A stretch of 64,000 nt of DNA from a virus. The stretch is taken from the IMG/VR virus record IMGVR_UViG_3300021961_000019; one strand, written 5' to 3'. Below the pieces are notes generated by a model. That model was given only the letters and a program-made list of their open reading frames with translations, did not search any database and was not told the origin of the DNA. How positions within the stretch are numbered: position 1 is the stretch's first letter; the number at the start of each line of letters is the position of its first letter. Shown here one piece after another: positions 1 to 64,000 of this stretch. Both the position numbers and the translations under genes were made by a program.

Positions 1-54
1 ACCGACCCTGAAAAGATTTTAAGTCTTCTGCCTCTTCCGCTGGGCTACACGGGC
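1..54 (-). tRNA. trnL: tRNA-Leu(TAA), 3' end truncated by window edge
   Basis: Reverse complement reads GCCCGTG-TA-D arm-GAAGA CTTAAAA TCTTT-TCAGG-GTCGGT; short variable region. Confidence 0.85.
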
Positions 55-130
55 TGGTGCTCCTTGAGGGAATTGAACCCACCTTAGGCGAATTATGAGT
101 TCGCTGCATTCACCAGATTGCTAAAGGAGC
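55..130 (-). tRNA. tRNA with CAT anticodon, probably Ile2 (lysidine type); CCA encoded
   Basis: Full cloverleaf: GCGAA CTCATAA TTCGC, acceptor GCTCCTT/AAGGAGC, A73, CCA; Ile2 versus Met identity is inferred. Confidence 0.85.
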
Positions 131-133
131 AAA

Positions 134-205
134 TGGGACTGCGGAGAATTGAACTCCGTTCACACCGTTATAAGCAGTGGGCCTTAACCAATAGGCGACA
201 GTCCC
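134..205 (-). tRNA. trnI: tRNA-Ile(TAT)
   Basis: Cloverleaf with CACTG CTTATAA CGGTG, A73. Confidence 0.85.
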
Positions 206-216
206 AAGAAAAACAC

Positions 217-384
217 TCAAGGTGCTTCGTCGTGCTCGCTATACATTCGTATGAGGTCATCATCTGCTGGACACATCACAACTTGATCGCTTCCATTTGT
301 GATGCCCAACCTTTCCCCACGCTCAACTCTATCTAACATTTCGTCCCAACGTTCAAGGAATTCATCAACCGAATAGATTTCCAT
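217..384 (-). CDS. 55-aa Phd/YefM antitoxin-like protein
   Basis: Read manually: MEIYSVDEFLERWDEMLDRVERGERLGITNGSDQVVMCPADD..., matching the Phd pattern L..VE.GE.v.IT. Confidence 0.6.
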   Translation of the reverse strand: MEIYSVDEFLERWDEMLDRVERGERLGITNGSDQVVMCPADDDLIRMYSEHDEAP

Positions 385-426
385 AAGTTAGAGTTCAACC
401 TCAGTAAATTGTGGGATTTCTCCCAA

Positions 427-500
427 TCGGAATGGCAGGATTCGAACCTGCGACCCTCTGTTCCCAAAACAGATGCGCTACCAAACTGCGCTACACCCCG
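427..500 (-). tRNA. trnP: tRNA-Pro(TGG)
   Basis: Cloverleaf, TCTGT TTTGGGA ACAGA. Confidence 0.93.
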
Positions 501-508
501 GTGTTATT

Positions 509-537
509 ATCATAATGCTATTTACTCTTTTTGTCAA
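509..537 (-). promoter_or_regulatory. sigma70-type promoter upstream of tRNA-Pro
   Basis: TTGACA-17nt-TATGAT. Confidence 0.7.
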
Positions 538-766
538 CCTCCTTTTTTCTACGCTTCAGTTCTTGCTTAACTGCCTTTCCACCACTACGATCCACTACAA
601 GTTTTTGAATTTCCTTTTTGGTCGGTTTACGTGTTGGACCTTCATGCCTTTGAAGTGTATAGGTCTTAACACCATCAACTTCTTTGTAAGTTCCAGGAAC
701 TGCATGTGGGGGAGTTCCAGACTTTTTCCCTTCACAGATTTGATAGAATTCTCTATAAGTAAGCAT
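518..766 (-). CDS. 82-aa basic hypothetical protein with capsid-targeting-like N-terminus
   Basis: ATG start gives MLTYREFYQICEG; GATAAATA late box at 791-798. Confidence 0.7.
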   Translation of the reverse strand: MLTYREFYQICEGKKSGTPPHAVPGTYKEVDGVKTYTLQRHEGPTRKPTKKEIQKLVVDRSGGKAVKQELKRRKKEVDKKSK

Positions 767-777
767 CGTAGTTCCAA

Positions 778-939
778 TCACTTATGATTATATTTATCAA
801 ATGGAGCCCAGTGTTGCCAACCATACTTATGAATGGCCCAAATACCCATAATAGGAACAAAAACCAATAGAGCACTCATAATCCCTAGGGAAACTGGATT
901 TTGCATGACTGTCCTAACAATAAATTGAATAGTGTGCAT
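778..939 (-). CDS. 53-aa small membrane protein
   Basis: Read manually: MHTIQFIVRTVMQNPVSLGIMSALLVFVPIMGIWAIHKYGWQHWAPFDKYNHK; one hydrophobic segment. Confidence 0.6.
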   Translation of the reverse strand: MHTIQFIVRTVMQNPVSLGIMSALLVFVPIMGIWAIHKYGWQHWAPFDKYNHK

Positions 940-1005
940 GATCAGTAATCCATTTGTCTGATATTTACATCATAAACCCCCCAAAGGGAATGGGGGGTCG
1001 ATTTG

Positions 1006-1025
1006 GGACACTTTCTCAACTGTCC
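1006..1025. promoter_or_regulatory. Copy of GACASTT-N4-AASTGTC palindrome (others at 4461, 6901, 39508, 42455, 44298)
   Basis: GGACACTT-TCTC-AACTGTCC; about 30 nt upstream of TATGAT on the minus strand. Confidence 0.65.
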
Positions 1026-2119
1026 ACTCTACACATGTTGTCATGAATTTGATTCCGCTTCGGATTTTCCCGAACCTCATGTCCACCAAATTTATTTCGC
1101 ATACCATTCAATATGCGATTTGCAAAATCTCCTAATCTGCGACTCTCAAACCGCGCAAATAGCGCACTAGAAAGGACAGGAGCGGGAACCCCAAGGTCCA
1201 CAGCGGTAGAAACAGTCCAACGACCCTCACCACTATCGGAAACCCCTCCAGAGAATGATTCAAGTCCACTATCGCTGCGCAGAACAGAAGCGGTAAGGTC
1301 AAGTAACCAGCTGCCAACAACACTACCGCGACGCCAAAGCTCAGCCACCTCAGAAACATCAATATCGTATTGATAACTCTCCGGATCAAACATAGGAGCA
1401 ACTCCGGCATCACCCTCTTTGACATATTGTGACCCAAGATTCGCGTTATGCAGAATATTAAATCCTTCAGCATATGCTTGCATGATTCCATACTCAATTC
1501 CATTATGAACCATCTTCACAAAGTGCCCTGCGCCAGGACCACCACAATGTAACCACCCAAGTTCTGCAGAAGTTACGTCTGAGTCATAATTGGTGCGTTG
1601 TGCGGTATTGATGCTTGGGGCGAGCGCGTTGAAGATGGGGCTACAATAGGCGACTGCAGAATTTCTGCCTCCAACCATAAGACAGTATCCACGCTCCATA
1701 CCGTACACACCACCAGAAGTACCACAGTCAATATATTCGACGCCATACTGATCATGAATCCTTTCCGCTCGACGGCGGCTCTCCTTAAAATTGCTATTGC
1801 CATGATCAATAATAATATCTCCACGGCGACAAAATGGTAATAATTCATTAAGTGTTTCCTCCACAGTTTCTGCTGGAACCACCAGCATATAAACAGCACG
1901 TTCTTCACCTTGGAGAACATGTGAAAGGTTTTCAATGCTGGTGACTACACCACTAATTGCACCTTGCTCATACAAAGTAACTGCTGCAGCATAATTTCTG
2001 CGATATCCCCAAACATGAATCTGATCGTTTGTTTCTTGCAACAGTCGTCTGGAACGTTGAATAATTCTACGAGACATACCCTCGCCCAGGCGACCAAGAC
2101 CTATCATTCCAACACGCAT
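1016..2119 (-). CDS. gnd: 6-phosphogluconate dehydrogenase (decarboxylating), phage auxiliary metabolic gene
   Basis: GMIGLGRLG Rossmann motif, DCGTSGG, GHFVKMVHNGIEYG, MRNKFGGH. Confidence 0.95.
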   Translation of the reverse strand: MRVGMIGLGRLGEGMSRRIIQRSRRLLQETNDQIHVWGYRRNYAAAVTLYEQGAISGVVTSIENLSHVLQGEERAVYMLVVPAETVEETLNELLPFCRRGDIIIDHGNSNFKESRRRAERIHDQYGVEYIDCGTSGGVYGMERGYCLMVGGRNSAVAYCSPIFNALAPSINTAQRTNYDSDVTSAELGWLHCGGPGAGHFVKMVHNGIEYGIMQAYAEGFNILHNANLGSQYVKEGDAGVAPMFDPESYQYDIDVSEVAELWRRGSVVGSWLLDLTASVLRSDSGLESFSGGVSDSGEGRWTVSTAVDLGVPAPVLSSALFARFESRRLGDFANRILNGMRNKFGGHEVRENPKRNQIHDNMCRVDS

Positions 2120-2123
2120 AATA

Positions 2124-2399
2124 CTAGTCCTCCTCTTCTAATTCATCTTCATACGTGGATGGTTCTTCAAATAACTCTTCCATCTTCCGTTGCAAAATCA
2201 TCTTTTGCAGTGCTTTTAGATCGTCATCTTCCAGTTTCATCACAATCAATTCTTCTCCTGCTTTCACACCACGCATTTCTGGATGTATTTTATATTCTGG
2301 ACACTTAATATATCCATGAGTTTCTTTCATGACAATCATTCCATGAATGACCAAACTAAGGGCCACCAAGAATAATACTAGAAAGATTATGGGAATCAC
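2124..2399 (-). CDS. 91-aa membrane-anchored hypothetical protein (DUF2973-like)
   Basis: N-terminal TM segment, HPEM motif, acidic tail. Confidence 0.6.
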   Translation of the reverse strand: MIPIIFLVLFLVALSLVIHGMIVMKETHGYIKCPEYKIHPEMRGVKAGEELIVMKLEDDDLKALQKMILQRKMEELFEEPSTYEDELEEED

Positions 2400-2572
2400 A
2401 TTACGTTCCTCATGGCGTTTACAACAGTAATTAATCCATGGGTATAAAATGCAAGAACAGTTGCTCCAAGCACAGAACTAATCAATGTTGCAGTTCTGTT
2501 ATGCTTAGCCATCGCCTGTTTGATTGATTCATCAATCATTCTTTGAGTTTCTTCACGATCACTTTCAGACAT
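2396..2572 (-). CDS. 58-aa small membrane protein
   Basis: Read manually: MSESDREETQRMIDESIKQAMAKHNRTATLISSVLGATVLAFYTHGLITVVNAMRNVM. Confidence 0.6.
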   Translation of the reverse strand: MSESDREETQRMIDESIKQAMAKHNRTATLISSVLGATVLAFYTHGLITVVNAMRNVM

Positions 2573-2584
2573 AACAATATATAT

Positions 2585-2734
2585 TTAAAAGAATTTTTTT
2601 GGAAGGTCTTCCATTGGGTCCTTACCAGATCTCAGGATTGCACAAGCTCTTGAATAATACATGTTGTTTGTATTTCCAGAGGCTTCCATAGCTTCCTTGA
2701 TTTTTTTCCAGTTCTCTAGATTATGTGCATCCAT
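2585..2734 (-). CDS. 49-aa hypothetical protein
   Basis: Read manually: MDAHNLENWKKIKEAMEASGNTNNMYYSRACAILRSGKDPMEDLPKKFF. Confidence 0.6.
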   Translation of the reverse strand: MDAHNLENWKKIKEAMEASGNTNNMYYSRACAILRSGKDPMEDLPKKFF

Positions 2735-2758
2735 TAGTTTTTTTATCTTTAAGGACAA

Positions 2759-2844
2759 CGGTGAGTCAGGGATTCGAACCCTGGGAGGCTACTAACCTCG
2801 TCGGTTTTCAAGACCGATGCCATCAACCACTCGACCAACTCACC
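2759..2844 (-). tRNA. trnS: tRNA-Ser(TGA)
   Basis: Cloverleaf with long variable arm, TCGGT CTTGAAA ACCGA, G73. Confidence 0.93.
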
Positions 2845-2869
2845 AAATTGCTTCTATTATAATAACATA

Positions 2870-3121
2870 TTAGCGAATCTCAAAGTCCAATTTCTTAACT
2901 TTTCTTTGTCTTCTAGACTCTTGATAGGCAAGATCTTCATTCGATAAGACTCCGCCACATTTAGTTTTTGTTGGTGGAGTGATTAAAACAACCTTATTCA
3001 AATCAATTGCTGTAATTTTATCATTACTAATTGTTGTCATATTATCACAACCACAAGATATAGGTTTTGATAGATGATTCTCTATCTCCCTATTACAAAT
3101 TTTACATCTAACTCTCATCAT
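2870..3121 (-). CDS. 83-aa Cys-motif (zinc-binding-like) hypothetical protein
   Basis: CxxC...CGC motif; ORF track. Confidence 0.7.
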   Translation of the reverse strand: MMRVRCKICNREIENHLSKPISCGCDNMTTISNDKITAIDLNKVVLITPPTKTKCGGVLSNEDLAYQESRRQRKVKKLDFEIR

Positions 3122-3191
3122 TCAACTCATCGATACAATATTTAGATACTTCAAAACCGCGTTCTGCGGCAAATGGAAATATTCAATTGTA

Positions 3192-3263
3192 TGGGCGATA
3201 CTGGATTCGAACCAGTGACTTACCACTTGTAAGGAGGCCACTCTACCGCTGAGTTAATCGCCC
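3192..3263 (-). tRNA. trnV: tRNA-Val(TAC)
   Basis: Cloverleaf, loop CTTACAA, A73. Confidence 0.9.
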
Positions 3264-3275
3264 ACGTCAAGTTAT

Positions 3276-3551
3276 TTATGAAAGAGAAATAGCAAGATCT
3301 AAGGCACGTTTTGCTGAAGGAGCGATTGGATATCCAAGATGAAGACCATCTTTATCATATTGATACTCCTCAGATCTGTATAATTGAAATCCAAAAAGAT
3401 CATCTGTGGGAGATCCAACATCCCATACTGATACTGGTCTTACAAAATAAATCCCAGCATTCGCAACAACACGCCACCCAATTTCCACAAATCCCAGACC
3501 ACGAAGAGCACATTCTAATTTTAACGAATACCCTGCATCGTGCAAATTCAT
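3276..3551 (-). CDS. 91-aa hypothetical protein
   Basis: ORF fills the gap between tRNA-Gly and tRNA-Val; protein-like composition. Confidence 0.65.
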   Translation of the reverse strand: MNLHDAGYSLKLECALRGLGFVEIGWRVVANAGIYFVRPVSVWDVGSPTDDLFGFQLYRSEEYQYDKDGLHLGYPIAPSAKRALDLAISLS

Positions 3552-3599
3552 AGGTTCGGTTTACCGTAACTATGAATTTATTTATTCCCCGGAAGGGGA

Positions 3600-3671
3600 A
3601 GCGGCTGATCGGATTCGAACCGACGACGTTCTGCTTGGAAGGCAGACATTCTACCACTGAATTACAACCGC
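3600..3671 (-). tRNA. trnG: tRNA-Gly(TCC)
   Basis: Cloverleaf, TCTGC CTTCCAA GCAGA, U73. Confidence 0.93.
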
Positions 3672-3675
3672 AAAG

Positions 3676-3752
3676 TGGGGGCGGGAGTTGGATTTGAACC
3701 AACGTTCTGCGGCTTATGAGACCGCCGTGATACCTGACTTCACTATCCCGCT
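3676..3752 (-). tRNA. trnM: tRNA-Met(CAT), initiator-like
   Basis: Cloverleaf with A1:C72 mismatch, loop CTCATAA, CCA end. Confidence 0.8.
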
Positions 3753-3755
3753 ATA

Positions 3756-3968
3756 TTTGGGTGGGTGGTGAGATTCTATCATACTCACAATCAGGAGGTC
3801 GCACTGATAGTAACGTTTCCTGACACTCTCGGACTCCTTGATAGTGGATTCGCATGTCTCTGGTCTCCCAGTCACATGGCGGGCATCACCCCTGTCCTAA
3901 TATACATTATCCCGTGCATGACCGCATAGGATTTTTCTGTCACACCCTTTGGAAATCCGTCGATCTCC
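3756..3968 (-). ncRNA. ~210-nt structured RNA, candidate manA-type motif
   Basis: Helices GGAGATC/GATTTCC, CATGT/ACATG, CTGG-GAGA-CCAG, TCAGGA/TCCTGA, GTGAG/CTCAC and long-range GGGTG/CACCC; lies directly 3' of a tRNA. The family call is from recall. Confidence 0.5.
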
Positions 3969-3970
3969 AA

Positions 3971-4041
3971 TGGAGAATAGGAGAATCGAACTCCTAATAA
4001 GTGCTTGCAAAGCACCCGTTATACCGTTTAACTAATTCCCC
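3971..4041 (-). tRNA. trnA: tRNA-Ala(TGC)
   Basis: Cloverleaf, G3:U70 pair, loop TTTGCAA. Confidence 0.93.
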
Positions 4042-4049
4042 ATGTTTTT

Positions 4050-4078
4050 ATTTTAAACGACAATCATGAGATTGTCAA
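4050..4078 (-). promoter_or_regulatory. sigma70-type promoter upstream of tRNA-Ala
   Basis: TTGACA-17nt-TAAAAT. Confidence 0.7.
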
Positions 4079-4150
4079 GCCCCCGACAAGACTTGAACTT
4101 GCGACATCGGCTTTACAAAAGCCGCGCTCTACCAGCTGAGCTACAAGGGC
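4078..4150 (-). tRNA. trnT: tRNA-Thr(TGT)
   Basis: Cloverleaf, CGGCT TTTGTAA AGCCG. Confidence 0.93.
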
Positions 4151-4205
4151 GAATGAGTCGGATATGATGATCCCGACTCTTATGGAAGAACCGAAGTCCA
4201 TCCAA

Positions 4206-4278
4206 CTGGGGTGGCAGGGATCGAACCTGCGACCTAGATGTTAACAGCATCCCGCTACTACCGCTGAGCTACACCCCA
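4206..4278 (-). tRNA. trnN: tRNA-Asn(GTT)
   Basis: Cloverleaf, loop CTGTTAA, G73. Confidence 0.93.
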
Positions 4279-4285
4279 TTAATTT

Positions 4286-4357
4286 AACGTGGATTGGGAA
4301 TCGAACCCAAACTCCATGTGTGTTGTCCACCCGTCCTGACCACTAGACTACCCACGT
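4286..4357 (-). ncRNA. tRNA-like element with degenerate anticodon arm
   Basis: Acceptor ACGTGGG/TCCACGT, D arm GTCTAGTGGTCAGGAC and T arm TTGGG-TTCGATT-CCCAA are intact; anticodon arm is only GTG/CAC with loop GACAACA. Confidence 0.7.
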
Positions 4358-4421
4358 ATGATGGGTTAAGTGTGATATGCCTCATAAGGACATAACAGGG
4401 ACTTAACCTCTGTCACTTTAT

Positions 4422-4450
4422 ATAGTAACAAACTTTTGATGGGTTGTCAA
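4422..4450 (-). promoter_or_regulatory. sigma70-type promoter for downstream tRNA block
   Basis: TTGACA-17nt-TACTAT, preceded by GGACAGTT-N4-AACTGG palindrome at 4461-4479. Confidence 0.75.
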
Positions 4451-4478
4451 CCCCCCATGTTCCAGTTTCCAAACTGTC

Positions 4479-4949
4479 CTATCCCATCACATATTCTATC
4501 CATTCAGTTACACCACTTTTCTGAACGTCCAGGTAGACCCTATTAAAAGGTGCTACAGGTTCTTTCTTCAAAGTCATGTTAGTTTCTGACAGAAGTTTGT
4601 TTCCCTTTTTCAAGTTACATTTAGTGCAACAGGCAACTAGGTTTTCCCATGTTTCCCGTCCACCTTTTGAACGTGGAATCACATGATCCAGTGTCAGATC
4701 CTTATCAGATCCACAATACTGGCACTCATGATCATCTCTCTTGTATATTAGAGCTCTTGTTGGATAAGATCCCCTACCCATATGAAAGGGAATATGTACA
4801 TAATTGACCAAACGTATTACTCGCTTGGTGATAAGCCTTGCCTTCTCTTTAAAGAGAAGAACTATAGCTCTCTTCCAATTAGTGAATTGCAATGGTTCAT
4901 ATGAACTGTTCAGAACCAATACTGTTGAATACGGTTCTACTAATTCCAT
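4479..4949 (-). CDS. HNH endonuclease
   Basis: RD..CQYCG...TLDHVIPRSKGG..TWENLVACC..CN..K motif; CTAAATA late-like box at 4971-4977. Confidence 0.92.
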   Translation of the reverse strand: MELVEPYSTVLVLNSSYEPLQFTNWKRAIVLLFKEKARLITKRVIRLVNYVHIPFHMGRGSYPTRALIYKRDDHECQYCGSDKDLTLDHVIPRSKGGRETWENLVACCTKCNLKKGNKLLSETNMTLKKEPVAPFNRVYLDVQKSGVTEWIEYVMG

Positions 4950-4980
4950 AGTCCTATCACACTGTAATGTTATTTAGAGG

Positions 4981-5053
4981 CGTCCCTTGAGAGATTCGAA
5001 CTCCCGACACATAGGTTCGTAGCCTACTGCTCTGTCCACTGAGCTAAAAGGAC
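4981..5053 (-). tRNA. trnR: tRNA-Arg(ACG)
   Basis: Cloverleaf, loop CTACGAA. Confidence 0.92.
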
Positions 5054-5054
5054 T

Positions 5055-5129
5055 TGGCGAAGGGCCAGAGACTTGAACTCTGAACTTTGGTTTTGGAGAC
5101 CAAGATGTTACCAATTACACCAACCCAAC
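5055..5129 (-). tRNA. trnW: tRNA-Trp(CCA)
   Basis: TTGGT CTCCAAA ACCAA; G73-CCA; two U-U mismatches in acceptor stem. Confidence 0.85.
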
Positions 5130-5130
5130 G

Positions 5131-5206
5131 TGGTATCCGTGAGAGGACTCGAACCTCCAACAAATAGATCCTTAGTCTATTGCCTCTTCCATTGGGCTAC
5201 ACGGAT
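5131..5206 (-). tRNA. trnL: tRNA-Leu(AAG) with short variable loop
   Basis: ATAGA CTAAGGA TCTAT, A73-CCA, D arm similar to the Leu(TAA) gene. Confidence 0.82.
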
Positions 5207-5207
5207 T

Positions 5208-5281
5208 TGGTTCCAGAACTAGGACTCGAACCTAGATAAACGCCTTCAAAGGGCGGTGTCCTGCCATTAGACGATTCTGGA
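5208..5281 (-). tRNA. trnQ: tRNA-Gln(TTG)
   Basis: Loop CTTTGAA, U1-A72, CCA encoded. Confidence 0.9.
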
Positions 5282-5282
5282 T

Positions 5283-5360
5283 TGGAGTTCAGGGTGGGAT
5301 TCGAACCCACGGTAAAGAAGTTTTGCAGACTTCCGCATTCGACCACTCTGCCACCTGAAC
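5283..5360 (-). tRNA. trnC: tRNA-Cys(GCA)
   Basis: GAAGT CTGCAAA ACTTC, U73-CCA. Confidence 0.9.
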
Positions 5361-5392
5361 ATTGAACTATCTGGACTTTCCGGATAGTTGAG

Positions 5393-5464
5393 AGCCCTTA
5401 GTGAGAATCAAACTCACGACCGCATTCTTACCAAGAATGTGTTCTATCACTGAACTATAAGGGC
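5393..5464 (-). tRNA. trnT: tRNA-Thr(GGT), atypical D and T loops
   Basis: CATTC TTGGTAA GAATG; D loop lacks GG; T loop reads TTTGATT. Confidence 0.75.
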
Positions 5465-5466
5465 GG

Positions 5467-5540
5467 GGTGTAGGACGGGACTTGAACCCGCATAAACCAG
5501 ATTCACAATCTGGCGCATTGGCCAATTATGCTACCTACAC
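5467..5540 (-). tRNA. trnH: tRNA-His(GTG)
   Basis: CCAGA TTGTGAA TCTGG, C73; the -1 base is T, not G. Confidence 0.9.
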
Positions 5541-5541
5541 A

Positions 5542-5615
5542 TGGCAGTAGATGGATTTGAACCACCGACCATAGGAATATGAGACCCGTGCTCTACCAAA
5601 CTGAGCTATACTGCC
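5542..5615 (-). tRNA. trnM: tRNA-Met(CAT), probably elongator
   Basis: Cloverleaf with G1-C72, A73, weak anticodon stem, loop CTCATAT. Confidence 0.82.
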
Positions 5616-5617
5616 AA

Positions 5618-5708
5618 CGGAAGTGGTTGGATTCGAACCAACGGTGCCTATTACTAGACACGGAATCTTAGCAGGATTCTGCGATAAGCCTGACTCTGCC
5701 ACACTTCC
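5618..5708 (-). tRNA. trnS: tRNA-Ser(GCT)
   Basis: Loop CTGCTAA, long variable arm, G73. Confidence 0.92.
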
Positions 5709-5762
5709 TCAATGTTGCCTTGAATTATCCTAAAGTTGTTTTGGGTTGCTTCAAGGCAACAA

Positions 5763-5834
5763 TGGAACCGACAAGATTTGAACTTGTGACCGCTCGGTTA
5801 TCAGCCGAGTGCTCTACCGCTGAGCTACGGTTCC
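5763..5834 (-). tRNA. trnI: tRNA-Ile(GAT)
   Basis: CTCGG CTGATAA CCGAG, A73. Confidence 0.93.
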
Positions 5835-5837
5835 AAG

Positions 5838-5911
5838 AGGGAACAGTCGGACTTGAACCGACAACACCATGATCTTCAGTCATGTGCTCTACCAATTGGA
5901 GCTATGTTCCC
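5838..5911 (-). tRNA. trnF: tRNA-Phe(GAA)
   Basis: CATGA CTGAAGA TCATG. Confidence 0.92.
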
Positions 5912-5913
5912 AA

Positions 5914-5985
5914 TAGTCCTAACGGGATTCGAACCCGTGTTCTCACCTTGAAAGGGTGATGACCTAACCGCTAGTCGATAGGACC
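5914..5985 (-). tRNA. trnE: tRNA-Glu(TTC)
   Basis: Loop CTTTCAA, Glu-type D arm. Confidence 0.92.
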
Positions 5986-5988
5986 AGG

Positions 5989-6060
5989 CGACCCATAGGG
6001 GATTCGAACCCCTGATACCTCTTAGACAGAGAGGCGTGATCACCACTTCACTAATGGGCC
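5989..6060 (-). tRNA. trnD: tRNA-Asp(GTC)
   Basis: CCTCT CTGTCTA AGAGG, G73. Confidence 0.92.
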
Positions 6061-6135
6061 TGGAGCGGACTACGGGATTTGAACCCGTGACATCAACCTT
6101 GGCAAGGTTGCGTTCTACCACTGAACTAAATCCGC
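6061..6135 (-). tRNA. trnG: tRNA-Gly(GCC)
   Basis: CAACC TTGCCAA GGTTG, U73-CCA. Confidence 0.93.
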
Positions 6136-6139
6136 AAGG

Positions 6140-6230
6140 TGGGAGAGGAGGGAATTGAACCCCCGATGGTTCCGATGTAACGGTTTTACAGACCGCAGCC
6201 ACACATATTGCCAACAGTAGCCACTCTCCC
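6140..6230 (-). tRNA. trnY: tRNA-Tyr(GTA) with enlarged D arm
   Basis: GCGGT CTGTAAA ACCGT, long variable region, A73, 24-nt D arm. Confidence 0.85.
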
Positions 6231-6268
6231 GAACAGTTTATGTTTAACGACCGAACTGCGGCGGTGCA

Positions 6269-6343
6269 GGGGGCATCTGGGATTCGAACCCAGGACTAAC
6301 CGATTAAGAGTCGGATACTCTGACCTGACTGAGTTAATGCCCC
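6269..6343 (-). tRNA. trnK: tRNA-Lys(CTT)
   Basis: Loop CTCTTAA, acceptor GGGGCAT/ATGCCCC. Confidence 0.88.
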
Positions 6344-6346
6344 TTA

Positions 6347-6419
6347 TGGGTCTGGTGGGACTCGAACCCACGATCCACCGGTTAAAAGCCGGGTGCGCTC
6401 GCCGCTTAGCTACAGACCC
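6347..6419 (-). tRNA. trnK: tRNA-Lys(TTT)
   Basis: Loop CTTTTAA, A73. Confidence 0.92.
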
Positions 6420-6467
6420 AATAAAGGTTTAAATTTTCAAGGTTCAATCAAAAACTATCACAGGCAA

Positions 6468-6502
6468 CAAAAAAGGGGAGGAAACCTTAGTTTCTCTCCC
6501 CT
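6468..6502 (-). terminator. Intrinsic terminator after 35-aa micro-ORF
   Basis: AGGGGAG...CTCCCCT stem followed by a T run. Confidence 0.7.
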
Positions 6503-6526
6503 GTTCTTGCTTTTATGGATTACATG

Positions 6527-6634
6527 TTACATGTGTTTATCCATACCCGCAAACAGGGGAGCTCCCTCAATATGCTGCCAGGTGCGGCCGCAATCGAGAT
6601 TGCTAAACTTAATTGTGAGCATTGGATAAGACAT
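6527..6634 (-). CDS. 35-aa microprotein with its own late promoter
   Basis: MSYPMLTIKFSNLDCGRTWQHIEGAPLFAGMDKHM; TATAAATA at 6655-6662; terminator downstream. Confidence 0.55.
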   Translation of the reverse strand: MSYPMLTIKFSNLDCGRTWQHIEGAPLFAGMDKHM

Positions 6635-6719
6635 TGTTTTCGACCTAAGTGTTTTATTTATAGGGTTTTAATTTTTGCGTTACAAAAATTAACAGGAGCA
6701 ATCAATCAAGATTGCTAAG

Positions 6720-6793
6720 CACCCCAGGTAGGATTCGAACCTACGACTCACGCTTTAGAAGAGCGTTACTCTATTCCACTGAGTTACTGAGGC
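6720..6793 (-). tRNA. trnR: tRNA-Arg(TCT)
   Basis: ACGCT CTTCTAA AGCGT. Confidence 0.93.
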
Positions 6794-6864
6794 ATATATG
6801 TTTTGGGAATTGACCAACCGATTTAAGTCTTACGACGTGTGGTGGTCAGTTCCCTCACTCTTTA

Positions 6865-6893
6865 ATAATACACGGTTTTGGGGATCCGGTCAA
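6865..6893 (-). promoter_or_regulatory. sigma70-type promoter at head of main tRNA array
   Basis: TTGACC-17nt-TATTAT with GACASTT-N4-AASTGTC palindrome at 6901-6920. Confidence 0.7.
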
Positions 6894-6895
6894 CC

Positions 6896-7363
6896 CTAGT
6901 GGACAGTTTCTGAAGTGTCACCCAGGTGGTCAACGAACAGAATTCCGTTCAAATGATCAACCTCGTGCTGAATGATCCTTGCCGTAAGATCATTATACAC
7001 CTCAAAGCAGGGTTTGCCTTTCATGTTACGATATTTTACATGAACTTGATTTGATCTTAACACGGCACCGAATGTATTGGGACAACTCAAACATCCCTCC
7101 TCCATCAATTGAGTATCTTCACTCAACTTAGTGATTTCCGGATTAATCATCACAATCTCAGTATCGCGATGTTTTACTACAATAATTCTCTTGGAAATTC
7201 CCACCTGTGGGGCAGCAATTCCAATTCCTTGATATTTATTCATGACTTCAATCATCTTGAAGCACAAAACTCTAGTGACATCATCAATCTTAGCCACTCT
7301 GGGAGCGACTCTTCTCAAGACCTTCGATCCTACTGTTTGAAGTTCCATGACCCTATCGACCAA
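6896..7363 (-). CDS. def: Peptide deformylase
   Basis: GIGIAAPQVG, EGCLS and QHEVDHLNG signature motifs. Confidence 0.95.
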   Translation of the reverse strand: MVDRVMELQTVGSKVLRRVAPRVAKIDDVTRVLCFKMIEVMNKYQGIGIAAPQVGISKRIIVVKHRDTEIVMINPEITKLSEDTQLMEEGCLSCPNTFGAVLRSNQVHVKYRNMKGKPCFEVYNDLTARIIQHEVDHLNGILFVDHLGDTSETVH

Positions 7364-7374
7364 TTTTTCCTATT

Positions 7375-7890
7375 CTACTTATCGTCTGAGGATTGTCTGC
7401 TTTTTTGTAATATTTCTTTTTGTATTGGGGTGCCAACACTTTCGATCATATTCTCATTACTGAATGCCCACTTTCTGAGGTTAGGATCTAAAATTTCCTT
7501 CTTTTCTTCAACATACCAAGGAGCACGTATTCCAATTGCATCTCCAAGTTGATATGCCTTTGGTGCAAATTGGTCTGGTGCTTGGGGGCCCATCTCAAGA
7601 CTTCTTCTATACTCATTTAAAGCATAAGTTACATCAGACTTAACTCTATAATCTAATAATTCTTTATCTTCAATAAATCTTCGATTTAAATTCTCTTTAA
7701 CTTCAGTAAATACGGGATCCTCGTCAGGCAATTCTAAATTAATCAATCGTCTAATCTCATCATAAATTTGATAAATTAACTTATCTTCAATTACAATATT
7801 CTGCTTGGCAAGGCTAAAAAGAATCCACCCAATCAGAGATCCAATGATCATGGCAGGAATAGTCCTACGTCCAAATAAGTTAATTCTCAT
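7375..7890 (-). CDS. 171-aa hypothetical protein with N-terminal TM segment
   Basis: ORF track; shares LDYR..SDV..A..EY with its neighbour. Confidence 0.75.
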   Translation of the reverse strand: MRINLFGRRTIPAMIIGSLIGWILFSLAKQNIVIEDKLIYQIYDEIRRLINLELPDEDPVFTEVKENLNRRFIEDKELLDYRVKSDVTYALNEYRRSLEMGPQAPDQFAPKAYQLGDAIGIRAPWYVEEKKEILDPNLRKWAFSNENMIESVGTPIQKEILQKSRQSSDDK

Positions 7891-8285
7891 TTTACTTTAA
7901 ATTTGTCAAGTTCGGGAGGATCGCCAAGATATACTCTATTTTTTAACAAAAAATATGATACTTCATACTCAGAGATTGCTTGATCAACATCAGATGAGAT
8001 CCGATAATCTAAAAATTCCTGATGCTTGATTATATAGTCGTTTAAAACTTCAATTCCATATTGCCTTTGTATTCGATCTATAATGATCACCAAATCCCTT
8101 TTATTTACCCAAGGGAGTAATGTAATTATGTCAATTAGTCCCTCAAATATAACTCCAAACTTAACATAATGAAATATATCTCTTGGTTGCTCTCCTCTCT
8201 CAATATGCAAGATATTGTGCTCAGGATTCTTTTTTCTTTTTACGATCTTCTCTAAGAGATCTTTCATATTCCTCCAGGGCAGCAT
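7887..8285 (-). CDS. 132-aa hypothetical protein, partial paralogue of 7375-7890
   Basis: FLDYRISSDVDQAISEY motif. Confidence 0.7.
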   Translation of the reverse strand: MLPWRNMKDLLEKIVKRKKNPEHNILHIERGEQPRDIFHYVKFGVIFEGLIDIITLLPWVNKRDLVIIIDRIQRQYGIEVLNDYIIKHQEFLDYRISSDVDQAISEYEVSYFLLKNRVYLGDPPELDKFKVK

Positions 8286-8583
8286 CTACCAGATCCTTTG
8301 GATCCCGTTCTTTCACATCCGTATCCGATAATTCTATGTTTATTTTTGGGACTACCTCACTAGTTTCATAATCATATTGAACTTCCAATCCCAAAGGAAC
8401 TTTATCATGATTTATAGCAAAAGTATCAATATTCTCCAATCCAACAGAAAATTGACCAAGTTCAACTTCTGGATTAATTAGTTCCGTCTCTATAGAAATA
8501 TCTGCACTCGTTGCTGCCGTTCTTTTTATTGGTTCAAAAAAATTATCATATGGAGTTTCTTTTTGTTTAGACTTCTTATCCAT
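8221..8583 (-). CDS. 120-aa acidic hypothetical late protein
   Basis: ORF track; TATAAATA at 8636-8643. Confidence 0.7.
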   Translation of the reverse strand: MDKKSKQKETPYDNFFEPIKRTAATSADISIETELINPEVELGQFSVGLENIDTFAINHDKVPLGLEVQYDYETSEVVPKINIELSDTDVKERDPKDLVDAALEEYERSLREDRKKKKES

Positions 8584-8606
8584 CAGTATAAGTTTTTATT
8601 CCTACT

Positions 8607-8632
8607 AAAAAGGTGGGAGTTTCCCCCCACCT
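8607..8632 (-). terminator. Intrinsic terminator after lysozyme gene
   Basis: AGGTGGG-GGGAAACT-CCCACCT followed by TTT. Confidence 0.65.
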
Positions 8633-8652
8633 CGGTATTTATAATATTTCAA

Positions 8653-9495
8653 CTACCATTTTTTCATTAATGGATTTGGTGTTTTTGGTTTAATAGTATT
8701 CACCACTTTAGGAACCTCACTTACATCAACTGAATCTCCATTTTCATTAACCACTTCAGTTGCGGTATAAAGACGATTCAAATAACCATTTGAATAATGA
8801 GTGCGAGCACCGTGGATTCCCCAACCCAACCATGTGTATGCATGTCTCATATATCCATTTACAGATTTACCACCTGCCTTCAAAGCAGGTTCAATACTTC
8901 TCCACTGTGGCTCTGTGACCATGTAGCGAAGTTGAGTATCAATATGTGAAGGATTTCCACCATAACGACTTGCGAAATTTCCCAACCCGCGATAACGATT
9001 AGAGGAAGTCCACTGAATAATTCCATAACCACCAGAGTGGCAGCTGCCATATGAAATTCTGGCACCACCTTCACAGATATTGGAAACAAACATGGACTCT
9101 TGCTTGATGTTGCCCATAACAGTAGCAAGGGCATGACGATCAGTGATTCCACGTTGCTGCAAGAAATCAAGAGTCTTTTGCTCATTAGCATTACAACCCT
9201 TACATGCTATTCTAGTAACAGTTTTAGGTTCTGCCAAAACTTCTTTGGCAGTCTCTAGCACACTCTTCACGCTAGTTTTTTCACCTTCGACCTTTACTGT
9301 ATTTGTCTTTGCAGATCCCATATTACGGAGTTCTGCAATTGTTTCTGCGATTGATTGTTTTTTCTGAACCACCACCGGGGTGGAGGGTTCACCTTCTGGA
9401 GCGACTTGGGCATATGTTGTACCCATTGTTGAAGTTGTAATCGCACCACCTAGAACGGTGGTCGCCAACAAAATGTTTGCGTATTTAAAAAGCAT
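8653..9495 (-). CDS. Phage tail-type lysozyme / cell-wall hydrolase with signal-like N-terminus
   Basis: GITD..ALATVMGNIKQES and GYGIIQWT motifs typical of the phage tail lysozyme family. Confidence 0.8.
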   Translation of the reverse strand: MLFKYANILLATTVLGGAITTSTMGTTYAQVAPEGEPSTPVVVQKKQSIAETIAELRNMGSAKTNTVKVEGEKTSVKSVLETAKEVLAEPKTVTRIACKGCNANEQKTLDFLQQRGITDRHALATVMGNIKQESMFVSNICEGGARISYGSCHSGGYGIIQWTSSNRYRGLGNFASRYGGNPSHIDTQLRYMVTEPQWRSIEPALKAGGKSVNGYMRHAYTWLGWGIHGARTHYSNGYLNRLYTATEVVNENGDSVDVSEVPKVVNTIKPKTPNPLMKKW

Positions 9496-9593
9496 AGTAG
9501 TTTCCTAGAACTCGACATCCGTTTGTAAGTGCAACCCCTCATTTCAGAGGAACTATACCCACGGCACATTTTTAAAAGTAGAAAAAATGTAAA

Positions 9594-9620
9594 CAAAAAA
9601 AGGGGGAAGAGTCCTACCCC
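9594..9620 (-). terminator. Intrinsic terminator
   Basis: GGGGG-TAGGACTCTT-CCCCC followed by TTTTTTT. Confidence 0.7.
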
Positions 9621-9649
9621 CACTAAAGCATTATGTATTACATTACTAT

Positions 9650-9994
9650 TTATGTGTTTTCATACAGGTTTTGAATGTAATCATTGTCAATACATAAATA
9701 CTCAAGATCTGAGTGTCCATCATATTCAAGCCACTCACGAAATTCATCTTCAATGGCAATGGCATTAGCATTATCACTATGTACTTGATGACGATCTTGA
9801 ACGATCTCGCCAATTCTTGATACTGCCCAATCCCTCACATAACTGCAGATGTGACCATCATACGACTGAGAATCGTAAAGATCATAATCAACATCGTTCA
9901 TAACATTCTCTTGAGTGTTCCCCATCACTATAGCAGGTTTTGGTGTGAATGCAAGCAACATGTCAAGAAACCTTAACACAAATACGAAAAACAT
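9650..9994 (-). CDS. Acidic hypothetical protein (true start probably internal)
   Basis: ORF track; C-terminal part is protein-like. Confidence 0.6.
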   Translation of the reverse strand: MFFVFVLRFLDMLLAFTPKPAIVMGNTQENVMNDVDYDLYDSQSYDGHICSYVRDWAVSRIGEIVQDRHQVHSDNANAIAIEDEFREWLEYDGHSDLEYLCIDNDYIQNLYENT

Positions 9995-10005
9995 AAGAAT
10001 TACAA

Positions 10006-10440
10006 ATGAATTGGCAATACAACGGAACAGATTATGAAGGCCCGACCAAAGCTTTGGAAGGATTTGTATACCTAATTACCAACAAAACTAATGGAAAGAA
10101 GTATGTAGGTAAAAAAAATTTTTGGACCCGAAGAAAGGATCCAAAAACTGGAAGAAGAAAAACTAAAGAGGGTGCTTGGAAATCTTACTACGGTTCCTGT
10201 GACGAACTAAAAGATGACGTAAAATCCTTGGGTCCAGACAATTTCATCCGGGAAATTCTATATCTTTGCCCACACAAAAAATCTATGTCATACTATGAGA
10301 CATATGAGCAATTCAGAAGAAATGTCATAATGGATGAAACATATTACAACACAAATATTGAAGGAAAATACTTTTCCAGCGAATGCCTATCGATCTACGG
10401 AATCGTCTCCATTAATGAATCTCTCACACTTCCCGTTTAG
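10006..10440 (+). CDS. GIY-YIG family endonuclease (endonuclease II-like)
   Basis: GFVYLITNKTNGKKYVGKK...YYGS...F.REIL motif. Confidence 0.85.
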   Translation: MNWQYNGTDYEGPTKALEGFVYLITNKTNGKKYVGKKNFWTRRKDPKTGRRKTKEGAWKSYYGSCDELKDDVKSLGPDNFIREILYLCPHKKSMSYYETYEQFRRNVIMDETYYNTNIEGKYFSSECLSIYGIVSINESLTLPV

Positions 10441-10560
10441 GCAAATACAAGCACGTGCTGAGCGGAGATATACTGCCCTCAATACCATTCTACTGAGATT
10501 GTATAAGATAAATCCAACTAAAGACAATTTAACTAGAATTTGAAAAACTATATTTTCCAT
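10387..10560 (-). CDS. 57-aa small membrane protein
   Basis: MENIVFQILVKLSLVGFILYNLSR...CICLNGKC. Confidence 0.45.
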   Translation of the reverse strand: MENIVFQILVKLSLVGFILYNLSRMVLRAVYLRSARACICLNGKCERFINGDDSVDR

Positions 10561-10561
10561 A

Positions 10562-10783
10562 TTATCCGCCCGCACAATCTATGTTATAGGACTCATAATA
10601 ATCATAGTCCCCCCCAAACATAAAATCATCCCATTCTGCTGCTTCCCGATAAGCATCCAAACAAACATCTTCACTATCAGCAACAGGAGGTGTGGGAGTC
10701 AATGGTTCAATTGCATCCATTTCTTTCCACACTCTAGCAAATTCATCAAAGTTTAAATCCTGCGAAGGTTGATTCTGTGACAT
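10562..10783 (-). CDS. 73-aa acidic hypothetical protein
   Basis: Internal ATG (MSQNQPSQDLNFDEF) downstream of nrdB. Confidence 0.6.
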   Translation of the reverse strand: MSQNQPSQDLNFDEFARVWKEMDAIEPLTPTPPVADSEDVCLDAYREAAEWDDFMFGGDYDYYESYNIDCAGG

Positions 10784-11927
10784 CCTGTTTAATTCCTCCA
10801 ACGATGTAAGATTCCACTTCCGTTTCTTGAGGTGCAACTTGCAAACCTTTTGATGAAATCCAATGCTCAGTCCACGGAAGTGGATTGTTTTTTGCGACAA
10901 TATCATAAACTGGTTTGAGACCAATCGCTTTCAATCTACGATTAGCAATCCACTCAACATATTGCTGAAGGAGTTTGTCATTCAACCCAATCATACTACC
11001 ATCTTTGAAAAGATAGTCGGCCCAAACCTTTTCTTCGTTCACTGCCCTATCAAACATAGCATACACCCAATCCTGCTCTTCCTTAGCAATTTTCTGCATT
11101 TCCGGATCATCACCGTCGCGCCACTTATTCAAGATATTTTGAGTAAGTGCTAGGTGTTGGTTTTCGTCTCTCGCGATGAGAGAGATGATTTTAGCTGATC
11201 CTTCCATAAGCTTAAGTTCACCAAAGGCGAAACTGCAAGCAAAACTAACGTAAAAGCGAATACCTTCAAGAATATTAACGTTTGCGACTGCTCTGTATAG
11301 TTTTCGTTTAACATCGGTGAGTGATTCCTGTGCGTAATGTACTCCTTCAAGGCGATGACGCCAAGCATCCGATGTACCGTACATGTGTGCAGAATTGATG
11401 AAATCATCATAGGATTCTGTTACGCTTTTTGAACGCTCCAGAATTCTTTCATCCTCAATAATCGTATCAAAAACATCAGATGGATCTGAATAAACATTTT
11501 TGATAATATATGTATATGAACGACTATGGATCATTTCCATAAATCCCCACACTTCCATACATGCCTCCAATTCAGGAAGAGAGCAATATGGAATAAACGC
11601 CATTCCAGGACCGCGACCCTGAACGGAATCCAACATAATCTGATATTTAAGATTTGAAGTATAGATATGCTTCTGCTCGGGACGAAGAGTTTGATAATCT
11701 CCACGATCTTTTTGCAAGGACACTTCTTCCGGTCTCCAAAAGTATCCAAGTTGTTGAGTTGTAAGTTTCTCAAAAATTGGATACTTGTAAGAATCATATC
11801 TTTGTACACCTAAAGGTTGCCCAAAAAACATAGGTTGCTTTTTGGTATTGACTTTATTTCGATTAAAAACGGTCATCCCTTCGGGCATACTTACTCCTTT
11901 ATCTACAGATTCATTAAATTTATTCAT
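10746..11927 (-). CDS. nrdB: Ribonucleotide reductase class Ia beta subunit
   Basis: YFWRPEEVSL, EMIHSRSY, LEGIRFYVSF, IARDENQH, QVAPQETEVESY. Confidence 0.97.
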   Translation of the reverse strand: MNKFNESVDKGVSMPEGMTVFNRNKVNTKKQPMFFGQPLGVQRYDSYKYPIFEKLTTQQLGYFWRPEEVSLQKDRGDYQTLRPEQKHIYTSNLKYQIMLDSVQGRGPGMAFIPYCSLPELEACMEVWGFMEMIHSRSYTYIIKNVYSDPSDVFDTIIEDERILERSKSVTESYDDFINSAHMYGTSDAWRHRLEGVHYAQESLTDVKRKLYRAVANVNILEGIRFYVSFACSFAFGELKLMEGSAKIISLIARDENQHLALTQNILNKWRDGDDPEMQKIAKEEQDWVYAMFDRAVNEEKVWADYLFKDGSMIGLNDKLLQQYVEWIANRRLKAIGLKPVYDIVAKNNPLPWTEHWISSKGLQVAPQETEVESYIVGGIKQDVTESTFAGFKL

Positions 11928-11981
11928 TTCACAAAAGCATGGCAGAGAATAATTTCATCAAATATAATCTTATTTAACAAG

Positions 11982-14288
11982 TTAGATTTTGCAACTTTCA
12001 CACTCCTCTTCAGAGTCCTCAAGAATAGAATTGAGCAGACAATCAAGTTCAACTGTCCTAGAAATATTCTCCTCAACTACATCACTCTTCAGATCATAAG
12101 TGTTCTGATAGTAAGAGGTTTTCCATCCATACTTATAAGTTGTCAGAAGATCTGTTGCCATCACCGAGACCGGGACTTCGTTGTTTGAATAGTTTTCTGG
12201 ATTGTAACTCCAGTTTCCGGAGATTGCTTGATCGAAGAACTTTTGCAATACTGCAACAACGTTGATGTACCCAGTATTGTTAGGCATATCCCAAAGAAGA
12301 GTGTAATTGTTCTTAAGGGATCCATACTGAGGAACAATCTGTTTAAGGGGGCCCTTCTTGCTCTTCTTAATGGACAAGTAATCTCTAGGTGGTTCAATTC
12401 CGTTTGTTGCGTTTGACACAACGGAACTGCTCTCAGAAGGCATTTGTGCGGACAACGTGCTATGTCGCAATCCATATGTTTGAATGTCGGATCGTAATGT
12501 TTCCCAATCATGTTGATAAGCAATCGAAGAAATGTCGTCTACCTCTTTTTTGTAAGTATCAATTGGAAGAATGCCATCCGCATACTTGGTTCTACCGAAG
12601 GATGAACAATGACCCTTCTCCTGTGCCAACTGATTAGATGCTTTCAAGAGGTAATACTGGAATGATTCTGCAAGACCGTGAGCAGCGTCCCATGCCTCCT
12701 GAGAGTCGTATTTGAACCCCAGTCTGGCAAGATAATGGGCAAGACCGATGAACCCCACTCCAAGCGATCTACGTGCCTTTGTGGCGTTCTCTGCTGCCTT
12801 GACGGGATAGTGTTGATAATCGATCAGCTCATCCAAAGAACGGACAGAAAGATCGCAAAGTTCTTCCAACTCATCATCAGACTTTACCTTGCCAACATTT
12901 ACTGCAGACAGAATGCACAGGGCGATCTCACCCACAATATCATCAATATGTTGGAGGGGATCTGTTGGGAGGGTAATCTCTTGGCAGAGATTGCTCATAT
13001 TTACCTTGTCCTTAAATGATGAGTGAGAATTGCAATGGTCAATATTCATGATATAAATTCGACCAGTTTCAGCCCTCTCCTTCAGTAGATCAAGGATTAG
13101 ATCTTGTGCCTTTAAAGATTTCTTGGGGATCTCTTCGCAGGTCTCATAATACTCATAAAGTTCATCAAATCTATCAGTTCCAAATGATTCATACAGACCA
13201 GGAACATCATGCGGACTAAAGAGAGTAATGTTGCCACCAGAAATAAATCTCTCATAGAAGATTTTGCTGAGTTGAATTGAATAGTCCAACTTACGAACAC
13301 GATTATCTTCAGTTCCCTTGTTGTTCTTAAGAACAAGAATGTCTTCTATTTCTTGGTGCCAGATTGGGAAGTGGACTGTCGCGGATCCACCTCGTATGCC
13401 ATTTTGCGTGCAACATCTGACAGTTGCTTCAAACTTCTTGAGAAATGGTACAACACCTGTGTGTTGAACTTCTCCCCCTCTGATTTTACTGTTGATGCCA
13501 CGGATGCGACCAGCGTTGATGCCGATCCCCGCCCTCTGTGCAACGTATCTGCCAATAGCCATATCAGAGCTAAAGATAGAATCGAGGGTGTCATCAACAT
13601 CAACAAGAACACAACTAGCAAATTGTCTAATTGGTGTTCTAACCCCTGCCATGATTGGGGTTGGGATGTTGATTTTGTGTTTGGAGATTGCGTCATAATA
13701 TCGTCTCACATAGGACATTCGGGTTTCTTTTGGATACTCTGCAAAGATTGTCAGAGCAATCATCATGTACATGAATTGTGGAGTTTCAAATACTCTACCA
13801 CTGCTTCTATCTTGCACGAGGTACTTATCAACGACCTGGCGTAAACCTGCATAAGTGAATAAGAAGTCACGATTATGATCAATATACGAATCAGCTCGCT
13901 CAATCTCTTCTTTAGAGTATTTTGTGAAAATTTCATGATCGTATAGTTGCTGCTGAACACATTGGACAATATGCACCTCCAGAGAAGGAAGTTCTTTCAT
14001 TCTTCCATATAGAGACTTTCTCAGAGAAAATAGAAGAAGTCTTGCCGCAACAAATTGATAATTTGGATGCTCCAGATCAATCAGATCACTAGCAGAGCGA
14101 ATCAAAATCTCTTGAATCTCAGCGGTTGTGATTCCATCATAAAATTGAATACCTGAAGTCATTTCAACCTGACTTGCAGACACTCCAGAAAGACCTTGAC
14201 AGGCGGCATCCACCATCAGATGCATCTTTTCAAGATTGATGGGTTCGATAGAACCATTCCTTTTAAGTACCTTTAATCCGTTGCTCAT
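11982..14288 (-). CDS. nrdA: Ribonucleotide reductase class Ia alpha subunit
   Basis: N-terminal ATP-cone, QFASCVL, SNLCQEI, SAQMPSESSS, C-terminal CESCKI. Confidence 0.97.
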   Translation of the reverse strand: MSNGLKVLKRNGSIEPINLEKMHLMVDAACQGLSGVSASQVEMTSGIQFYDGITTAEIQEILIRSASDLIDLEHPNYQFVAARLLLFSLRKSLYGRMKELPSLEVHIVQCVQQQLYDHEIFTKYSKEEIERADSYIDHNRDFLFTYAGLRQVVDKYLVQDRSSGRVFETPQFMYMMIALTIFAEYPKETRMSYVRRYYDAISKHKINIPTPIMAGVRTPIRQFASCVLVDVDDTLDSIFSSDMAIGRYVAQRAGIGINAGRIRGINSKIRGGEVQHTGVVPFLKKFEATVRCCTQNGIRGGSATVHFPIWHQEIEDILVLKNNKGTEDNRVRKLDYSIQLSKIFYERFISGGNITLFSPHDVPGLYESFGTDRFDELYEYYETCEEIPKKSLKAQDLILDLLKERAETGRIYIMNIDHCNSHSSFKDKVNMSNLCQEITLPTDPLQHIDDIVGEIALCILSAVNVGKVKSDDELEELCDLSVRSLDELIDYQHYPVKAAENATKARRSLGVGFIGLAHYLARLGFKYDSQEAWDAAHGLAESFQYYLLKASNQLAQEKGHCSSFGRTKYADGILPIDTYKKEVDDISSIAYQHDWETLRSDIQTYGLRHSTLSAQMPSESSSVVSNATNGIEPPRDYLSIKKSKKGPLKQIVPQYGSLKNNYTLLWDMPNNTGYINVVAVLQKFFDQAISGNWSYNPENYSNNEVPVSVMATDLLTTYKYGWKTSYYQNTYDLKSDVVEENISRTVELDCLLNSILEDSEEECESCKI

Positions 14289-15262
14289 ATCCGTTTCCAA
14301 TGTGTGAACTTTACTCTTGCCTCTAAACCCTGATATACGTTTGATTCTACAATATCTTGAACATTATGTCCAGCAAGAACCATGTCATTGATGTCTTTCT
14401 CAACAATAGATGATGGCCAGATCACGACCTTATCTCCTCTGTCGATTGCTTTGGAGATTCTTGCGGTGATGTCTCTACTGCGCGGTTCGTTATCAAAAAC
14501 ATAAATATAATCGCTCCAATCAAACGACCCAAGATCGATATCGGCCCCGCACATAGCAACGCTATTTTTAATAAAGGTCGAGTCGAACGGTCCTTCGATG
14601 ATGTAGATGGGAGAGCGAACATCCACCTGATCGAATCCATAAATTTTTGGCGCATCGTCTTCAAGCATTATAGTAATGTATTTAACCTTGGAAGACTTTT
14701 CTAAAGATCTTCCTTGCAACCCGATTAGTCGGTCTTTATATATTAAAGGAATAACGATCCTTGGTTCGTCATATTCCACGTTGCTAAAGACGTGATTGAG
14801 TGTATTAACCCATGCTTTGAACTTATCGGTGTAATAAAATTTATCTGGATTTAGTTTTCTACTTTCCAGAAATGTTTTGGATTGATAATTTGTAGACGCC
14901 TTAGGCAAATCCAAAACAACCTTCTTCTTAAAGACAGGTTTTTCAAATTCAAAATCCGGCTTCTCTGCAGTAAAATTTCTCCCGGTATGTCCTTCTTTGA
15001 ATTTCTCAAAGACATACTCCTTATGCATCGTAATGTCTAACTGCTTAAGAAAATTGTTGAAAGAAATATTCAACCCGCAGTTATGGCATTTATAGTTTGT
15101 ATTATTTTTTACTTGGTAGAGATATCCTCTTGCTTTATTCTTATTCTTCTGAGAATCGCCGCACAAGGGGCATCTAAAGTTAAAAAGGTCATTCTTCACC
15201 CTTTTAAACTTTTGAAGTCTTGAAGAAACAAGATTGATGTATTTCACATCAATAAAATCCAT
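14285..15262 (-). CDS. gp61: DNA primase (T4 gp61-like)
   Basis: Zinc ribbon CPLCGDS...CHNC, TOPRIM IIEGPFDS and FDNEPR. Confidence 0.95.
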   Translation of the reverse strand: MDFIDVKYINLVSSRLQKFKRVKNDLFNFRCPLCGDSQKNKNKARGYLYQVKNNTNYKCHNCGLNISFNNFLKQLDITMHKEYVFEKFKEGHTGRNFTAEKPDFEFEKPVFKKKVVLDLPKASTNYQSKTFLESRKLNPDKFYYTDKFKAWVNTLNHVFSNVEYDEPRIVIPLIYKDRLIGLQGRSLEKSSKVKYITIMLEDDAPKIYGFDQVDVRSPIYIIEGPFDSTFIKNSVAMCGADIDLGSFDWSDYIYVFDNEPRSRDITARISKAIDRGDKVVIWPSSIVEKDINDMVLAGHNVQDIVESNVYQGLEARVKFTHWKRI

Positions 15263-15291
15263 AACGAAAGAGGTCCCCGAATATTCTTCAG

Positions 15292-15317
15292 TCTAGCAGA
15301 CTAGATTCGTTTGTCAA
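15292..15317 (-). promoter_or_regulatory. sigma70-type promoter for primase-nrd operon
   Basis: TTGACA-16nt-TAGACT with extended TGn. Confidence 0.55.
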
Positions 15318-15426
15318 GTATTTGGTGAGCCAATTCTGTGATGATTGATGTCCATTTTATCACAGAATTGGTGTTCTTCTGCAGCAAATATAATGATATC
15401 GGTTTTTCGGTTTTGACCTTTTTCAT
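15301..15426 (-). CDS. 41-aa hypothetical protein
   Basis: Read manually: MKKVKTEKPISLYLLQKNTNSVIKWTSIITELAHQILDKRI. Confidence 0.4.
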   Translation of the reverse strand: MKKVKTEKPISLYLLQKNTNSVIKWTSIITELAHQILDKRI

Positions 15427-15455
15427 AGTGGCATCGAAGCCCATTCTGGCATTAT

Positions 15456-15950
15456 TTAGATGTTGTCACTCACATTTTTATGCACAAGACTCTGATAAGG
15501 TCTTTCAACAGTTGTCCTTTCCATCCTTGCCTTTGGAATGGTATTTGTCCACACTCCAGATGCCAACTGAGACAGAGTAGCGGCAACTGTTACAAGAACT
15601 GCTCCAATTCCAATAACCATCCACTTAACTCTTGTGACATCATCAATCTTTTGTTCAAGATCATCCATGTCAGGAAGTTTATCCAACCTACTCTCCAATT
15701 CGTCAATCTTCTCTAGACAGAATTGAACTGATTCATCGTTTCTGTTACTAACATTATCAATAAGTGACTTCATGCTGTCACTATGCTTGTAAAACTGCTC
15801 AATTTTTTCATTCTGAACTGCCAGCATTTTCAGAATGTTTGAGTTTACATCGTTAATCTTATTGATCGCCCTCTCCAACTTATCCACAACCGTGACAAAA
15901 TCCACCAATCTCTGCTCCAAGATGGCTATTTTTATCTCTTCGTTTGGCAT
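15456..15950 (-). CDS. 164-aa coiled-coil protein with C-terminal TM segment
   Basis: Heptad-like composition, WMVIGIGAVLVTVAA; GATAAATA upstream. Confidence 0.8.
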   Translation of the reverse strand: MPNEEIKIAILEQRLVDFVTVVDKLERAINKINDVNSNILKMLAVQNEKIEQFYKHSDSMKSLIDNVSNRNDESVQFCLEKIDELESRLDKLPDMDDLEQKIDDVTRVKWMVIGIGAVLVTVAATLSQLASGVWTNTIPKARMERTTVERPYQSLVHKNVSDNI

Positions 15951-16016
15951 AGTCGTTTATGCGAAGTTTCTGCAACCCAAAGATCTTTTATTATTTTGAA
16001 TGGCACTAACGTATAT

Positions 16017-16232
16017 CTATTTATCCTCCAAGTCTTTCACCCATTTCTTGTATGTGTTGGAAACCTTTCGATAATCAACTTTCTTTCTTCTATTCATGAA
16101 CTTTAGAAGGGGATCAAATCCAGCAACAGGGCCCTCTGCTGGGGAGGATGCACTCATACCTCCCTGAGTTCCAGGGGCATTTGCCACCATCATTTCCCGA
16201 ATAGTTTGAATTACCCTATCAATCTTCTTCAT
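16017..16232 (-). CDS. 71-aa hypothetical protein
   Basis: Internal ATG MKKIDRVIQTIREM; G/P-rich core and basic tail. Confidence 0.65.
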   Translation of the reverse strand: MKKIDRVIQTIREMMVANAPGTQGGMSASSPAEGPVAGFDPLLKFMNRRKKVDYRKVSNTYKKWVKDLEDK

Positions 16233-16614
16233 CGTCCTTCTTGTAGATCTGTTGCAATTCTTTGTAGCAATCAAGGTCAATCGGAATATCATGAAAAAAG
16301 CATTTAGGGAACTCTGGCAGTCTATTCATAAACAGAATGAATGTTTTTGTGACTGACCACAGTTCCTGCTCCAACTTATAAAAAAGCATAGGAGTTGCTG
16401 CATCACCAAATATATTATATAAAATCATAAAGTGATTAATTAGAAGGTGAGTTTTTAGCTCACCCGTGCTTTTATATCGCTTTAAGAGTCTTTTAATATA
16501 TTTGAAATAATTAAGATCCTTATCAAAATCCTCTTTCGTTACTGATTGAGGATTTTGATAGTTCTTTATAGCGAATAATAGAAAATTATCACTGTTCAGT
16601 TCATTAAACTGCAT
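16219..16614 (-). CDS. 131-aa conserved T4-like phage hypothetical protein
   Basis: F.ELN.DNFLLFAIKNY.NP...F..DL..FKYIKRL pattern recalled from T4-like phages. Confidence 0.8.
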   Translation of the reverse strand: MQFNELNSDNFLLFAIKNYQNPQSVTKEDFDKDLNYFKYIKRLLKRYKSTGELKTHLLINHFMILYNIFGDAATPMLFYKLEQELWSVTKTFILFMNRLPEFPKCFFHDIPIDLDCYKELQQIYKKDDEED

Positions 16615-16635
16615 AAACCCCTATTCGCAATTTTA

Positions 16636-17379
16636 TCAAACGATCTCTAGTTGATCTGTACCAAGTCCAACGGAAGATCCACCAGATCCAGCACCGCCAA
16701 TGTGGCGAAGAAGATCTGCAGAGAATGTGCTAGTAACACCAGCGGCACCACTCATATCGGTGATGACTCCAACAAATCCGTAATCAAGATTGATGGAAAT
16801 CTTTTCACCAGGAAGATTTGGTGCAGTAAATGAGAATGAAACTCTGTTTGTAACCTGACCATTATAATCCGTAGATGCTCTCAGACCATAATTATTGAAA
16901 TGATTGTAAACTGTTCCAACACCATAGGAAACTGCAGTTGCAACAATTGCAGTGCTGTTGGAAACTAGAAGATCAATAGTTGCTCCGGCAGAAACATGCA
17001 CCAATTCGTTGAATACCAGATGAACATGTCCAGTTGCAAGAGTTCCAATACCCGAAGTTGCTCCACCATCAGCACTAATGATAGATGCTCTGTTTGGATC
17101 CTCAAAGAATACTGCAACAGGAGTTGCCAAACTGAGACCAGTTTCATTAGCTGCTGTACTTGTAGTATTGAGACCAGCAACGGATACTAAGACTTCATCG
17201 TAATAGTTCTGTGATGCACCAGAGTGCTCATCACTACCATATCTTCTATAAACCCAACCACGTTCGTCAGCAAAACAATTCCAAGGCGTATTTGTCCTGT
17301 CATTTTCGTCCAAATGCTTTGGAAGCGCATAATTATTTGCTACTGTTTCAGTGGTTGTCGAAATACCCCAAAGAGCCAT
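16636..17379 (-). CDS. 247-aa putative virion structural protein
   Basis: MALWG start, G/S/T-rich beta composition, TATAAATA at 17413-17420. Confidence 0.7.
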   Translation of the reverse strand: MALWGISTTTETVANNYALPKHLDENDRTNTPWNCFADERGWVYRRYGSDEHSGASQNYYDEVLVSVAGLNTTSTAANETGLSLATPVAVFFEDPNRASIISADGGATSGIGTLATGHVHLVFNELVHVSAGATIDLLVSNSTAIVATAVSYGVGTVYNHFNNYGLRASTDYNGQVTNRVSFSFTAPNLPGEKISINLDYGFVGVITDMSGAAGVTSTFSADLLRHIGGAGSGGSSVGLGTDQLEIV

Positions 17380-17473
17380 TTTACTTACCTGTCTATGAAA
17401 ATTGTGCTAAGAATATTTATAAAAAGAGGAGACCCAAAGATCTCCCCCGATGCTATACCCAAAATTAACTATC

Positions 17474-17689
17474 TCAAGGTGTTGGATCTACAGCACCTTT
17501 TTGCTTCAGAACCTCTTGTACTCTGAGGAGAAGGAAAGAAACAAGTCCGTTGGACTTGACCTTTGGCCATGCTCCAAGAAGTTCAGAGAGGATGAAAGCA
17601 ACTGTTGCAAGTGCTGCCTGATTTGCATGGACCCATGCAAGAATTGCGGCGAGTTCCATAAAATTACCTCCAATAGGTTGGATATCCAA
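17474..17689 (-). CDS. 71-aa small membrane protein
   Basis: Hydrophobic segments; GATAAATA upstream. Confidence 0.65.
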   Translation of the reverse strand: MDIQPIGGNFMELAAILAWVHANQAALATVAFILSELLGAWPKVKSNGLVSFLLLRVQEVLKQKGAVDPTP

Positions 17690-17691
17690 TA

Positions 17692-17964
17692 CTATTTATC
17701 CAAATTAGACTCGTATTTTTTAGTCTTTGGATTCCATTTCCTAACTTCACCCTTTCTCAAGGGTGGAGTGTCATCATGCCTCGTTTTCCAATGTTTACCA
17801 AATTTCATTCTCATCTTTCTTTCCAAATTCTCTCTCTCCGACTCATCATCTTTTTCACGTTCCCTAGAGGACAAATATCCTGCAAAAGGTTCACTAGTTT
17901 CATACCTCATATTTCTTCGGAAATAATCAATTACGAAGTCAATTTTCTTGTCGAAATTGTCCAT
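17692..17964 (-). CDS. 90-aa hypothetical protein
   Basis: ORF coupled to the 929-aa gene; PLRKGEVRKW motif. Confidence 0.65.
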   Translation of the reverse strand: MDNFDKKIDFVIDYFRRNMRYETSEPFAGYLSSREREKDDESERENLERKMRMKFGKHWKTRHDDTPPLRKGEVRKWNPKTKKYESNLDK

Positions 17965-20753
17965 CAGTCCCTCGCAGAATAATACTTCTCTCTTGCCTTT
18001 GCTTCTCCCCTCTCTTTGGAAGTATGACCATGCTTGATCACTCTATCAACCTGACGATTAGCCAGTCTACGTTGAGTCTCTGAAGGAGTTTCCTTCTGAC
18101 CTCTCACCTTTGGTTCTTGGCGGGATCCAGGAAACTTCGTCTCATGCTCCTTCTCTGCCCTGTGCTTGAGGTTGGTGATGCCCGCCTTAAGACGTTGCTC
18201 ACGACCCTTTCTTGCCGCTGCCAGCGACTTCATAGCGGCATCTCTACGTGCCTGCTTCGCGGCATCAGGTGCTGCCCCATGCCTATCTGCTGCTGTAGAC
18301 TCGCCAAGTTCTCCAAGTGCTTTTTGCTTACGAATCTTCTTAGGATTCTTGGTCTTGTCTGCAGAGTAGTTATTATCATCCTCATTATCAGGATCTACAG
18401 CACTACGATGTCTGGTGCGTCTTTCTTCATCATCCATATTTGCACGACTTCTCTTTGCTTCATCGGGAGAATATTTTCTACCGCTGTTGTACCATTCTTT
18501 ACCTACATGACCTCTCTTTTCAGCATCAGCAGATGCCTCTCTACGCTTATTCTTCTGACGATTTGCTTTGAAGTCTTTCATGGTCATGCCTTCTTCAAGT
18601 TCATCTTCAAACTCAACTTCCTCTGTATTCATAGGAAGTTTGTTTTGCTGTTGCAGTCTCAACTTCTGCTTCTCAAGTTGCTGCTTCTTCATTTGCAACC
18701 TCTTCATATTCTGAAGTTGCTGCTTCCTTAGATTTTCCTGTCGCTTGTCAGCACTAGTTTGAGTTGCTCTTACATCATCATCAGCGGTTGTTTCTTCCTG
18801 ATCAACAATTGCAGACTCTTTCACTTCAGGCAGTTCACTACGCTTAGTCTTAGCATAGTCACGAAGTTGCTTAGTGGTCATGGTTTTGGCCAGTTTGGCA
18901 ACTGTCACAGAAGGTGCTTCCATTTCACCCGTCTTGGTTGCATATGCCATACCCATCAGTTTTTGCTGCTTAGCAGAAACTGCTTCTTCCTTCATAGCAT
19001 CAGCAACTCTTTGTGCTGCCTTTCTAATACCACGCTTCAGAGAAGTCTTTGCTCTCTGAACCTTTGGTTCTGCAGCAACCTTCAATTCTCTTGCCTTATT
19101 ATATGCCTTCACGGCAAGTTTTCCAAGAATTTCTTTTGCTCTTGACTTGACACTTCTCTTTTTGGGGCCCTCTGTATCATGACCATAAGTTACTGTTGCC
19201 TCAATAAGTGCTTCGCTTGCAAGGTCAAGATCATATCCTTCAAGAACCAATTCTTCCAGAATTTGCTCAATATCAAACTCCTCTCTATTAAGTTGCTTTT
19301 TCTCAGCAGGAGTTAAAGCACCTCTCTGTGCTCCTCTTGCTGCTTGCTTTGACTTCACCTTAGGATCATCAGACTTGTGACCATATCCATGGAGACCAGG
19401 GGAAGAAGAAGTGGTCTTACGGAAATCACCTCTTTGTGCTCTGGCAAGATTTTGTCTCTGCTTTTCTTTATTAGCATCACCAAAGGTTGGTCTGTCTGCT
19501 AGTTTGGTTGCTCTATCAGCAGCCTCACCGCCACCAGTTGACTTAGCAATCTTATTACGAATTGCGGTCTCATCATGACCACGTTTCGCCATCGCGGTTG
19601 CTTCATCAATTTCTGAGACCAGAGGATCTGGTGTAATCAAATCAACAAATTCAACATAGTCATTTCCATTTGCATCCTGAATAGTGACAGACTCTTTGGG
19701 AACACAATTCGGGACCTTTTTACCACCCTTCTTCTTCATTCCTACTTGCTGATATCCATCCCAACAAGGATCATCACTCACTTCTTTTGCCTCAAGAACC
19801 ACTCCACCAATCTCAGAAATTGCGGCAGTCACTTCCTCAGTCTTGAGGTTTGGGTTGAGGATGACTTTATTGTTTACCTTCTTTTCCTTAATTTCATTTT
19901 CACCCTCATCTTCCTTTGGAGCAACTACTTCACGAAGATCATTTCTCCAGTTTGAGAAGGCTTCCTTTCTTACTTTCTTTTCCTTCGCTGGGTTTGGTTT
20001 TACTGCCTTTCCACCGGGAGGATTATTCTTACCAGAAACACCCCTATTTGCTTCTGCTTCGTCATGATCAAAGTCAGGATCCTCCATAGGATCATACCAC
20101 CCTTTACCCTCACTTACACCATGAGACTTATCTTTAGCAATCGCAGCAGAACGCTTTTGTCTACGATTCAAAAGATACTTATCTGTCTTATCATGGTCGC
20201 CATCATTATCAATATCCTTATCCTCTTTGCCAACGGGATCAAGACCCTTACCAGACTTTACTTTTGCAGTTTGTTCACCACGCGATGCTTCTGCATCATA
20301 TGCCTTTCCATAGTGGGTCATTTCGACCGACTTAATATTTGGATTTGCACGAAGTTGACTAATCTTTTCGCGGGTTGCTCTTCTAACGTAACTTCTACCA
20401 GTTTCCTTATCAGTAACACGAATCTGATATTTCTCAACTGGACCTTCCTTCTCTTCCTTAACTGGAGAGGGGTTTACCAGACCCAACTTTTCCTTAACAG
20501 CAAGTTTCTCAGGACCGGTCATAGTTGTATGACCCATATACTGACCATATGCCTGATCTACCTTAACACCTTCTCTCTTAGAGCGATATCTAATATCATA
20601 TACCGCTTGACGAACACGTTTAGCGGATGATTCTTCATCATCCTTACCCTTCTCAACATGCTTGCCAGAATCAGATCTTGACTTACCTAACTTAGGTTCA
20701 AAGACCTCTTTCATATAAACATCAGAGATCGCATTTAGAGGATTGACGGTCAT
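17964..20753 (-). CDS. 929-aa modular low-complexity late protein (putative internal head polyprotein)
   Basis: Basic modules separated by Glu-rich linkers; CATAAATA at 20785-20792. Confidence 0.85.
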   Translation of the reverse strand: MTVNPLNAISDVYMKEVFEPKLGKSRSDSGKHVEKGKDDEESSAKRVRQAVYDIRYRSKREGVKVDQAYGQYMGHTTMTGPEKLAVKEKLGLVNPSPVKEEKEGPVEKYQIRVTDKETGRSYVRRATREKISQLRANPNIKSVEMTHYGKAYDAEASRGEQTAKVKSGKGLDPVGKEDKDIDNDGDHDKTDKYLLNRRQKRSAAIAKDKSHGVSEGKGWYDPMEDPDFDHDEAEANRGVSGKNNPPGGKAVKPNPAKEKKVRKEAFSNWRNDLREVVAPKEDEGENEIKEKKVNNKVILNPNLKTEEVTAAISEIGGVVLEAKEVSDDPCWDGYQQVGMKKKGGKKVPNCVPKESVTIQDANGNDYVEFVDLITPDPLVSEIDEATAMAKRGHDETAIRNKIAKSTGGGEAADRATKLADRPTFGDANKEKQRQNLARAQRGDFRKTTSSSPGLHGYGHKSDDPKVKSKQAARGAQRGALTPAEKKQLNREEFDIEQILEELVLEGYDLDLASEALIEATVTYGHDTEGPKKRSVKSRAKEILGKLAVKAYNKARELKVAAEPKVQRAKTSLKRGIRKAAQRVADAMKEEAVSAKQQKLMGMAYATKTGEMEAPSVTVAKLAKTMTTKQLRDYAKTKRSELPEVKESAIVDQEETTADDDVRATQTSADKRQENLRKQQLQNMKRLQMKKQQLEKQKLRLQQQNKLPMNTEEVEFEDELEEGMTMKDFKANRQKNKRREASADAEKRGHVGKEWYNSGRKYSPDEAKRSRANMDDEERRTRHRSAVDPDNEDDNNYSADKTKNPKKIRKQKALGELGESTAADRHGAAPDAAKQARRDAAMKSLAAARKGREQRLKAGITNLKHRAEKEHETKFPGSRQEPKVRGQKETPSETQRRLANRQVDRVIKHGHTSKERGEAKAREKYYSARD

Positions 20754-20767
20754 TTTTCAACGCTGTG

Positions 20768-21973
20768 CTATTTCTTCTTATACTTATTTATGAAATTTTT
20801 AATACTCTTGGTTTGAGTCATACGCATCAAATATTTTAGAAGAGAATCAGTTCCAACCAATCTTTTATCAGATGAGACTCCAGATTGATCGGTCCATTCA
20901 ACAACATCACGAATCCAAGGTTTGAATAGAATATTATCCTCAGTCACACAAATCAAATAATTTGCACCTCTGCGAATGATCTTACCAACAAATCCAGTAT
21001 TAAGGTTCTCAACAACATCCCCAACATTAAAAATATTTCCCCTGATATATTCATCTCTCAATCCATTGGAATCATATTTTGGAGCAATTTCCCACAAACT
21101 ATACGACTCAGAAACCTTCATACTCTTTCTAAGAGTATTATAAAGTTGTTTTGTAGTTTCGTCATCCAAAGTGGAAGGAACTCCCTTTCGGAAAGTTGCA
21201 AAGTCTCCCTCTGCTGCTGCCTTCCTCAATTTAGATGCTGACATACCACTCACATCATCAGCATCCGGATCACGTTCTCCAGCAGAAACTACCTGAATAT
21301 CTTTGAAGTCATACAACTTACCATTATATTCTGTAGACAATTTCTCAAACTCTGATTGGCGATCACTTCCCACAACAATATTAACTGAAGAATAACCGTC
21401 AGCATGTGCTTGCTTGAGAACATCAAAAATGGTCTTTGACTTCACATCGTTCACAATTCTCTCACCATGCTTTGGATACATTTTACGCATTACTGCAATT
21501 TTAGTATCCGGATCTAATGGATTTTTCTTTGAATCACTAGATCTAGACGGATAGATTTTATAGTCCCCCTTACCAGCAACGGTTGCAACTCTATCCAACA
21601 ACTTTTCATGTCCGGTAGTTGGGGGGTTAAATCTACCGAAAGCAATAGTGAGTGTTCCCTTATCTTCAACCTCTTCTTCACCACCCTCAGGTTGCTGAGA
21701 TTGTGCCTGAGGTTGCGGTGCTTGTGGGGCAGATTGTTGAACTTGAGTAGCGGCGATTTGTTGATTCGCAGATGTTCTTTCCTGAGGAGGATCCTGTCCA
21801 GGTCTCTGATTTTTATTATAAAACTTTAATTTACCACCCTCAGTTTTTGCTACAAACTCTCCGTCTTTATCATACCACCCACCATGACCATCTCCAGTCA
21901 GTCCAAGCCGTCTTGCTTGCATAACTGCCTGTGATTTGCCTGCTTCGGAAAGAAATCGGGAAAAACTTTTCAT
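20768..21973 (-). CDS. HIGH-superfamily nucleotidyltransferase (cytidylyltransferase-like)
   Basis: GRFNPPTTGH and MSASKLR motifs; N-terminus MKSFSRFLSE; two TATAAATA boxes upstream. Confidence 0.88.
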   Translation of the reverse strand: MKSFSRFLSEAGKSQAVMQARRLGLTGDGHGGWYDKDGEFVAKTEGGKLKFYNKNQRPGQDPPQERTSANQQIAATQVQQSAPQAPQPQAQSQQPEGGEEEVEDKGTLTIAFGRFNPPTTGHEKLLDRVATVAGKGDYKIYPSRSSDSKKNPLDPDTKIAVMRKMYPKHGERIVNDVKSKTIFDVLKQAHADGYSSVNIVVGSDRQSEFEKLSTEYNGKLYDFKDIQVVSAGERDPDADDVSGMSASKLRKAAAEGDFATFRKGVPSTLDDETTKQLYNTLRKSMKVSESYSLWEIAPKYDSNGLRDEYIRGNIFNVGDVVENLNTGFVGKIIRRGANYLICVTEDNILFKPWIRDVVEWTDQSGVSSDKRLVGTDSLLKYLMRMTQTKSIKNFINKYKKK

Positions 21974-22003
21974 ATTTATAATTCTTGCATTTTTATTTAT
22001 ATT

Positions 22004-23197
22004 TCAATCAGATGACCAATTTTTATCTGCGGTAAAGTTTGCTCGCGAAAATTCAAGTCTATCAACAAGTTTTAAGGCAGATCCAGATTTGATTGCAACA
22101 AATCCCTCTGGCGCAGTAACTTTGTATCCATCACCAGTTCTCAGGAATGTTCCAAAGTCCTTCACCATTTCAAGTTTACGAATTACAATATTTTTTGCCT
22201 TCTGCAAATTAATATAAGAAGCGACTGTAAAATATACAGATCTGCTATTCTTGGTCAAGAAGGTTAATCCATCTGCCTTAATCTTTGCATATTTATCTCT
22301 AGCAGCAGGAGTTTTTTTACTACCAATCTCCTTATCCAAAAGTGAAGAATAGTAAGTCTTGAATCCTTCAGAAACTTTTTTCACATTAGTGATAGGGTTG
22401 CCAGACCGAATGTATGTATTGAAATATTGCTTAAACAAAGTGGATAGTAAGAATTTACCATCACCAGTCTCACCCAAAATATCTAAAAATGCAGATGCTT
22501 GCTTCAAAGATCCAGTCGCCATATTTACGGCAGACTTATATTTTTGATGCTCAGTTGGTGAAAAATTAGCAGCGCCGGAAGCATCACTAAATGATGCTGT
22601 TGCAGCATAAACATCAGGACAATCTTGGAATTTAGAAATGTCCACACCAAAGGATGCATTCATACTTTCCAAAGATGATCCACTATATTCAGTATGAAAA
22701 ACAATTCCAACTTTTGCCCTTGAGATTTTAGATCCAAGTTTCGAATCAACCGGGACAGTATATACAATAGTATTTGGTTGGAAACTATGAACTCGTTCTC
22801 CAGCAATTGTCTTAATACTCACATCATCCGTGAAAAGAAGGTCTCCCTGAATTACATTTGTAATTCCAAGTTTGGGAAGATGCTCTAGACATGCCTTTAG
22901 TTTAGATGCTAGTTGCCCAGAATAATTTTGATCTATATCGCCGGAAGTAAACATCAACTTCGGATTTGTTTTTGCAAAAACAGATTTTGTTCCAACAAAA
23001 AAGCATCCTGTGACAGGTTCAATTCCACAGATTACGGCAGGTGCTCCATCCCACTTTGTTGTGATGCGGATAGAAGATCTTGGTTCCGTGAGCATAGTTC
23101 CAAGCTCATTTAAAAATGTAATTGCATTTTTTCCGCCAGCAGAACCATGATTTAAAATATCATCTTCAAGGTGTTCAAGGTGAGTGTTTTTTGCCAT
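22004..23197 (-). CDS. 397-aa conserved phage protein (DUF6267-like) with ligase-like motifs
   Basis: MAKNTHLEHLED start; KWDG, QGD, EGFV and LKLVDR motifs. Confidence 0.85.
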   Translation of the reverse strand: MAKNTHLEHLEDDILNHGSAGGKNAITFLNELGTMLTEPRSSIRITTKWDGAPAVICGIEPVTGCFFVGTKSVFAKTNPKLMFTSGDIDQNYSGQLASKLKACLEHLPKLGITNVIQGDLLFTDDVSIKTIAGERVHSFQPNTIVYTVPVDSKLGSKISRAKVGIVFHTEYSGSSLESMNASFGVDISKFQDCPDVYAATASFSDASGAANFSPTEHQKYKSAVNMATGSLKQASAFLDILGETGDGKFLLSTLFKQYFNTYIRSGNPITNVKKVSEGFKTYYSSLLDKEIGSKKTPAARDKYAKIKADGLTFLTKNSRSVYFTVASYINLQKAKNIVIRKLEMVKDFGTFLRTGDGYKVTAPEGFVAIKSGSALKLVDRLEFSRANFTADKNWSSD

Positions 23198-24501
23198 CAG
23201 TTAATAAGTCTCCTAATATTTGCAAACTGTCCTTTCAATAGGTGCTTTAGTTCCGGTGCGATTGTGGCAAAGAATTGTGGTTGAGAATGGAAATCCCCCT
23301 TGTATCGAAGTTCCACACAAAGAAGTCTAAATTCTCCCTTGAAAACATCAAAGAAAACCTTGGCAGCATCTGCCTTTTCCGTCTTGTCTGTATCCAGTTT
23401 AATATGGGCAGACTCCTTTGACAGGGCTGCTAGGACACATTGAACACTGTCTATCCCGATGGCATCGCCAGATCCCATACTGATATTTCCTTTTTTACAT
23501 TCACCAACACCAGTGACCAACACAAATTCAAATTTGTTCTGAACTAGATCCTCCAGTGTATCCTGCAACCTACTCTTAAGAACAAGATTGATTAGAGAAT
23601 CTGCGAATAAATCCGCATGTTCATCCATAATGTCAAGGAAACCTTTATATAAAGGATTGACTGTATTACCAATGCTCTGCAACTTCTTATTCACATAGTC
23701 TCGCATATCATTATGCGCTTTGGACTCGGAAGCAACTAATGATGGATCATCGCTAATTGCACGAACATCCTTAATATTAATCAGGAACACATATTCAGTT
23801 TTATTTGCCTTTCTTCTTGGAACCTTCGCATTCCACAATTGCTCATCAGTTGCAGTATTCCAATTATCCACACGATCAATCTTACCAATCAATTTTAATG
23901 GACCATCTTCCTTTGCTTCGCGGATCACACCTGCAAAGAATTTTTGTCTATGCGCCAACAATTCAGTCTTCACAGTATTAAACTTAGTGCCCTCCATCAG
24001 GGTGTCAAACGCCTTGTTAATAATTGTTGGATCTTGTGCTGTCGATTTTGGTTTCTTCTTCAGCGAAATGCCAACATAATGATCAGTTCCGTATCTAAAA
24101 ATAACATCGGATGAATTATAATCTGCCATTCCAAAAGCATTAATCTTAAACTTCTGAACCTCTGTTGGCCAACGAGTTCCAGTTAAAAATACTTTGGTTG
24201 GACTTGCTGCTGAAATAGTATCATAAGCATCTGTCTTTAGATATGAGCGAATTGCTTTCATCGCTGACATACCAACAAGTAGATCAGTATATACTTGATC
24301 AGTATTGCTGCCATCGAGTCTCATCTTCTTGAGGAAATCGTTCTTAACGTTTCCAATTCCCTCAACATTAGTTCCTTCAACATTTGCAATCACATCATTA
24401 AGTAATGCTTGCAGTTTGTTTGTGTCTCTGGCAGCTGCGTTTATTTCGGTGTCACTAATGAAGGCAACTCCAGCCAACATTCCTTCAGATGGTTCAGCCA
24501 T
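23197..24501 (-). CDS. 434-aa protein with putative PD-(D/E)XK nuclease motif
   Basis: SSDVIF...GISLKK; its stop overlaps the start of the next gene; AATAAATA at 24523-24530. Confidence 0.8.
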   Translation of the reverse strand: MAEPSEGMLAGVAFISDTEINAAARDTNKLQALLNDVIANVEGTNVEGIGNVKNDFLKKMRLDGSNTDQVYTDLLVGMSAMKAIRSYLKTDAYDTISAASPTKVFLTGTRWPTEVQKFKINAFGMADYNSSDVIFRYGTDHYVGISLKKKPKSTAQDPTIINKAFDTLMEGTKFNTVKTELLAHRQKFFAGVIREAKEDGPLKLIGKIDRVDNWNTATDEQLWNAKVPRRKANKTEYVFLINIKDVRAISDDPSLVASESKAHNDMRDYVNKKLQSIGNTVNPLYKGFLDIMDEHADLFADSLINLVLKSRLQDTLEDLVQNKFEFVLVTGVGECKKGNISMGSGDAIGIDSVQCVLAALSKESAHIKLDTDKTEKADAAKVFFDVFKGEFRLLCVELRYKGDFHSQPQFFATIAPELKHLLKGQFANIRRLIN

Positions 24502-24537
24502 TCTTACTATTGTGTTTTGTCCTATTTATTTAATCAT

Positions 24538-24560
24538 AAAAAAACCCCCCGGAGGGGGGG
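24538..24560 (-). terminator. Intrinsic terminator
   Basis: CCCCCC-TCC-GGGGGG followed by a T run. Confidence 0.65.
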
Positions 24561-24565
24561 GTGAT

Positions 24566-24859
24566 CTATGCAGCAGATTCGGAATAGAATCGGAGACTAT
24601 ACACATCACCTTCTCTACTAACCGAATTCAATGTTCTAAATGCTTCAGGTCTTTTTTCAAAGATAGAACTAACCTCAGAAACACCTTGGAAACGACGAAC
24701 TCGGCACCTAGTTCCATCAGGAAGATCACCAATCACAAATTCAGAAAAGTAATCTTTCACCTCATTACAAACACCCCTAAGTTCATCATCAACTTCTTGT
24801 GAAGATTCAACCCACTCCATCCACTCTTGAAAATTGTCAGTTTGTGCGCAACTCATCAC
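24566..24859 (-). CDS. 97-aa hypothetical protein
   Basis: ORF overlapping the mazG stop. Confidence 0.65.
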   Translation of the reverse strand: MMSCAQTDNFQEWMEWVESSQEVDDELRGVCNEVKDYFSEFVIGDLPDGTRCRVRRFQGVSEVSSIFEKRPEAFRTLNSVSREGDVYSLRFYSESAA

Positions 24860-25269
24860 AAATCTCCTTCAATACGATTTTCGGAACGATAAACTCTAAA
24901 AGCACCTTCGGGATAACGAGCACTCAGTTTCTCAACATTCATAGAGAGAATTTCGTTAAAGTCAGTATCAAGTGCCATACATGCTTGAGCAAGATACCAA
25001 CACATATCACCAAGTTCCCGTTTCATATGAAAAACATTCTCCTCATTATAGGGTTTCCCTTGTAGGAAGATCTTTTTCACAACTTCAGTAAATTCACCCG
25101 CTTCAGCAGTCAGACCAAGAGCAGCGGTCAGCAGTTGGGGAACATTTGCTCCAAGTTCACCCAGTTCAGCAAGACGTGCCTCTAAAACATCCGGACTGAG
25201 ACTTGGTGCGCTAGTAACACCCCGAACAAACTCAATATACATCTTTTGGTCTACAACCTTTTCACTCAT
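24856..25269 (-). CDS. mazG: MazG-like nucleotide pyrophosphohydrolase (phage type)
   Basis: GLTAEAGEFTEVVKK...RELGDMCWY...N..KL..RYP. Confidence 0.93.
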   Translation of the reverse strand: MSEKVVDQKMYIEFVRGVTSAPSLSPDVLEARLAELGELGANVPQLLTAALGLTAEAGEFTEVVKKIFLQGKPYNEENVFHMKRELGDMCWYLAQACMALDTDFNEILSMNVEKLSARYPEGAFRVYRSENRIEGDL

Positions 25270-25280
25270 TACACATCCTC

Positions 25281-26669
25281 CTAGAATTTAAAAGAGTCAA
25301 ATTTTTTGTTTTGGAATTTTTCCTCAGTCCTATCATTATAGTCAATATCATGTCCGCTGTCAACTAAATCATTCTGAGCGGTCTGCTCAACATCATACAG
25401 TCTCATCTTTGCTCTGTCAATACCAACCACAAACCTCTTGTAGACTGTCGGATCATTATAACGATTCTTAAGTTGCTTTACAAGGATTTGTCCGAGTTGC
25501 TCCAGATCTTCAGTAGAAATAAGGGCAAACATAAGATCAGCAGTAGCAGGGAGGCCAAAGGATTCACTAGTATCAGTAAGTTCGACATCGTTGCTACTAT
25601 AACCAGAACGAGTGGTCTGCGTGGCAGAAACGATAGGGACGTTTGCTTCAACAGCCAATCCTCTAAGCTCTTCAGCAATTGCTTTGATATAGCTATATGA
25701 ATTGACAGAAAGGTTCGTCCTATACCTAGAGGAAGAACATATATTAAGGTAATCAACGAAAATAATATCAGGACAAAATGACTTTTTAAGATGTAAATCA
25801 TTTAACAACGACCTAAAGTGCCCAGAATGTGCAGAAGCAGTTGGATATTCCTTAATTATAAGAGTACCTTGCGTCTTCTTTGAAAGTTTATTGACTTTTG
25901 TTTCAAACATATCTTTTGGCAGTTTCACAATATCCTGAATCGGAACGTTCAAAAGATTTGCATCGATTCTTTCTGCGATTTTTTCTTCAGACATCTCCAT
26001 CGTAATATACAAAACATTTTTGCCTTGAAGCAAAACTGCTGCTGCCATATGACACATGAATAAAGATTTGCCCACACCAGTTCCTGCGAGGGCAATATTT
26101 AAAGTCTTTCTTGGAAGACCACCTTTAGTAATCTTGTTGAAGTAATCCAGATCAAATGGAATACGATCTTCCTTTCTATGATAACTCTCATATCTTGCTT
26201 CAAAGTCATTCAAATAATCATGACCGATATGATTGTCAAAAGAAACTGCTAATGCATCTTGTAAGATGGAAGGAATGGAATCCCTAGATCTTTTTTCATC
26301 CTTGCCATCAGCGATTGAAATTGCATCAATCAACGACAAGTAAATAGCACGATCTCTACACCACTTTTCGGTAGTGTTTACCAACCAAGAATATTCAGAA
26401 ACACTCTCATCCAAAGATTGAATGAGACCGCGAATATCTTTGAATTCAGAATCATTAATATCCTTCCTATTCTCAACTTCAATAGAAAGGACCTCCTTCG
26501 TTGCAGTTTTATTATACTCCTCAATAAAGGATCGTATTTCTTCAAATACAATTCTCTGATTCTTATCCTCAAAATATTCCGCCTTAATAAAGGGTATTAC
26601 CTTTCGGCAATACTCCTCATTGTATACTAAGTTCTTAAGGATTAGAAGTTCAATTGTTTCCATTATCAA
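25281..26669 (-). CDS. gp41: Replicative DNA helicase (T4 gp41-like)
   Basis: AGTGVGKS Walker A, VDYLNI, SATQTTRSG, DLTDTSESFGLPATAD-like motif. Confidence 0.96.
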   Translation of the reverse strand: MIMETIELLILKNLVYNEEYCRKVIPFIKAEYFEDKNQRIVFEEIRSFIEEYNKTATKEVLSIEVENRKDINDSEFKDIRGLIQSLDESVSEYSWLVNTTEKWCRDRAIYLSLIDAISIADGKDEKRSRDSIPSILQDALAVSFDNHIGHDYLNDFEARYESYHRKEDRIPFDLDYFNKITKGGLPRKTLNIALAGTGVGKSLFMCHMAAAVLLQGKNVLYITMEMSEEKIAERIDANLLNVPIQDIVKLPKDMFETKVNKLSKKTQGTLIIKEYPTASAHSGHFRSLLNDLHLKKSFCPDIIFVDYLNICSSSRYRTNLSVNSYSYIKAIAEELRGLAVEANVPIVSATQTTRSGYSSNDVELTDTSESFGLPATADLMFALISTEDLEQLGQILVKQLKNRYNDPTVYKRFVVGIDRAKMRLYDVEQTAQNDLVDSGHDIDYNDRTEEKFQNKKFDSFKF

Positions 26670-26687
26670 TAATTCAAGTTTTTACTA

Positions 26688-27692
26688 TCAAGAACCGTAA
26701 CTAAATTCCCTCCGAGCAACCTCATCAAGTTTTTCCATCACTTCTGGAGTGAAATAGATCTCAGGATCTTTCAGGATTGACTTTGCATAAACCTTTTTGC
26801 CGTCAAACTCATAACGACCCGCTACATTCTTCCAGAGTCCACCAAGTTCACCAAGTTCCAAAAGACCATAAAAACGATCAAGGCCGCGCTCATCATAATA
26901 CAAACGGACTTCAACATCCTTATTCTCCTTACTTAAACGCGACTTATGAGTTTTTGCCTTGATAATATTTCCAACGACTTCTGTTCCGTCTTTTTCTTTT
27001 TTCTTTGTGAGATAGATGATCGTGGAAGCAGCATACTTAAGACCACTACCTCCACCCATCTCTTTTGTAGGAACGTAGGCACCGATAACATCATATGTGT
27101 GATTAGTAACCAGCATTGGAATGTTTGCTTGACCCAGTTTTAGGGTCAGCATCCGGAATGCACCTTTAATCAGTTGAGATTTTGTCATGTCGCGAACTTG
27201 TTTGTCGTTCAGCGCGTCTGTGATCTCCTTCTCTGTTGAGAGCATACCTAAAGAGTCTAGCACGAACATGCAGGGTTGTCTATCGTCTTCTGGTTTCTTA
27301 AGATAGAGGTCTACTGCCTTAAGTGCTTTACTTCGAAATTCTTCTACTGTGACAACATTAACCACGACAAGACGTGATGTATCGACGCCGCGACTTGTAA
27401 GTAATGACTTGGTGATAGCAGCCTCAGTATCAAAATATAAACAGTATCCAGTAGGATTAGTATCAAGAAAATTCTTAACCACGGCAAGAGAAAAGAAAGT
27501 TTTTCCCGTAGAAGACTCACCCGCAATTGCTGTGATTTTATTAGCAGATACACCACCAAAAACACTCCCACTAACAAGAGCGTTAAATATGTACGAACCT
27601 GTGTCAACATAATTTTCAGTCTCATCAATTTCAGATGCCAATTTGGTGTAATCATCACCAATTTCTTTAACAATATCCTTAAGAAAGTCCAT
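26688..27692 (-). CDS. uvsX: UvsX RecA-like recombinase
   Basis: GESSTGKT, LDSLGML, MGGGSGLKYAAS; start reassigned to MDFLK. Confidence 0.95.
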   Translation of the reverse strand: MDFLKDIVKEIGDDYTKLASEIDETENYVDTGSYIFNALVSGSVFGGVSANKITAIAGESSTGKTFFSLAVVKNFLDTNPTGYCLYFDTEAAITKSLLTSRGVDTSRLVVVNVVTVEEFRSKALKAVDLYLKKPEDDRQPCMFVLDSLGMLSTEKEITDALNDKQVRDMTKSQLIKGAFRMLTLKLGQANIPMLVTNHTYDVIGAYVPTKEMGGGSGLKYAASTIIYLTKKKEKDGTEVVGNIIKAKTHKSRLSKENKDVEVRLYYDERGLDRFYGLLELGELGGLWKNVAGRYEFDGKKVYAKSILKDPEIYFTPEVMEKLDEVARREFSYGS

Positions 27693-27852
27693 ACGTGCGC
27701 TCCGCTTCACTGACAATAACTGCGTCTCTATCTTCCAATTCTTTTTTATATGCCGGAACTTCTTCTGGCTTATGATATCCAATAAAAATAACTTGTGGAT
27801 ATTTTTTATAATAAAATTGTATCTCTATAAGAGGTTCGTGTTTGTGTTTCAT
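27679..27852 (-). CDS. 57-aa hypothetical protein
   Basis: Read manually: MKHKHEPLIEIQFYYKKYPQVIFIGYHKPEEVPAY...; start abuts the gp43 stop. Confidence 0.45.
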   Translation of the reverse strand: MKHKHEPLIEIQFYYKKYPQVIFIGYHKPEEVPAYKKELEDRDAVIVSEAERTYGLS

Positions 27853-30347
27853 TATAGGAAAAATGATTCCAGATTTGTGCTTTTTTCAACTCTCCACCCA
27901 ATAGCATCCAAGATAATCCTAAGTGGTTCCAGGAAAGACTTCTCAAATTGTAAGTTGTAATCAACATACATGTCAAGTCCAAATTCCTTTGGAAGAGTCT
28001 GAATGAATGAAATAACATTCTCATGAATTGGATTTGGTTTTTTCAAGTAACAAAACTTGATTTTTTCACCATTTTGTATAGGTGAATATTTATTGGAAAC
28101 TCCTTTATCATTCACATAATGATTATATAAAAGAGCACCTCTAACATGAATTGGAGTTCCTTTAGCATAAATGTTGCTATAAGAACGGTACTTGTTCACA
28201 TCAGAAACTGAACGTGGGAAAGCAATCTCTTCTGCTGGAAGTTTTTTAAAGTCAGAACGACACTTATCAATATAATTGATTACATCATCCTCAGTACCTT
28301 CAACCATCATCCTAAGAGCATCCTTAATCATTTGTCTGCAAGGTGCTGGTGTTGAAGACTTAATTGCCTCCAATCCCATAATCTTCAGTTTAGACTTTTC
28401 GTAGCGAACACCTTCACTATCCCACACGTTAAGAATGTAACGCTTCTTGGCAGTCCAGATTCCACGATCCGCAATATTCTCACGTTTCATGAACATCTTC
28501 TGGTCATACGCATTCACGTATTCGGCCAGTTCTTTGTAAGAACCCTCAATATACTTCTCAAATTCCAACGTACAGACCTTATCAAGGAACGAAACAACGC
28601 CCTCAGTAGTTTTCTCTCTTCCGGCGAATATAGTCTCAACAAAAGGACCCATATTAAGATAGATGGAATCAGTATCTGAAGCAATAACATAATCAACTCC
28701 TTCGGTCTTAAGAATCTTATTCAAGTATGTATTCATTCGATTTTCGATCCAGCGGATAGATACTTGCCCAGAAAGTGTAATTGCTTCTGCATTCGCGAGT
28801 TTGTAATATCGAAAATACTGATTACCGATAGCACCATAAGCAGAGTTGAGCTGAATCTTACGAGCCATCTGGATATTGTTACACCGTGCAATTTCCTTCT
28901 CAAGGGATTTTGTGGGAGTTTTTTCATACTCTCGTTTCGCTGCAAGCATTTTCTTTTTATAGATCGTTCTCTCCTTATAGATCTTCTCCATCAATTCTGG
29001 AAGAAATCCACGCTTTGTAGTGTCAAACAGAGCGCCATTTGCGCAAACTGTTCTCCCATCAAGATCAGAAAGATCTACTTCCTTATTCAAGATTTTTGAA
29101 ACAGATACTTGCGGATGACGTTCATCAAGCAAAGTCTCAGGACTAATGTTATATTGCATGATCAAGTGTGGATATAGAGAGTTAAGGTCAAAACTCACCA
29201 CCCAATCATAGACGCCCGGTTTTGGTTCCTTTACATATGCTCCTGCATATTTTTCATTCTTAGCGGTTCTCTCCTTAGGTGGAATTACAATATTCCTCTT
29301 CTTCAAGTAATTGAAGATAATATTGTCCCACATGCGAACCTGATAGAACACATCCACAAAGTTCACCTTTGCGTCAAATGCCATAGTAATGGCGAGTTCA
29401 ATCAACTTCATCTTGTCTTCCAATCGGTCAACAAGTTCCACGTCAACGATGTTATATTCTACAAATTTCTGCCAGTCGTTTGTATAGAAATCTTTGAACG
29501 TCTCATACTCAGAGTGGTCCAATTTCTTCTGACCAAGTTCGACAAAGGCAATATGATCCAATCGATAAGATTCTTGTGCCTTGTATGTAAACTTCTTATA
29601 AAGATCCAGATAGTCAAGTTGTGTCAATCCACCCACATCATAAACGATGTGCTCACGACCAGTTAAGACAATTTTGCCTTCAGTCACCAATCCCCAAGGA
29701 GAAAATCTACGAGCAAGTTTCTCACCAAGAACCTTATACAAGCGACCACAGATATATGGAACGTCATATAGTTGAACATTCCACCCGGTAATAACTTCAG
29801 GCAGATGTTCCATCCAATATTCCATAAACCTACTGAGAAGTTTATGTTCTGTATCACACTCAACGTATGTCAGGTTCTTTCTGTCATGCTTGAAAGGTTT
29901 CCTGCCCCAAGTCATCAGTTTCTTGGTGGCATAATCCTGAAGTGTGATTGTAAGAATTTCTTCTGAGCATGATGCCGTATCCGGGAATCCGTGCTCAGAT
30001 GCAACCTCAATATCAATTGTGGTCAGTTTAATCTTGTTGATGTCAAACTTAATCTCATCCTCAGGATACTTATCACTAATGTACTGACACACATAGCGAT
30101 CATTTCCATGGACTTTAAATCCTTCAACATTTTCATATCTGGAAAAGAAGTCCCTACAATCGCGCACAAGACCGGGTTGAACCTCTTCAACATACTCACC
30201 CTCTAGTGTCTGATATTTTGTTTTCTTCTTGGAAGGCACGTAAAGGGAAGGATAATACTCCTCCTTAAACATTACGTGCTTTCCATCTTCATATCCACGA
30301 ATCAGGAATTGATTCCCAATCATCTGTACATTTGTGTAGAAGCGCAT
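27852..30347 (-). CDS. gp43: Family B DNA polymerase (T4 gp43-like)
   Basis: Exonuclease DIEV, SFDLNSLYPH, KIQLNSAYG, ASDTDS. Confidence 0.97.
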   Translation of the reverse strand: MRFYTNVQMIGNQFLIRGYEDGKHVMFKEEYYPSLYVPSKKKTKYQTLEGEYVEEVQPGLVRDCRDFFSRYENVEGFKVHGNDRYVCQYISDKYPEDEIKFDINKIKLTTIDIEVASEHGFPDTASCSEEILTITLQDYATKKLMTWGRKPFKHDRKNLTYVECDTEHKLLSRFMEYWMEHLPEVITGWNVQLYDVPYICGRLYKVLGEKLARRFSPWGLVTEGKIVLTGREHIVYDVGGLTQLDYLDLYKKFTYKAQESYRLDHIAFVELGQKKLDHSEYETFKDFYTNDWQKFVEYNIVDVELVDRLEDKMKLIELAITMAFDAKVNFVDVFYQVRMWDNIIFNYLKKRNIVIPPKERTAKNEKYAGAYVKEPKPGVYDWVVSFDLNSLYPHLIMQYNISPETLLDERHPQVSVSKILNKEVDLSDLDGRTVCANGALFDTTKRGFLPELMEKIYKERTIYKKKMLAAKREYEKTPTKSLEKEIARCNNIQMARKIQLNSAYGAIGNQYFRYYKLANAEAITLSGQVSIRWIENRMNTYLNKILKTEGVDYVIASDTDSIYLNMGPFVETIFAGREKTTEGVVSFLDKVCTLEFEKYIEGSYKELAEYVNAYDQKMFMKRENIADRGIWTAKKRYILNVWDSEGVRYEKSKLKIMGLEAIKSSTPAPCRQMIKDALRMMVEGTEDDVINYIDKCRSDFKKLPAEEIAFPRSVSDVNKYRSYSNIYAKGTPIHVRGALLYNHYVNDKGVSNKYSPIQNGEKIKFCYLKKPNPIHENVISFIQTLPKEFGLDMYVDYNLQFEKSFLEPLRIILDAIGWRVEKSTNLESFFL

Positions 30348-30363
30348 TATATAAATCTAAAAT

Positions 30364-30591
30364 TCAAGAGTGATCGTTCTGATAGTGAGAGGATGTTACG
30401 ATGTCATCATAAGCGGTTGGTAGATTGCCGCAACTACCTTGTCTCGCCTTCATTCTATTCAGTTTATCAATACCTAGAAGGATTGCTTCATCATCGGTAA
30501 TGATTGAAGAGAGTTGCCTCTTCTCATTTGTTGAGCGTGGTTGGCGCAACTCACATTTATGGTAAGATTCTTTTCGATACGTTCTGCTCAT
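30364..30591 (-). CDS. 75-aa hypothetical protein
   Basis: Internal ATG MSRTYRKE overlapping the upstream stop. Confidence 0.55.
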   Translation of the reverse strand: MSRTYRKESYHKCELRQPRSTNEKRQLSSIITDDEAILLGIDKLNRMKARQGSCGNLPTAYDDIVTSSHYQNDHS

Positions 30592-30860
30592 TTTACTAGG
30601 CTCCAATACTTTTCTTCAATAACTCCCTTCGGTTTAACCAGAGTTAGAATTTTATCGGATGAAATCATATACGAATTCTCATTCGTATATTCCATTAACC
30701 AAGGCTCCAAAGTGATATTATTTGAATCAACCTTGAGAACAAATGGTTCAACTAATTTGCAGTTTGGATCTCCAATTTCTGCATATACTTCTTCAATCTG
30801 AGAGACCAACACTAAGCTCCCGGTCAAGATCAGAACTCTCAGCAACTTCCCCTCTTCCAT
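30588..30860 (-). CDS. 90-aa small beta-barrel (Sm-like) hypothetical protein
   Basis: L.TG..LVSQIEE...C.LVEP...W pattern. Confidence 0.7.
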   Translation of the reverse strand: MEEGKLLRVLILTGSLVLVSQIEEVYAEIGDPNCKLVEPFVLKVDSNNITLEPWLMEYTNENSYMISSDKILTLVKPKGVIEEKYWSLVK

Positions 30861-31140
30861 CTAAAACCTCATTCAGATACATGTTCTTCAAACTTTCTAC
30901 GGGTTCAACCACCGTAACTACCCAATCTGTAATAATCGGGACTACTTTATCTGCCGACAAACTAGGCCAACTACACAGGGTCAGATTAATTTTGTCGGGG
31001 GCATTATCAGTTGGCGGAGCAATAAGAACTTCACATGGATGCTCAAGAATATAAGTCACCACACGATCATCCACATACCCCTCCTTAATATCGGAGATGA
31101 CATGCTCACCCGATTTCAAAATTGCAAGTTTAACGCTCAT
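30793..31140 (-). CDS. 115-aa small beta-barrel (Sm-like) hypothetical protein
   Basis: VKLAILKSGEHVISD...VEP pattern. Confidence 0.7.
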   Translation of the reverse strand: MSVKLAILKSGEHVISDIKEGYVDDRVVTYILEHPCEVLIAPPTDNAPDKINLTLCSWPSLSADKVVPIITDWVVTVVEPVESLKNMYLNEVLDGRGEVAESSDLDRELSVGLSD

Positions 31141-31176
31141 TCAACCTCCTATACACACATCTATCATAGCACGGAA

Positions 31177-31887
31177 TTACCTGAGAGACAAGCTGTTGAC
31201 CTTAAGATTTCTTAAATGCTCACTCATCTTATCAAGATATCCGCGATTACGCAACTCCTTGAACACCAGATTTTCTACAGCAAATTCACCTCCCTTCTGA
31301 ATCGAAGATGATCTCATGTTTCTAAACTTTTCCTTAAGTTTCATGAATGCATCACGATCATCTGCACGATTATTAATCAAGAAATCAATCTTTTCCATAT
31401 AATGCTTAACCTTACTAGCAATACACGGATCTGAAAGATTGACTTGTTTATGAACTGGTTTGCGGATCCACTTACTTTTTTGTAGGGAAAAAATTCCCTG
31501 ATCTGATGGGAAAGGTTCTCTAATGTCTTGAGCATACAATTCTACATCATGTCCATATATTTTAATGTCATGAGTTAATGCCCACAGTTGCTTCTTATCT
31601 TTCAAGTAGTCATCAATTAAATCTGGGCAATTAGCAATCTCTCTCTTGTCAACCAGTAGATGCAAATCCAAATCAGAATATTTTGTATAGTTGTAATTTG
31701 CATTTCCACCAACCAGAGTAATATCCTTAATTGCAGAATTTGGAATATTAGCAAATTCTGCCCACTCACCAGCGATACGCAAAAGTGCTTCTCTAACATC
31801 AACTTTAATATTATCATCATCCCAGACTTTAGGATTTAGTCGGTCATGATAGCGTAAGGTTAATTGTAATTCTTTAAATGTTTTCAT
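31177..31887 (-). CDS. Pol-beta superfamily nucleotidyltransferase
   Basis: GGNANYNYTKYSDLDLH (G[GS]x9DxD) plus distal HDVE; N-terminus MKTFKE. Confidence 0.85.
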   Translation of the reverse strand: MKTFKELQLTLRYHDRLNPKVWDDDNIKVDVREALLRIAGEWAEFANIPNSAIKDITLVGGNANYNYTKYSDLDLHLLVDKREIANCPDLIDDYLKDKKQLWALTHDIKIYGHDVELYAQDIREPFPSDQGIFSLQKSKWIRKPVHKQVNLSDPCIASKVKHYMEKIDFLINNRADDRDAFMKLKEKFRNMRSSSIQKGGEFAVENLVFKELRNRGYLDKMSEHLRNLKVNSLSLR

Positions 31888-31901
31888 CTTAGAGAAACCC
31901 A

Positions 31902-31943
31902 GAAAAAGAGGAAGATTCCTTGATATGTGCCAAAGAATCTTCC
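31902..31943 (-). terminator. Hairpin plus T-rich tail after hsp20
   Basis: GGAAGATTC...GAATCTTCC followed by TCTTTTT. Confidence 0.55.
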
Positions 31944-31973
31944 GCGCCGACGATATTCAATACTATTTAGAAT

Positions 31974-32408
31974 TTACAAATAATCCCGTCTCTTATGAGT
32001 CTCCGGCACAATTTTTCCAAGAACAATACTCAATAGACCATCCTCAAATTCAACTGATCTAACTTCCGTATCATCTGAGAGAGTCCATGCTCGGGTGAAA
32101 GATCGTTGAGCCAGTCCTTTGTGGACATACTCCGTTTCCGTTTCTTTGTCTTCCTTTTGTCCCTCAACGAATAATTTTCCGTCCTGTGTGTATACAAAGA
32201 CCTCTTTTTTCTTAAATCCCGCGAGGGCGATCTCCAATCTCGATTCGACATTGCTTACACTTACTAGATTATAGGGTGGATAATTTGAAGTTGTTTCATG
32301 TAGGTTGAATAACCTATTAAAATATTCATCCATTCCAATACTATTGCGCGTGATTCTATCCATCAACGCAGGCAAATCGGCCGCAGTATAGCGTGAGAGG
32401 TTTGTCAT
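31974..32408 (-). CDS. hsp20: Small heat-shock protein
   Basis: NYPPYN, EIALAGF, HKGLAQRSF, DGLLSI. Confidence 0.95.
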   Translation of the reverse strand: MTNLSRYTAADLPALMDRITRNSIGMDEYFNRLFNLHETTSNYPPYNLVSVSNVESRLEIALAGFKKKEVFVYTQDGKLFVEGQKEDKETETEYVHKGLAQRSFTRAWTLSDDTEVRSVEFEDGLLSIVLGKIVPETHKRRDYL

Positions 32409-32538
32409 TATAGTAGCTCCTTAAATAAGCGAGTTTGTGTTTTGTGGACCCTTTCGGCATCCACTATTAATTATAACACATAGCATAAAAAATGGGGGTC
32501 GTAAACCCCCACCAAAAAGTTTGGTTAACCGAAATATA

Positions 32539-32964
32539 TCATTCGGCAGACCTATTTCTTTTTCCAATATTATATTTCTGCTCCAAAATCCACTCACCTT
32601 TATCGCGGTAAGGAAGAACTTTGATTTGATTCAAAGGTGCAATATCAAACACCTGATCAGGATTTACAATTGTAACCAAATCCCAATCGGCAAGAAGTTG
32701 TGTAATTCTATTTCTTCTCTGAATGTCATTAATCGTAAGGTTTGCATGTTTGCCATCAAGAGCAAACAATTCCTTGAAATGAACAAGATAATATCTTCCC
32801 TGCTTATGCAGAATGTGGCAGGATTGATAGAGTTTCTTCTCTTTCCGGGAAGCAACTCCAATTCTTGTCAGGGTCTCCCGGACCTTAAGAAAATCATCTG
32901 GTTCATTTAAAAGAACCTCAACCATCATAGATGGGTTCCATTCCACAACTGGTTCAATAGTCAT
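32539..32964 (-). CDS. regA: RegA translational repressor
   Basis: DDFLKVRETLTRIG, SCHILHKQGRYY. Confidence 0.96.
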   Translation of the reverse strand: MTIEPVVEWNPSMMVEVLLNEPDDFLKVRETLTRIGVASRKEKKLYQSCHILHKQGRYYLVHFKELFALDGKHANLTINDIQRRNRITQLLADWDLVTIVNPDQVFDIAPLNQIKVLPYRDKGEWILEQKYNIGKRNRSAE

Positions 32965-33341
32965 TTTGCACCGCCAATATCAAGTTTACGTTTAATAAGT
33001 GTAATTTGTTGACTAGTTAAGATTTTTAGTGCTTGTTGTGCTTTCTGTGTACTATATCCATAGTAAGTTTTGACACATTCAAGATCATCAACTTTTTCTT
33101 TCCTAATCCAAGGAGAATAGCGTTTCCTTTTTCTCAAAGTATTTATAAGAAAATCATATTGCATCTTCTTTGGCAGAAAATGATACACATTCATCTCATT
33201 TGCAAAAAGCAAACTATCAATCTGCCCACTTAAACAACGGTTAATAATATACGGTGCATATTCCTTCTCAAGTGAAGGATCCTCATCAATCAGATTCTCT
33301 TTAGTTTGATTGATTGAGTTCAACCAGTCCTTCAATTCCAT
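32961..33341 (-). CDS. gp62: Clamp loader small subunit
   Basis: Y.PYIINRCLS...FANEMN...QYDFL...KRKRYSPW; start reassigned to MELKD. Confidence 0.92.
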   Translation of the reverse strand: MELKDWLNSINQTKENLIDEDPSLEKEYAPYIINRCLSGQIDSLLFANEMNVYHFLPKKMQYDFLINTLRKRKRYSPWIRKEKVDDLECVKTYYGYSTQKAQQALKILTSQQITLIKRKLDIGGAK

Positions 33342-34173
33342 AATTAAATAGTAGCAATTCTTTACGTTTCTTTTGATCTCGCATATATTCACCAACTGAA
33401 CGCATGGTGTAAGTTAGATCAAACTCGGCGGCATTCCAGTTCTCAAAGCGACTCTTTACCAACTGATCAGAATTATAACTGATTAATTGATGCATATTAC
33501 AAGAATCGCAATCAACAGCAAACCTATCGTGATCAAATCCTTTGTGCATTGATCCTTTACGCCCATAGAGGTTGTCCTTAATATCATAAGGAGGATCAAG
33601 ATAAACAAAAGCACTCTCATCCCCACCCAACAAATAGTCGTAAGAATAGTTAGTGATCTTCCACCTAGAAATCAGTTCAGAATATTCGGGGAGTCTCTCT
33701 ATTCCGCGCAAAGAGAAGTTGGAGTTGCTCGCTTGGGCAGAAAAGGATGAGGACTCTGTGAGACCAGAAAAAGAGCACTTGTTAACAACATAAAAAGCAA
33801 CGGCACGATCAAAGGATGATACTTCTGGTTCATTAATTTTCTCCTTAGAGATTGTGAAAAGTTGCCTTGCCTTATCTGGTGTATCACAAACTGCCTTTAG
33901 ATCTGCCAGGGCAGTTGACATTTCACTCCCAAACATTTGGAGCTGTTGCCAAAAGTTTACCAGCGGTTCATACAAATCATTCACCCAGATATTCAAATCT
34001 GGATATTTCTTGGTGATATGAATTGCAACACTTCCACCACCAATAAATGGTTCACGAAACTCTCTATACTCACTAAGATCTGGAAAATATGCGTCCATCT
34101 TATTAACCGCCCTACTCTTGCCGCCAGGGTATCGGAGAGGTGTTTTTAGCGATTTTTGAGTGAGAATTGTCAT
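33301..34173 (-). CDS. dam: DNA adenine methyltransferase (Dam/D12 class)
   Basis: RYPGGKS, EPFIGGGSV, YLDPPY. Confidence 0.93.
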   Translation of the reverse strand: MTILTQKSLKTPLRYPGGKSRAVNKMDAYFPDLSEYREFREPFIGGGSVAIHITKKYPDLNIWVNDLYEPLVNFWQQLQMFGSEMSTALADLKAVCDTPDKARQLFTISKEKINEPEVSSFDRAVAFYVVNKCSFSGLTESSSFSAQASNSNFSLRGIERLPEYSELISRWKITNYSYDYLLGGDESAFVYLDPPYDIKDNLYGRKGSMHKGFDHDRFAVDCDSCNMHQLISYNSDQLVKSRFENWNAAEFDLTYTMRSVGEYMRDQKKRKELLLFNYGIEGLVELNQSN

Positions 34174-34177
34174 AATA

Positions 34178-34477
34178 TCAGGTAATCAGTTTCTTGGACG
34201 GTTTAACAATCGGGGATGGATTGAAGAACCTATCATAGTATTCTAACACACCCTCTTCAGGGTCTGCAACATAAACAACGAAGCGACGATCAACCACAAG
34301 TTCTTTCTGCTTCTGACTCAGAATTGGAGACCAAGGAGCAAATCCAAGTTGACCATTTCCTGCAGGAACCGCGACCAGAGCATTATGAATCGCAAGTGAA
34401 TTACCCCGATCTTCCAAAAGTTCTGCAAGGACATCCTCACCAGAGGACATACGAATCAATTTAACATTCATTTTCAA
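34178..34477 (-). CDS. 99-aa small beta-barrel hypothetical protein
   Basis: VKLIRMSSGEDVLAE...FAPW pattern. Confidence 0.75.
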   Translation of the reverse strand: MKMNVKLIRMSSGEDVLAELLEDRGNSLAIHNALVAVPAGNGQLGFAPWSPILSQKQKELVVDRRFVVYVADPEEGVLEYYDRFFNPSPIVKPSKKLIT

Positions 34478-34662
34478 ATACCTCTAAAATTTGCATTACG
34501 AACATAGTTGGTAAATTCTTCTGCCATCATACGATATCCAGAACCAACATAAATCTGACCAGATACTACCGCTACTGCGCAGATGCCCCAGAAGATGTAA
34601 TACCACTTCGACTTAACTTGATACTTTCTCAAATATTCAAGTTCATTCTGCTTCTTTCCCAT
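34474..34662 (-). CDS. 62-aa small membrane protein
   Basis: WYYIFWGICAVAVVSGQIYVG TM segment. Confidence 0.7.
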   Translation of the reverse strand: MGKKQNELEYLRKYQVKSKWYYIFWGICAVAVVSGQIYVGSGYRMMAEEFTNYVRNANFRGI

Positions 34663-34668
34663 AATAAA

Positions 34669-34890
34669 TTAAATGCTTGTGGGACACTTCGTTAGGACGG
34701 TTGCAACAGCAGCTGCTTGCAATCCGGGACTTTTTTCAACAACCCGATTAACTTCTTTTGCACCATATTTATCGGCAGCTTTGCCATAAGCAATCAACAC
34801 TGCTTTCACAGTATCAACCCCACGGGCGCGGGAAGAACAGAAGTCTCCAGACATGAATTGTAAAAGTGTCAATAATGTTAAAGTTGCCAT
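34669..34890 (-). CDS. 73-aa exported-looking hypothetical protein with Cys pair
   Basis: Hydrophobic N-terminus, FC...KCP. Confidence 0.6.
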   Translation of the reverse strand: MATLTLLTLLQFMSGDFCSSRARGVDTVKAVLIAYGKAADKYGAKEVNRVVEKSPGLQAAAVATVLTKCPTSI

Positions 34891-34897
34891 AATAACC

Positions 34898-35842
34898 TCA
34901 CTTAAAATTACATTCGCACATAATTTCTGTCAGTGCTGCAAGAGTATTAATCTCCTGATCAGCAACAAATCCGCTCTGATACAGATACTTTGCGATGATA
35001 AGAACTGCAGCAGGAATACTTGGTGGGGTCAGATATTCGTAACAAGCATCATAAATGCGACGAAGAACGATATGTGCATCATTATCTAGATTTGTTGTGA
35101 CCCACTTACGAACCTCAGTAAAATTCTTTTCCTTAAGGTTTTTAACCAGTTCATTTACTGTAATATCAGCGAAACATGCAAGAATTCCAGAATCAATTTT
35201 TCCGCCAATAGAATAACGTTGGCACTCATTAATGATCCGACGAAAATCTGGGAAATATTTAGTGACCATTTCAATAAGAACCTTCTGATCATATTCAATC
35301 CGCTCAGTGTCGAGAATAAATTGAAGACGCTTCAGAAAGTTTCCCGCAAGTTGTGCCTTTTGCTTCCCCTTAATTGAGAAGTCAATTACTGCACATCGAG
35401 AATGAAGTGGTTCGATGATTTTATTCTTGTAGTTGCAAGTAAAGATAAATCGACAGTTATTATAAAATGTCTCAATATTTGCCCGCAAAAGAAGTTGCAC
35501 ATCGTTTCCAGTATTGTCTGCCTCATCGATGATGATCACCTTATGCTTTGCATCAGATGAGAGAGACACGGTAGAAGCAAAGTTCTTTGCTTGATTCCTA
35601 ACAGTATCAAGAAACCTTCCTTCATCAGAACCATTAATTACATAGTAATCTGCTCCGATTTCATTGCACAATGCTTTGGCGATGGTCGTTTTGCCGACTC
35701 CGGGGGGTCCAGCAAGCAGGAGATTTGGAATTTCACCTTTTTTGACAAACTCACGAAAAGTCTTTTTAGTATCATCGGGAAGAATGCAATCATCCACATT
35801 TTGTGGGCGATACGTTTCCACCCAGAGAAATTCACTTGCCAT
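34898..35842 (-). CDS. gp44: Clamp loader large subunit
   Basis: LWVETYRP, GPPGVGKT, IIDEAD, PLHSRC. Confidence 0.96.
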   Translation of the reverse strand: MASEFLWVETYRPQNVDDCILPDDTKKTFREFVKKGEIPNLLLAGPPGVGKTTIAKALCNEIGADYYVINGSDEGRFLDTVRNQAKNFASTVSLSSDAKHKVIIIDEADNTGNDVQLLLRANIETFYNNCRFIFTCNYKNKIIEPLHSRCAVIDFSIKGKQKAQLAGNFLKRLQFILDTERIEYDQKVLIEMVTKYFPDFRRIINECQRYSIGGKIDSGILACFADITVNELVKNLKEKNFTEVRKWVTTNLDNDAHIVLRRIYDACYEYLTPPSIPAAVLIIAKYLYQSGFVADQEINTLAALTEIMCECNFK

Positions 35843-35862
35843 AATTTAAATAGATCATATTT

Positions 35863-35891
35863 ACAGTATACCACAGATTTCAATCTGTGTC
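35863..35891 (-). promoter_or_regulatory. sigma70-like promoter upstream of gp44
   Basis: TGGACA-17nt-TATACT. Confidence 0.55.
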
Positions 35892-36029
35892 CACTCTTGT
35901 CTCAACAATTTCACATCCCTCAGATTCAAGACGTTCAATCATACTATCAAACACCTCCTCATCCCAACAAAATGACAAGCCATTTTGCCCAGACAAATTG
36001 GTGTATTGAACATAATAAGTAAATCCCAT
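35880..36029 (-). CDS. 49-aa hypothetical protein
   Basis: Read manually: MGFTYYVQYTNLSGQNGLSFCWDEEVFDSMIERLESEGCEIVETRVDTD. Confidence 0.55.
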   Translation of the reverse strand: MGFTYYVQYTNLSGQNGLSFCWDEEVFDSMIERLESEGCEIVETRVDTD

Positions 36030-36031
36030 AA

Positions 36032-36562
36032 TTACACCCAATCAGGTTTACGATCTGGTTTGCGAAGATAATTTGAAGAAACCCACGGTTTGGACGAAAC
36101 ATACATTCTATATGCCATCACATCATCAATAGATTCGTCCAACTTGTATTCATCTGGCATGGCACGAACAAACTCATCAACCTTACCCCAATCATAAATG
36201 GAGTGTCCATGATTATGGAAGATTGTCATTGCCTCTTCTATTGTGGTCTGACATGAATGGCGTTTACCATAACGCTCAGTGTACTCAAAACAGAGGGCAA
36301 GACCGTGAGCAAGGAGCCATGCGGTGTTTGCCGGGTCCTGTGCTGCCCACCGGGTGCAGGGGTGGTTCCTGAAGGCACCCTTGGACGTGCTGTAGGAGGT
36401 CCCGTCTGCCTTGTGCAGGGCACCCCACCCCCAATACCACTCAGAGAGCACCAGAGAGAGCATCTGGCACGTCTCTAGGGGCATCTTGACTACATGACGG
36501 TCTGGAAGTTGCTGCGCTGCCTTGTGGGGGTCAGTATCGGTGATGAAGATGTTCAAAGACAA
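36032..36562 (-). CDS. denV: Pyrimidine-dimer DNA glycosylase (endonuclease V-like)
   Basis: NIF...D.HVVKMPLETCQML...HPCTRWA...Y..RYGK.H. Confidence 0.8.
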   Translation of the reverse strand: MSLNIFITDTDPHKAAQQLPDRHVVKMPLETCQMLSLVLSEWYWGWGALHKADGTSYSTSKGAFRNHPCTRWAAQDPANTAWLLAHGLALCFEYTERYGKRHSCQTTIEEAMTIFHNHGHSIYDWGKVDEFVRAMPDEYKLDESIDDVMAYRMYVSSKPWVSSNYLRKPDRKPDWV

Positions 36563-37044
36563 TACCTCTTAAGCATGTACGTGGTCAGAAGGGGACTCTT
36601 CTCCATATAATAAGCCTCTGCCTCAAGGGCGGCGGAACTTAGATTCAGCGTATATGCCATAGATCTGACCACGCTTTTCTTTTGTGATGCTGTCAACTCA
36701 TCCAGTTTAACGCGAGTTGTAAGGACCGGAGACCTCTTATTACACATCTGGGCAACATGAACTGCCTCATGAGTAACTGCCTGGTTCACCATATTTTTAA
36801 CCATGGACTTACTTACCGCTGGAGAATGACCACCCACGGCAATATGCTTTTCGATATTATTAAGGCAAATCCCAATTTTGTTCTCAGCACTGGTCCATGC
36901 AAATACAACTTGGGACATATCACAAAGTCCGGAATTTTCCTCAAGCTTCCAATTTGCTTGTTTCATAATCCCAACCATTTCAAGTTGATATGGGAGAAGA
37001 AGGGCGATAAATTCAAGCATCATTAAAGTCAGAATCAGGTTCAA
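36553..37044 (-). CDS. 163-aa exported-looking protein with HExxH motif
   Basis: Hydrophobic N-terminus, THEAVHVAQ, distal EAEAY. Confidence 0.75.
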   Translation of the reverse strand: MNLILTLMMLEFIALLLPYQLEMVGIMKQANWKLEENSGLCDMSQVVFAWTSAENKIGICLNNIEKHIAVGGHSPAVSKSMVKNMVNQAVTHEAVHVAQMCNKRSPVLTTRVKLDELTASQKKSVVRSMAYTLNLSSAALEAEAYYMEKSPLLTTYMLKRYCL

Positions 37045-37684
37045 GTGCGATATAGTAAGTCAGATCGTAATCCCTACTCACCCAACGAGACAGAAGTTTA
37101 CGTGAAACTGTAACGTCATAAGATCCGGGAAGAATCTTAATATTCTCCACTTTGAAGTTGAACGAAAACTTAGATTCGGTCTCACCAACAACAACGGAGA
37201 AATCATTAGAAGTATCATTCTTCTTGTCGCGGACCATGATCTTAACAACACCATATTCACCAACTGCAGAAAGATCCTGAAGTTGATAGACGGATGCTGC
37301 CTTGAGCAGACGGTCCAACTGCTGAGTGTTCAGTTTAAATGCAACGTCTTCGGTGGGAAGAACGATTGATTTCTCCGGAGGAGTCACAATTAGACTCGGA
37401 TCTGAGAAGAAGTAATTAGAACGAGTCCTGCCCTCACGAATTACAACGTAATTGTCATTCGTAAAATCCAGTTCGGGATTCTCATGAAGTGCAAGACCAT
37501 TTAGGAACTGGTTCAGATCATAGATCCCAAAATCACGTGGGAAATCATCTTCAATTGTTGCCTCTGCGAGGATATTCTTCATCACCGACATGGTGCGAAG
37601 ATTCTTACCTTGTTTAAAAAGAATTGACTGGTTGATTGAAGAAAAGTTCTTCAGAAGGACCAGAGTTTTATCAGAAAGTCTCAT
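37013..37684 (-). CDS. gp45: Sliding clamp
   Basis: LKNFSSINQSI, FGIYDLNQFL, NIKILPGSY; start reassigned. Confidence 0.95.
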   Translation of the reverse strand: MRLSDKTLVLLKNFSSINQSILFKQGKNLRTMSVMKNILAEATIEDDFPRDFGIYDLNQFLNGLALHENPELDFTNDNYVVIREGRTRSNYFFSDPSLIVTPPEKSIVLPTEDVAFKLNTQQLDRLLKAASVYQLQDLSAVGEYGVVKIMVRDKKNDTSNDFSVVVGETESKFSFNFKVENIKILPGSYDVTVSRKLLSRWVSRDYDLTYYIALEPDSDFNDA

Positions 37685-38273
37685 AACCATTAGAATTAGT
37701 TTTGTGGAAACCTGCGAAGTGGTACAGAAGCACACCATAGTGCATAATCTTCAGGGCGTCAAGTTTAGACATCCCGTTCTTTTTGCCAAATCGGGAAGCA
37801 TACTTGATCAGGTTGTCCCTGCAGAACGGAACACCATCACCAATTGCCTCAATAATATCAAGGACTTGAACTTTAGAGTTCTCAGAAGTATAGTGAGAAT
37901 GATAAGTGCTGGTGAGATATTCCTCAAGCACCCTCAGAGTTTGATCCTCACTAAACTTCCAAAATCCATTTGAGTTGCTGGTGTCAGCAGCGTCAGGATC
38001 GGAAAGATTGAATTGAACCACATCATTCCCCGCTGCAGAACTGGAAAATGAAATCGTATCATCTGCTGCAGCACCCTGAACATGGGATCCAAAAAAATGA
38101 TTAATATAGTCATCTCCACCAGTTCCAGAGTGGATGACGAAATCTGGGCCGACAAGATCATATCCATCGTCATAAAGATCTGCATCGCCTGCGCTGGGGG
38201 CATCAACAGGACCAACATGATCGGTGACATACAGATCAAACGAATAATCAGAATAATCGGACTGTGAACTCAT
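37671..38273 (-). CDS. DUF3310-like protein with acidic N-terminal extension
   Basis: Y.SHY...QVLD.I...FC..N.IKY..R.GKK.G...D..K..HY. Confidence 0.8.
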   Translation of the reverse strand: MSSQSDYSDYSFDLYVTDHVGPVDAPSAGDADLYDDGYDLVGPDFVIHSGTGGDDYINHFFGSHVQGAAADDTISFSSSAAGNDVVQFNLSDPDAADTSNSNGFWKFSEDQTLRVLEEYLTSTYHSHYTSENSKVQVLDIIEAIGDGVPFCRDNLIKYASRFGKKNGMSKLDALKIMHYGVLLYHFAGFHKTNSNGYETF

Positions 38274-38313
38274 AATAATCTCCAATAGCAAATACTCACA
38301 AGACTTTTTTTAC

Positions 38314-38342
38314 ATTATATCAGAAAGGAGCTCCGTTGTCAA
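38314..38342 (-). promoter_or_regulatory. Consensus sigma70 promoter
   Basis: TTGACA-17nt-TATAAT. Confidence 0.85.
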
Positions 38343-39441
38343 CAGGAGATTCTTCCTGGCCAGGTTGAAAATCCGGATCAACCTTATCATAGAGTTCCAT
38401 AAATGCAGATTTGGTTTCATTATCGAAACGATTAACACAAACCTTGATTGCCTTAGACTTGTCGCGGAAAATGGAATATGCACGAATAATGTGAACAAGA
38501 CGACGGGTGCTGATGATCTCATCAATACCACCATCAAAGAATGTCTTGCGGATCACATCTGCCCAGTCAACAAGTCGCTTGCAGAAGTCACGATCCTCAA
38601 TTCCAAGTTCCAAAGAAATACCCTCAAGGATCTTCTGCTCTACGGTTACGCTAGGATACTCCTGCTCCATCGTAACAGGGAAACGCTCAAGGAATGCCTC
38701 ATTCAGCACGTTTGTGCCAATGAAACGTCCATCATCGGATCCCTTACCTTTTGTGTTTGCAGTAGCAACCACGTTGAAACCAGCAGCGGGTTTCACGAAA
38801 CGTCCGATCTTTTTCAGGAAGACTCCTTTCCCCTCAAGGATTGATTGAAGGCAAAGAATTTTGTTGGAAGCCAGGTCAATTTCGTCAAGCAGTAGAACCG
38901 CACCGCGCTCCAAGGCTTCGATGACCGGACCATTATGCCAAGCAGTTTCACCGTTGACCAAACGGAATCCGCCAATAAGATCATCCTCATCAGTTTCAAT
39001 AGTAATGTTTACACGAATAATTTCACGCTTAAGTTGGGCACATGCCTGCTCAACACTAAAAGTCTTACCATTCCCAGAGAGACCGGTAATGAATACAGGA
39101 TAGAAAATACCAGACTTCAGGATCTTCTTCACATCAGAAAAATTGCCAAAGGGAACAAAAGTATGATCCTTATCAGGAACAAGACTATTTGTATCTTCAG
39201 CGTTAGGGATCACAGAAATTGCACTATAGCTATGCTCAATTTTCTCAATATCTTTTTTAGTCACTTCAAGATTCCACTTACCACGACCAACTTTAAACTG
39301 ATCCAAACGCTTAGTTACGGTTGGATACGAAACTCCATGAGTTGTGCAATATTCCCGGACATTTTCAGCAGTAATATCCACACCGAAAGAACCACGAAGT
39401 TCATCAATTACAGAGTTGTTGATTTTGCTTTTGAATGCCAT
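38320..39441 (-). CDS. cobS: MoxR/CobS-like AAA+ ATPase
   Basis: GLSGNGKT, LLDEID, ATANTKG, AFLERF; phage CobS-like family, not evidence of cobalamin synthesis. Confidence 0.88.
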   Translation of the reverse strand: MAFKSKINNSVIDELRGSFGVDITAENVREYCTTHGVSYPTVTKRLDQFKVGRGKWNLEVTKKDIEKIEHSYSAISVIPNAEDTNSLVPDKDHTFVPFGNFSDVKKILKSGIFYPVFITGLSGNGKTFSVEQACAQLKREIIRVNITIETDEDDLIGGFRLVNGETAWHNGPVIEALERGAVLLLDEIDLASNKILCLQSILEGKGVFLKKIGRFVKPAAGFNVVATANTKGKGSDDGRFIGTNVLNEAFLERFPVTMEQEYPSVTVEQKILEGISLELGIEDRDFCKRLVDWADVIRKTFFDGGIDEIISTRRLVHIIRAYSIFRDKSKAIKVCVNRFDNETKSAFMELYDKVDPDFQPGQEESPVDNGAPF

Positions 39442-39507
39442 CAGGGGGTTGTTCCTCTCATCTACCCCTTTAGTATACATCCCTCAAAGACCCCGACGCA
39501 CAAAAAA

Positions 39508-39527
39508 GGACAGTTCTGAAACTGTCC
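39508..39527. promoter_or_regulatory. Perfect palindrome GGACAGTT-CTGA-AACTGTCC upstream of AAA ATPase
   Basis: 30 nt upstream of TATACT (39472-39477, minus strand). Confidence 0.7.
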
Positions 39528-39534
39528 CCAAGAA

Positions 39535-39684
39535 TCAACTTTTGTAGCGTTCACATGCTTCATCAAATGGAATTATATTGCCATCAACATCTTTATAGAA
39601 GACTTCTTTACCGCGCATTCTTGCCTCATATGCAACCATACGGGACATCATATTGGTGTTCTGTAGAATTACTTTTTTGCTCAT
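39535..39684 (-). CDS. 49-aa hypothetical protein
   Basis: Internal ATG MSKKVILQ. Confidence 0.5.
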   Translation of the reverse strand: MSKKVILQNTNMMSRMVAYEARMRGKEVFYKDVDGNIIPFDEACERYKS

Positions 39685-39685
39685 G

Positions 39686-40201
39686 TCAATCTTTCTCAAA
39701 GGTAAATGTCTTATTCTTAACTTTGGTGTCAAATTCACCAGTTCTCCCCGGTCTCATTTTTCCCTGAGGAACTCTCTTACCCTTACCTGGCCATGCTCCT
39801 TTTTTGGTGCCAACAAGATCACCAGATCCGCTGGGTTTCTTCTGAACCAGGACAGCATCTTGCCCATGCTTTGCGCCCAGCTTTTCAACTGCCTTCTTAA
39901 ACTTCCTCTTACCCTTCTTTCCAGAGCTAATGATGTGCGACTTTTCACCAACCTTTCTTCCTTCTGGGGATCCATCATCCTCAGTATATCTTCCCTGTGC
40001 CTTTGTTGGTCCTGGGAGTCCAGCGCCCTTAATGTCCTTCTCCATTTGACGAGAACGTGCTTTATTCTCTTTCTTGGATTTGTCTCCACGTTCAGCAGAA
40101 ACAATTGCCAATCCACCTTTCTTTGATTTCTGGACAACTCTGGAAAGTCCCCCCTCTTGGAGGGACCTACACTCAGTCATGAACTCCCTAAAAGTCTTCA
40201 T
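39686..40201 (-). CDS. 171-aa basic late protein with capsid-targeting-like N-terminus
   Basis: Start MKTFREFMTE; GATAAATA at 40230-40237. Confidence 0.78.
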   Translation of the reverse strand: MKTFREFMTECRSLQEGGLSRVVQKSKKGGLAIVSAERGDKSKKENKARSRQMEKDIKGAGLPGPTKAQGRYTEDDGSPEGRKVGEKSHIISSGKKGKRKFKKAVEKLGAKHGQDAVLVQKKPSGSGDLVGTKKGAWPGKGKRVPQGKMRPGRTGEFDTKVKNKTFTFEKD

Positions 40202-40235
40202 CTTGTGCAAGTAATTCTTCTCTATTCTATATTTA

Positions 40236-42392
40236 TCAAGCGACCAACTCAATAAACTCGGAGAGAATTTTCTTATTCATTTTTTTAGAACGAAGAGACT
40301 TCATGAAGGAACTCTTGATCTGTGCTTTAGTTGCACCTTCTTGCACATCAAAGTCAGCATTAACATTCACATGATTGGCACTAATTCCAAAATAGCGATG
40401 ATAGTAATTGGTCTCCATAGAAACACTATGCTCTTTCTTGAACTCCTTAGTGATTTTTTCATACTTACTTAGATCACCATACCCAACTCCCTCGCGAACA
40501 AACTTATTCAGTTCCCGATTGCTAAGAATGCGAATTCCGATAATGTTTACTTGGGGGAAGCAGTCGCGGAGCTCCTCAATCAGATACTTAGAAATATCAA
40601 TATGATCGGTCATCTTATAGACCTTTCCACTCTTACGATTGCGAAGACAGACCTCAGTTCCATAAGAAGCATATGCAAGTGTCCTGCGGAACAGCGGATC
40701 TTGATCGCTATCGTCAGATAATGTGCGTTCTTCAGTATATTGCATAGAAGCACCTTCACCATCAGTAAGAATGATAGTCTGAACCTTCTGGACTTTATTG
40801 CGCTTCTGGAAGTCTGGAATAATCTGATGAAGGGAGATGATGCTCTCACTCAAAGGTGTTCCACTCAGATCAAGGCGGGGTGACAATCCAATCACACCGT
40901 AGGCATATCTACGGGTAGTGGCAGTAGCAATCCTCCAGAAGTTCTTCATCTGAGTTTCAAGAACCCTTGCGCTCACACCATTTGTCAGGACATTGATAAG
41001 ACTGAAACTCTCACCGACATATAGTTCATGAAGTTTCATACTATGATGTTTCTTTGGAAAAACTGCCTTACCATACTGATCGTAAGTTACGCGAGCATAG
41101 GAACTTGTGAAGAGGTATACGTCAAAAGGAATTGCAACTTTTTTGCAGAACCAGATAAGAGTAAAGAGTTGCTTCACAGTATCCATGAGATAATCTTCCA
41201 TAGATCCAGACCAATCCATCACAAACACAAGACCATGATTTTTCCCATCAGGAAATGTGGTCACTTTCTTAAAGAGATCCTCATTATACTTGTAAGTATG
41301 CAAAGCACGAGTATTCAGAACACCAGTCTTTGATACAGATGCACGTGCATAGGCATCTGCAGATTTACGGCACTCAAATTCCTTCACCAAATAGTTGACT
41401 TCCTTCTGCGCTTCTTTCTTAAAATTTCGATAGTCGCGGTCCCAATCACAAAACACATCCTCAGAACTCTGAACACCAATATAATCAGAGGAAACAAATT
41501 CATGATACTCTTTGTTGTTCACAACAACGCTGTCAATATTAATTTGGGGTGACTGTAGATATATGGGATTGGATCCATTCTGATCAACCAGATCGCGAAG
41601 TTTCTGCTGAAGAACTTCATCGGTCTTAACTTTAGTATCACTCCTCTCACCACCCTCATTAGATGGTTGATTGTTAGAAGCACCAGATTGATCATCACTT
41701 TCACCCTGCTGAGCATCACCATCACTCTCACCATCTTCTTCAGATTCGGATTGTTGATTTTCCCCATCCTCAGACTTCTCACCAGAACCAGCAGATCCGG
41801 AGGGTTGATCATCAGATTGGTTAGGAACTTCTTCCTGTTGCTTGTCCTTTGCACAATAATCATAGAGAACCTTTGCAGCATGAAGCGCATCATCAAAGGT
41901 CTCAGTGTTGCCAATCAGATCAACAATTTCCTGCTCCTCAGCAGTGAATTTTACATCCACGAACAGACCGATCTTGTAGAAGATGTTGACACGATCTGCA
42001 AGGTTCATGGCGCTAATATCCTCATCAGCAATACCAAAGAAGTCATCATCTGATAGTTCTTTGTATCCACGGAAGAAAGTCTTAGGAAGACCAGCATAAC
42101 GACGCTTGATCAACTTCTCAATACGAACGTCTTCAACGACGTTCACAAATTGTCCGGGAATATTAACCTTCTCGCGCCAATCTTCATTTGGGGTATAAAG
42201 AGCGTGACCCACCTCATGTGCCACCAGAAGGTCATACACATCATTCGATGCCCTCTCCCACATAGGAAGGGTCAGAACACGTGTCTGAACGTTAAACTGA
42301 GCAGTCTCAACCCTACGGTGCTCCACCACAAGATCCTCAGTTGCCAGCAACTTTGCCAGTTGAGATTTGATCTGCTGGTTGATTGCGGACAT
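40236..42392 (-). CDS. CobT-like protein: HExxH domain, acidic linker and VWA domain
   Basis: HEVGH, EDVRIE, DWSGSM MIDAS, GTPL, ILTDG. Confidence 0.88.
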   Translation of the reverse strand: MSAINQQIKSQLAKLLATEDLVVEHRRVETAQFNVQTRVLTLPMWERASNDVYDLLVAHEVGHALYTPNEDWREKVNIPGQFVNVVEDVRIEKLIKRRYAGLPKTFFRGYKELSDDDFFGIADEDISAMNLADRVNIFYKIGLFVDVKFTAEEQEIVDLIGNTETFDDALHAAKVLYDYCAKDKQQEEVPNQSDDQPSGSAGSGEKSEDGENQQSESEEDGESDGDAQQGESDDQSGASNNQPSNEGGERSDTKVKTDEVLQQKLRDLVDQNGSNPIYLQSPQINIDSVVVNNKEYHEFVSSDYIGVQSSEDVFCDWDRDYRNFKKEAQKEVNYLVKEFECRKSADAYARASVSKTGVLNTRALHTYKYNEDLFKKVTTFPDGKNHGLVFVMDWSGSMEDYLMDTVKQLFTLIWFCKKVAIPFDVYLFTSSYARVTYDQYGKAVFPKKHHSMKLHELYVGESFSLINVLTNGVSARVLETQMKNFWRIATATTRRYAYGVIGLSPRLDLSGTPLSESIISLHQIIPDFQKRNKVQKVQTIILTDGEGASMQYTEERTLSDDSDQDPLFRRTLAYASYGTEVCLRNRKSGKVYKMTDHIDISKYLIEELRDCFPQVNIIGIRILSNRELNKFVREGVGYGDLSKYEKITKEFKKEHSVSMETNYYHRYFGISANHVNVNADFDVQEGATKAQIKSSFMKSLRSKKMNKKILSEFIELVA

Positions 42393-42477
42393 GGTTCACT
42401 TCCTTGCTTACATAGTCATCATACAAAAAAACCGCCCCATGGGAGCGGTTGGTAGACACTTTCTCAACTGTCAGGAA

Positions 42478-44064
42478 TCACTTTCTCTTGGACTGACCTT
42501 CCTTTTCTGCTCTGTATGCATCTGCTTCGCCACTCTTTTTGGCCTTATGTGCTGCGGTCACTCTCTTAGAGAATTCTGCACCAACCTTTGCCATCTTAGG
42601 ATCTCTGTAACCATGAGGATCTTCCTTGGTTCCTGCACCCATTCCACCGCGCTTTTCCAGTTTAGCAAGGTAATCCTTTCTGGAGAACTTTGGATCCTGA
42701 TATGCTTCCTTTACGCCCTCATATTCTGGACGACCCTTATTTACTTTCTTAATCCATGCACGTCTTGCCGAACGAACTTCATCCTTATAGTCAAGTCTCT
42801 TAGCACGATCCTCTCTGTGCTTCTGAACTTCTGGAGAAACTTCCTCACCCATCTGTTTAGCATACCACTTCTCAAAGTCCTCTCTACGCTTATCACCTCT
42901 TGGGGGCATAGGAGTTCTTTCTCCACGAACAGGAGCAGATTTCTTTGCCTGCTCTCTTTCATACTTCTCTGGGTTCTCACGAGCGTGTTGTGCTTCATTT
43001 ACATAATCTTCTTTAGCGTGATACCAACCCTTTCCAGCATCTTGTTGAGAACCACCAGTTTTTTCTGCTTCTTTAGCACGACGAACGGCCATTCCCATCT
43101 TCATTCTACGATCAAGACCAGCAGAACCTTGATCGCGGAGTTTTACTTGTTTTGCTTTAACCTTTTCGTAAGGAAATGGTTTTTCTGCTTCATTTACATA
43201 ATCTTCTTCTACTGGTTTAATCTTACTTCCAGTTCTCTCTGCTCTTGAGGCAAGAGTTTTATTCAGCATATTCTTTTTAGCATTCTGCTTACTATAGTTA
43301 GCAGACATTCCACCATCACCGAAAGAAGCGTTATATCTCCTCTCTCTAGTATTTCTTGCTGCTTTTGCTAGTCTATCAGAAACTTCATCAAGTTGCTCTT
43401 CACCGATAATAATATCAATCGCTTCCTCATCAAGAAAATTTGTCATCATCCACTCTGCTTCTTCCAGAGTTTCTGCATATCCTTCTACACAGAGGAACTC
43501 AAGGACAACATCAAAGATGTCAAGATCTTCTTTCTTAAGTGCTGCTGCTCTTCTTGCTGCTTTGTTTCCTGTTCCACCAACTCCACTATATGATTTTGGC
43601 CAGTTGGAACCTGCTACTTTGGGATTGGGGGGAGTTCCAAGAAGTCCATCTCTATTAGAACGACGAATGTGCTTGATTGTAGCAACATTAGCACCTTGTC
43701 CTGGTCTTGCTCTACCAGAGGCAGTGGTACGCTTAGCAATCATTTCTGCTGCCTTTGCTTTACCCCTTTCACTGGAGATTTCTTCATCAAGATAAAACTC
43801 ATACATCTCATCCCAAGTGAAATCGGAGAGGTCATAACCTTCTTCTACAAATTCACTTACCCAATTTTCAAACTCTTCCTTTCTCACAACACCAGACATC
43901 TTCTTCATTTTTCTGACTGGCTTATAGTCAGAGGGCACGGGATCATCGGAATATGGTGCCTTATCGTATGGATCAATCAATCTACCACCAAGTGCAGTGG
44001 TTTCTTTGGCCTCATAAACTTGGCCATATGCTTCCATTAAATCGCGGAGGTCTTGGGGGTTCAT
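42478..44064 (-). CDS. 528-aa modular low-complexity late protein
   Basis: Acidic EGYDL helices alternating with basic modules; TATAAATA at 44097-44104. Confidence 0.85.
   Translation of the reverse strand: MNPQDLRDLMEAYGQVYEAKETTALGGRLIDPYDKAPYSDDPVPSDYKPVRKMKKMSGVVRKEEFENWVSEFVEEGYDLSDFTWDEMYEFYLDEEISSERGKAKAAEMIAKRTTASGRARPGQGANVATIKHIRRSNRDGLLGTPPNPKVAGSNWPKSYSGVGGTGNKAARRAAALKKEDLDIFDVVLEFLCVEGYAETLEEAEWMMTNFLDEEAIDIIIGEEQLDEVSDRLAKAARNTRERRYNASFGDGGMSANYSKQNAKKNMLNKTLASRAERTGSKIKPVEEDYVNEAEKPFPYEKVKAKQVKLRDQGSAGLDRRMKMGMAVRRAKEAEKTGGSQQDAGKGWYHAKEDYVNEAQHARENPEKYEREQAKKSAPVRGERTPMPPRGDKRREDFEKWYAKQMGEEVSPEVQKHREDRAKRLDYKDEVRSARRAWIKKVNKGRPEYEGVKEAYQDPKFSRKDYLAKLEKRGGMGAGTKEDPHGYRDPKMAKVGAEFSKRVTAAHKAKKSGEADAYRAEKEGQSKRK
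42992..43208 (+). repeat. 22-nt direct repeat (42992-43013 and 43187-43208) encoding the (K/E)EDYVNEA linker
   Basis: gcttcatttacataatcttctt is identical at both positions. Confidence 0.85.
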
Positions 44065-44099
44065 GGTATGACTTTTTTTAATAATTTCCGTTTAGTTAT

Positions 44100-44240
44100 T
44101 TATAAAAAGAAAGCACCCCCTGAGGAGTGCTTTTTCTTGAATGCCTTTAGTCTAGCCTTTGCTTGCCTAAGTGCCTGTGGTTTTAATTTTCTCTTCTGAT
44201 CTTTCTTGCTGTGATGTTGCCAGTTTGGTGTATTTGCCAT
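44100..44240 (-). CDS. 46-aa basic hypothetical protein
   Basis: Read manually: MANTPNWQHHSKKDQKRKLKPQALRQAKARLKAFKKK... Confidence 0.6.
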   Translation of the reverse strand: MANTPNWQHHSKKDQKRKLKPQALRQAKARLKAFKKKHSSGGAFFL

Positions 44241-44307
44241 GGTAGTTTGGACCCTGATTTTAGTGTATCTACTAAAAGGAGCCTGAAGGTGTCAGATGTG
44301 CCACTTC

Positions 44308-46017
44308 TTAAACCGGACTACTAAATCCCTTCACTTTATCAAACTTGATCAACTTATTGAATTTATCTTCTAGACCACTCTTATGAGAAATCACGAAGAT
44401 ATTCGCATCTTTCACAACAAATCGAATAATTCTCAAAAACTCTTCTGTACCAAATCCATCCAAAGAACTATCAAAGACTTCATCCATAATCAAAAGATTG
44501 GTATTGACAGAATTCTTGAATTTTGCAACTTCTCTCCAAGTGAAGAGAAGTGCTAGGTCAATTCTCATCTTTTCACCTTCACTAAAGGAAGAATATGAAA
44601 AGTCTTCATGAATTGGTGATAGGACAGTTTCGTTAAATTCATCATCAAGAGTAAAGTTGATATAAAAATCCATCATCTGAAGATAACGGTTTACTTGCTG
44701 ATTAATAAGCGGTAAGTATTTCTTAATGATTTTGGATTTAACTCCACTGTCCCTTAGTAAGTTGTATACAAATTCGTGATTATTAACTTGTGTTTTCTTA
44801 TCTACTAGATTATCATATGTACTCGATAACTCCCTTTGGAATTTTTCTAACTTCTCATGCTCAGTATTTCTGTTCGCAAGGTTGTCGGTAATTCTTTGAA
44901 TTTCCGATTCAAGATCACCGACTTGTCGCTGTAATCCAGAAATCTTAATATTGTTTTGAGAAATTCCATGCGTTAAACTAGTAACCTCTTTAGAAACGGC
45001 AACGAAATGACACTCTCGCTGCTCCTCCTCTTCAATTGCACGTTCGAGTTCTAAAAACCCAGTTTGCAACTCCTTTGCCTTAATTTGAGTGTCTTCAATC
45101 CTATTTAACCGAAACTCTTCTTCTATGTTCTGAGTGCAGGTGGGGCAAACCGTATTTTCACTAAAAAACTTATGCTCTTCAGTAACGGTTGCAACTTTTT
45201 GGGAGATTTTGCCCTTTAATGATCCCAACTTTCTCAACTTATCTTTAGATCCCTTAACATTATCAAGTTCTTCCGTGAGTTTCTCAACCACCCCCGTAGT
45301 ATCTTCATTCTCAGAGATATAAACGCCAATTTCCTCATTCAGATTGGCAATCTTTTCTTTATAGGCATTTATATTGGCATTTCCCCGACTCTCAAATTCA
45401 TGAATAAAGTTCTTCTGCATTTCAAGGCGATCACTTAAAGATTCCTTCTTCAGTTCCAGAGTTCGAATCTCTTCACGACTTTCGCGAATTCTATCTTTGA
45501 CAATTGAGTTCATAGAAGAGAAGATCTTGATGTCAAGAAGATCTTCAATCACCTCTCTACGATTAGCAGCAGAAAGTTGCATAAATGGAACAAAATTACT
45601 AGATCCCAAAATCACAATTTGTGTGAAAGATTTATAGTTCATCTTCAGAACATTTTGCTCCAACCACTTCTGCTGATCAAGTGCTGCAGAGGATTGATCA
45701 AGAGCAGAATCGTTTCTATAAATCTCAAAAATATTTGGCTTGATGCCTCTTACAATTTTCCAGGAAATACCGCCAATATTAAACTCAACCTCAACTCTAC
45801 AGTCTCTCTCATTTACTGTGTTGACCAGTTGTGGTTTGTTAATACGACGAAACGGTTTCCCAAATAAGGAAAACGTTAATGCATCAAGAATAGTAGATTT
45901 ACCGGCACCATTATTCCCAACGATTAACGTTGTGGAATCTTTGTTTAAAGTAATTTCTGTGTATTGATTGCCGGTGCTTAAAAAGTTTTTCCAACGAATT
46001 TTTTCAAATACTATCAT
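44308..46017 (-). CDS. gp46: Recombination exonuclease SbcC-like subunit
   Basis: GNNGAGKS, CPTC zinc hook, FSEGEKMRIDL, MDEVFD, ISH. Confidence 0.96.
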   Translation of the reverse strand: MIVFEKIRWKNFLSTGNQYTEITLNKDSTTLIVGNNGAGKSTILDALTFSLFGKPFRRINKPQLVNTVNERDCRVEVEFNIGGISWKIVRGIKPNIFEIYRNDSALDQSSAALDQQKWLEQNVLKMNYKSFTQIVILGSSNFVPFMQLSAANRREVIEDLLDIKIFSSMNSIVKDRIRESREEIRTLELKKESLSDRLEMQKNFIHEFESRGNANINAYKEKIANLNEEIGVYISENEDTTGVVEKLTEELDNVKGSKDKLRKLGSLKGKISQKVATVTEEHKFFSENTVCPTCTQNIEEEFRLNRIEDTQIKAKELQTGFLELERAIEEEEQRECHFVAVSKEVTSLTHGISQNNIKISGLQRQVGDLESEIQRITDNLANRNTEHEKLEKFQRELSSTYDNLVDKKTQVNNHEFVYNLLRDSGVKSKIIKKYLPLINQQVNRYLQMMDFYINFTLDDEFNETVLSPIHEDFSYSSFSEGEKMRIDLALLFTWREVAKFKNSVNTNLLIMDEVFDSSLDGFGTEEFLRIIRFVVKDANIFVISHKSGLEDKFNKLIKFDKVKGFSSPV

Positions 46018-46031
46018 CGATCATCATCACA

Positions 46032-46307
46032 TCAAATTGTATCAAATGTAAGATCCTCTGGTGGAAATACTATGTCATTCTTCGTAATGACTGCATACTT
46101 ATATCCACCAATTTCGCATGTTTGAATAATTAAATCATCATCCAATTCTATCACGTGCATTTCTGGATATCCATTACCCTCTAATAACATAGCATATCTA
46201 ACAGCATCATCCTCTTCTTCAAAAACATATAACACCATATCCCCATCCGGGGATTCTACAGCATATACACCTTCCTTTTCGCTTCCATATATTGTTAGAA
46301 TATACAT
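46032..46307 (-). CDS. 91-aa acidic hypothetical protein
   Basis: Start reassigned to MYILTI; FEEEDDAVRYA. Confidence 0.7.
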   Translation of the reverse strand: MYILTIYGSEKEGVYAVESPDGDMVLYVFEEEDDAVRYAMLLEGNGYPEMHVIELDDDLIIQTCEIGGYKYAVITKNDIVFPPEDLTFDTI

Positions 46308-46308
46308 G

Positions 46309-47349
46309 TCATACCATTTCGCAAGCTTCCCGATAGATATTATGAATAATGGACTGAATCTCAGACCTATCAAGTTGAGTATCAGATTCGTTTATATATC
46401 TATTCAAGATAGAAAGTGTATCTTCTGACTCAATTGCTTCGAAGTCTTCATTCTCTTGAATTTGGAAGTTTTCAACGATCTTCAACTCATACACATTTGC
46501 TTTAAAGATCTTATCAATAAACTTCTCAAAATGCTTGGGATTTGATTTCTTACGAACTACTACCTTAACGATCTTATTTTCAAGTTCCCTAGTGTCAAAG
46601 GTTTGATATGGAGTATCTTCATAATAGATGTTATAAAACATCCGATATGGATTATTAATTGGAGTATGTTCCAGAGTCTCCGTATCAAAAATGTGAAATC
46701 CACGAGTTTCCTTTACATCATTCCAAAACATCTCATATGGATTGCCCAGGTAATAAATTGGATCTACTGACGATCTAGTGTGATAGTGCCCAGAGAAGAC
46801 TTTGGTGAACGTCTTAAATAATTCGCTGCCAAGACCTTCCTCCATGACGTGGCCACGACTAGCTGCAAATCCTCTGAGTTCAAGGTGCCCCATCGCACAC
46901 TTGCAAGATGTACCTTTAATAAGTTTAAGAGTTTCTTCTTCATTTTCTTGATTAATCCATGGTATAAAAAGAACCTTTAATTTTCCCAAAAGAACTTCTT
47001 GTGGGGAAGAATAGATCTTTACATTTGCATATTCGCGAAGCAAAAGATCTACGGCATTTACAGAATTTGTATTTTTGTAGTAAACATCATGATTGCCAAC
47101 AATCAAGTGTAAGTCAATTCCCCTGCCCTTGATGGGATCAAAGATATTATTCTTAGCCCATGTTAGAGCAGAAAAATCAATTCCCTTCCGGCTGTCAAAA
47201 GCATCACCCATATGAACTATGGTCTTAATTCCCTCACTATCCAGAGTAGGGAAGAAAATATCCTCATAGAACCTTAAAAAATAATCATGAAAAACTTTAG
47301 AGTTTTTTCGAGCACCATAATGAGTGTCTGTAATGATTGCAACTTTCAC
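46309..47349 (-). CDS. gp47: Recombination endonuclease SbcD-like subunit
   Basis: DTHYG, GDAFD, VGNHD, SGHYH. Confidence 0.96.
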   Translation of the reverse strand: MKVAIITDTHYGARKNSKVFHDYFLRFYEDIFFPTLDSEGIKTIVHMGDAFDSRKGIDFSALTWAKNNIFDPIKGRGIDLHLIVGNHDVYYKNTNSVNAVDLLLREYANVKIYSSPQEVLLGKLKVLFIPWINQENEEETLKLIKGTSCKCAMGHLELRGFAASRGHVMEEGLGSELFKTFTKVFSGHYHTRSSVDPIYYLGNPYEMFWNDVKETRGFHIFDTETLEHTPINNPYRMFYNIYYEDTPYQTFDTRELENKIVKVVVRKKSNPKHFEKFIDKIFKANVYELKIVENFQIQENEDFEAIESEDTLSILNRYINESDTQLDRSEIQSIIHNIYREACEMV

Positions 47350-47362
47350 AAATTAATCCCCA

Positions 47363-47797
47363 TCAAATCTCATGCTTCAAACGCAATCTCTCAAGAAGTC
47401 TTTGATATTGTTCCGTAAGAGTCTTGTTCAATTTTAAAACTGGAGTATAATCATTTGGTGCAGGTGCATCGTGACGCAATAATGCATTTACAACTGCGGC
47501 AGGTCTTCCCGATACGTTAATTGATCCGTGGAGGACATTTGGAGGAATTACAACTGCTACTGGCGATTCCGCATTCATAGAAATATATCTGACCTTATCA
47601 TTTTCAACATAAAACAAATACGAAATTCCTTGAACAGGAATCAGTTGATCTGTTTGATTTTCATGAGAAAACATCTCAAATGGATTATTATGAGATATTT
47701 CTACCAAAAATGTCTCACAACTACGATAAGAGGTGTAAAACTTACACCCACTGGTGCTCATATATGAGATTGGTTCAACAGAAACCGTTTGTGGCAT
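47363..47797 (-). CDS. Cupin-fold protein (RmlC/WxcM-like)
   Basis: H..QTD.L...G and IPP.V.HG cupin motifs; own TTGACA-17-TATATT promoter (47828-47856) and GAGGAG RBS. Confidence 0.7.
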   Translation of the reverse strand: MPQTVSVEPISYMSTSGCKFYTSYRSCETFLVEISHNNPFEMFSHENQTDQLIPVQGISYLFYVENDKVRYISMNAESPVAVVIPPNVLHGSINVSGRPAAVVNALLRHDAPAPNDYTPVLKLNKTLTEQYQRLLERLRLKHEI

Positions 47798-47867
47798 ACA
47801 AACTCCTCACCGGGAAATATATCTTTAAATATATCATGCATTAATTTGACTGTCAACAATTACAGCA

Positions 47868-48365
47868 TTAATACCGCAGTTTATTGTGAACAGAATCTTT
47901 AATCGAATTGTAATCGCTGTAATTCATTCCATCAATTGATACGTCGTCCACGAACACCTCATCAAATCCGGTCTTCTCAAGGATTTTGTTCTTGATTTCT
48001 AACTGACGCTTTTCCTTTTGAATTCTACGCAGAAAAGCATAATGAATAATTTGAGTAAAATATGCAAAGGGGTTCTGTGATTTTTTTGGATCAAAATTAT
48101 GAATGTATTGAATGCAATTCTCAATACCATCAGAAATCATATCTTCCTTGAACATATAGTTCACGAAGTTTGGTTTAAAAGATAGGTGAGTTGCGATCTT
48201 CAGAAAACAGTCACCAATATAATTCGTGATCCTTGGTTTTTCATTGCCCCTAATCTGAGCAATCTCACAATTTTCCCGATATGTAATAAGAGCTGCTAGG
48301 AATTCTTTATTATTCACATAGTGCTCAGATCTCTTCTTTCTTACCATTACCGCAGTTGTCAACAT
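47868..48365 (-). CDS. gp55: Late-transcription sigma factor
   Basis: HYVNNKEF, YIG.CFLKIATHLS..PNF.NY, NPFAYFTQI. Confidence 0.96.
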   Translation of the reverse strand: MLTTAVMVRKKRSEHYVNNKEFLAALITYRENCEIAQIRGNEKPRITNYIGDCFLKIATHLSFKPNFVNYMFKEDMISDGIENCIQYIHNFDPKKSQNPFAYFTQIIHYAFLRRIQKEKRQLEIKNKILEKTGFDEVFVDDVSIDGMNYSDYNSIKDSVHNKLRY

Positions 48366-48422
48366 ACTAAACGATTCAAACTATGTATCATTATACGACA
48401 TTCAACACAATTGCGCAAGGCC

Positions 48423-48451
48423 TTGACAAGGAACCAAAACAGCAGTAGACT
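48423..48451 (+). promoter_or_regulatory. Antisense-oriented sigma70 promoter
   Basis: TTGACA-17nt-TAGACT on the + strand, back-to-back with the gp55 promoter TTGCGC-17nt-TATAAT. Confidence 0.65.
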
Positions 48452-48489
48452 ACCTTTGTTAGGGTTGAAGGATGAGTTATAGCTTAGCT

Positions 48490-48900
48490 TTAAGACTCTG
48501 GTTCTAAACCATAAATCTTCTCTAGAATTTCCTTTGCTTCAGTAATACTAGAGATATATCCCTGTTCTCTGGTGAGAGTGGTTTGATTGGGATGTTGATC
48601 CGGATTAAGTGCAAACTGACGGGTATATTGATGGTAGATTTTTATCATCTCCATATCTTTTGTTTCACACATCGTTAAGACATCATTCTTATCAATTACA
48701 AACATATCATTAGTAGTTGTCTTAAGCCAGGGTTCAACTTTATACCCAGAACCAGATCTGCTTTTAAATTCACTAATAACTACTGGACAATGCAGCATAA
48801 TGAGAGTTCTATCTCCCTCTTCTAAAACAGCTGCCTTGCAAAATAATTCTTCACTTGTCTTTAATTTTATTGTTGCATAAAAATCTTCTTCTATACCCAT
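48490..48900 (-). CDS. 136-aa conserved hypothetical protein between uvsW and gp55
   Basis: ATIKL..SEELF...EPW pattern; synteny. Confidence 0.8.
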   Translation of the reverse strand: MGIEEDFYATIKLKTSEELFCKAAVLEEGDRTLIMLHCPVVISEFKSRSGSGYKVEPWLKTTTNDMFVIDKNDVLTMCETKDMEMIKIYHQYTRQFALNPDQHPNQTTLTREQGYISSITEAKEILEKIYGLEPES

Positions 48901-48904
48901 ATTT

Positions 48905-50362
48905 TTATAGATTAACTGTGATTATGTCATAATTAAATTTCTCTTCGTTATAGATCTTGATTCTTTCAATTAGATGATTTAAAGTGAAATTTCGTTTTTG
49001 CTTGTATGTGCAATCATCTGATATATCGTAGAGAATTGCTTTAGTTTTTGTCTTAGACTTTCTAAGAACTCTTCCAATACTTTGGAGATTTCTAATTCTT
49101 GATTTGGATGGAGAAGCAAAGATTACATTATGCAAATTCTTAATGTTAATCCCGGTGCTAAATGTTCCGTAAGATGCAATAATGATTGCACTATCCTCTT
49201 TCTCCGTGATTTCTCTAACTAGCTCACGTTCCTCTGCATCCACACCACCATGAACAAAAAAGATTTTTCTGTTCATATGTTTGCTACTATTTATGAGATC
49301 ATAGAGAACCTGTCCATGAGCAGCAACTCTATTATACAGAACAAGAGTATTTCCCTTTAGATCCAAAGATAGATTGCATATAAACTTATTTCTTTTCTCA
49401 TGAGAGATTAAGTATTGAATTTCATCCTCATAGGTTTCAAATCTCTTTGGGGGATGCTTAAGAACAATGCACTTAATATCTAATTGTGATAGATGTCCTT
49501 GCTCCATCAATTCAGAAGTTCTAGTAACTTTGTATGATGGTCCAAATAATCCCTCTAACACCCATTTATGCGTCTGTGTGCCGTCCAAAGTTCCAGTGAA
49601 CCCAAATCTATACTTGGTGTGATGAAGCTTGGTCATTATGTCGATTAATGACTTACTCTTGAATAGGTGTGCTTCATCTCCAATAACTACATTATAATCT
49701 TCAAAGAATAAACGTTCCAGTTTGTAAATTGACTGCCATGTGGTAATTGTGACCGAATATTCATTTGTCTTTTCTCTTCCCGAATATATGCGATGACAGT
49801 ATGACTCAGCATCCCAACCATAATCAACAAAATCCTTATACATTTGTTCTACAAGACTTGTCGTTGGAACAACTAGAAGAATTTTTTGTCCTTTATCCAC
49901 ATAGTATCTTACAAGGGAATAAATCATCAGAGATTTGCCTGATGCAGTGGGACTTATCAATAGTTTTCGGTTATACTTTAGAGCATCATATACTCCATCA
50001 ACTTGATAATCTCTAGGTGTATGAGTGCATATTGATCTCATATATCCAGACACACCTTCCTTGGTAATATCTTCGTTTGATTCGAAGGGACTACCGTAGA
50101 ATTTATTGTCCTTGAACGTATACTCGTATCCATATTGATGGCAGAACTCAACTACCTTATCTAAAAGTCCAACATAGATTTGTTTAGACCTCGAATCAAA
50201 AAGGTGTATTTCTCCATTCCAGTTTCTTTTTCGATATTGGGGCATAAACTTTGCACCCTCAACCTGAAATGTGAAATGGTCACGCAATTCATATTCTACA
50301 TGCGGTTCAGTCTCTACTTTTAGAAAGACTTCATTCGCCTTACTTATAATAAGTTCTGTCAT
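48905..50362 (-). CDS. uvsW: UvsW helicase
   Basis: PTASGKS, DEAH, GFTGT, STGINI, QSIGR.LR. Confidence 0.96.
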   Translation of the reverse strand: MTELIISKANEVFLKVETEPHVEYELRDHFTFQVEGAKFMPQYRKRNWNGEIHLFDSRSKQIYVGLLDKVVEFCHQYGYEYTFKDNKFYGSPFESNEDITKEGVSGYMRSICTHTPRDYQVDGVYDALKYNRKLLISPTASGKSLMIYSLVRYYVDKGQKILLVVPTTSLVEQMYKDFVDYGWDAESYCHRIYSGREKTNEYSVTITTWQSIYKLERLFFEDYNVVIGDEAHLFKSKSLIDIMTKLHHTKYRFGFTGTLDGTQTHKWVLEGLFGPSYKVTRTSELMEQGHLSQLDIKCIVLKHPPKRFETYEDEIQYLISHEKRNKFICNLSLDLKGNTLVLYNRVAAHGQVLYDLINSSKHMNRKIFFVHGGVDAEERELVREITEKEDSAIIIASYGTFSTGINIKNLHNVIFASPSKSRIRNLQSIGRVLRKSKTKTKAILYDISDDCTYKQKRNFTLNHLIERIKIYNEEKFNYDIITVNL

Positions 50363-50389
50363 ATTACCTCAACTCAAGTGAGTTCAATA

Positions 50390-50572
50390 TTATTCCGTGC
50401 GGAATTTGTAATCTAGTATTGGTCTGTATAATTTATTTTTTAGATCGTTAAGATGTTGCTGCTCAAATGGATGTCTAGATGGATATCCTTCCCAAGACTC
50501 TATTCTTCTACAAACACAATCATATAAAAGATGCACATCTTCAATTGATAGATCTAATTTGTAATCGGACAT
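50390..50572 (-). CDS. 60-aa hypothetical protein
   Basis: ORF track; W.G.P.R..EQ.HL motif. Confidence 0.65.
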   Translation of the reverse strand: MSDYKLDLSIEDVHLLYDCVCRRIESWEGYPSRHPFEQQHLNDLKNKLYRPILDYKFRTE

Positions 50573-50573
50573 A

Positions 50574-51017
50574 TTACCCTAAACCTGCTGTGAAACGGAT
50601 GAATTCGATTGCATTCTTGATTTGATATGTCCTGTTCTGAATAACCTTTAAAATACTTTCTATGTAGTTTAGAATCGTATCGTAGTAATCCAATTTGAGA
50701 GAGATTGAAGAAAGTCTCTCATCGGCATCCAAATATTTTTGAAGAGTATCTTTATCGCGGATTTTTTTGGGGAATGGATTCTCTAGGTAAACATCGGGAT
50801 CCGCTTTTCCAGAATAATACTCATAGCGTTCGTGCCTTATATTTCTTCTCTGCTGCTCAGCCTTCTTACGCAAAAGAATGGTTGTGTTATACAACTCAAA
50901 ATATTTTGCATGTAAAACTGGTATATTTAATGACTCTGTGTGTAGATTGTCAATATCAATTTGGGAATCTTTCTCCCACATTTGTTGAATTAATTCAAGA
51001 TTGATCTGGTTCGTCAT
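50574..51017 (-). CDS. uvsY: UvsY recombination mediator
   Basis: D..ID..NL..ESL.IP.LHAKY...R.YQIKNAIE. Confidence 0.9.
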   Translation of the reverse strand: MTNQINLELIQQMWEKDSQIDIDNLHTESLNIPVLHAKYFELYNTTILLRKKAEQQRRNIRHERYEYYSGKADPDVYLENPFPKKIRDKDTLQKYLDADERLSSISLKLDYYDTILNYIESILKVIQNRTYQIKNAIEFIRFTAGLG

Positions 51018-51585
51018 AATGTAATGGTTTGCCTCCCAAAGTTACTATGTCGTAGATAGTATACTTAAATGCCACCTCAGCGGTGATATATTCCAAGTCT
51101 GGATCTGTTGCACTAAAATCCAATGCACTCAGATACGTTGGCCAAAGATCCCTGAACACTACTTTGAATGAAGGATTATTGGAACTCGTAAGAATATTTA
51201 GTGTGCCATCACAGAAGAGATTCAGAAGCGATGGGTGTTCTTGAACATCTAATCCAGGATTGGTAAACTGGCGATCATAGATGTCCATCAAACTATCTGG
51301 ATATCCACATCCACGTATCCAGTGATGGATTTCCATGTAATTCTCAAGGTTTTCATCAACCATGAACCTGACACGGAAATCCTCAAAGGAAACCTTATCT
51401 CCGGGAACATCAATATCCTTTAGTCCGGTTGGTTGTATAGCTGCACCAAGACTGATTCCAGGTATTTGTGCTCCATTCCCAAAGAAAGCAACTTTTGGTG
51501 CTCTATTCAGAATTAATTTAAAACCAACGTTGGAAAGAAAATTCCTGTTGGTAATTTGGTTTTTTAAACCGTTACTGATTGCCAT
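50995..51585 (-). CDS. gp3: Tail tube terminator / tail completion protein
   Basis: NRNFLS..GF, F.VDENLENY.EI..W, F.DLWPT.LS. Confidence 0.85.
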   Translation of the reverse strand: MAISNGLKNQITNRNFLSNVGFKLILNRAPKVAFFGNGAQIPGISLGAAIQPTGLKDIDVPGDKVSFEDFRVRFMVDENLENYMEIHHWIRGCGYPDSLMDIYDRQFTNPGLDVQEHPSLLNLFCDGTLNILTSSNNPSFKVVFRDLWPTYLSALDFSATDPDLEYITAEVAFKYTIYDIVTLGGKPLHYDEPDQS

Positions 51586-51609
51586 TTCAAAATTGCCTTT
51601 ATTTATTAT

Positions 51610-51696
51610 TTATCCTGGGTATGCGTGATGAAGACCCCAGTTCACAAAAACAGCAGCAACAGCAAATACAGAAAGAGTTTTAATCAAAAGATTCAT
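51610..51696 (-). CDS. 28-aa single-TM microprotein
   Basis: MNLLIKTLSVFAVAAVFVNWGLHHAYPG; GATAAATA at 51720-51727. Confidence 0.5.
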   Translation of the reverse strand: MNLLIKTLSVFAVAAVFVNWGLHHAYPG

Positions 51697-51726
51697 ATTC
51701 AATTATTAAATCAACGTAGTATTTAT

Positions 51727-51816
51727 CTACGATTGCCACCCATTCAAAAGACTCCAATGAAGAAAGTAAACTATTGGTGTAAAAATGAGAATAGTCTTGA
51801 GGAAAAGTAGTAACAT
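51727..51816 (-). CDS. 29-aa single-TM microprotein
   Basis: MLLLFLKTILIFTPIVYFLHWSLLNGWQS; TATAAATA at 51860-51867. Confidence 0.5.
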   Translation of the reverse strand: MLLLFLKTILIFTPIVYFLHWSLLNGWQS

Positions 51817-51894
51817 GTTCGGTTATTGCGAATGCATTACTATTTTATAAAAAACTAGGTATTTATACTGTATTTTGTTAGAAAATGGTGACAT

Positions 51895-51920
51895 AAAAAA
51901 AGACCCCCTTGCGGGGGTCC
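51895..51920 (-). terminator. Intrinsic terminator after gp23
   Basis: GACCCCC-GCAA-GGGGGTC followed by a T run. Confidence 0.85.
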
Positions 51921-51943
51921 CAGTTGAACTTTGTGAAAATGGA

Positions 51944-53365
51944 TCACATGAGGTTCTTAACTGCAACGCGACGGTAGTAGCGGTTTGCATTAACCTGAAG
52001 ACGGCCGAGACCAGCGTTAGTGCCTTCTGCAAATGGGTTTGCAACAAGACCATAACGGGTCTTAAAGCCAATCTTGGGCTGGAAGGTGTCCTCACCAACG
52101 GCACGAACCATTTGGAGGGGAACATAAGGACAGTAGAACAGTCCAGCATCATAAGGGGAAGAACCCTTATAACCGATGACGTAATACTGGTTGCCAGAAG
52201 CGGTATTACCAGCAGCAAGGTTTGCCGAATAAGGATCGATGTATACGCGATACTTACCAAGCAGAATACCTGCGAAGGTGTTGCCAGTGTCATCAACGTT
52301 GAGGTTTGCGTTCAGTGCAGGGGTGTAATCAAGAACACCAGCCATGCTCAGAGCAGAAGCAACGTCTGCAGAGCAAAGGATGATGTTGCCCTTTCCACGA
52401 CGAGTGCGCTGTGCAATTCTGTTTGCATCACGCTCAATCTGGAACAGGAGACCCTTGAACTTCTCAACAGACCAACGACCGTTGGAGTCAACGTCGAGGT
52501 CAAATACGCCAGGAGTTGCGGTATTTTCTACAGCACCTTGCTCAGCAACCTTATAGATGGTTCTGATGACTTCACGGTTGATCTCAGCAAGAATCTCTGT
52601 GGAGAGAATGTTTGCGAGTTCCGCTTCAGCATTCAGACCGTGGATTGCCTTCAGGTCTTGTGCAAGCTCAAGGCTGTATTCTGCCTTCAGGGCACGTGAC
52701 TTTGCAGTAACGGTGACTTTCTCAATCGAGAATGCCATCTCGTTGAATGCTGCACCAGCAGTTCCAAGGTTCTCAGAATCGCCAGTAGGCATACCCTGAC
52801 CAACATTGTAGCCGAGGGAGTTTGCAGTTCCAACTGGGTTGAGAACGGATGGGTTGGTGCCAGCCTGGATGGTAGAACCAATACCAGCGTTGTTGTCAGC
52901 GAAGTCTTGGTTGATTGCAGCACCATAAGCAGCGTTCTGACCAGAGAATACTGTATCTGCTTCGTTGAAGAATGCCTCTTGACCAGACTGATTAACGTAG
53001 CGCGAACGCATTGCGAAAATCAGACCAGTAGGACCGGACATTGGCTGCACACCAGCAAGGTCATAAGCGACCAGATTAGGCATGGAGCGACGAATGAGGC
53101 TGATCAGCACAGGGTCGAAACCTGCGGTTGGGCTGCCACTTGTGCCACCGAAAGCACCCTGAGCACCAGCAGCGTTGCCGCTATTGGTTGGAGCTTCCAT
53201 CAGGGACTGCATCGAACCATTGTCGAATGCAGATTGCTCGCGGAGGAATCTTTCTTGGTTTTCGAGCAGGACAGCGGTTACGGCTCTACGATGAGGATCG
53301 GAGATTTCTTCACCATAATTGAGAAGAGGTGCCCACTTTTCCTGCAATTGCTCGGAATGGAACAT
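51944..53365 (-). CDS. gp23: Major capsid protein
   Basis: LQEKWAPLL, GVQPMSGPTGLIFAMR, FQPKIGFKTRYG. Confidence 0.98.
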   Translation of the reverse strand: MFHSEQLQEKWAPLLNYGEEISDPHRRAVTAVLLENQERFLREQSAFDNGSMQSLMEAPTNSGNAAGAQGAFGGTSGSPTAGFDPVLISLIRRSMPNLVAYDLAGVQPMSGPTGLIFAMRSRYVNQSGQEAFFNEADTVFSGQNAAYGAAINQDFADNNAGIGSTIQAGTNPSVLNPVGTANSLGYNVGQGMPTGDSENLGTAGAAFNEMAFSIEKVTVTAKSRALKAEYSLELAQDLKAIHGLNAEAELANILSTEILAEINREVIRTIYKVAEQGAVENTATPGVFDLDVDSNGRWSVEKFKGLLFQIERDANRIAQRTRRGKGNIILCSADVASALSMAGVLDYTPALNANLNVDDTGNTFAGILLGKYRVYIDPYSANLAAGNTASGNQYYVIGYKGSSPYDAGLFYCPYVPLQMVRAVGEDTFQPKIGFKTRYGLVANPFAEGTNAGLGRLQVNANRYYRRVAVKNLM

Positions 53366-53422
53366 TTGCTTTTACCTTTAAAATAGTTGTTTACGTTTGA
53401 ATTTGAATTATATTAAATTCAA

Positions 53423-54559
53423 TTATTTGCTAAATTGTGAAAGTGTCTTCAGATATGCTGCCATCGATCCGGAAACTGATTCCGGTGAGGAATCAACACC
53501 TTCTGACAGAGTTTCAGTTTTAGCGGTTGGAGCTTTGCCGGGAGCAAAATATGCTTCCTTCAGAGTTTCCAACTTTTCACGATATGCTTCTTCACTTTCA
53601 AACTCAACACTTTCGGCAAGTGAAGCGAGCTTGTCTTTCTGTGTGGCCGCAAGACCTTCAGAAATTTCGTCAAGAATGTTGTCTGCAACAGCCTCTGCAA
53701 GACGCTTGTTGAGATTTACATTCTTCTCAATCTGCTCGTTGAGTTTTGTCTCCATGTCATCAAGTTTTTCTACCATGCTCTCAAGAACATCATATTTATC
53801 TTCAGGGATTGCTACATAATGATCTTCAAAAAGTCCTCTTAAGTTATGGAGGAACGATTCAGTAAGTTCGGTCTTAAGACCATGCTCTATTGCTAGGGCA
53901 TTCTCAGTAAACCACTCTTCGCTTACATACTCCAGGTATGAATCTACGCGAAGTGCTAGTGATTCTTTGATAGCTTCGACTTCTTCCAGGAGTTGCTCTT
54001 CGTATTGAACTTGGAGATCTTCCTTGATCTCAGCAACTTTGGAGAGTAGTGCGGACTCAAAGATGGTGCGAGCCTTATCTTGGAATTCCTCAGAAAGATC
54101 TTCGTCAGCAAGAAGTGCATTAACATCTTCTTCGATGTCATACTCTTCCTTACATTCCTTCTCGTCTTCCTCATCCTCATCTTCGTCCTCATCCTCTTCA
54201 TCTGCTTCTTTAGCAGCAGCCTCTAGGAGTTCTTCGTCCTCATCATCCAATTCAAGCTCTTCTTCTTCCTTAACTGCACCACCCTTAAGGTGTGGCATAG
54301 CATCGGCAGCTGCAGCACCCTTATTAACAACATCCTTAACTTGCTTAAGGGTTGCGCCAGGGGTCTTCAGTTTAGCTGAATCGTCGTCAGACTTATAGTT
54401 TTCTGGTGTAGGTCCACCAAGATCTTCCCAATTGCCACTCTGGCCTGGGGTGTCTCCGGATAGAGAAGGCATGGGATCTGCTGCTTTTGCACCAGCATTA
54501 ACAGCGGTTTTTGAGTGCTTTGTGCCTACTTCCATCTCTTGTAAATCTTCACGGGACAT
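53423..54559 (-). CDS. gp22: Prohead scaffolding core protein
   Basis: Acidic coiled coil, KARTIFE, VDSYLEYV..EW..EN; synteny. Confidence 0.93.
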   Translation of the reverse strand: MSREDLQEMEVGTKHSKTAVNAGAKAADPMPSLSGDTPGQSGNWEDLGGPTPENYKSDDDSAKLKTPGATLKQVKDVVNKGAAAADAMPHLKGGAVKEEEELELDDEDEELLEAAAKEADEEDEDEDEDEEDEKECKEEYDIEEDVNALLADEDLSEEFQDKARTIFESALLSKVAEIKEDLQVQYEEQLLEEVEAIKESLALRVDSYLEYVSEEWFTENALAIEHGLKTELTESFLHNLRGLFEDHYVAIPEDKYDVLESMVEKLDDMETKLNEQIEKNVNLNKRLAEAVADNILDEISEGLAATQKDKLASLAESVEFESEEAYREKLETLKEAYFAPGKAPTAKTETLSEGVDSSPESVSGSMAAYLKTLSQFSK

Positions 54560-54607
54560 TTGAACTCTCCGATTTTTTCCTAGAATTAATCTATATTTAT
54601 TTATAAA

Positions 54608-55258
54608 TTAGAGATTTGCCAGAAAGTCATTAAACAATTGTAGTTTATGCTCCTGCAACCTTTTTTCATCCACCAAAGTATTAATTCTTCTGGTGGTGGT
54701 TTCAGCGAGTTTTTCACGAAGGATTCCACCTTCCCAAACCCACTCTTTACCTTCCATAATTCCCTGAACAAATGCATCAGGTGCAGAAGGATCTGCTACA
54801 ATATCAGCAGCAGTTGCAAGCATAAAGTCTTCACCGACTTCCATCCAACCTTCTTTTGTTTGTCTTACGGATCCAATACCTCTTGACGAAACGCCAAGAG
54901 TTACTCCCTCTTTGAGAAGAGACTCCGCAATTTTGCCCATAGGTGTTGATAAAATTTGTGCCTTTCCAATAAAGTTATTTCCACGTTGTTCTAGGGAAAC
55001 AATCTTATGAGAAACGCGGTCAAGATTAACTGTTGGACCCTCTGGGTGTCCAAGTTCACCTAAAGCACGACCCTTGTTAATATATCCTTCAGTATAACGC
55101 TTGACCTCTCTCTCCATTACATCGCGACGATAGACTCGATTATTACGATTCTTCTGCTCAGTTTGAAGAAATGGTCCGGTAATATAGAGGGTCTTTTTGC
55201 CGTTCACACTTTCAGTAATGACCTTTACTGATTCAATTTCTTCTGTGATGAGTAACAT
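54608..55258 (-). CDS. gp21: Prohead protease
   Basis: LITEE, ALGELGHP, GVSSRG, DIVADPSAPDA; start reassigned. Confidence 0.96.
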   Translation of the reverse strand: MLLITEEIESVKVITESVNGKKTLYITGPFLQTEQKNRNNRVYRRDVMEREVKRYTEGYINKGRALGELGHPEGPTVNLDRVSHKIVSLEQRGNNFIGKAQILSTPMGKIAESLLKEGVTLGVSSRGIGSVRQTKEGWMEVGEDFMLATAADIVADPSAPDAFVQGIMEGKEWVWEGGILREKLAETTTRRINTLVDEKRLQEHKLQLFNDFLANL

Positions 55259-55259
55259 C

Positions 55260-55811
55260 TTAGGCGTCTCCTGTAACTTGAACTTGCTGAGCATAAAGAG
55301 TTCCTGATCCAGAACTTGTTCTAGATGAAATCTTGACCGATCTTCTCAGAACACCATCTGGCGCAGTAAAATCATGACCAACTGCTATAGAATTGTATGA
55401 AATTCCAATTCCAGTAGAGAAGGATCCATCATAGGATGCTCTATTGTCCACAGAAATTACTCTTTGGTGAGTAAAGTTCCATGCAGAATCAATTGTGGAT
55501 GTGAACGATACATAATCGCCAACTGCAAATACGGTTCCAGTACCTTCTGCAAAGGTTACTGTAGTAATTGCTCCGGATGAAATACCAGCAACTACCTGTG
55601 TTGCTGTATCAAGTGTCAACGTTGCAGAGGTTCCAGCAGGAATGAGATAATCAGTTACAGCAGCAGTTGGGCTGTAACCAATTGCCACATGTGCATTCTG
55701 CTGATCCGCTACAATACGAATTGATTTTGTTTGTACTGAAATCGGAACAGATAGTGCGGGTGATGTGGTAATCGCAAAAGATGTCCCATTTCCAACTGGT
55801 CTATGCGTCAT
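55260..55811 (-). CDS. 183-aa beta-rich putative structural protein
   Basis: Late box upstream; S/T/G-rich. Confidence 0.75.
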   Translation of the reverse strand: MTHRPVGNGTSFAITTSPALSVPISVQTKSIRIVADQQNAHVAIGYSPTAAVTDYLIPAGTSATLTLDTATQVVAGISSGAITTVTFAEGTGTVFAVGDYVSFTSTIDSAWNFTHQRVISVDNRASYDGSFSTGIGISYNSIAVGHDFTAPDGVLRRSVKISSRTSSGSGTLYAQQVQVTGDA

Positions 55812-55847
55812 TTTCTTTGGGCGTTTATTTAGTTATTTATTCATTTA

Positions 55848-57056
55848 TTAAGTTAAGTCATAAAATTCCAGAGAACCAATAGCATCTCCTGACCCCGATA
55901 ATGTTCTAATTGCCAGTGTGATAATGTCACTTACCTTTGCCTGAGTTCTTCCGAGCTGAAGATCCCAATTATATTCTTCAGAGGTGGAGACTGCACCACT
56001 TGCTTGATTTGATCCTGCAAGATATTCTCTATGAATGATTTGTCCACCAGAAAGCGCAGTGGATGTTCTATCAAAATAGACGTTTGGTGATGGTGAAGAT
56101 GAAAATGCTGCCCCAGTTAGAGTTGCATTTTTAATCACAGCAATTTCATAATTAATATTGTTACTTAATGGTAATGTTTGATAAGTATGAAGAAGTATAA
56201 TTCCATCTCCTCTTTCTGGTGCCAAACGATATGAAACTAAGGGTTGAAAAGTTAATCCAATTCCAGTCAGAGGTTGTGGTCTTGCAATGGTATTTGGAGC
56301 AACTTTTTTTTCATATCCCCCGTTTGATATGATGGATACACAAACTTGCTTCAACGTTGATGCTGATCCAACATTTCCAGTGTTGATAATTTCATATCTA
56401 ATTGGAAGAGATGCCGTCGTCATGTAAACAGAATTCAACGTATTTGCATGATCAAAACGGTGTGCAATAATAAATGTCCCATCAACTACAACTCCAACTC
56501 TCACCGATCCCGCACCCAACCACTCAAACTCCGAAAATAAAATTTGAATTTTTGATGGATCTAGGATAACTCCACTTGGACCATTTCCATCAAGAGTGTC
56601 GTGGTTCCATTCGGATTGTGGAACTGTGACTACGGTTCCAACACCAGAAATTGCTGTGCGCTTAATAATGTTCAGGTCAGATCCATTCAATTCCAACATC
56701 ACACCATTCTCTGATGATGCATATCCAACTCTCTGTACCAGATTTGGTTTTGGTGCTTCAAAAACAAATGTCTGAAGACATTGTAGAGATTTTCCGGGTT
56801 GATATTTGTATACTCTTTTGCTTTCGCGAATATAACTGCACCCAGATGTACTCCCAATGGTTAATGTTGCCGTACTTTGTGATGTAATAATTCCAGAAGT
56901 TGATCCGGATCCAACAATCACATCATCAAAATCCCCATCCTGAGAATATCTGTGAGACGCATCAAATACTGTATATGGATTTGATACTTTCAATCTTCCA
57001 AATAAATCTCCAGAGAAACCCTTTCCTAGGGGACTCTGATCATATAAGTGTGACAT
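55848..57056 (-). CDS. 402-aa beta-rich putative virion protein
   Basis: D.FGRL.VSNP.T.FD, YQPGKS, EWLGAG.VR motifs. Confidence 0.78.
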   Translation of the reverse strand: MSHLYDQSPLGKGFSGDLFGRLKVSNPYTVFDASHRYSQDGDFDDVIVGSGSTSGIITSQSTATLTIGSTSGCSYIRESKRVYKYQPGKSLQCLQTFVFEAPKPNLVQRVGYASSENGVMLELNGSDLNIIKRTAISGVGTVVTVPQSEWNHDTLDGNGPSGVILDPSKIQILFSEFEWLGAGSVRVGVVVDGTFIIAHRFDHANTLNSVYMTTASLPIRYEIINTGNVGSASTLKQVCVSIISNGGYEKKVAPNTIARPQPLTGIGLTFQPLVSYRLAPERGDGIILLHTYQTLPLSNNINYEIAVIKNATLTGAAFSSSPSPNVYFDRTSTALSGGQIIHREYLAGSNQASGAVSTSEEYNWDLQLGRTQAKVSDIITLAIRTLSGSGDAIGSLEFYDLT

Positions 57057-57808
57057 TAGACGACCCTCCAGGAATTACCTCTCCAAATAAACGTAAGCGA
57101 TCCATAATCATATGCAAGAATTGCTCTATCTCTACCATCAATCAAATCGGAACCTGATGGGAATATTGTGATGTATCTGTTCGTTCCTTTTGATGCTTCT
57201 CCAAGTTCATCTTTTACGACAAACTTTTTACCTTCCTTTTCAGCATATGGAAGAGTAATTGACACTGCTCCAGCATAATTTACGCCAATGTAATAATCCT
57301 TATGTGACGCAGTATATGTAGAAGATGTCACATAAGTAACTGGCACATCCATATAGGTGAGGTTGGTTTCTCCGCCACCACCTAGTGTTGAGAGTTGCTG
57401 CTGAACTCTTGTTATAAACTTGCTATAATGCTTTTGAAGTTGGTCAAAGGTTACAAAATTTTGATCCAGAGGTGTCAAAGGATCTGAATTTTTTGTGTTG
57501 GATGGTTCCGCCAACAATCCTAATGTTTTTTCAATCAGAGTTTGCTCCTTACTTTCAAGAACCTCTACGACTTCTTGAATGTCTGGATGTGGAGAATATA
57601 GGGGACCTTCATAGTTTCCTGCAAATTCAGTTTCCTCCTTCTTAGGACCCCTCTTCTTCTTACTCTTTTTTACCTCCTCTTTCAGCGGAGAAAGAAAGAA
57701 TTCTTCAAAGGAGTTGGATACAATCTCATCAACCTCCTTCTTTCTCTTCTTCTTTTCTTCGCCAATTTGTTTGAAAAAATCTCCTAGGTCGGAACTATCC
57801 ACATTCAC
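57056..57808 (-). CDS. 250-aa protein with charged N-terminus, GGGGE hinge and fibre-like C-terminal domain
   Basis: ORF coupled to its neighbours. Confidence 0.75.
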   Translation of the reverse strand: MNVDSSDLGDFFKQIGEEKKKRKKEVDEIVSNSFEEFFLSPLKEEVKKSKKKRGPKKEETEFAGNYEGPLYSPHPDIQEVVEVLESKEQTLIEKTLGLLAEPSNTKNSDPLTPLDQNFVTFDQLQKHYSKFITRVQQQLSTLGGGGETNLTYMDVPVTYVTSSTYTASHKDYYIGVNYAGAVSITLPYAEKEGKKFVVKDELGEASKGTNRYITIFPSGSDLIDGRDRAILAYDYGSLTFIWRGNSWRVV

Positions 57809-57972
57809 TCCTCATCAGTCACCCCAGGTTGAAACATAGATTGGGCTACAATAGGTTTTGCAACATCAATCCTTTCAGATGCCTTTGCAAAAAGCATATC
57901 CTTGATTTTGTCACTAATATCCGATGGGGAACTATCAGTAACAATCATATCCATAAGATCATCCATTTCCAT
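57805..57972 (-). CDS. 55-aa acidic prohead core protein (gp67-like position)
   Basis: Read manually: MEMDDLMDMIVTDSSPSDISDKIKDMLFAKASERID...; directly downstream of portal. Confidence 0.7.
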   Translation of the reverse strand: MEMDDLMDMIVTDSSPSDISDKIKDMLFAKASERIDVAKPIVAQSMFQPGVTDEE

Positions 57973-58010
57973 ATCTAATCCTAATTTGAATTAAAAGTCT
58001 GTTCTATTTA

Positions 58011-59678
58011 TTAGATCTCTCCGCCAGAAGGAGGTTCAAATTTAGATGCATCTGCTTCCATATCCGGTTCCATAACCGGACTTCCCAAATCAGGTTGCAT
58101 CGATGGATCCATAGGTTGCCCTGTTGCAGGATCTATAGGTGCATTTGGATCTGGAATTTCACCATTTTCAATTTCCTTAGTGATGATTTTATCTTGCTCT
58201 ATAATTTCCTCATCATTTTGACGAAGAATTTGCTTTCTGACATAATCCTTGGAGAAATACTTGCCAACATAAGGTTCTGCAGTAGCAACCAAGTTGAGTC
58301 TTTCTGTTAGAATTTCCGCATCCTTCAATTCTGAGAAGTGATTGTCATATAGGAAATCGTATTGAATATGTTGCGCCATCTTATCCCAATCTTCTGGTGT
58401 GATGATGTTCTTCAGAATGAGTTGTGTCTTAAGAATATCATTAAACATATTTGAGAATCTCATTCTCAAACGACCAACAAATTTGGTGAACTTAAGTTCA
58501 TCTCTCAAAATTTCCGATGATCTGCCAAGATTAAATCCACTATCACCATCCATTCTGGATGATGGGACATTCAGGGAGCGGAACAACTTCTTCTTGAAGT
58601 ATTCAATATCGGTAATTTCTCCAAGATTTTGGCCACCTGGGAGAGTTGTGATTTCAGTTCCTCTTCCACCTTCTCTACGTGGAAGCCAGAAATCTTCTAG
58701 CATACTCATATACTTCTTATCATCACGGATTTCTCCTGTAGATGCATCGTATACAAGTTTGTTTCTATATCTCATCATCACATCGCGCAGATACTGCTCT
58801 GCCTTTACCTTTGGAAGGTTGCCAACGTCAATATAGAAAATTCTTCTTTCTGGTGCGCGTGACAGACGATAGATCACAAGACTATCCTCAATCATTCTAA
58901 GTTGATTGAGGGACTTAATTGCTTTATGAAGATATGATAAGCAAATGCCCTTATTCCTATCAATCAGACCCGAGTTGCAATATGCGATTGCATCTCTTGT
59001 GATCTTAATTCCACCTTCTCCACCCATAGATGCTGGGTTTTGTGATGGATAATTTCTTTGTGGATTGTAGATAAAATACTCATCAATCTGAGGGAATTCG
59101 TAGTTCAAAGGATCCCCCATATCCTTTTGTCTATAATTGATTGCTTTTTGATTATTATCTTCCTTTCTCTGCTGACGGACATAACGAATCTTCATGGAAT
59201 CAATATATCTCAATTCCTGAATACCCTCATGGGGGTTTTTAAAATCAATCACCTTGTGGTAATAGATTCTACCATCAACATACCAGTTTCTATAAATTTC
59301 ATGGCACTTTTTGTTAAAGTCAAGAAGACTTAGAATGTGCTTAAATTCTTCTCTAATTTTTTTCTTAATACCATCACTTGCATTAAGATTTGAGAGTTCA
59401 ATCTTAACAGGAACATCATTCGAATCTGAAACGATTGCTTCATTCACAATATCTTCAATTGCACTATCACACTCTGGATGAAGTGCCATTTCACGATATC
59501 TTTTAATGAGATCAAACTCGGTTCTATAGACTCCCTCAATATCTACATAAGACCCAAAAAATCCACTAGTCAGATAATGATCAACCCCATCCTCAGAATT
59601 TTGAGGAACAGGGGACACCGCACTAGGGGATAATTTATCAGAATCGTCTTCAAGAGAAAAACCAAACAAACGTGTCAT
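58011..59678 (-). CDS. gp20: Portal vertex protein
   Basis: WYVDGR, YRLSRAPERRIFYIDVGNLP, EDFWLPRREGGRGTEI. Confidence 0.98.
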   Translation of the reverse strand: MTRLFGFSLEDDSDKLSPSAVSPVPQNSEDGVDHYLTSGFFGSYVDIEGVYRTEFDLIKRYREMALHPECDSAIEDIVNEAIVSDSNDVPVKIELSNLNASDGIKKKIREEFKHILSLLDFNKKCHEIYRNWYVDGRIYYHKVIDFKNPHEGIQELRYIDSMKIRYVRQQRKEDNNQKAINYRQKDMGDPLNYEFPQIDEYFIYNPQRNYPSQNPASMGGEGGIKITRDAIAYCNSGLIDRNKGICLSYLHKAIKSLNQLRMIEDSLVIYRLSRAPERRIFYIDVGNLPKVKAEQYLRDVMMRYRNKLVYDASTGEIRDDKKYMSMLEDFWLPRREGGRGTEITTLPGGQNLGEITDIEYFKKKLFRSLNVPSSRMDGDSGFNLGRSSEILRDELKFTKFVGRLRMRFSNMFNDILKTQLILKNIITPEDWDKMAQHIQYDFLYDNHFSELKDAEILTERLNLVATAEPYVGKYFSKDYVRKQILRQNDEEIIEQDKIITKEIENGEIPDPNAPIDPATGQPMDPSMQPDLGSPVMEPDMEADASKFEPPSGGEI

Positions 59679-59716
59679 TATTAGAGAATGAATTGATCTC
59701 TTCTATTTATGAACAT

Positions 59717-59744
59717 AAAAAAAGACCCCCCTTGCGGAGGGTCT
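59717..59744 (-). terminator. Intrinsic terminator after gp19
   Basis: AGACCCTCC-GCAA-GGGGGGTCT followed by a T run. Confidence 0.8.
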
Positions 59745-59759
59745 GAATGTTTTGGTGAA

Positions 59760-60374
59760 TCAAGCACCAGCACCAGCAGCTTCTGGGTAGAAGTATTGAA
59801 CTTGCAGTTCTACTGTGAACTCCTCAAGAGTATCTGTTGACTCATAGGAGAGGTCAATTGCAGAAACATTAGTTGGGAATACATCCACGAACTGGTATTG
59901 TGCCAGAATTTCAGCATTTCCACTATCGGTTGCATTGCCCTGTTGTACAACAGGTGCTCTACCAAGCTGGAAGACCTTTGCCATGCCCATGTAATCGGCA
60001 GGATTGGTGAGACCAGAGTGATCGCCATACTGAGCGACGTTCTGCATCCATGCTTCGAAGGATCTTCTGTGACTGAAGTTCTCATCGTTGATGACTGTGA
60101 TGGTCCAGGTGTCGAAGGTTCTGTCTCCAGCAACCTTCAGAATACGACCTCTGAATGGAACATCAACGGGAGCAACGTTAGAAGCTGGCAGAGCAGCTGC
60201 CTTGCACAGGAATCTGAAGTTGTTGGCGTCGAATGTGCCACCACCATCACCTTGAACGCCCAGATTAACTCCGGTTGGGAAAGTTACGTCAACCTCAAAG
60301 AGGTTGGGGCGGGCACCGCCGCCAACCAATTGAGACTTAAATTGTGATACGCCTCTGACTGGAATAGTTGCCAT
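59760..60374 (-). CDS. gp19: Tail tube protein
   Basis: GGARPNLFEV, FRGR..KVAGDRTF..WT.TV.ND. Confidence 0.96.
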   Translation of the reverse strand: MATIPVRGVSQFKSQLVGGGARPNLFEVDVTFPTGVNLGVQGDGGGTFDANNFRFLCKAAALPASNVAPVDVPFRGRILKVAGDRTFDTWTITVINDENFSHRRSFEAWMQNVAQYGDHSGLTNPADYMGMAKVFQLGRAPVVQQGNATDSGNAEILAQYQFVDVFPTNVSAIDLSYESTDTLEEFTVELQVQYFYPEAAGAGA

Positions 60375-60421
60375 TTTTTAAATCCTCTTGCTGTAGTTTG
60401 TGATATGGTTTACAGTTAAAA

Positions 60422-62608
60422 TCAAACGGTGCCTGCAACCTCTTCGAAGTCAACTCCGGTGCGAGTTGCTACGAAGGTCAGGGTTACATAGTTAATGGAC
60501 TTAGCAGGCTTCAGGAAGATGTCTGCTCTGAACTCGTTATTGTCAATAACGTCAGGTGTGTTGTTTGTCTCATCGCAAACTACAAGGAATCCATACAGAC
60601 CACGCTTCGCTTGAACATCGCGGAGATAAGGTTCTACGATGTTTACGAAGTTTGCTCTTGTAATTTGGTCATTCAGTTCGAAGAGTTGTGCCTGAGCGGA
60701 TCTCTCAAGTGCTTGCTCCACGGTAAGGAACAGACGACGAACGTTAATTCTATCGAATGCGGATGAATATCCGAGAGCAGTCTTATCACCGAAGAGAAGA
60801 ATACCAATTCCTGGTTGGTTCACAATCGCGTTTACACGTTGTGGATACAGGCGGTCTCTTTGTGCCTTATTAGGATTATAAGCAAGTTTGATTGCGTTGT
60901 TCAGAATGCCTCTTTGCTGACCCGCTGGTGAGAACCAAGGATATGCAAAGATGCTAGTTCTTACACACAGACCGGCAACGTCTGCGTTACATGGAATCCA
61001 GCGGAATCTGTTGTTGAAGCGGTCATACATGTACTTATAACCACTGTCAAATGTCACGTATGAAGAAGATCCAAGTGAGCTGAAGAACTCAATTACGTTG
61101 TCAGTTTGAGTATTTGTATTTGTCAGATCAACAACGTCTTCACGGTGAGGTGAAATCATCGCCATGCAATCCTTTCTCAGGTTTGCAACAGAGATTAGGT
61201 GATTTGCCTTGGCCTGTGATTCATCCTTATAAAGGCAACCAGGACCCATGATTAGGTAATCAACCGCGATTTCGTCTCTGTTGGCGAAGAGTTCGTAACC
61301 AGTAATTAGGTCTCCAAGTTCTGCCTTCATACCACCAGCAGCAGAGTAGTCAACACCACCAGTAAGGTTGTATGTGACATTACCGATAGAGCTGAAGTTG
61401 AGGCTCTGTACATCGCGGTTCCAGGAACCATCAGACTCGGTGATTGGATTCCATCCACCAAGAGTATCAAATCCGTTTGCTCTTGGAGTTGTATCGTGAT
61501 ATGTGTCTACACCAGTTGATGGGTTGTCACCAACAAACAGATAGTCGGAGAATTGTGCGATATACTCCTTCCAGAAGATCTTCTGAGGCGAGTTGACTGC
61601 AGAGATGCAATCTTTTGCCTTGGAGATGTTAATGTGCTTCTCTAGGAGGTTTCCGGTGATGCCTGTTACGGTTCCGCTGTCATCGATGACAACAACGTGC
61701 ATCGCGTCGTTCTTACCTCTTCTATCAGAAGCGTAGCGGTTTGTTTGTGGTTTTGGAGCAATAGATCTCCAGTAGATCGATGCGTTTGTGAGTTCAAGTT
61801 TCTGGGACTCGTACCAATCAGTAACCTCAGCAGCAATAAATCCAGTACCAACTCCAGCACCAGAGTTATTGACGAAGCTCAGGGAGTCATTCTTGAGGTA
61901 TGAAGCAACTCTAGAGAACTCTGCATAAGAAATTGCAGTTGCGACTCCAGCAGAAGTTACTCTCTCAACGATCTTAACATCGATGGTGCTGTTGCCAGTT
62001 GCGGCAGTTGTAACACCAGTAATGATGCCCTTCACATAACCGGTGAAGAGTTCTGTAGCACCAACACCAGCGAATACGCTATTGATGCCAACGGTTACAC
62101 CATAACCGATCAGAGCACCAGCAGCGCCAAGGTCAGCAGTAGCAATACCGATGGTCTGGTCTGCCAGATCGTCGATCATGCAAACTTTAAGGTTGTTTGC
62201 CCAAGATCCAGGGTTCTTCGCAGCAAAGACATAATCGGCAATATCATCTGCCCAATTTGCCTCATAGTCGTCAAAGTTCTTGATCTTTACTGTGGTGTTT
62301 GCAGCACCAACACCAGCATTAGCATTGTTAAGTGCTCCACCATCTGCTCTTACGACTTTAAGAATGCCGCCATAAGAGAGGAATGATGAGCAGCTCAGCC
62401 AATACTCATACTGTGCATCAGTAGAAAGTGGCTTACCGAAGTTCTTGATGAGATCCTGCTCGGTAAAGATGTCAATTGGGTCTTCAACTGGACCGATTGC
62501 AAAGGGACCCGCAATTGCTCCAATATTATCTAAAACATTATCAGCTCTTCCTACTGTTAAGTCAACCTCCCTAATCAATACGCCGGGAGACAATTGAGGA
62601 GTCGCCAT
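60422..62608 (-). CDS. gp18: Tail sheath protein
   Basis: SPGV..REVDLT, PWFSPAG..RG, RINVRRLF, KPAKSINY. Confidence 0.97.
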   Translation of the reverse strand: MATPQLSPGVLIREVDLTVGRADNVLDNIGAIAGPFAIGPVEDPIDIFTEQDLIKNFGKPLSTDAQYEYWLSCSSFLSYGGILKVVRADGGALNNANAGVGAANTTVKIKNFDDYEANWADDIADYVFAAKNPGSWANNLKVCMIDDLADQTIGIATADLGAAGALIGYGVTVGINSVFAGVGATELFTGYVKGIITGVTTAATGNSTIDVKIVERVTSAGVATAISYAEFSRVASYLKNDSLSFVNNSGAGVGTGFIAAEVTDWYESQKLELTNASIYWRSIAPKPQTNRYASDRRGKNDAMHVVVIDDSGTVTGITGNLLEKHINISKAKDCISAVNSPQKIFWKEYIAQFSDYLFVGDNPSTGVDTYHDTTPRANGFDTLGGWNPITESDGSWNRDVQSLNFSSIGNVTYNLTGGVDYSAAGGMKAELGDLITGYELFANRDEIAVDYLIMGPGCLYKDESQAKANHLISVANLRKDCMAMISPHREDVVDLTNTNTQTDNVIEFFSSLGSSSYVTFDSGYKYMYDRFNNRFRWIPCNADVAGLCVRTSIFAYPWFSPAGQQRGILNNAIKLAYNPNKAQRDRLYPQRVNAIVNQPGIGILLFGDKTALGYSSAFDRINVRRLFLTVEQALERSAQAQLFELNDQITRANFVNIVEPYLRDVQAKRGLYGFLVVCDETNNTPDVIDNNEFRADIFLKPAKSINYVTLTFVATRTGVDFEEVAGTV

Positions 62609-62664
62609 GTTTTTTTGCTCCTTGAAACTCAGATATTTCTAAAAATATTTATTAATTTGAACAT

Positions 62665-64000
62665 TTACATGTAGTCCCACATGTGTGCCATGTCTCCATA
62701 CTCGTCTGTAAACCATCTATCGCCATTTTCATCAACGAAACTTCCGTCTTCTGTTCCATCAACAATAAACCCAAAAGGAGCCATGTCCTGTTCTATCTGA
62801 TTTTTCTGCTCTTCATATAAACGCTTTCTCACATCTTGATCAGTTAGTTCCTTAAAGTAGTCTTGTGCAACTAACCAAGCATAGATCACCAAGCACATTG
62901 CCAGGTCATCATTACACCCCTCTTCTGCCTCAAAGGAGTTGTGTTTCTGAATGAATGTGGTTAATTCACTCATAATATCATAATCCCAGAATAGAAGTTT
63001 ATCTTCTTCTATCATGGTCTTGAGATTGAGTGATCCAACCTTCTTCACGGTCTTGGACATTTTCACACCCATCTGGGTCTTCTTTCCAGAAAATCCCTGA
63101 CCAACAATCTGTCCAGCTCTACCACGCATCGAGCACATGAGTATGTTCTGATACTCCAGATCGTAGTGTAGAATGCTGGCAACCTGATCTCCAACATCAT
63201 TCACTTCACACAAAATATATGCATTATTATAGTTCTTCGCGACTTCATAAATGACGCTTGGAAACAGCATCGGTTTAATATCATTATTCCTATACTTGGC
63301 AACAACCTTATGTGGGAATGTTGTGATATCAACCACAACAAATGCCGAGTAATCCTTACTGACACCTCTTGCAACATCAACTGTAATCAAATAGTCATTA
63401 TTTTTTACCGCATCATAATATACATCCAATCCACTACTACTGGTTTGTGGCGTCTCATAGATGAGAGAACGTAGTTTACTTGGCGCAATAAGAGTATCAA
63501 CAGATCCAAGAAATTCACATTCAAACTCAACTTTGAATTGTGCTTCCGATGTATTTGCAATGGTCTGTGCTTTCCATTCACTATCGCGCCCAGGAACTTC
63601 TGACCAATGAACATCTGTTGGCACGTATTCATTCTTTCCGCGTTCGGCATCGTGCCACATGCGGTAGAAGTGATTCATACCATGTGGCGTTGATACAATA
63701 ATAACCTTCGTAGATTTACCTGAGGTAATTGTTGGATATACCGACGCAAAGAATGAATCTGCGATGTGATTTGGAACGAATGCAAATTCGTCCAGGAATA
63801 GAATGTTGAAAGACATTCCTCGGACGGCAGATGCTGACGTGGATGCTGCTAGGATCTTTGATCCATTCTCTAATTCTAAGGACCCCCTGTTCCACGACAA
63901 GATGCCTTGTTGCATCCACTTGGGCAAATTCTCATAAGCAATCTGCAACCTACCCAAAAGTTCCCTAGCAGTTGCTGCTTTGTTTGCCAGAATGCCAATA
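62665..64000 (-). CDS. gp17: Terminase large subunit (5' part outside window)
   Basis: LDEFAF Walker B, STPHG, QEFECEF-like KVEFECEF, DVARG, NDDL.M. Confidence 0.96.
   Translation of the reverse strand, partial: IGILANKAATARELLGRLQIAYENLPKWMQQGILSWNRGSLELENGSKILAASTSASAVRGMSFNILFLDEFAFVPNHIADSFFASVYPTITSGKSTKVIIVSTPHGMNHFYRMWHDAERGKNEYVPTDVHWSEVPGRDSEWKAQTIANTSEAQFKVEFECEFLGSVDTLIAPSKLRSLIYETPQTSSSGLDVYYDAVKNNDYLITVDVARGVSKDYSAFVVVDITTFPHKVVAKYRNNDIKPMLFPSVIYEVAKNYNNAYILCEVNDVGDQVASILHYDLEYQNILMCSMRGRAGQIVGQGFSGKKTQMGVKMSKTVKKVGSLNLKTMIEEDKLLFWDYDIMSELTTFIQKHNSFEAEEGCNDDLAMCLVIYAWLVAQDYFKELTDQDVRKRLYEEQKNQIEQDMAPFGFIVDGTEDGSFVDENGDRWFTDEYGDMAHMWDYM

Follow-up and report, generated by a model that had tools for sequence, protein, structure and literature searches.

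Leaders resembling the T4 capsid-targeting sequence on likely head cargo, including enzymes, of a marine T4-like cyanophage

Introduction

Internal proteins directed into the head by a capsid-targeting sequence (CTS) are textbook biology in phage T4. These proteins (IPII and IPIII, and also IPI) are small protein inhibitors, basic and mutually unrelated, encoded together in an IP locus, and each starts with a leader of 10 residues, in which position 4 is aromatic, 7 is Phe, 8 is aliphatic and 10 is Glu, and a small residue comes next. The T4 CTS reads MKTYQEFIAE (PMC8442874), and experiments have assigned targeting to positions 4 and 7 and processing to positions 8 and 10 (PMC9026906). T4 also packages in its head, and injects, the ADP-ribosyltransferase Alt, which is processed by gp21 at both termini (PMC9026906). 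In the giant phages phiKZ and SPN3US, head-packaged ejection proteins carry propeptides that a homologous prohead protease removes, cutting after Glu (PMC5694885); most of these propeptides are longer than 100 residues, and the cleavage motif is A-x-E or S-x-E.

The window analyzed here, a whole stretch of 64,000 nucleotides, belongs to a T4-like cyanomyovirus from the ocean. In contrast to the long propeptides of giant phages, the leaders that we describe are short and T4-type and, as in T4, they precede basic, mutually unrelated proteins in a phage that also encodes a gp21-type protease and a gp22 core. However, unlike the T4 internal proteins, the putative cargo includes recognizable enzymes (a SAM lyase and two nucleotidyltransferases), the cargo genes are dispersed, the host is a marine cyanobacterium, one leader has its cut motif moved to residues 10-12 and another is truncated. 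The enzymes belong to families other than that of Alt, to which they may nevertheless be analogous as head-carried enzymes acting before phage gene expression.

Results

Four genes start with a T4 CTS-like leader

A first-pass annotation had singled out four minus-strand ORFs by their N-termini, and we found all four to start as it stated (Table 1). The leaders are MKTFREFMTE in the SAM lyase (nt 40172-40201), MKSFSRFLSE in the cytidylyltransferase-like protein (nt 21944-21973), MLTYREFYQICE in a small basic protein (nt 731-766) and a shortened MKTFKEL in a Pol-beta-type nucleotidyltransferase (nt 31867-31887). Although the ORF lister extends the SAM lyase and the small basic protein to upstream TTG/GTG codons, the ATG starts chosen in the annotation are where their homologues begin. 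The pattern M[KL][TS][FY]x[ERQK][FL] is matched by only these four among the 705 ATG-started ORFs of at least 40 aa in the window, against a rough expectation from residue frequencies of ~0.03-0.05 matches for a regex composed after the data were seen.

Both targeting determinants are found in three of the leaders, as F4/F7 in the SAM lyase and cytidylyltransferase and as Y4/F7 in the small basic protein, while the Pol-beta-type protein has F4 but L7. The processing motif, as judged from sequence, is M8/E10 in the SAM lyase and L8/E10 in the cytidylyltransferase, is shifted to I10-x-E12 (I-C-E) in the small basic protein and is absent from the Pol-beta-type protein. Three of the families retain the leader in 41-80 metagenomic homologues, and in the fourth some relatives have it at full length and others in truncated form. 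Since the leader residues have AF2 pLDDT values below 50, the leaders do not appear to be part of the folds.

Table 1. Coordinates of the leader-bearing genes, head-assembly genes and upstream boxes.
Feature	Coordinates (nt)	Strand	Basis
Small basic protein, 82 aa, pI 10.0, 27% K+R	518..766	(-)	ORF + conserved leader
Late-promoter-like box GATAAATA, 30 nt upstream of small basic protein	791..798	(-)	sequence
Cytidylyltransferase-like (TxGH) nucleotidyltransferase, 401 aa	20768..21973	(-)	PF01467, phrog_395
Two late-promoter-like NATAAATA boxes (21973-21980 and 21994-22001) upstream of cytidylyltransferase	21973..22001	(-)	sequence
Pol-beta-type nucleotidyltransferase, 236 aa	31177..31887	(-)	GG-x9-SDxD signature, weak fold matches
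Weak box (C)TAAATA, not full NATAAATA, 77-82 nt upstream of Pol-beta-type nucleotidyltransferase	31964..31969	(-)	sequence
SAM lyase-family protein, 171 aa, pI 10.3	39686..40201	(-)	Pfam S-AdoMet_lyase
Late-promoter-like box GATAAATA, 34 nt upstream of SAM lyase start	40230..40237	(-)	sequence
gp23 major capsid protein	51944..53365	(-)	Pfam Gp23, E 2.3e-148
gp22-type scaffolding core protein; expected leader docking partner (putative)	53423..54559	(-)	Pfam T4_CASP, E 4.4e-75
gp21-type prohead core serine protease; expected leader-removing enzyme (putative)	54608..55294	(-)	Pfam Peptidase_S77, E 1.2e-33

The phage encodes its own prohead protease and scaffolding core

Among the genes of the window are those for gp20, the gp21 protease, the gp22 scaffold and gp23, and it therefore holds in one place the gp21-type protease and gp22 core that T4-type CTS-directed head cargo requires. 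The gp22-type protein contains 10 [LIMV]xE sites with a small residue next. A single maturation site is predicted in gp23 (QSLME/AP, where the slash marks the cut; residues 55-57, nt 53195-53203), and its LME/A has the same form as the leader ends, [LIMV]-x-E before a small residue. By analogy with T4, gp23 would be cleaved at this site.

The leader-bearing proteins include three likely enzymes

The first-pass annotation had counted two enzymes among the four genes. Both nucleotidyltransferases stand, and the SAM lyase raises the count to three. This protein matches S-AdoMet_lyase (PF23780) over residues 33-168 with 46.4 bits (E 4.7e-12), above the curated cut-off of 28. PDB sequence and profile searches returned no match, and its top Foldseek matches are the phage SAM lyases 6zm9, 7ock and 8bb1, with probabilities of 0.98-1.0 but E values of 2e-3 to 1e-2, TM scores of 0.3-0.5 and a model pLDDT of 60. 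The T3 (gene 0.3) and Svi3-3 enzymes, to which these structures belong, are in its Pfam family, and they and the cyanophage protein presumably act against defence by taking away SAM. In T3, the enzyme is the product of an early gene, expressed after entry. In contrast, the cyanophage protein starts with a CTS-like leader, its gene has a late-type box upstream, and its homologue ORF6 of S-CREM2 (a SAM hydrolase) was detected in the virion with 19 peptides, so the cyanophage enzyme would arrive pre-made. A leader of the form MK[TS]Fx[EQD]F[MVI]xE is present from residue 1 in 77 of the 80 SAM lyase homologues and is followed by Cys in 76 of those 77, with a predicted cut after E10; in some copies it reads MKTFQEFIAE, one residue off the T4 CTS.

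The cytidylyltransferase-like protein consists of the leader, followed by Ala, a conserved N-module with an LGLxGDGHGGWxD motif (~nt 21809-21934), a P/Q-rich linker, the catalytic core and a C-terminal domain. It scores 28 bits against PF01467, above the cut-off of 21, and matches phrog_395 'cytidyltransferase' with an E value of 2e-109. FGRFNPPTxGH and GMSAS(K/R)xR, which correspond to (H/T)xGH and ISSTxxR-like motifs, are kept across 21 homologues. When these 21 diverse sequences are aligned, M1, K2, F7 and E10 of the leader are invariant and S3, F4 and A11 nearly so, with a variable stretch adjoining the invariant positions. The leader stands at the start in 79 of 80 homologues and is shifted by one residue in the remaining one. 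Since jumbo-phage relatives align only from residue 105 on, the leader region is apparently an add-on. The protein corresponds to T4-GC190, which was detected in the S-SM1 virion, and to the S-CREM2 virion protein ORF154.

As for the Pol-beta-type nucleotidyltransferase, it had already been considered the weakest leader match, and we agree: its start, MKTFKE-LQLTLRYH, has Leu instead of F7 and neither E10 nor an aliphatic residue at 8, and runs directly into the conserved LTLRYH..LNPKxW domain start, so that this leader is probably not cut. The GG-x9-SDxD signature of the family (GGNANYNYTxxSDxD) has invariant G60, G61, D72 and D74. The PF01909 NTP_transf_2 profile gives 17.9 bits, under its cut-off of 21, and the AF2 model (pLDDT 85) finds weak fold matches that are nearly all Pol-beta NTases (CdnE, CdnC, CdnD, ANT and MNT), with TM scores of only 0.2-0.3. 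ORF156 of S-CREM2, also a Pol-beta-type nucleotidyltransferase and 57% identical to this protein, is in the virion.

The small basic protein has no family match in Pfam or PHROG and no significant similarity to the S-CREM2 virion protein ORF13. All 41 of its homologues start with M[LI]TF[RK]EF[YL]x[IV]CE.

Late-promoter-like boxes precede most of these genes

The first-pass annotation had placed an (N)TAAATA late-type box upstream of each gene. Three of the genes have NATAAATA 26-34 nt upstream, and the Pol-beta-type gene has only CTAAATA, at a greater distance (Table 1). The latter box sits just past the stop of an Hsp20-like gene. Across the window, the gene strand carries 32 copies of NATAAATA and the opposite strand two. 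At homologous loci, a TAAATA no more than 45 nt upstream is found in 75 of 79 cases for the SAM lyase, 58 of 79 for the cytidylyltransferase, 30 of 41 for the small basic protein and 47 of 74 for the Pol-beta-type nucleotidyltransferase. The expectation, also raised earlier, that the leader would be enriched in late genes failed in a broad IMG/VR sample, where a late box is found upstream of 20% of leader-bearing ORFs and 20% of others, a box within 60 nt being a weak proxy for lateness in operons. The late-promoter association is thus true for these four families and not for leader-bearing ORFs in general.

The leader pattern marks mostly basic proteins, nearly all of T4-like phages

In the T4 genome, the DNA pattern of the leader matches ipII, ipIII and gp61.1 only, with no control match, and the back-translated pattern has 10 gene-strand matches in five large cyanophage genomes versus one control match. 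The codons for the leader F and E differ synonymously between genomes, which points to selection on the peptide. In IMG/VR, 117 of the 122 pattern matches open ORFs of at least 50 aa, and 113 of the 120 contigs concerned encode T4-like cyanophage proteins. These matches fall into ~46 unrelated cargo families, which are mostly basic (median mature pI of 9.7 versus 6.6 for the background, p 8e-6) and 26 of which have A, S or G at residue 11. Many of the sampled families have no enzyme domain.

Homologues are found in published virions

The virion proteome of S-CREM2 comprises 52 virion proteins of 219 ORFs. The ATG-started ORFs that fit the leader regex, ORF6, ORF136 and ORF154, are all three among them, for which our own arithmetic gives a chance of ~0.013. 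Further virion proteins are the GTG-started kinase ORF14 (KRFDAFLTE) and ORF13 (MKDLHSFLTE). Published virions thus contain homologues of three of our four genes, all but that of the small basic protein, which makes packaging likely.

A different reading is that the shared N-terminus is a generic translation-start feature of AT-rich phages (AAA as codon 2, for example) or a short amphipathic helix with no role in targeting, and that late, abundant proteins were carried over into virion preparations. We consider this unlikely. Phage proteins do commonly have Lys second and Ser/Thr third, the broad IMG/VR sample shows no enrichment of late boxes, and the S-CREM2 authors themselves raise contamination, warning that abundant late proteins might co-purify with virions. 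However, conservation falls on precisely the positions that mapping showed to be functional in the T4 CTS, the codons vary synonymously, and the pattern is nearly confined to T4-like contigs and in T4 picks out internal proteins. Moreover, the cargo is significantly basic, with a small residue after the Glu, and every strict-motif ORF of S-CREM2 is a virion protein. That the leader is some other signal (for membrane or secretion, a degron, or a label for some other phage complex) resembling the T4 CTS by chance is highly improbable, as we found no point in its favor, a ten-residue stretch that has a conserved Glu and only three or four hydrophobic positions is unlike a Sec or Tat signal, some homologues are one residue from the T4 CTS, and the virion proteomes point the opposite way.

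Discussion

The inference at the core of the first-pass annotation, that CTS-like leaders mark head-loaded proteins including enzymes, fits the T4 determinants, the presence of gp21 and gp22 and the virion homologues in S-CREM2 and S-SM1. Its claim of an undescribed system was too strong, since such targeting is established for T4 and the virion association of these cyanophage enzymes has been published. In the literature, we found no paper linking the CTS to cyanophage cargo, and this link appears to be the sole unreported part.

We think it likely, by analogy with T4, that a leader of about 10 residues, M-K-[TS]-[FY]-x-x-F-[LIMV]-x-E with a small residue after it, corresponds in cyanophages to the T4 CTS and is carried by unrelated basic head cargo that docks on gp22, is cut by gp21 and is ejected. 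During prohead assembly, the leader would bind the gp22-based scaffolding core and the protein would become enclosed. The gp21 protease would then cut after the Glu, freeing the mature protein among the packaged DNA, and the protein would exit with the DNA at the next infection. On entry, the SAM lyase may deplete S-adenosylmethionine and so blunt SAM-dependent restriction or defence; the other candidate cargo in the window comprises the cytidylyltransferase/NMNAT-like enzyme, the Pol-beta-type nucleotidyltransferase and the small, very basic protein. From core binding to the roles of the enzymes in the host, these steps are what we infer from T4 and from the protein families.

The leader might load proteins that act inside the head or in its assembly, by condensing DNA, neutralizing charge or scaffolding, rather than an injected enzymatic payload. 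T4 internal proteins are thought to help neutralize DNA, and the strongly basic cargo, the 82-aa protein and the many families without an enzyme domain would suit such a role. Nevertheless, it is not obvious what a SAM lyase and two nucleotidyltransferases would act on in a DNA-filled head, and both IPI* (PMC3012670) and Alt (PMC9026906) of T4 are ejected and active in the host, which makes a purely in-head function improbable.

Under the injected-cargo reading, the tag probably accounts for how cyanophages bring ready-made enzymes into the next cell. More tentatively, and with somewhat less than even confidence, we propose that the leader is a sequence-readable address label for a large set of effectors, not yet catalogued, that marine T4-like phages package in the head and inject, among them pre-made counter-defence enzymes, the breadth of this set being suggested by at least 46 unrelated families in a sample of 120 contigs. 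The SAM lyase might then act against SAM-dependent restriction or BREX-like systems, and the NMNAT-like enzyme against NAD-depleting defences. If this is true, the first-minute arsenal of ocean cyanophages would be predictable from genomes and metagenomes alone.

T4-type leaders in a cyanomyovirus with its own head-maturation genes

Matches to Kyanoviridae, gene order shared with phage S-CAM9 and a T4 head module (see table) identify the window as part of a T4-like cyanomyovirus that encodes gp21 and gp22 for its own head maturation. The minus strand carries all of the long ORFs. The DUF6267 protein finds its best matches, at ~60% identity, in the Synechococcus myoviruses S-8S53, S-CAM9 and S-PRM1 (Kyanoviridae), and S-CAM9 and the window have in common the order hypothetical protein, DUF6267, cytidyltransferase, large hypothetical protein. 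Megablast of the region revealed no near relative among isolate phages, the closest of which show ~60% protein identity. In the window gp23, a small residue comes after [LIMV]-x-E at one site only (QSLME|AP, residues 55-57), near the position at which T4 gp23 is cut; gp22 contains ten such sites.

The first-pass annotation had proposed that four genes start with leaders resembling the capsid-targeting sequence (CTS) of T4, a short N-terminal peptide removed by the gp21 protease after Glu. Reading the ORFs confirmed all four and their N-termini, and a pattern of the same type (M[KL][TS][FY]x[ERQK][FL]) matches these four alone among the 705 ATG-started ORFs of at least 40 aa on both strands. 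In the T4 CTS, MKTYQEFIAE (PMC8442874), amber-suppressor work assigned targeting to residues 4 and 7 and processing to residues 8 and 10 (reviewed in PMC9026906). Two window leaders match these determinants at all four positions; the small basic protein matches at 4 and 7, with its I-x-E motif shifted two residues on, and the Pol-beta nucleotidyltransferase at position 4 only. The gene for the small protein sits inside a cluster of 29 tRNA genes, which also lie on the gene strand and alternate with small ORFs.

Features of the window, with N-terminal residues or supporting match
Feature	Coordinates	Strand	N-terminus or match
Major capsid protein gp23	51944-53365	-	strong Pfam match
Scaffold gp22	53423-54559	-	strong Pfam match
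Protease gp21	54608-55294	-	strong Pfam match
Portal gp20	58011-59678		strong Pfam match
SAM lyase	39686-40201	-	MKTFREFMTE
Cytidylyltransferase	20768-21973	-	MKSFSRFLSE
Cytidylyltransferase second module	21809-21934
Pol-beta nucleotidyltransferase	31177-31887	-	MKTFKELQLTL
Small basic protein	518-766	-	MLTYREFYQICE
tRNA gene block	55-6793	-
DUF6267 protein	22004-23197	-
929-aa basic protein	17964-20753	-
Small ORF	16017-16232	-	MKKIDRVIQTIRE
528-aa basic protein	42478-44064	-	MNPQDLRDLME|AYGQVYE|A

Homologues of three leader proteins are reported from virions

Leaders were claimed to mark proteins packaged in the head, and published virion proteomes support this for three of the four families. 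Sullivan et al. 2010 detected the putative cytidylyltransferase T4-GC190 in purified S-SM1 virions (PMC3037559), and the 52 proteins of the S-CREM2 virion include a SAM hydrolase (ORF6, 19 peptides), a cytidylyltransferase (ORF154), a kinase (ORF14) and many hypotheticals, although its authors could not exclude contamination for virion proteins (PMC10665884). S-CREM2 ORF6 and ORF154 are homologues of the window SAM lyase and cytidylyltransferase, and virion protein ORF156 is 57% identical to the window Pol-beta nucleotidyltransferase. The small protein gains no such support; S-CREM2 virion protein ORF13 was considered as its homologue, as TP(P)HAV occurs in both, and rejected (BLASTP E 0.1).

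When the whole S-CREM2 genome (219 ORFs) was read and scanned with the leader expression, the ATG-started ORFs that matched were ORF6, ORF136 and ORF154, all three of them virion proteins, an outcome with a chance of ~(52/219)^3 = 0.013. A look at how every S-CREM2 virion protein begins uncovered two more leader-like starts, in ORF14 (GTG start, KRFDAFLTE) and ORF13 (MKDLHSFLTE).

The leader is conserved and specific

Homologues of each of the four proteins were taken from IMG/VR and their starts read. In the SAM lyase family, 77/80 members have MK[TS]Fx[EQD]F[MVI]xE at their very start, followed by C in 76 of the 77, and several start MKTFQEFIAE, one residue different from the T4 CTS. The leader also opens the cytidylyltransferases (MK[STNGR][FL]xxF[LIFV]x[ED] in 79/80, the leader of the remaining one being displaced by one residue) and the small proteins (M[LI]TF[RK]EF[YL]x[IV]CE in 41/41). 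An alignment of 21 diverse cytidylyltransferases, in which M1, K2, F7 and E10 are invariant, shows a layout of leader, few variable residues, conserved N-module and variable P/Q-rich linker. The codons for the leader F and E vary from genome to genome, and the constraint therefore acts on the peptide.

The Pol-beta nucleotidyltransferase family is mixed. Some relatives have a full leader (MKTFGEFINES, MLSFKKFLEEN, MQGFRQFLIES) abutting the conserved TL(R/K/E)YH..LNPKxW, while the window protein and its close relatives have lost the F-[LI]-x-E half through a five-residue deletion. Others are extended at the N terminus by ~45 residues, which places the leader-like motif inside the protein; the added domain reads ..GKKVLGxHxS...QLxAIEIS.. 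and is followed by (K)TFKEHLEE|A and then the enzyme. Such proteins would have a long propeptide instead of a 10-residue one.

In five large cyanophage genomes, the leader pattern M-K-x-F-x-x-F-[LIMVF]-x-E, translated back into DNA, had 10 gene-strand matches versus one control match. With F or Y allowed at position 4, phage T4 yielded three matches, ipII, ipIII and gp61.1, and none in the control; ipI was missed. The 54-aa product of T4 gene 61.1 (NC_000866.4, 18966-19130), which is uncharacterised, starts with the full CTS-like leader MKTFKEFIKE.

A collection-wide scan of IMG/VR matched at least 120 contigs; since Lys was specified as AAA, leaders with AAG fall outside the sample. Among the matches listed, 117/122 start an ORF of at least 50 aa, mostly with a stop codon few codons upstream, and 113/120 contigs encode proteins resembling those of the window or S-CREM2. 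Without their leaders, the listed proteins fall into 46 unrelated groups, residue 11 being A, S or G in 26 of them, and the median pI of the mature forms, 9.7, exceeds the 6.6 of the remaining ORFs on those contigs (p 8e-6). T4 internal proteins are likewise diverse and basic, with nothing in common other than the leader (PMC3012670). The leader is not limited to cyanophages, since a marine myovirus of a non-cyanobacterial host, Paraglaciecola Antarctic GD virus 1 (MW805361.1), has five ORF starts that fit the pattern; one of its products, gp48, is SAM lyase-like and starts MKTFSEFLGE.

Late-type promoter boxes

The gene strand of the window carries 32 copies of the box NATAAATA, the other strand two. 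A late-type (N)TAAATA box had been reported upstream of each leader gene; three of them have NATAAATA 26-34 nt upstream, and the Pol-beta nucleotidyltransferase gene has only CTAAATA, 77-82 nt upstream. Leader genes in the window have the box more often (3/4) than other genes (12/70, p 0.025), and in homologous loci TAAATA is found no more than 45 nt upstream in 75/79 cases for the SAM lyase, 58/79 for the cytidylyltransferase, 47/74 for the Pol-beta nucleotidyltransferase and 30/41 for the small protein. Late expression of these families is thus supported, but the expected enrichment of leaders among late genes does not extend to the broad IMG/VR sample, where boxes precede 20% of the leader ORFs listed and 20% of other ORFs; by this crude proxy, the box is not a general correlate of leaders.

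Identity of the putative cargo proteins

The SAM lyase (pI 10.3) matches Pfam S-AdoMet_lyase (E 4.7e-12), and its AF2 model, although weak (pLDDT 60), best resembles the phage SAM lyases 6zm9, 7ock and 8bb1. It has 171 aa, as against 414 aa for S-CREM2 ORF6 (3837-5081); their tblastn alignment passes the window stop codon by a few residues (window 39647-39738), and relatives therefore differ by a C-terminal extension. The cytidylyltransferase corresponds to the cyanophage 'cytitidyltransferase' T4-GC190, matches CTP_transf_like and phrog_395, and conserves the TxGH and SAS(K/R)xR motifs. Since alignment with jumbo-phage relatives begins at residue 105, leader and N-module are additions to an enzyme core. 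The Pol-beta nucleotidyltransferase scores under threshold against Pfam NTP_transf_2; its GG-x9-SDxD signature is invariant, and its good model (pLDDT 85) gives weak fold matches, nearly all to Pol-beta-fold nucleotidyltransferases. PDB sequence and profile searches with these three proteins returned nothing useful. The small protein, 27% Lys plus Arg, found no family in Pfam or PHROG searches.

Other candidate head proteins

After its leader, the cytidylyltransferase has a second module (residues 14-55, A..LGLxGDGHGGWxD..G.FVAKT..GKLKF). In S-CREM2 this module comes after leader-like motifs too, with two copies in the virion kinase ORF14 and also in ORF12, and phrog_3561 (934-aa profile) opens with the same leader and module. 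The module may be a shared head-cargo cassette. The DUF6267 protein, encoded directly upstream, contains TTKWDG, which resembles a ligase-type KxDG motif. A single profile, phrog_455 (764 aa), spans it and the cytidylyltransferase, which are therefore fused in some phages and probably functionally linked.

The 929-aa protein (pI 9.5) is composed of segments with matches to seven different PHROGs. [LIMV]xE precedes a small residue at 11 sites in it versus 4.2 in shuffles (p 0.002), and it may be a polyprotein that is packaged in the head and cleaved by gp21. DLME|A in the 528-aa protein is similar to SLME|A, the site predicted for gp23, which makes this protein a further candidate for a processed head component, here with a non-aromatic leader. 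A small ORF within ORF 16017-16292 contains GPVAGFDPLLKF and resembles both the N-arm of the window gp23 (TAGFDPVLISLIRR) and the N terminus of S-CREM2 virion protein ORF160; its GPVAG(F/Y)DP motif also occurs in several small leader-bearing IMG/VR proteins.

Proposed mechanism and significance

If these phages work as T4 does, the leader would attach a protein to the gp22 core and gp21 would then cut after the leader Glu; the basic protein so matured would remain with the DNA and exit the head together with it. For cyanophages, these steps of docking, cutting and ejection are a proposal, and we infer any roles of the cargo enzymes in the host. CTS-directed cargo is classical T4 biology, and the presence of these cyanophage enzymes in virions has been published; literature searches on the CTS in cyanophages yielded papers on T4 and giant phages, none joining the CTS to cyanophage cargo.

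Cyanophage virion proteomes repeatedly hold 'non-structural' enzymes (cytidylyltransferase, kinases, SAM hydrolase), and a conserved T4-type leader on exactly these enzymes offers a mechanism for their presence. It also supplies a useful and simple predictive rule by which genomes and metagenomes can be searched for more packaged proteins. Provided that the cargo is injected, a SAM lyase and enzymes that handle nucleotides would be active ahead of any phage gene expression, which would bear on the means by which abundant ocean phages get past the defences of their hosts.

Follow-up and report, generated by a model that had tools for sequence, protein, structure and literature searches.

Cyanomyoviruses are among the most abundant viruses of the ocean. 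The T4 internal proteins IPI, IPII and IPIII, together with Alt, are targeted to the capsid, processed by gp21 and injected. In the leader of IPIII, positions 4 and 7 are the determinants of targeting, and positions 8 and 10 those of processing (PMC9026906). In cyanophages, homologs of the transferase described below figure in the published virion proteomes of S-SM1, S-SZBM1, S-CREM2, S-SCSM1 and S-CBWM1, and a SAM hydrolase has been reported in S-CREM2 virions; the authors of the proteome papers point out that abundant late proteins may co-purify with the particles. The enzymes closest to those of the locus studied here are the ATP-dependent RNA ligases of the Rnl5/Rnl2/REL1 type (NgrRnl, 5cot/6vtf; TbREL1, 1xdn; T4 Rnl2, 1s68/2hvq), the NMN/NaMN adenylyltransferases (NadM-type MJ0541; NadD, TIGR00482), and the monomeric type II restriction endonucleases HinP1I, MspI and HhaI, the last of which, a HinP1I relative, carries SD-x11-EAK (PMC7026639).

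The window, that is the whole 64,000-nt stretch analysed, belongs to IMG/VR record IMGVR_UViG_3300021961_000019 and derives from a marine T4-like cyanomyovirus. The three ORFs of the original prediction (434, 397 and 401 aa; hereafter P0001, P0002 and P0003) were all present where predicted, all on the minus strand. The features considered are given below, the late unit in its direction of transcription.

24544..24562, minus strand: intrinsic terminator at the end of the upstream mazG unit (G+C-rich hairpin, then a T run)
24523..24530, minus strand: AATAAATA late-promoter-like box of the cyanomyovirus NATAAATA type (motif match)
23197..24501, minus strand: P0001, 434 aa, nuclease-like protein with a predicted HinP1I/MspI-like PD-(D/E)XK fold, in a variable slot
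24058..24108, minus strand: codons D132 to K148 of P0001, putative catalytic beta-hairpin SD-x13-SLK (invariant, n = 37 homologs)
22004..23197, minus strand: P0002, 397 aa, DUF6267, predicted divergent ligase-type (covalent lysine) nucleotidyltransferase
23045..23056, minus strand: codons K48-W-D-G of P0002, putative motif I with the nucleotidyl-accepting lysine (K48, D50, G51 invariant)
21994..22001, minus strand: TATAAATA late promoter box lying 20 nt ahead of the ATG of P0003 (perfect match)
21973..21980, minus strand: second TATAAATA box, overlapping the P0003 start codon (perfect match)
20768..21973, minus strand: P0003, 401 aa, HIGH-family NMNAT-like nucleotidyltransferase (Pfam, PHROG, alignment)
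21944..21973, minus strand: codons of the ten-residue leader MKSFSRFLSE of P0003, predicted cleavage before A11 (conserved in homologs)
21608..21625, minus strand: codons P117-P-T-T-G-H122 of P0003, (H/T)xGH nucleotide-binding signature (invariant FGRFNPPTxGH block)
17964..20753, minus strand: P0243, 929 aa, highly charged low-complexity protein, downstream of the transferase
17692..17964, minus strand: 90-aa ORF, overlapping P0243 by TGATG
17425..17448, minus strand: intrinsic terminator closing the late unit (terminator search)
39686..40201, minus strand: S-AdoMet lyase with leader MKTFREFMTE and a GATAAATA box, second candidate capsid-delivered enzyme
54608..55294, minus strand: gp21-type prohead protease, the expected leader processor (Pfam Peptidase_S77, E 1.2e-33)

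Late expression of this module, as originally proposed, is borne out by the terminator and the AATAAATA box (motif type as defined in PMC2984593), which lies directly past that terminator and precedes the first ATG, that of the 434-aa gene, by about 25 nt. The window has nine copies of AATAAATA, every one of them on the coding strand, where 4.8 would be expected counting both strands. The proposed translational coupling of the first two genes at 23197 was likewise seen, as a TGATG overlap. Two features had been missed. The 30-nt spacer ahead of P0003 holds two perfect TATAAATA boxes, a motif of which every copy in the window (n = 9, against 3.2 expected) is on the coding strand; among 63 related loci, 35 have a NATAAATA box 5' of the transferase (random windows: 2.7%), and its modal spacing there, 20 nt, equals that at P0003. 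The unit also runs on past P0003, through the 929-aa gene, whose type is the constant downstream partner of the transferase, and the 90-aa ORF to a terminator. It is well supported that the locus is a late transcription unit of about 7 kb between two terminators, and we somewhat favour the reading that it encodes a capsid-delivered transferase, a ligase-type DUF6267 partner and a nuclease-like slot cargo.

The case for delivery starts from the N-terminus of P0003, for which a capsid-targeting-like leader had been proposed. Its homologs follow the near-invariant consensus M-K-[ST]-F-x-x-F-[LI]-x-E-[AS], and F4, F7, L/I8 and E10 are near-invariant among 38 distinct N-termini; these conserved positions, 4, 7, 8 and 10, coincide with the determinants mapped in IPIII. 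By direct comparison, T4 IPII and IPIII begin MKTYQEFIAE, and the first ten residues of P0003 match the T4 capsid-targeting sequence at every mapped functional position. The proteins gp20, gp21, gp22 and gp23 are all encoded in the window. As judged from sequence, P0003 would be loaded into the prohead core via its leader, would be clipped after Glu10 by the gp21-type protease and would enter the next host together with the phage DNA. The charged protein P0243, whose positional equivalents have been detected in S-SZBM1 and S-CREM2 virions, is probably co-delivered. A T4-style tag on P0003 probably accounts for the presence of its relatives inside virus particles. Particle delivery of P0002 is unsupported here, because P0002 itself has no leader and the virion protein lists of S-SZBM1 and S-CREM2 do not include the gene upstream of the transferase.

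P0002 belongs to Pfam PF19782 (DUF6267; E 1.8e-132), and the ligase-type motif set ascribed to it coincides with family-invariant residues on motifs I, III, IV and V. Across 101 diverse homologs (35-62% identity), K48, D50, G51, D119, H168, E364, G365 and K376 are invariant. Motif I reads KxDG (K48, D50, G51), and motifs III, IIIa, IV and V follow in canonical order on predicted strands (D119 on 115-122, Y146 on 144-149, H168 on 163-172, E364/G365 on 365-370 and K376 on 373-377). The structural check proposed with the original prediction gave a confident model (pLDDT 94.4) and VIA matches to ligases, while a Foldseek search with this model returned no significant match. In VIA, the best match was Naegleria RNA ligase (Z 8.6-8.8), followed by TbREL1 (Z 8.2) and T4 Rnl2 (Z 7.9), values of 8-9 being moderate only; the top 18 rows of the wide search and the top 41 of the second-look search were all ligase/capping nucleotidyltransferases. 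At the sequence level, P0002 matched no ligase family in Pfam or NCBIfam, its profile search of PDB sequences found no ligase, and hhalign against T4 Rnl2 and gp30 gave a probability of 2% or less. The model stops 20 residues past motif V, has no OB-fold domain after the nucleotidyltransferase domain and contains a helical insert (residues 214-342) as its only extra module. Membership of DUF6267 in the ligase/capping superfamily, as a very divergent member, is well supported by the predicted structure, on which it is a new, divergent and previously unrecognised branch of the ligase superfamily. The enzyme would load an NMP, most likely AMP, onto Lys48 and would then pass it from this Lys48-NMP intermediate to a 5' phosphate, so sealing or adenylylating a nucleic-acid end, and its 130-residue helical insert would act as a substrate clamp.

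DUF6267 and the transferase are tied together in other phages: (i) fusions of the two are found in both orders, S-PM2d138 being a fused DUF6267-transferase protein, (ii) one PHROG profile covers both, (iii) where DUF6267 is not adjacent to the transferase it is still encoded elsewhere in 3 of 3 near-complete genomes, and (iv) the same module also occurs in Stenotrophomonas phage DLP6 and in a metagenomic contig (L093). Since they are fused in either order, we infer that they act in one pathway. Possible, although on the unlikely side, is a further reading in which DUF6267 and the NMNAT-like enzyme form a two-enzyme machine, both packed in many phages via the T4-type leader and injected, whose task early in infection would be to seal damaged nucleic-acid ends, to adenylylate them anew or to restore an adenylated cofactor, a kind of virion-delivered repair or counter-defence not yet described; as part of this same reading, DUF6267 would be widespread among the T4-like phages of the sea and present in some of those from soil.

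It is rather unlikely that DUF6267 is instead the long-missing nick-sealing ligase of cyanomyoviruses, closing DNA or RNA-DNA junctions in replication, recombination or packaging preparation, with the transferase accessory or unrelated. Reviews state that g30 homologues were not found in cyanomyoviruses and leave undetected distant homologues possible (PMC2984593), and we found no PF01068, PF09414 or PF01653 in S-CAM9, S-PM2, S-SM2, S-SZBM1 or a 236-kb contig, whereas control genomes matched. The best structural matches of DUF6267 are nick-sealing ligases, it is the conserved cyanophage gene cluster T4-GC71, and its gene lies inside the gp43-uvsX-gp41 ... gp61-nrdA cluster. Within that cluster, however, a terminator insulates it and a late box drives it, and immediately upstream there is no good sigma-70 promoter. 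DLP6 carries a gp30-type ligase plus a full-length DUF6267, and the family, which lacks an OB domain and any other domain known to bind DNA, bears a capsid-targeting-like leader on about 40% of its representatives and is repeatedly fused to a virion-associated transferase, all of which argue against a nick-sealing role.

The first gene of the unit stands apart. P0001 matched no Pfam family, and its predicted model (pLDDT 85.9) has the alpha-beta-beta-beta-alpha-beta core of PD-(D/E)XK enzymes in VIA, in keeping with the fold originally suggested: HinP1I was matched at Z 7.5-8.0 (in the search that gave Z 8.0, 220 of 247 residues were aligned and the next family stood at Z 4.2) and MspI at Z 6.7, and further matches were Hjc, SwaI, and Cas4-like, AddAB and Dna2 nuclease domains. 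The SSD/GISLK motif is real and conserved, with S131, D132, G144, S146, L147 and K148 invariant (n = 37 homologs), although its spacing is x11 and not x10 as first described. D132 and K148 fall on predicted strands 133-137 and 141-150, and the middle residue is Ser146. Where P0001 has this Ser, PD-(D/E)XK enzymes carry Asn, Gln or an acidic residue, so that P0001 may lack activity or may rely on another third ligand. It would be a nuclease or nickase of the monomeric, restriction-enzyme-like kind.

Among 80 loci, the position upstream of the transferase or of DUF6267 is filled by at least 15 families, and most of these have no detectable relation to P0001; a D...SxK core is common to four of these families (that of P0001 and three others), against 1 of 311 background ORFs. 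Of the three-gene system first envisaged, the DUF6267-transferase link stands, by fusion and by co-occurrence at the level of genomes, but the nuclease-like gene, which has no such fusion link, lies in a hypervariable slot. That the three proteins together make up a single cut-and-repair or NAD-restoring system dedicated to counter-defence, maybe linked to replacement of the tRNA pool, is quite doubtful. Their genes are co-transcribed, the first two being translationally coupled; S-MbCM6 shows the three genes in the same order, its nuclease-like gene being 25% identical, and in DLP6 a protein with D...SxK is encoded upstream of DUF6267; the window also encodes 29 tRNA genes and a SAM lyase, a known anti-restriction enzyme, with the same leader type. 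Against this, besides the turnover of the slot, P0001-like genes also occur directly beside the transferase without DUF6267, PADLOC had no model matched by any of the proteins, the operon showed no partner of Nampt or Nudix type, and nothing ties the module to tRNA, the link to the tRNA array being speculation. P0001 would rather occupy a fast-evolving cargo slot heading the operon than be an obligate partner of the other two.

P0003 comprises, in order, the leader, a conserved N-terminal block, a Q/P-rich linker, an NMNAT-like transferase and a C-terminal small domain. The TTGH and SASKLR motifs noted at the outset proved to be those of a HIGH transferase: P0003 scores 28 bits against Pfam CTP_transf_like (cut-off 21), carries the (H/T)xGH and ISxxxxR signatures, with G121, H122, S245, S247 and R250 invariant in the homolog alignment, and matches phrog_395 at E 2.3e-109. 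Its membership of the HIGH family is well supported. The NMNAT assignment, by motif likeness, is weak, as P0003 reaches 15.6 bits against the NMN/NaMN adenylyltransferase equivalog TIGR00482 (cut-off 112) and E 0.26 against archaeal NMNAT MJ0541; P0003 would be an adenylyltransferase, probably converting NMN to NAD+ early in infection. That it is a small-molecule cytidylyl- or adenylyltransferase (TagD- or PPAT-like) serving as an auxiliary metabolic gene, with DUF6267 adenylating a protein or small molecule, is very improbable: public annotations do name a cytidyltransferase, glycerol-3-phosphate cytidylyltransferase or phosphopantetheine adenylyltransferase, Pfam places P0003 only in the general CTP_transf_like family and its best PDB sequence match is MJ0951, a UPF0348 protein whose entry assigns it no function, but virion packaging and the leader suit an early-acting delivered enzyme over bulk metabolism, and every structural neighbour of DUF6267 acts on nucleic-acid ends.

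DUF6267 counts at least 2,551 representative clusters without assigned function and is present in hundreds of sequenced cyanomyoviruses. Its placement in the ligase superfamily makes it open to direct, cheap biochemical test and is relevant to a question of long standing, why cyanomyoviruses have yielded no ligase. The leader offers a mechanistic account of why cyanophage particles contain NMNAT-like proteins, a repeated but unexplained proteomics observation, and a simple sequence rule predicting host-delivered phage enzymes, including the SAM lyase of the window. The hypervariable slot for nuclease-like genes beside the module looks like an arms-race locus and can be compared with the internal-protein region of T4.

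Compared with the known systems, DUF6267 has the nucleotidyltransferase fold of the Rnl5/Rnl2/REL1 ligases (Z 8.8, 8.2 and 7.9 for NgrRnl, TbREL1 and T4 Rnl2; 167-193 residues aligned, rmsd 3.6-4.0), and along its beta-strands motifs I (KxDG), III, IV (EG) and V (K) succeed one another as they do in those enzymes. It differs from them in having no detectable sequence similarity, a 130-residue helical bundle between motifs IIIa and IV, a motif V with a single Lys followed by LVDR in place of KxK, and only 12 residues between motifs IV and V; it lacks the C-terminal domain of Rnl2 and the N-terminal domain of NgrRnl, and is often fused to a HIGH transferase or placed behind a capsid-targeting-like leader. 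P0001 matches the whole-enzyme fold of HinP1I and MspI, its SD-xN-?xK hairpin being similar to the SD-x11-EAK of HhaI (PMC7026639), whereas its identity to these endonucleases is about 10%, it is double their size, residues 165-320 forming a helical insert, shows Ser146 instead of E/Q/N, has no methyltransferase partner, and is phage-encoded and late-expressed in a hypervariable slot. With the NMN/NaMN adenylyltransferases, P0003 shares the HIGH superfamily, the GRFxPxxxGH and xNP[FL] patterns and the IS-x-x-x-x-R signature, but it scores far under the family cut-offs and carries extra N- and C-terminal domains. Set against the T4 internal proteins, the cargo here, P0003, is no small basic protein: it is a 44-kDa nucleotidyltransferase that also has a linker and another conserved N-terminal block (GDGHGGW...GEFVAKT), and its cleavage and ejection are predicted. 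Common to P0003 and the T4 proteins are the ten-residue leader type, M-K-[ST]-[YF]-x-x-F-[IL]-x-E and then A, a late promoter, a genome-encoded gp21-type protease and an adjoining hypervariable locus.

The source phage is a T4-like cyanomyovirus whose nearest isolates are S-8S53 and S-CAM9 (~61% protein identity for the 397-aa gene), and a megablast search found no near-identical DNA for the region among phage genomes. The three genes under study are flanked by those for gp43, UvsX, gp41 and MazG on one side and by those for gp61 and NrdA on the other, an arrangement matching that of S-CAM9, S-PM2, S-SM2 and S-SZBM1. They form their own transcription unit, apart from that of mazG, and the layout is as follows:

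25335-25363, minus strand: sigma-70 promoter, perfect 12/12 consensus, driving mazG and a 97-aa ORF
24544-24562, minus strand: strong terminator at the end of the unit of mazG and the 97-aa ORF
24523-24530, minus strand: AATAAATA box, after the mazG-unit terminator
23197-24501, minus strand: P0001, the nuclease-like protein, 434 aa
22004-23197, minus strand: P0002, the DUF6267 protein, 397 aa
20768-21973, minus strand: P0003, the HIGH-family nucleotidyltransferase (the transferase), 401 aa
17964-20753, minus strand: P0243, a highly charged, low-complexity protein, 929 aa
17425-17448, minus strand: next strong terminator

A TGATG overlap joins the P0001 and P0002 genes, and likewise the P0243 gene and a 90-aa ORF downstream of it, while two perfect TATAAATA boxes lie inside the 30-nt spacer 5' of P0003. 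Against an expectation of 3.2, the window holds 9 copies of TATAAATA, and every one lies on the coding strand. In cyanomyoviruses NATAAATA is accepted as the late-promoter motif (PMC2984593); in related phages a box of this type stands no more than 60 nt from where the transferase gene starts at 35 of 63 distinct loci, as compared with 2.7% of random windows, and its modal spacing there is 20 nt, the same as in the window. Given the strand bias and this enrichment, the "late module" of the original prediction is therefore well founded, and the AATAAATA and TATAAATA boxes and the conserved spacing bear it out. Unlike the adjoining operon with its late boxes, mazG is preceded by a sigma-70 promoter. 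Elsewhere in the window lies an array of 29 tRNA genes, which together serve most amino acids (55-6793, minus strand).

Residues 110-251 of P0003 match Pfam CTP_transf_like with a score over the cut-off, and PHROGs labels the protein a cytidyltransferase. Its catalytic core, with the blocks FGRFNPPTxGH, SRSxDxKKNPL and GMSASKxRK, shows at least 77% identity over the best 120 matches. The closest solved sequence, M. jannaschii MJ0951 (E 6e-5, ISxxxxR region), is distant; the archaeal NMN adenylyltransferase MJ0541 (E 0.26) has GRFxPxxxGH and NP[FL] in common with P0003. A phmmer search of PDB sequences gave no match, the only ESM Atlas matches were virus-specific CTP_transf_like clusters, and the NaMNAT equivalog model of NCBIfam scored far under its cut-off. 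Because the motif likeness to MJ0541 is distant and the equivalog score below cut-off, "NMNAT-like", also used for transferase homologs in the literature (PMC9602691 among other papers), is a reasonable label for P0003. Two further blocks are conserved: GL..DGHGGW.D..GEFVAKT (residues 11-60), directly behind the ten-residue leader, and a small C-terminal domain (residues 290-357; LWEIAPKYD...RRGxNxLICV), which also matches PHROGs carrying the labels of other proteins.

DUF6267 and the transferase are linked in several ways: (i) they are fused in other phages, in either order, S-PM2d138 being one example; (ii) a single PHROG profile covers both; (iii) DUF6267 immediately adjoins the transferase in many isolates; and (iv) the pair recurs in Stenotrophomonas phage DLP6 and in a metagenomic contig (L093), where DUF6267 bears a leader in both cases. 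Adjacency is found in only 9 of the 80 closest transferase loci; for non-adjacent cases, a shorter DUF6267 lies elsewhere in all three near-complete genomes tested. Such short forms (~315-320 aa, part of the helical insert missing) were seen in L085-L089 (S-SM2 and two large viral contigs), away from the transferase and, in S-SM2, directly after a helicase gene. S-MbCM6 (L097, 4566-7906) has DUF6267 annotated as two T4-GC_71 fragments (63 and 203 aa), behind which lie two separate genes for cytidyltransferases; decay or mis-annotation of a short form may account for the split. In DLP6, a soil T4-like phage (L101, 2895-9036), the same module is present in the order slot protein (SDFHF...WMSHK), leader-bearing DUF6267, small acidic ORF, 722-aa cytidyltransferase and ExoVII-large-subunit-like gene. 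About 40 of 101 DUF6267 representatives carry the leader directly ahead of the conserved KN.HLEHLED start; the N-terminus of P0002 coincides with this start, and P0002 has no leader.

P0002 matches DUF6267 over its full length (E 1.8e-132); at E ≤ 0.001 this family comprises 2,551 representative clusters, and we found no mention of it in the literature searched. Only 14 residues are invariant in an alignment of 101 members (35-62% identity), K48, D50, G51, D119, Y146, H168, E364, G365 and K376 among them. The AlphaFold model is of very high confidence (pLDDT 94.4, pTM 0.91); in it these invariant residues occupy successive strands of a core rich in beta structure, which spans residues 44-200 and 349-377 and has a helical bundle inserted at 214-342. 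Ligase-like character had been predicted for this protein; Foldseek against the PDB gave nothing significant, and in an exhaustive VIA structure search the top 18 rows were all covalent nucleotidyltransferases, namely Naegleria nick-sealing RNA ligase (Z 8.6), T. brucei REL1 (Z 8.2), T4 Rnl2 (Z 7.9), Trl1 (Z 7.5), T4 Rnl1 (Z 6.8), DNA ligases (Z 5.6-6.4) and capping enzymes (Z about 5). A second VIA look gave a best Z of 8.8 and 41 rows running from that superfamily, with NAD-dependent ligase adenylation domains at only Z 4.4-4.7; Z values of 8-9 are moderate. As the top rows come purely from one superfamily and the invariant residues correspond to motifs I, III, IV and V in order, DUF6267 very likely adopts a ligase-type fold. 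Phmmer of P0002 against PDB sequences gave no match, the DUF6267 profile retrieved only low-complexity helices there and no ligase, and hhalign showed no signal with either T4 Rnl2 or gp30 as single sequences. Since Pfam, NCBIfam, the PDB profile search and hhalign all lacked a sequence-level ligase link, we file DUF6267 not with any named ligase family but as a branch of the superfamily that is new and very divergent, its modelled shape closest to ATP-dependent RNA ligases.

A ligase gap in cyanomyoviruses has been stated in the literature (PMC2984593), and a conventional ligase domain was not found in five complete relatives, as would suit DUF6267 being the missing replicative ligase. The reading is an appealing one; we consider it unlikely, however, as the expression of DUF6267 is late and insulated, some members bear capsid-targeting-like leaders, and DLP6 has a gp30-type ligase in addition to DUF6267.

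No Pfam family was found for P0001, and its model (pLDDT 85.9) gave nothing significant with Foldseek against the PDB. VIA matched the model to HinP1I (Z 8.0, 220 of 247 enzyme residues), with the next family far below, and to MspI (Z 6.7); the remainder of the wide list was mostly PD-(D/E)XK nucleases, in line with the motif predicted for this protein. The invariant residues D132 and K148 occupy neighbouring strands as part of SD-x13-SLK; the corresponding sequence in HhaI, which is structurally related to HinP1I, is SD-x11-EAK. A nuclease fold is fairly likely from the model, with catalytic competence uncertain owing to the Ser at the middle position. The gene upstream of the transferase belongs to at least 15 families over the 80 loci surveyed, and the slot upstream of DUF6267 is variable as well; among ten representative slot proteins no significant Pfam family was found, the single match being under the cut-off. 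A [PS]xD...G-phi-SxK core is common to four slot families (33 of 76 neighbours versus 1 of 311 background ORFs), which by this motif look like fast-diverging relatives. Descent of all slot families from one nuclease was rejected, since it fits those four clusters only, the others showing no relation. The slot being hypervariable, P0001 is a swappable cargo gene and not an obligate partner of P0002 and P0003.

All three proteins had originally been proposed to form one counter-defence system, acting by cut and repair or by restoring NAD. The order P0001-like, DUF6267, transferase is repeated in S-MbCM6 and the fusions uphold the link between the last two; the variable slot speaks against the first as a fixed member. 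PADLOC returned nothing useful for the operon proteins and, with no specific support, a three-protein system of this kind seems quite improbable.

Mass spectrometry has detected transferase homologs in S-SM1, S-SZBM1 and S-CREM2 virions, and they are likewise reported for S-SCSM1 and S-CBWM1 (PMC9602691); the authors of these proteomes offered no explanation. A role of the transferase and DUF6267 in small-molecule metabolism agrees with public annotations but fits this virion association poorly, and is very doubtful. In S-SZBM1 and S-CREM2 the virion proteins are the transferase and genes downstream of it, the upstream gene being absent from both lists. A P0243-type protein, varying in length and modules, always comes next after the transferase in related loci; P0243 and S-SZBM1_139, which was detected in virions, have one short Cys module in common (CWxGY...KGGKxVPxC) and nothing more. 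S-SZBM1_139 was ruled out as a DUF6267 homolog, since gene sizes identify it as the product of the gene that follows the transferase. The published tables of S-SZBM1 and S-CREM2 lend no support to a DUF6267 without a leader of its own entering the capsid together with the transferase. Since the upstream gene is missing there and P0002 has no leader, support for packaging in the window phage extends only to P0003 and, probably, P0243. One more late gene is a candidate for a second capsid-delivered enzyme by its N-terminus:

39686-40201, minus strand: S-AdoMet lyase, 171 aa (Pfam PF23780, E 4.7e-12), starting MKTFREFMTE, with GATAAATA upstream

Anti-restriction activity is known for this enzyme family, and S-CREM2 virions contain a SAM hydrolase. 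For a 236-aa ORF (31177-31887, minus strand), Pfam at E 0.001 gave no family, and the leader pattern did not match.

Overall, we lean with modest confidence towards a late operon that would load an adenylyltransferase (P0003) into the capsid, whose ligase-type enzyme (P0002) would work in the same pathway, and which would be headed by a variable nuclease-like gene (P0001). That the transferase is associated with virions and that cyanomyoviruses lack g30 is already published, as is the late-promoter motif; to our knowledge, the placement of DUF6267 in the ligase superfamily, its fusion link to the transferase, the capsid-targeting leader as an explanation of transferase packaging and the hypervariable nuclease-like slot are new.

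The window also encodes a gp21-type protease (Peptidase_S77), the gp22 scaffold, gp23 and gp20. P0003 starts with MKSFSRFLSE followed by A, and the 38 distinct N-termini compared among its homologs hardly vary from the pattern M-K-[ST]-F-x-x-F-[LI]-x-E-[AS]. Capsid targeting of P0003 is likely, and the leader very probably sends it into the head, from which it would reach the next host, judging by its likeness to T4, in which IPII and IPIII start with MKTYQEFIAE, also followed by A. These ten residues are the T4 capsid-targeting sequence, in which residues 4 and 7 are the main determinants of targeting and residues 8 and 10 those of processing (PMC9026906), and the same four positions are conserved in the leader of the P0003 family.
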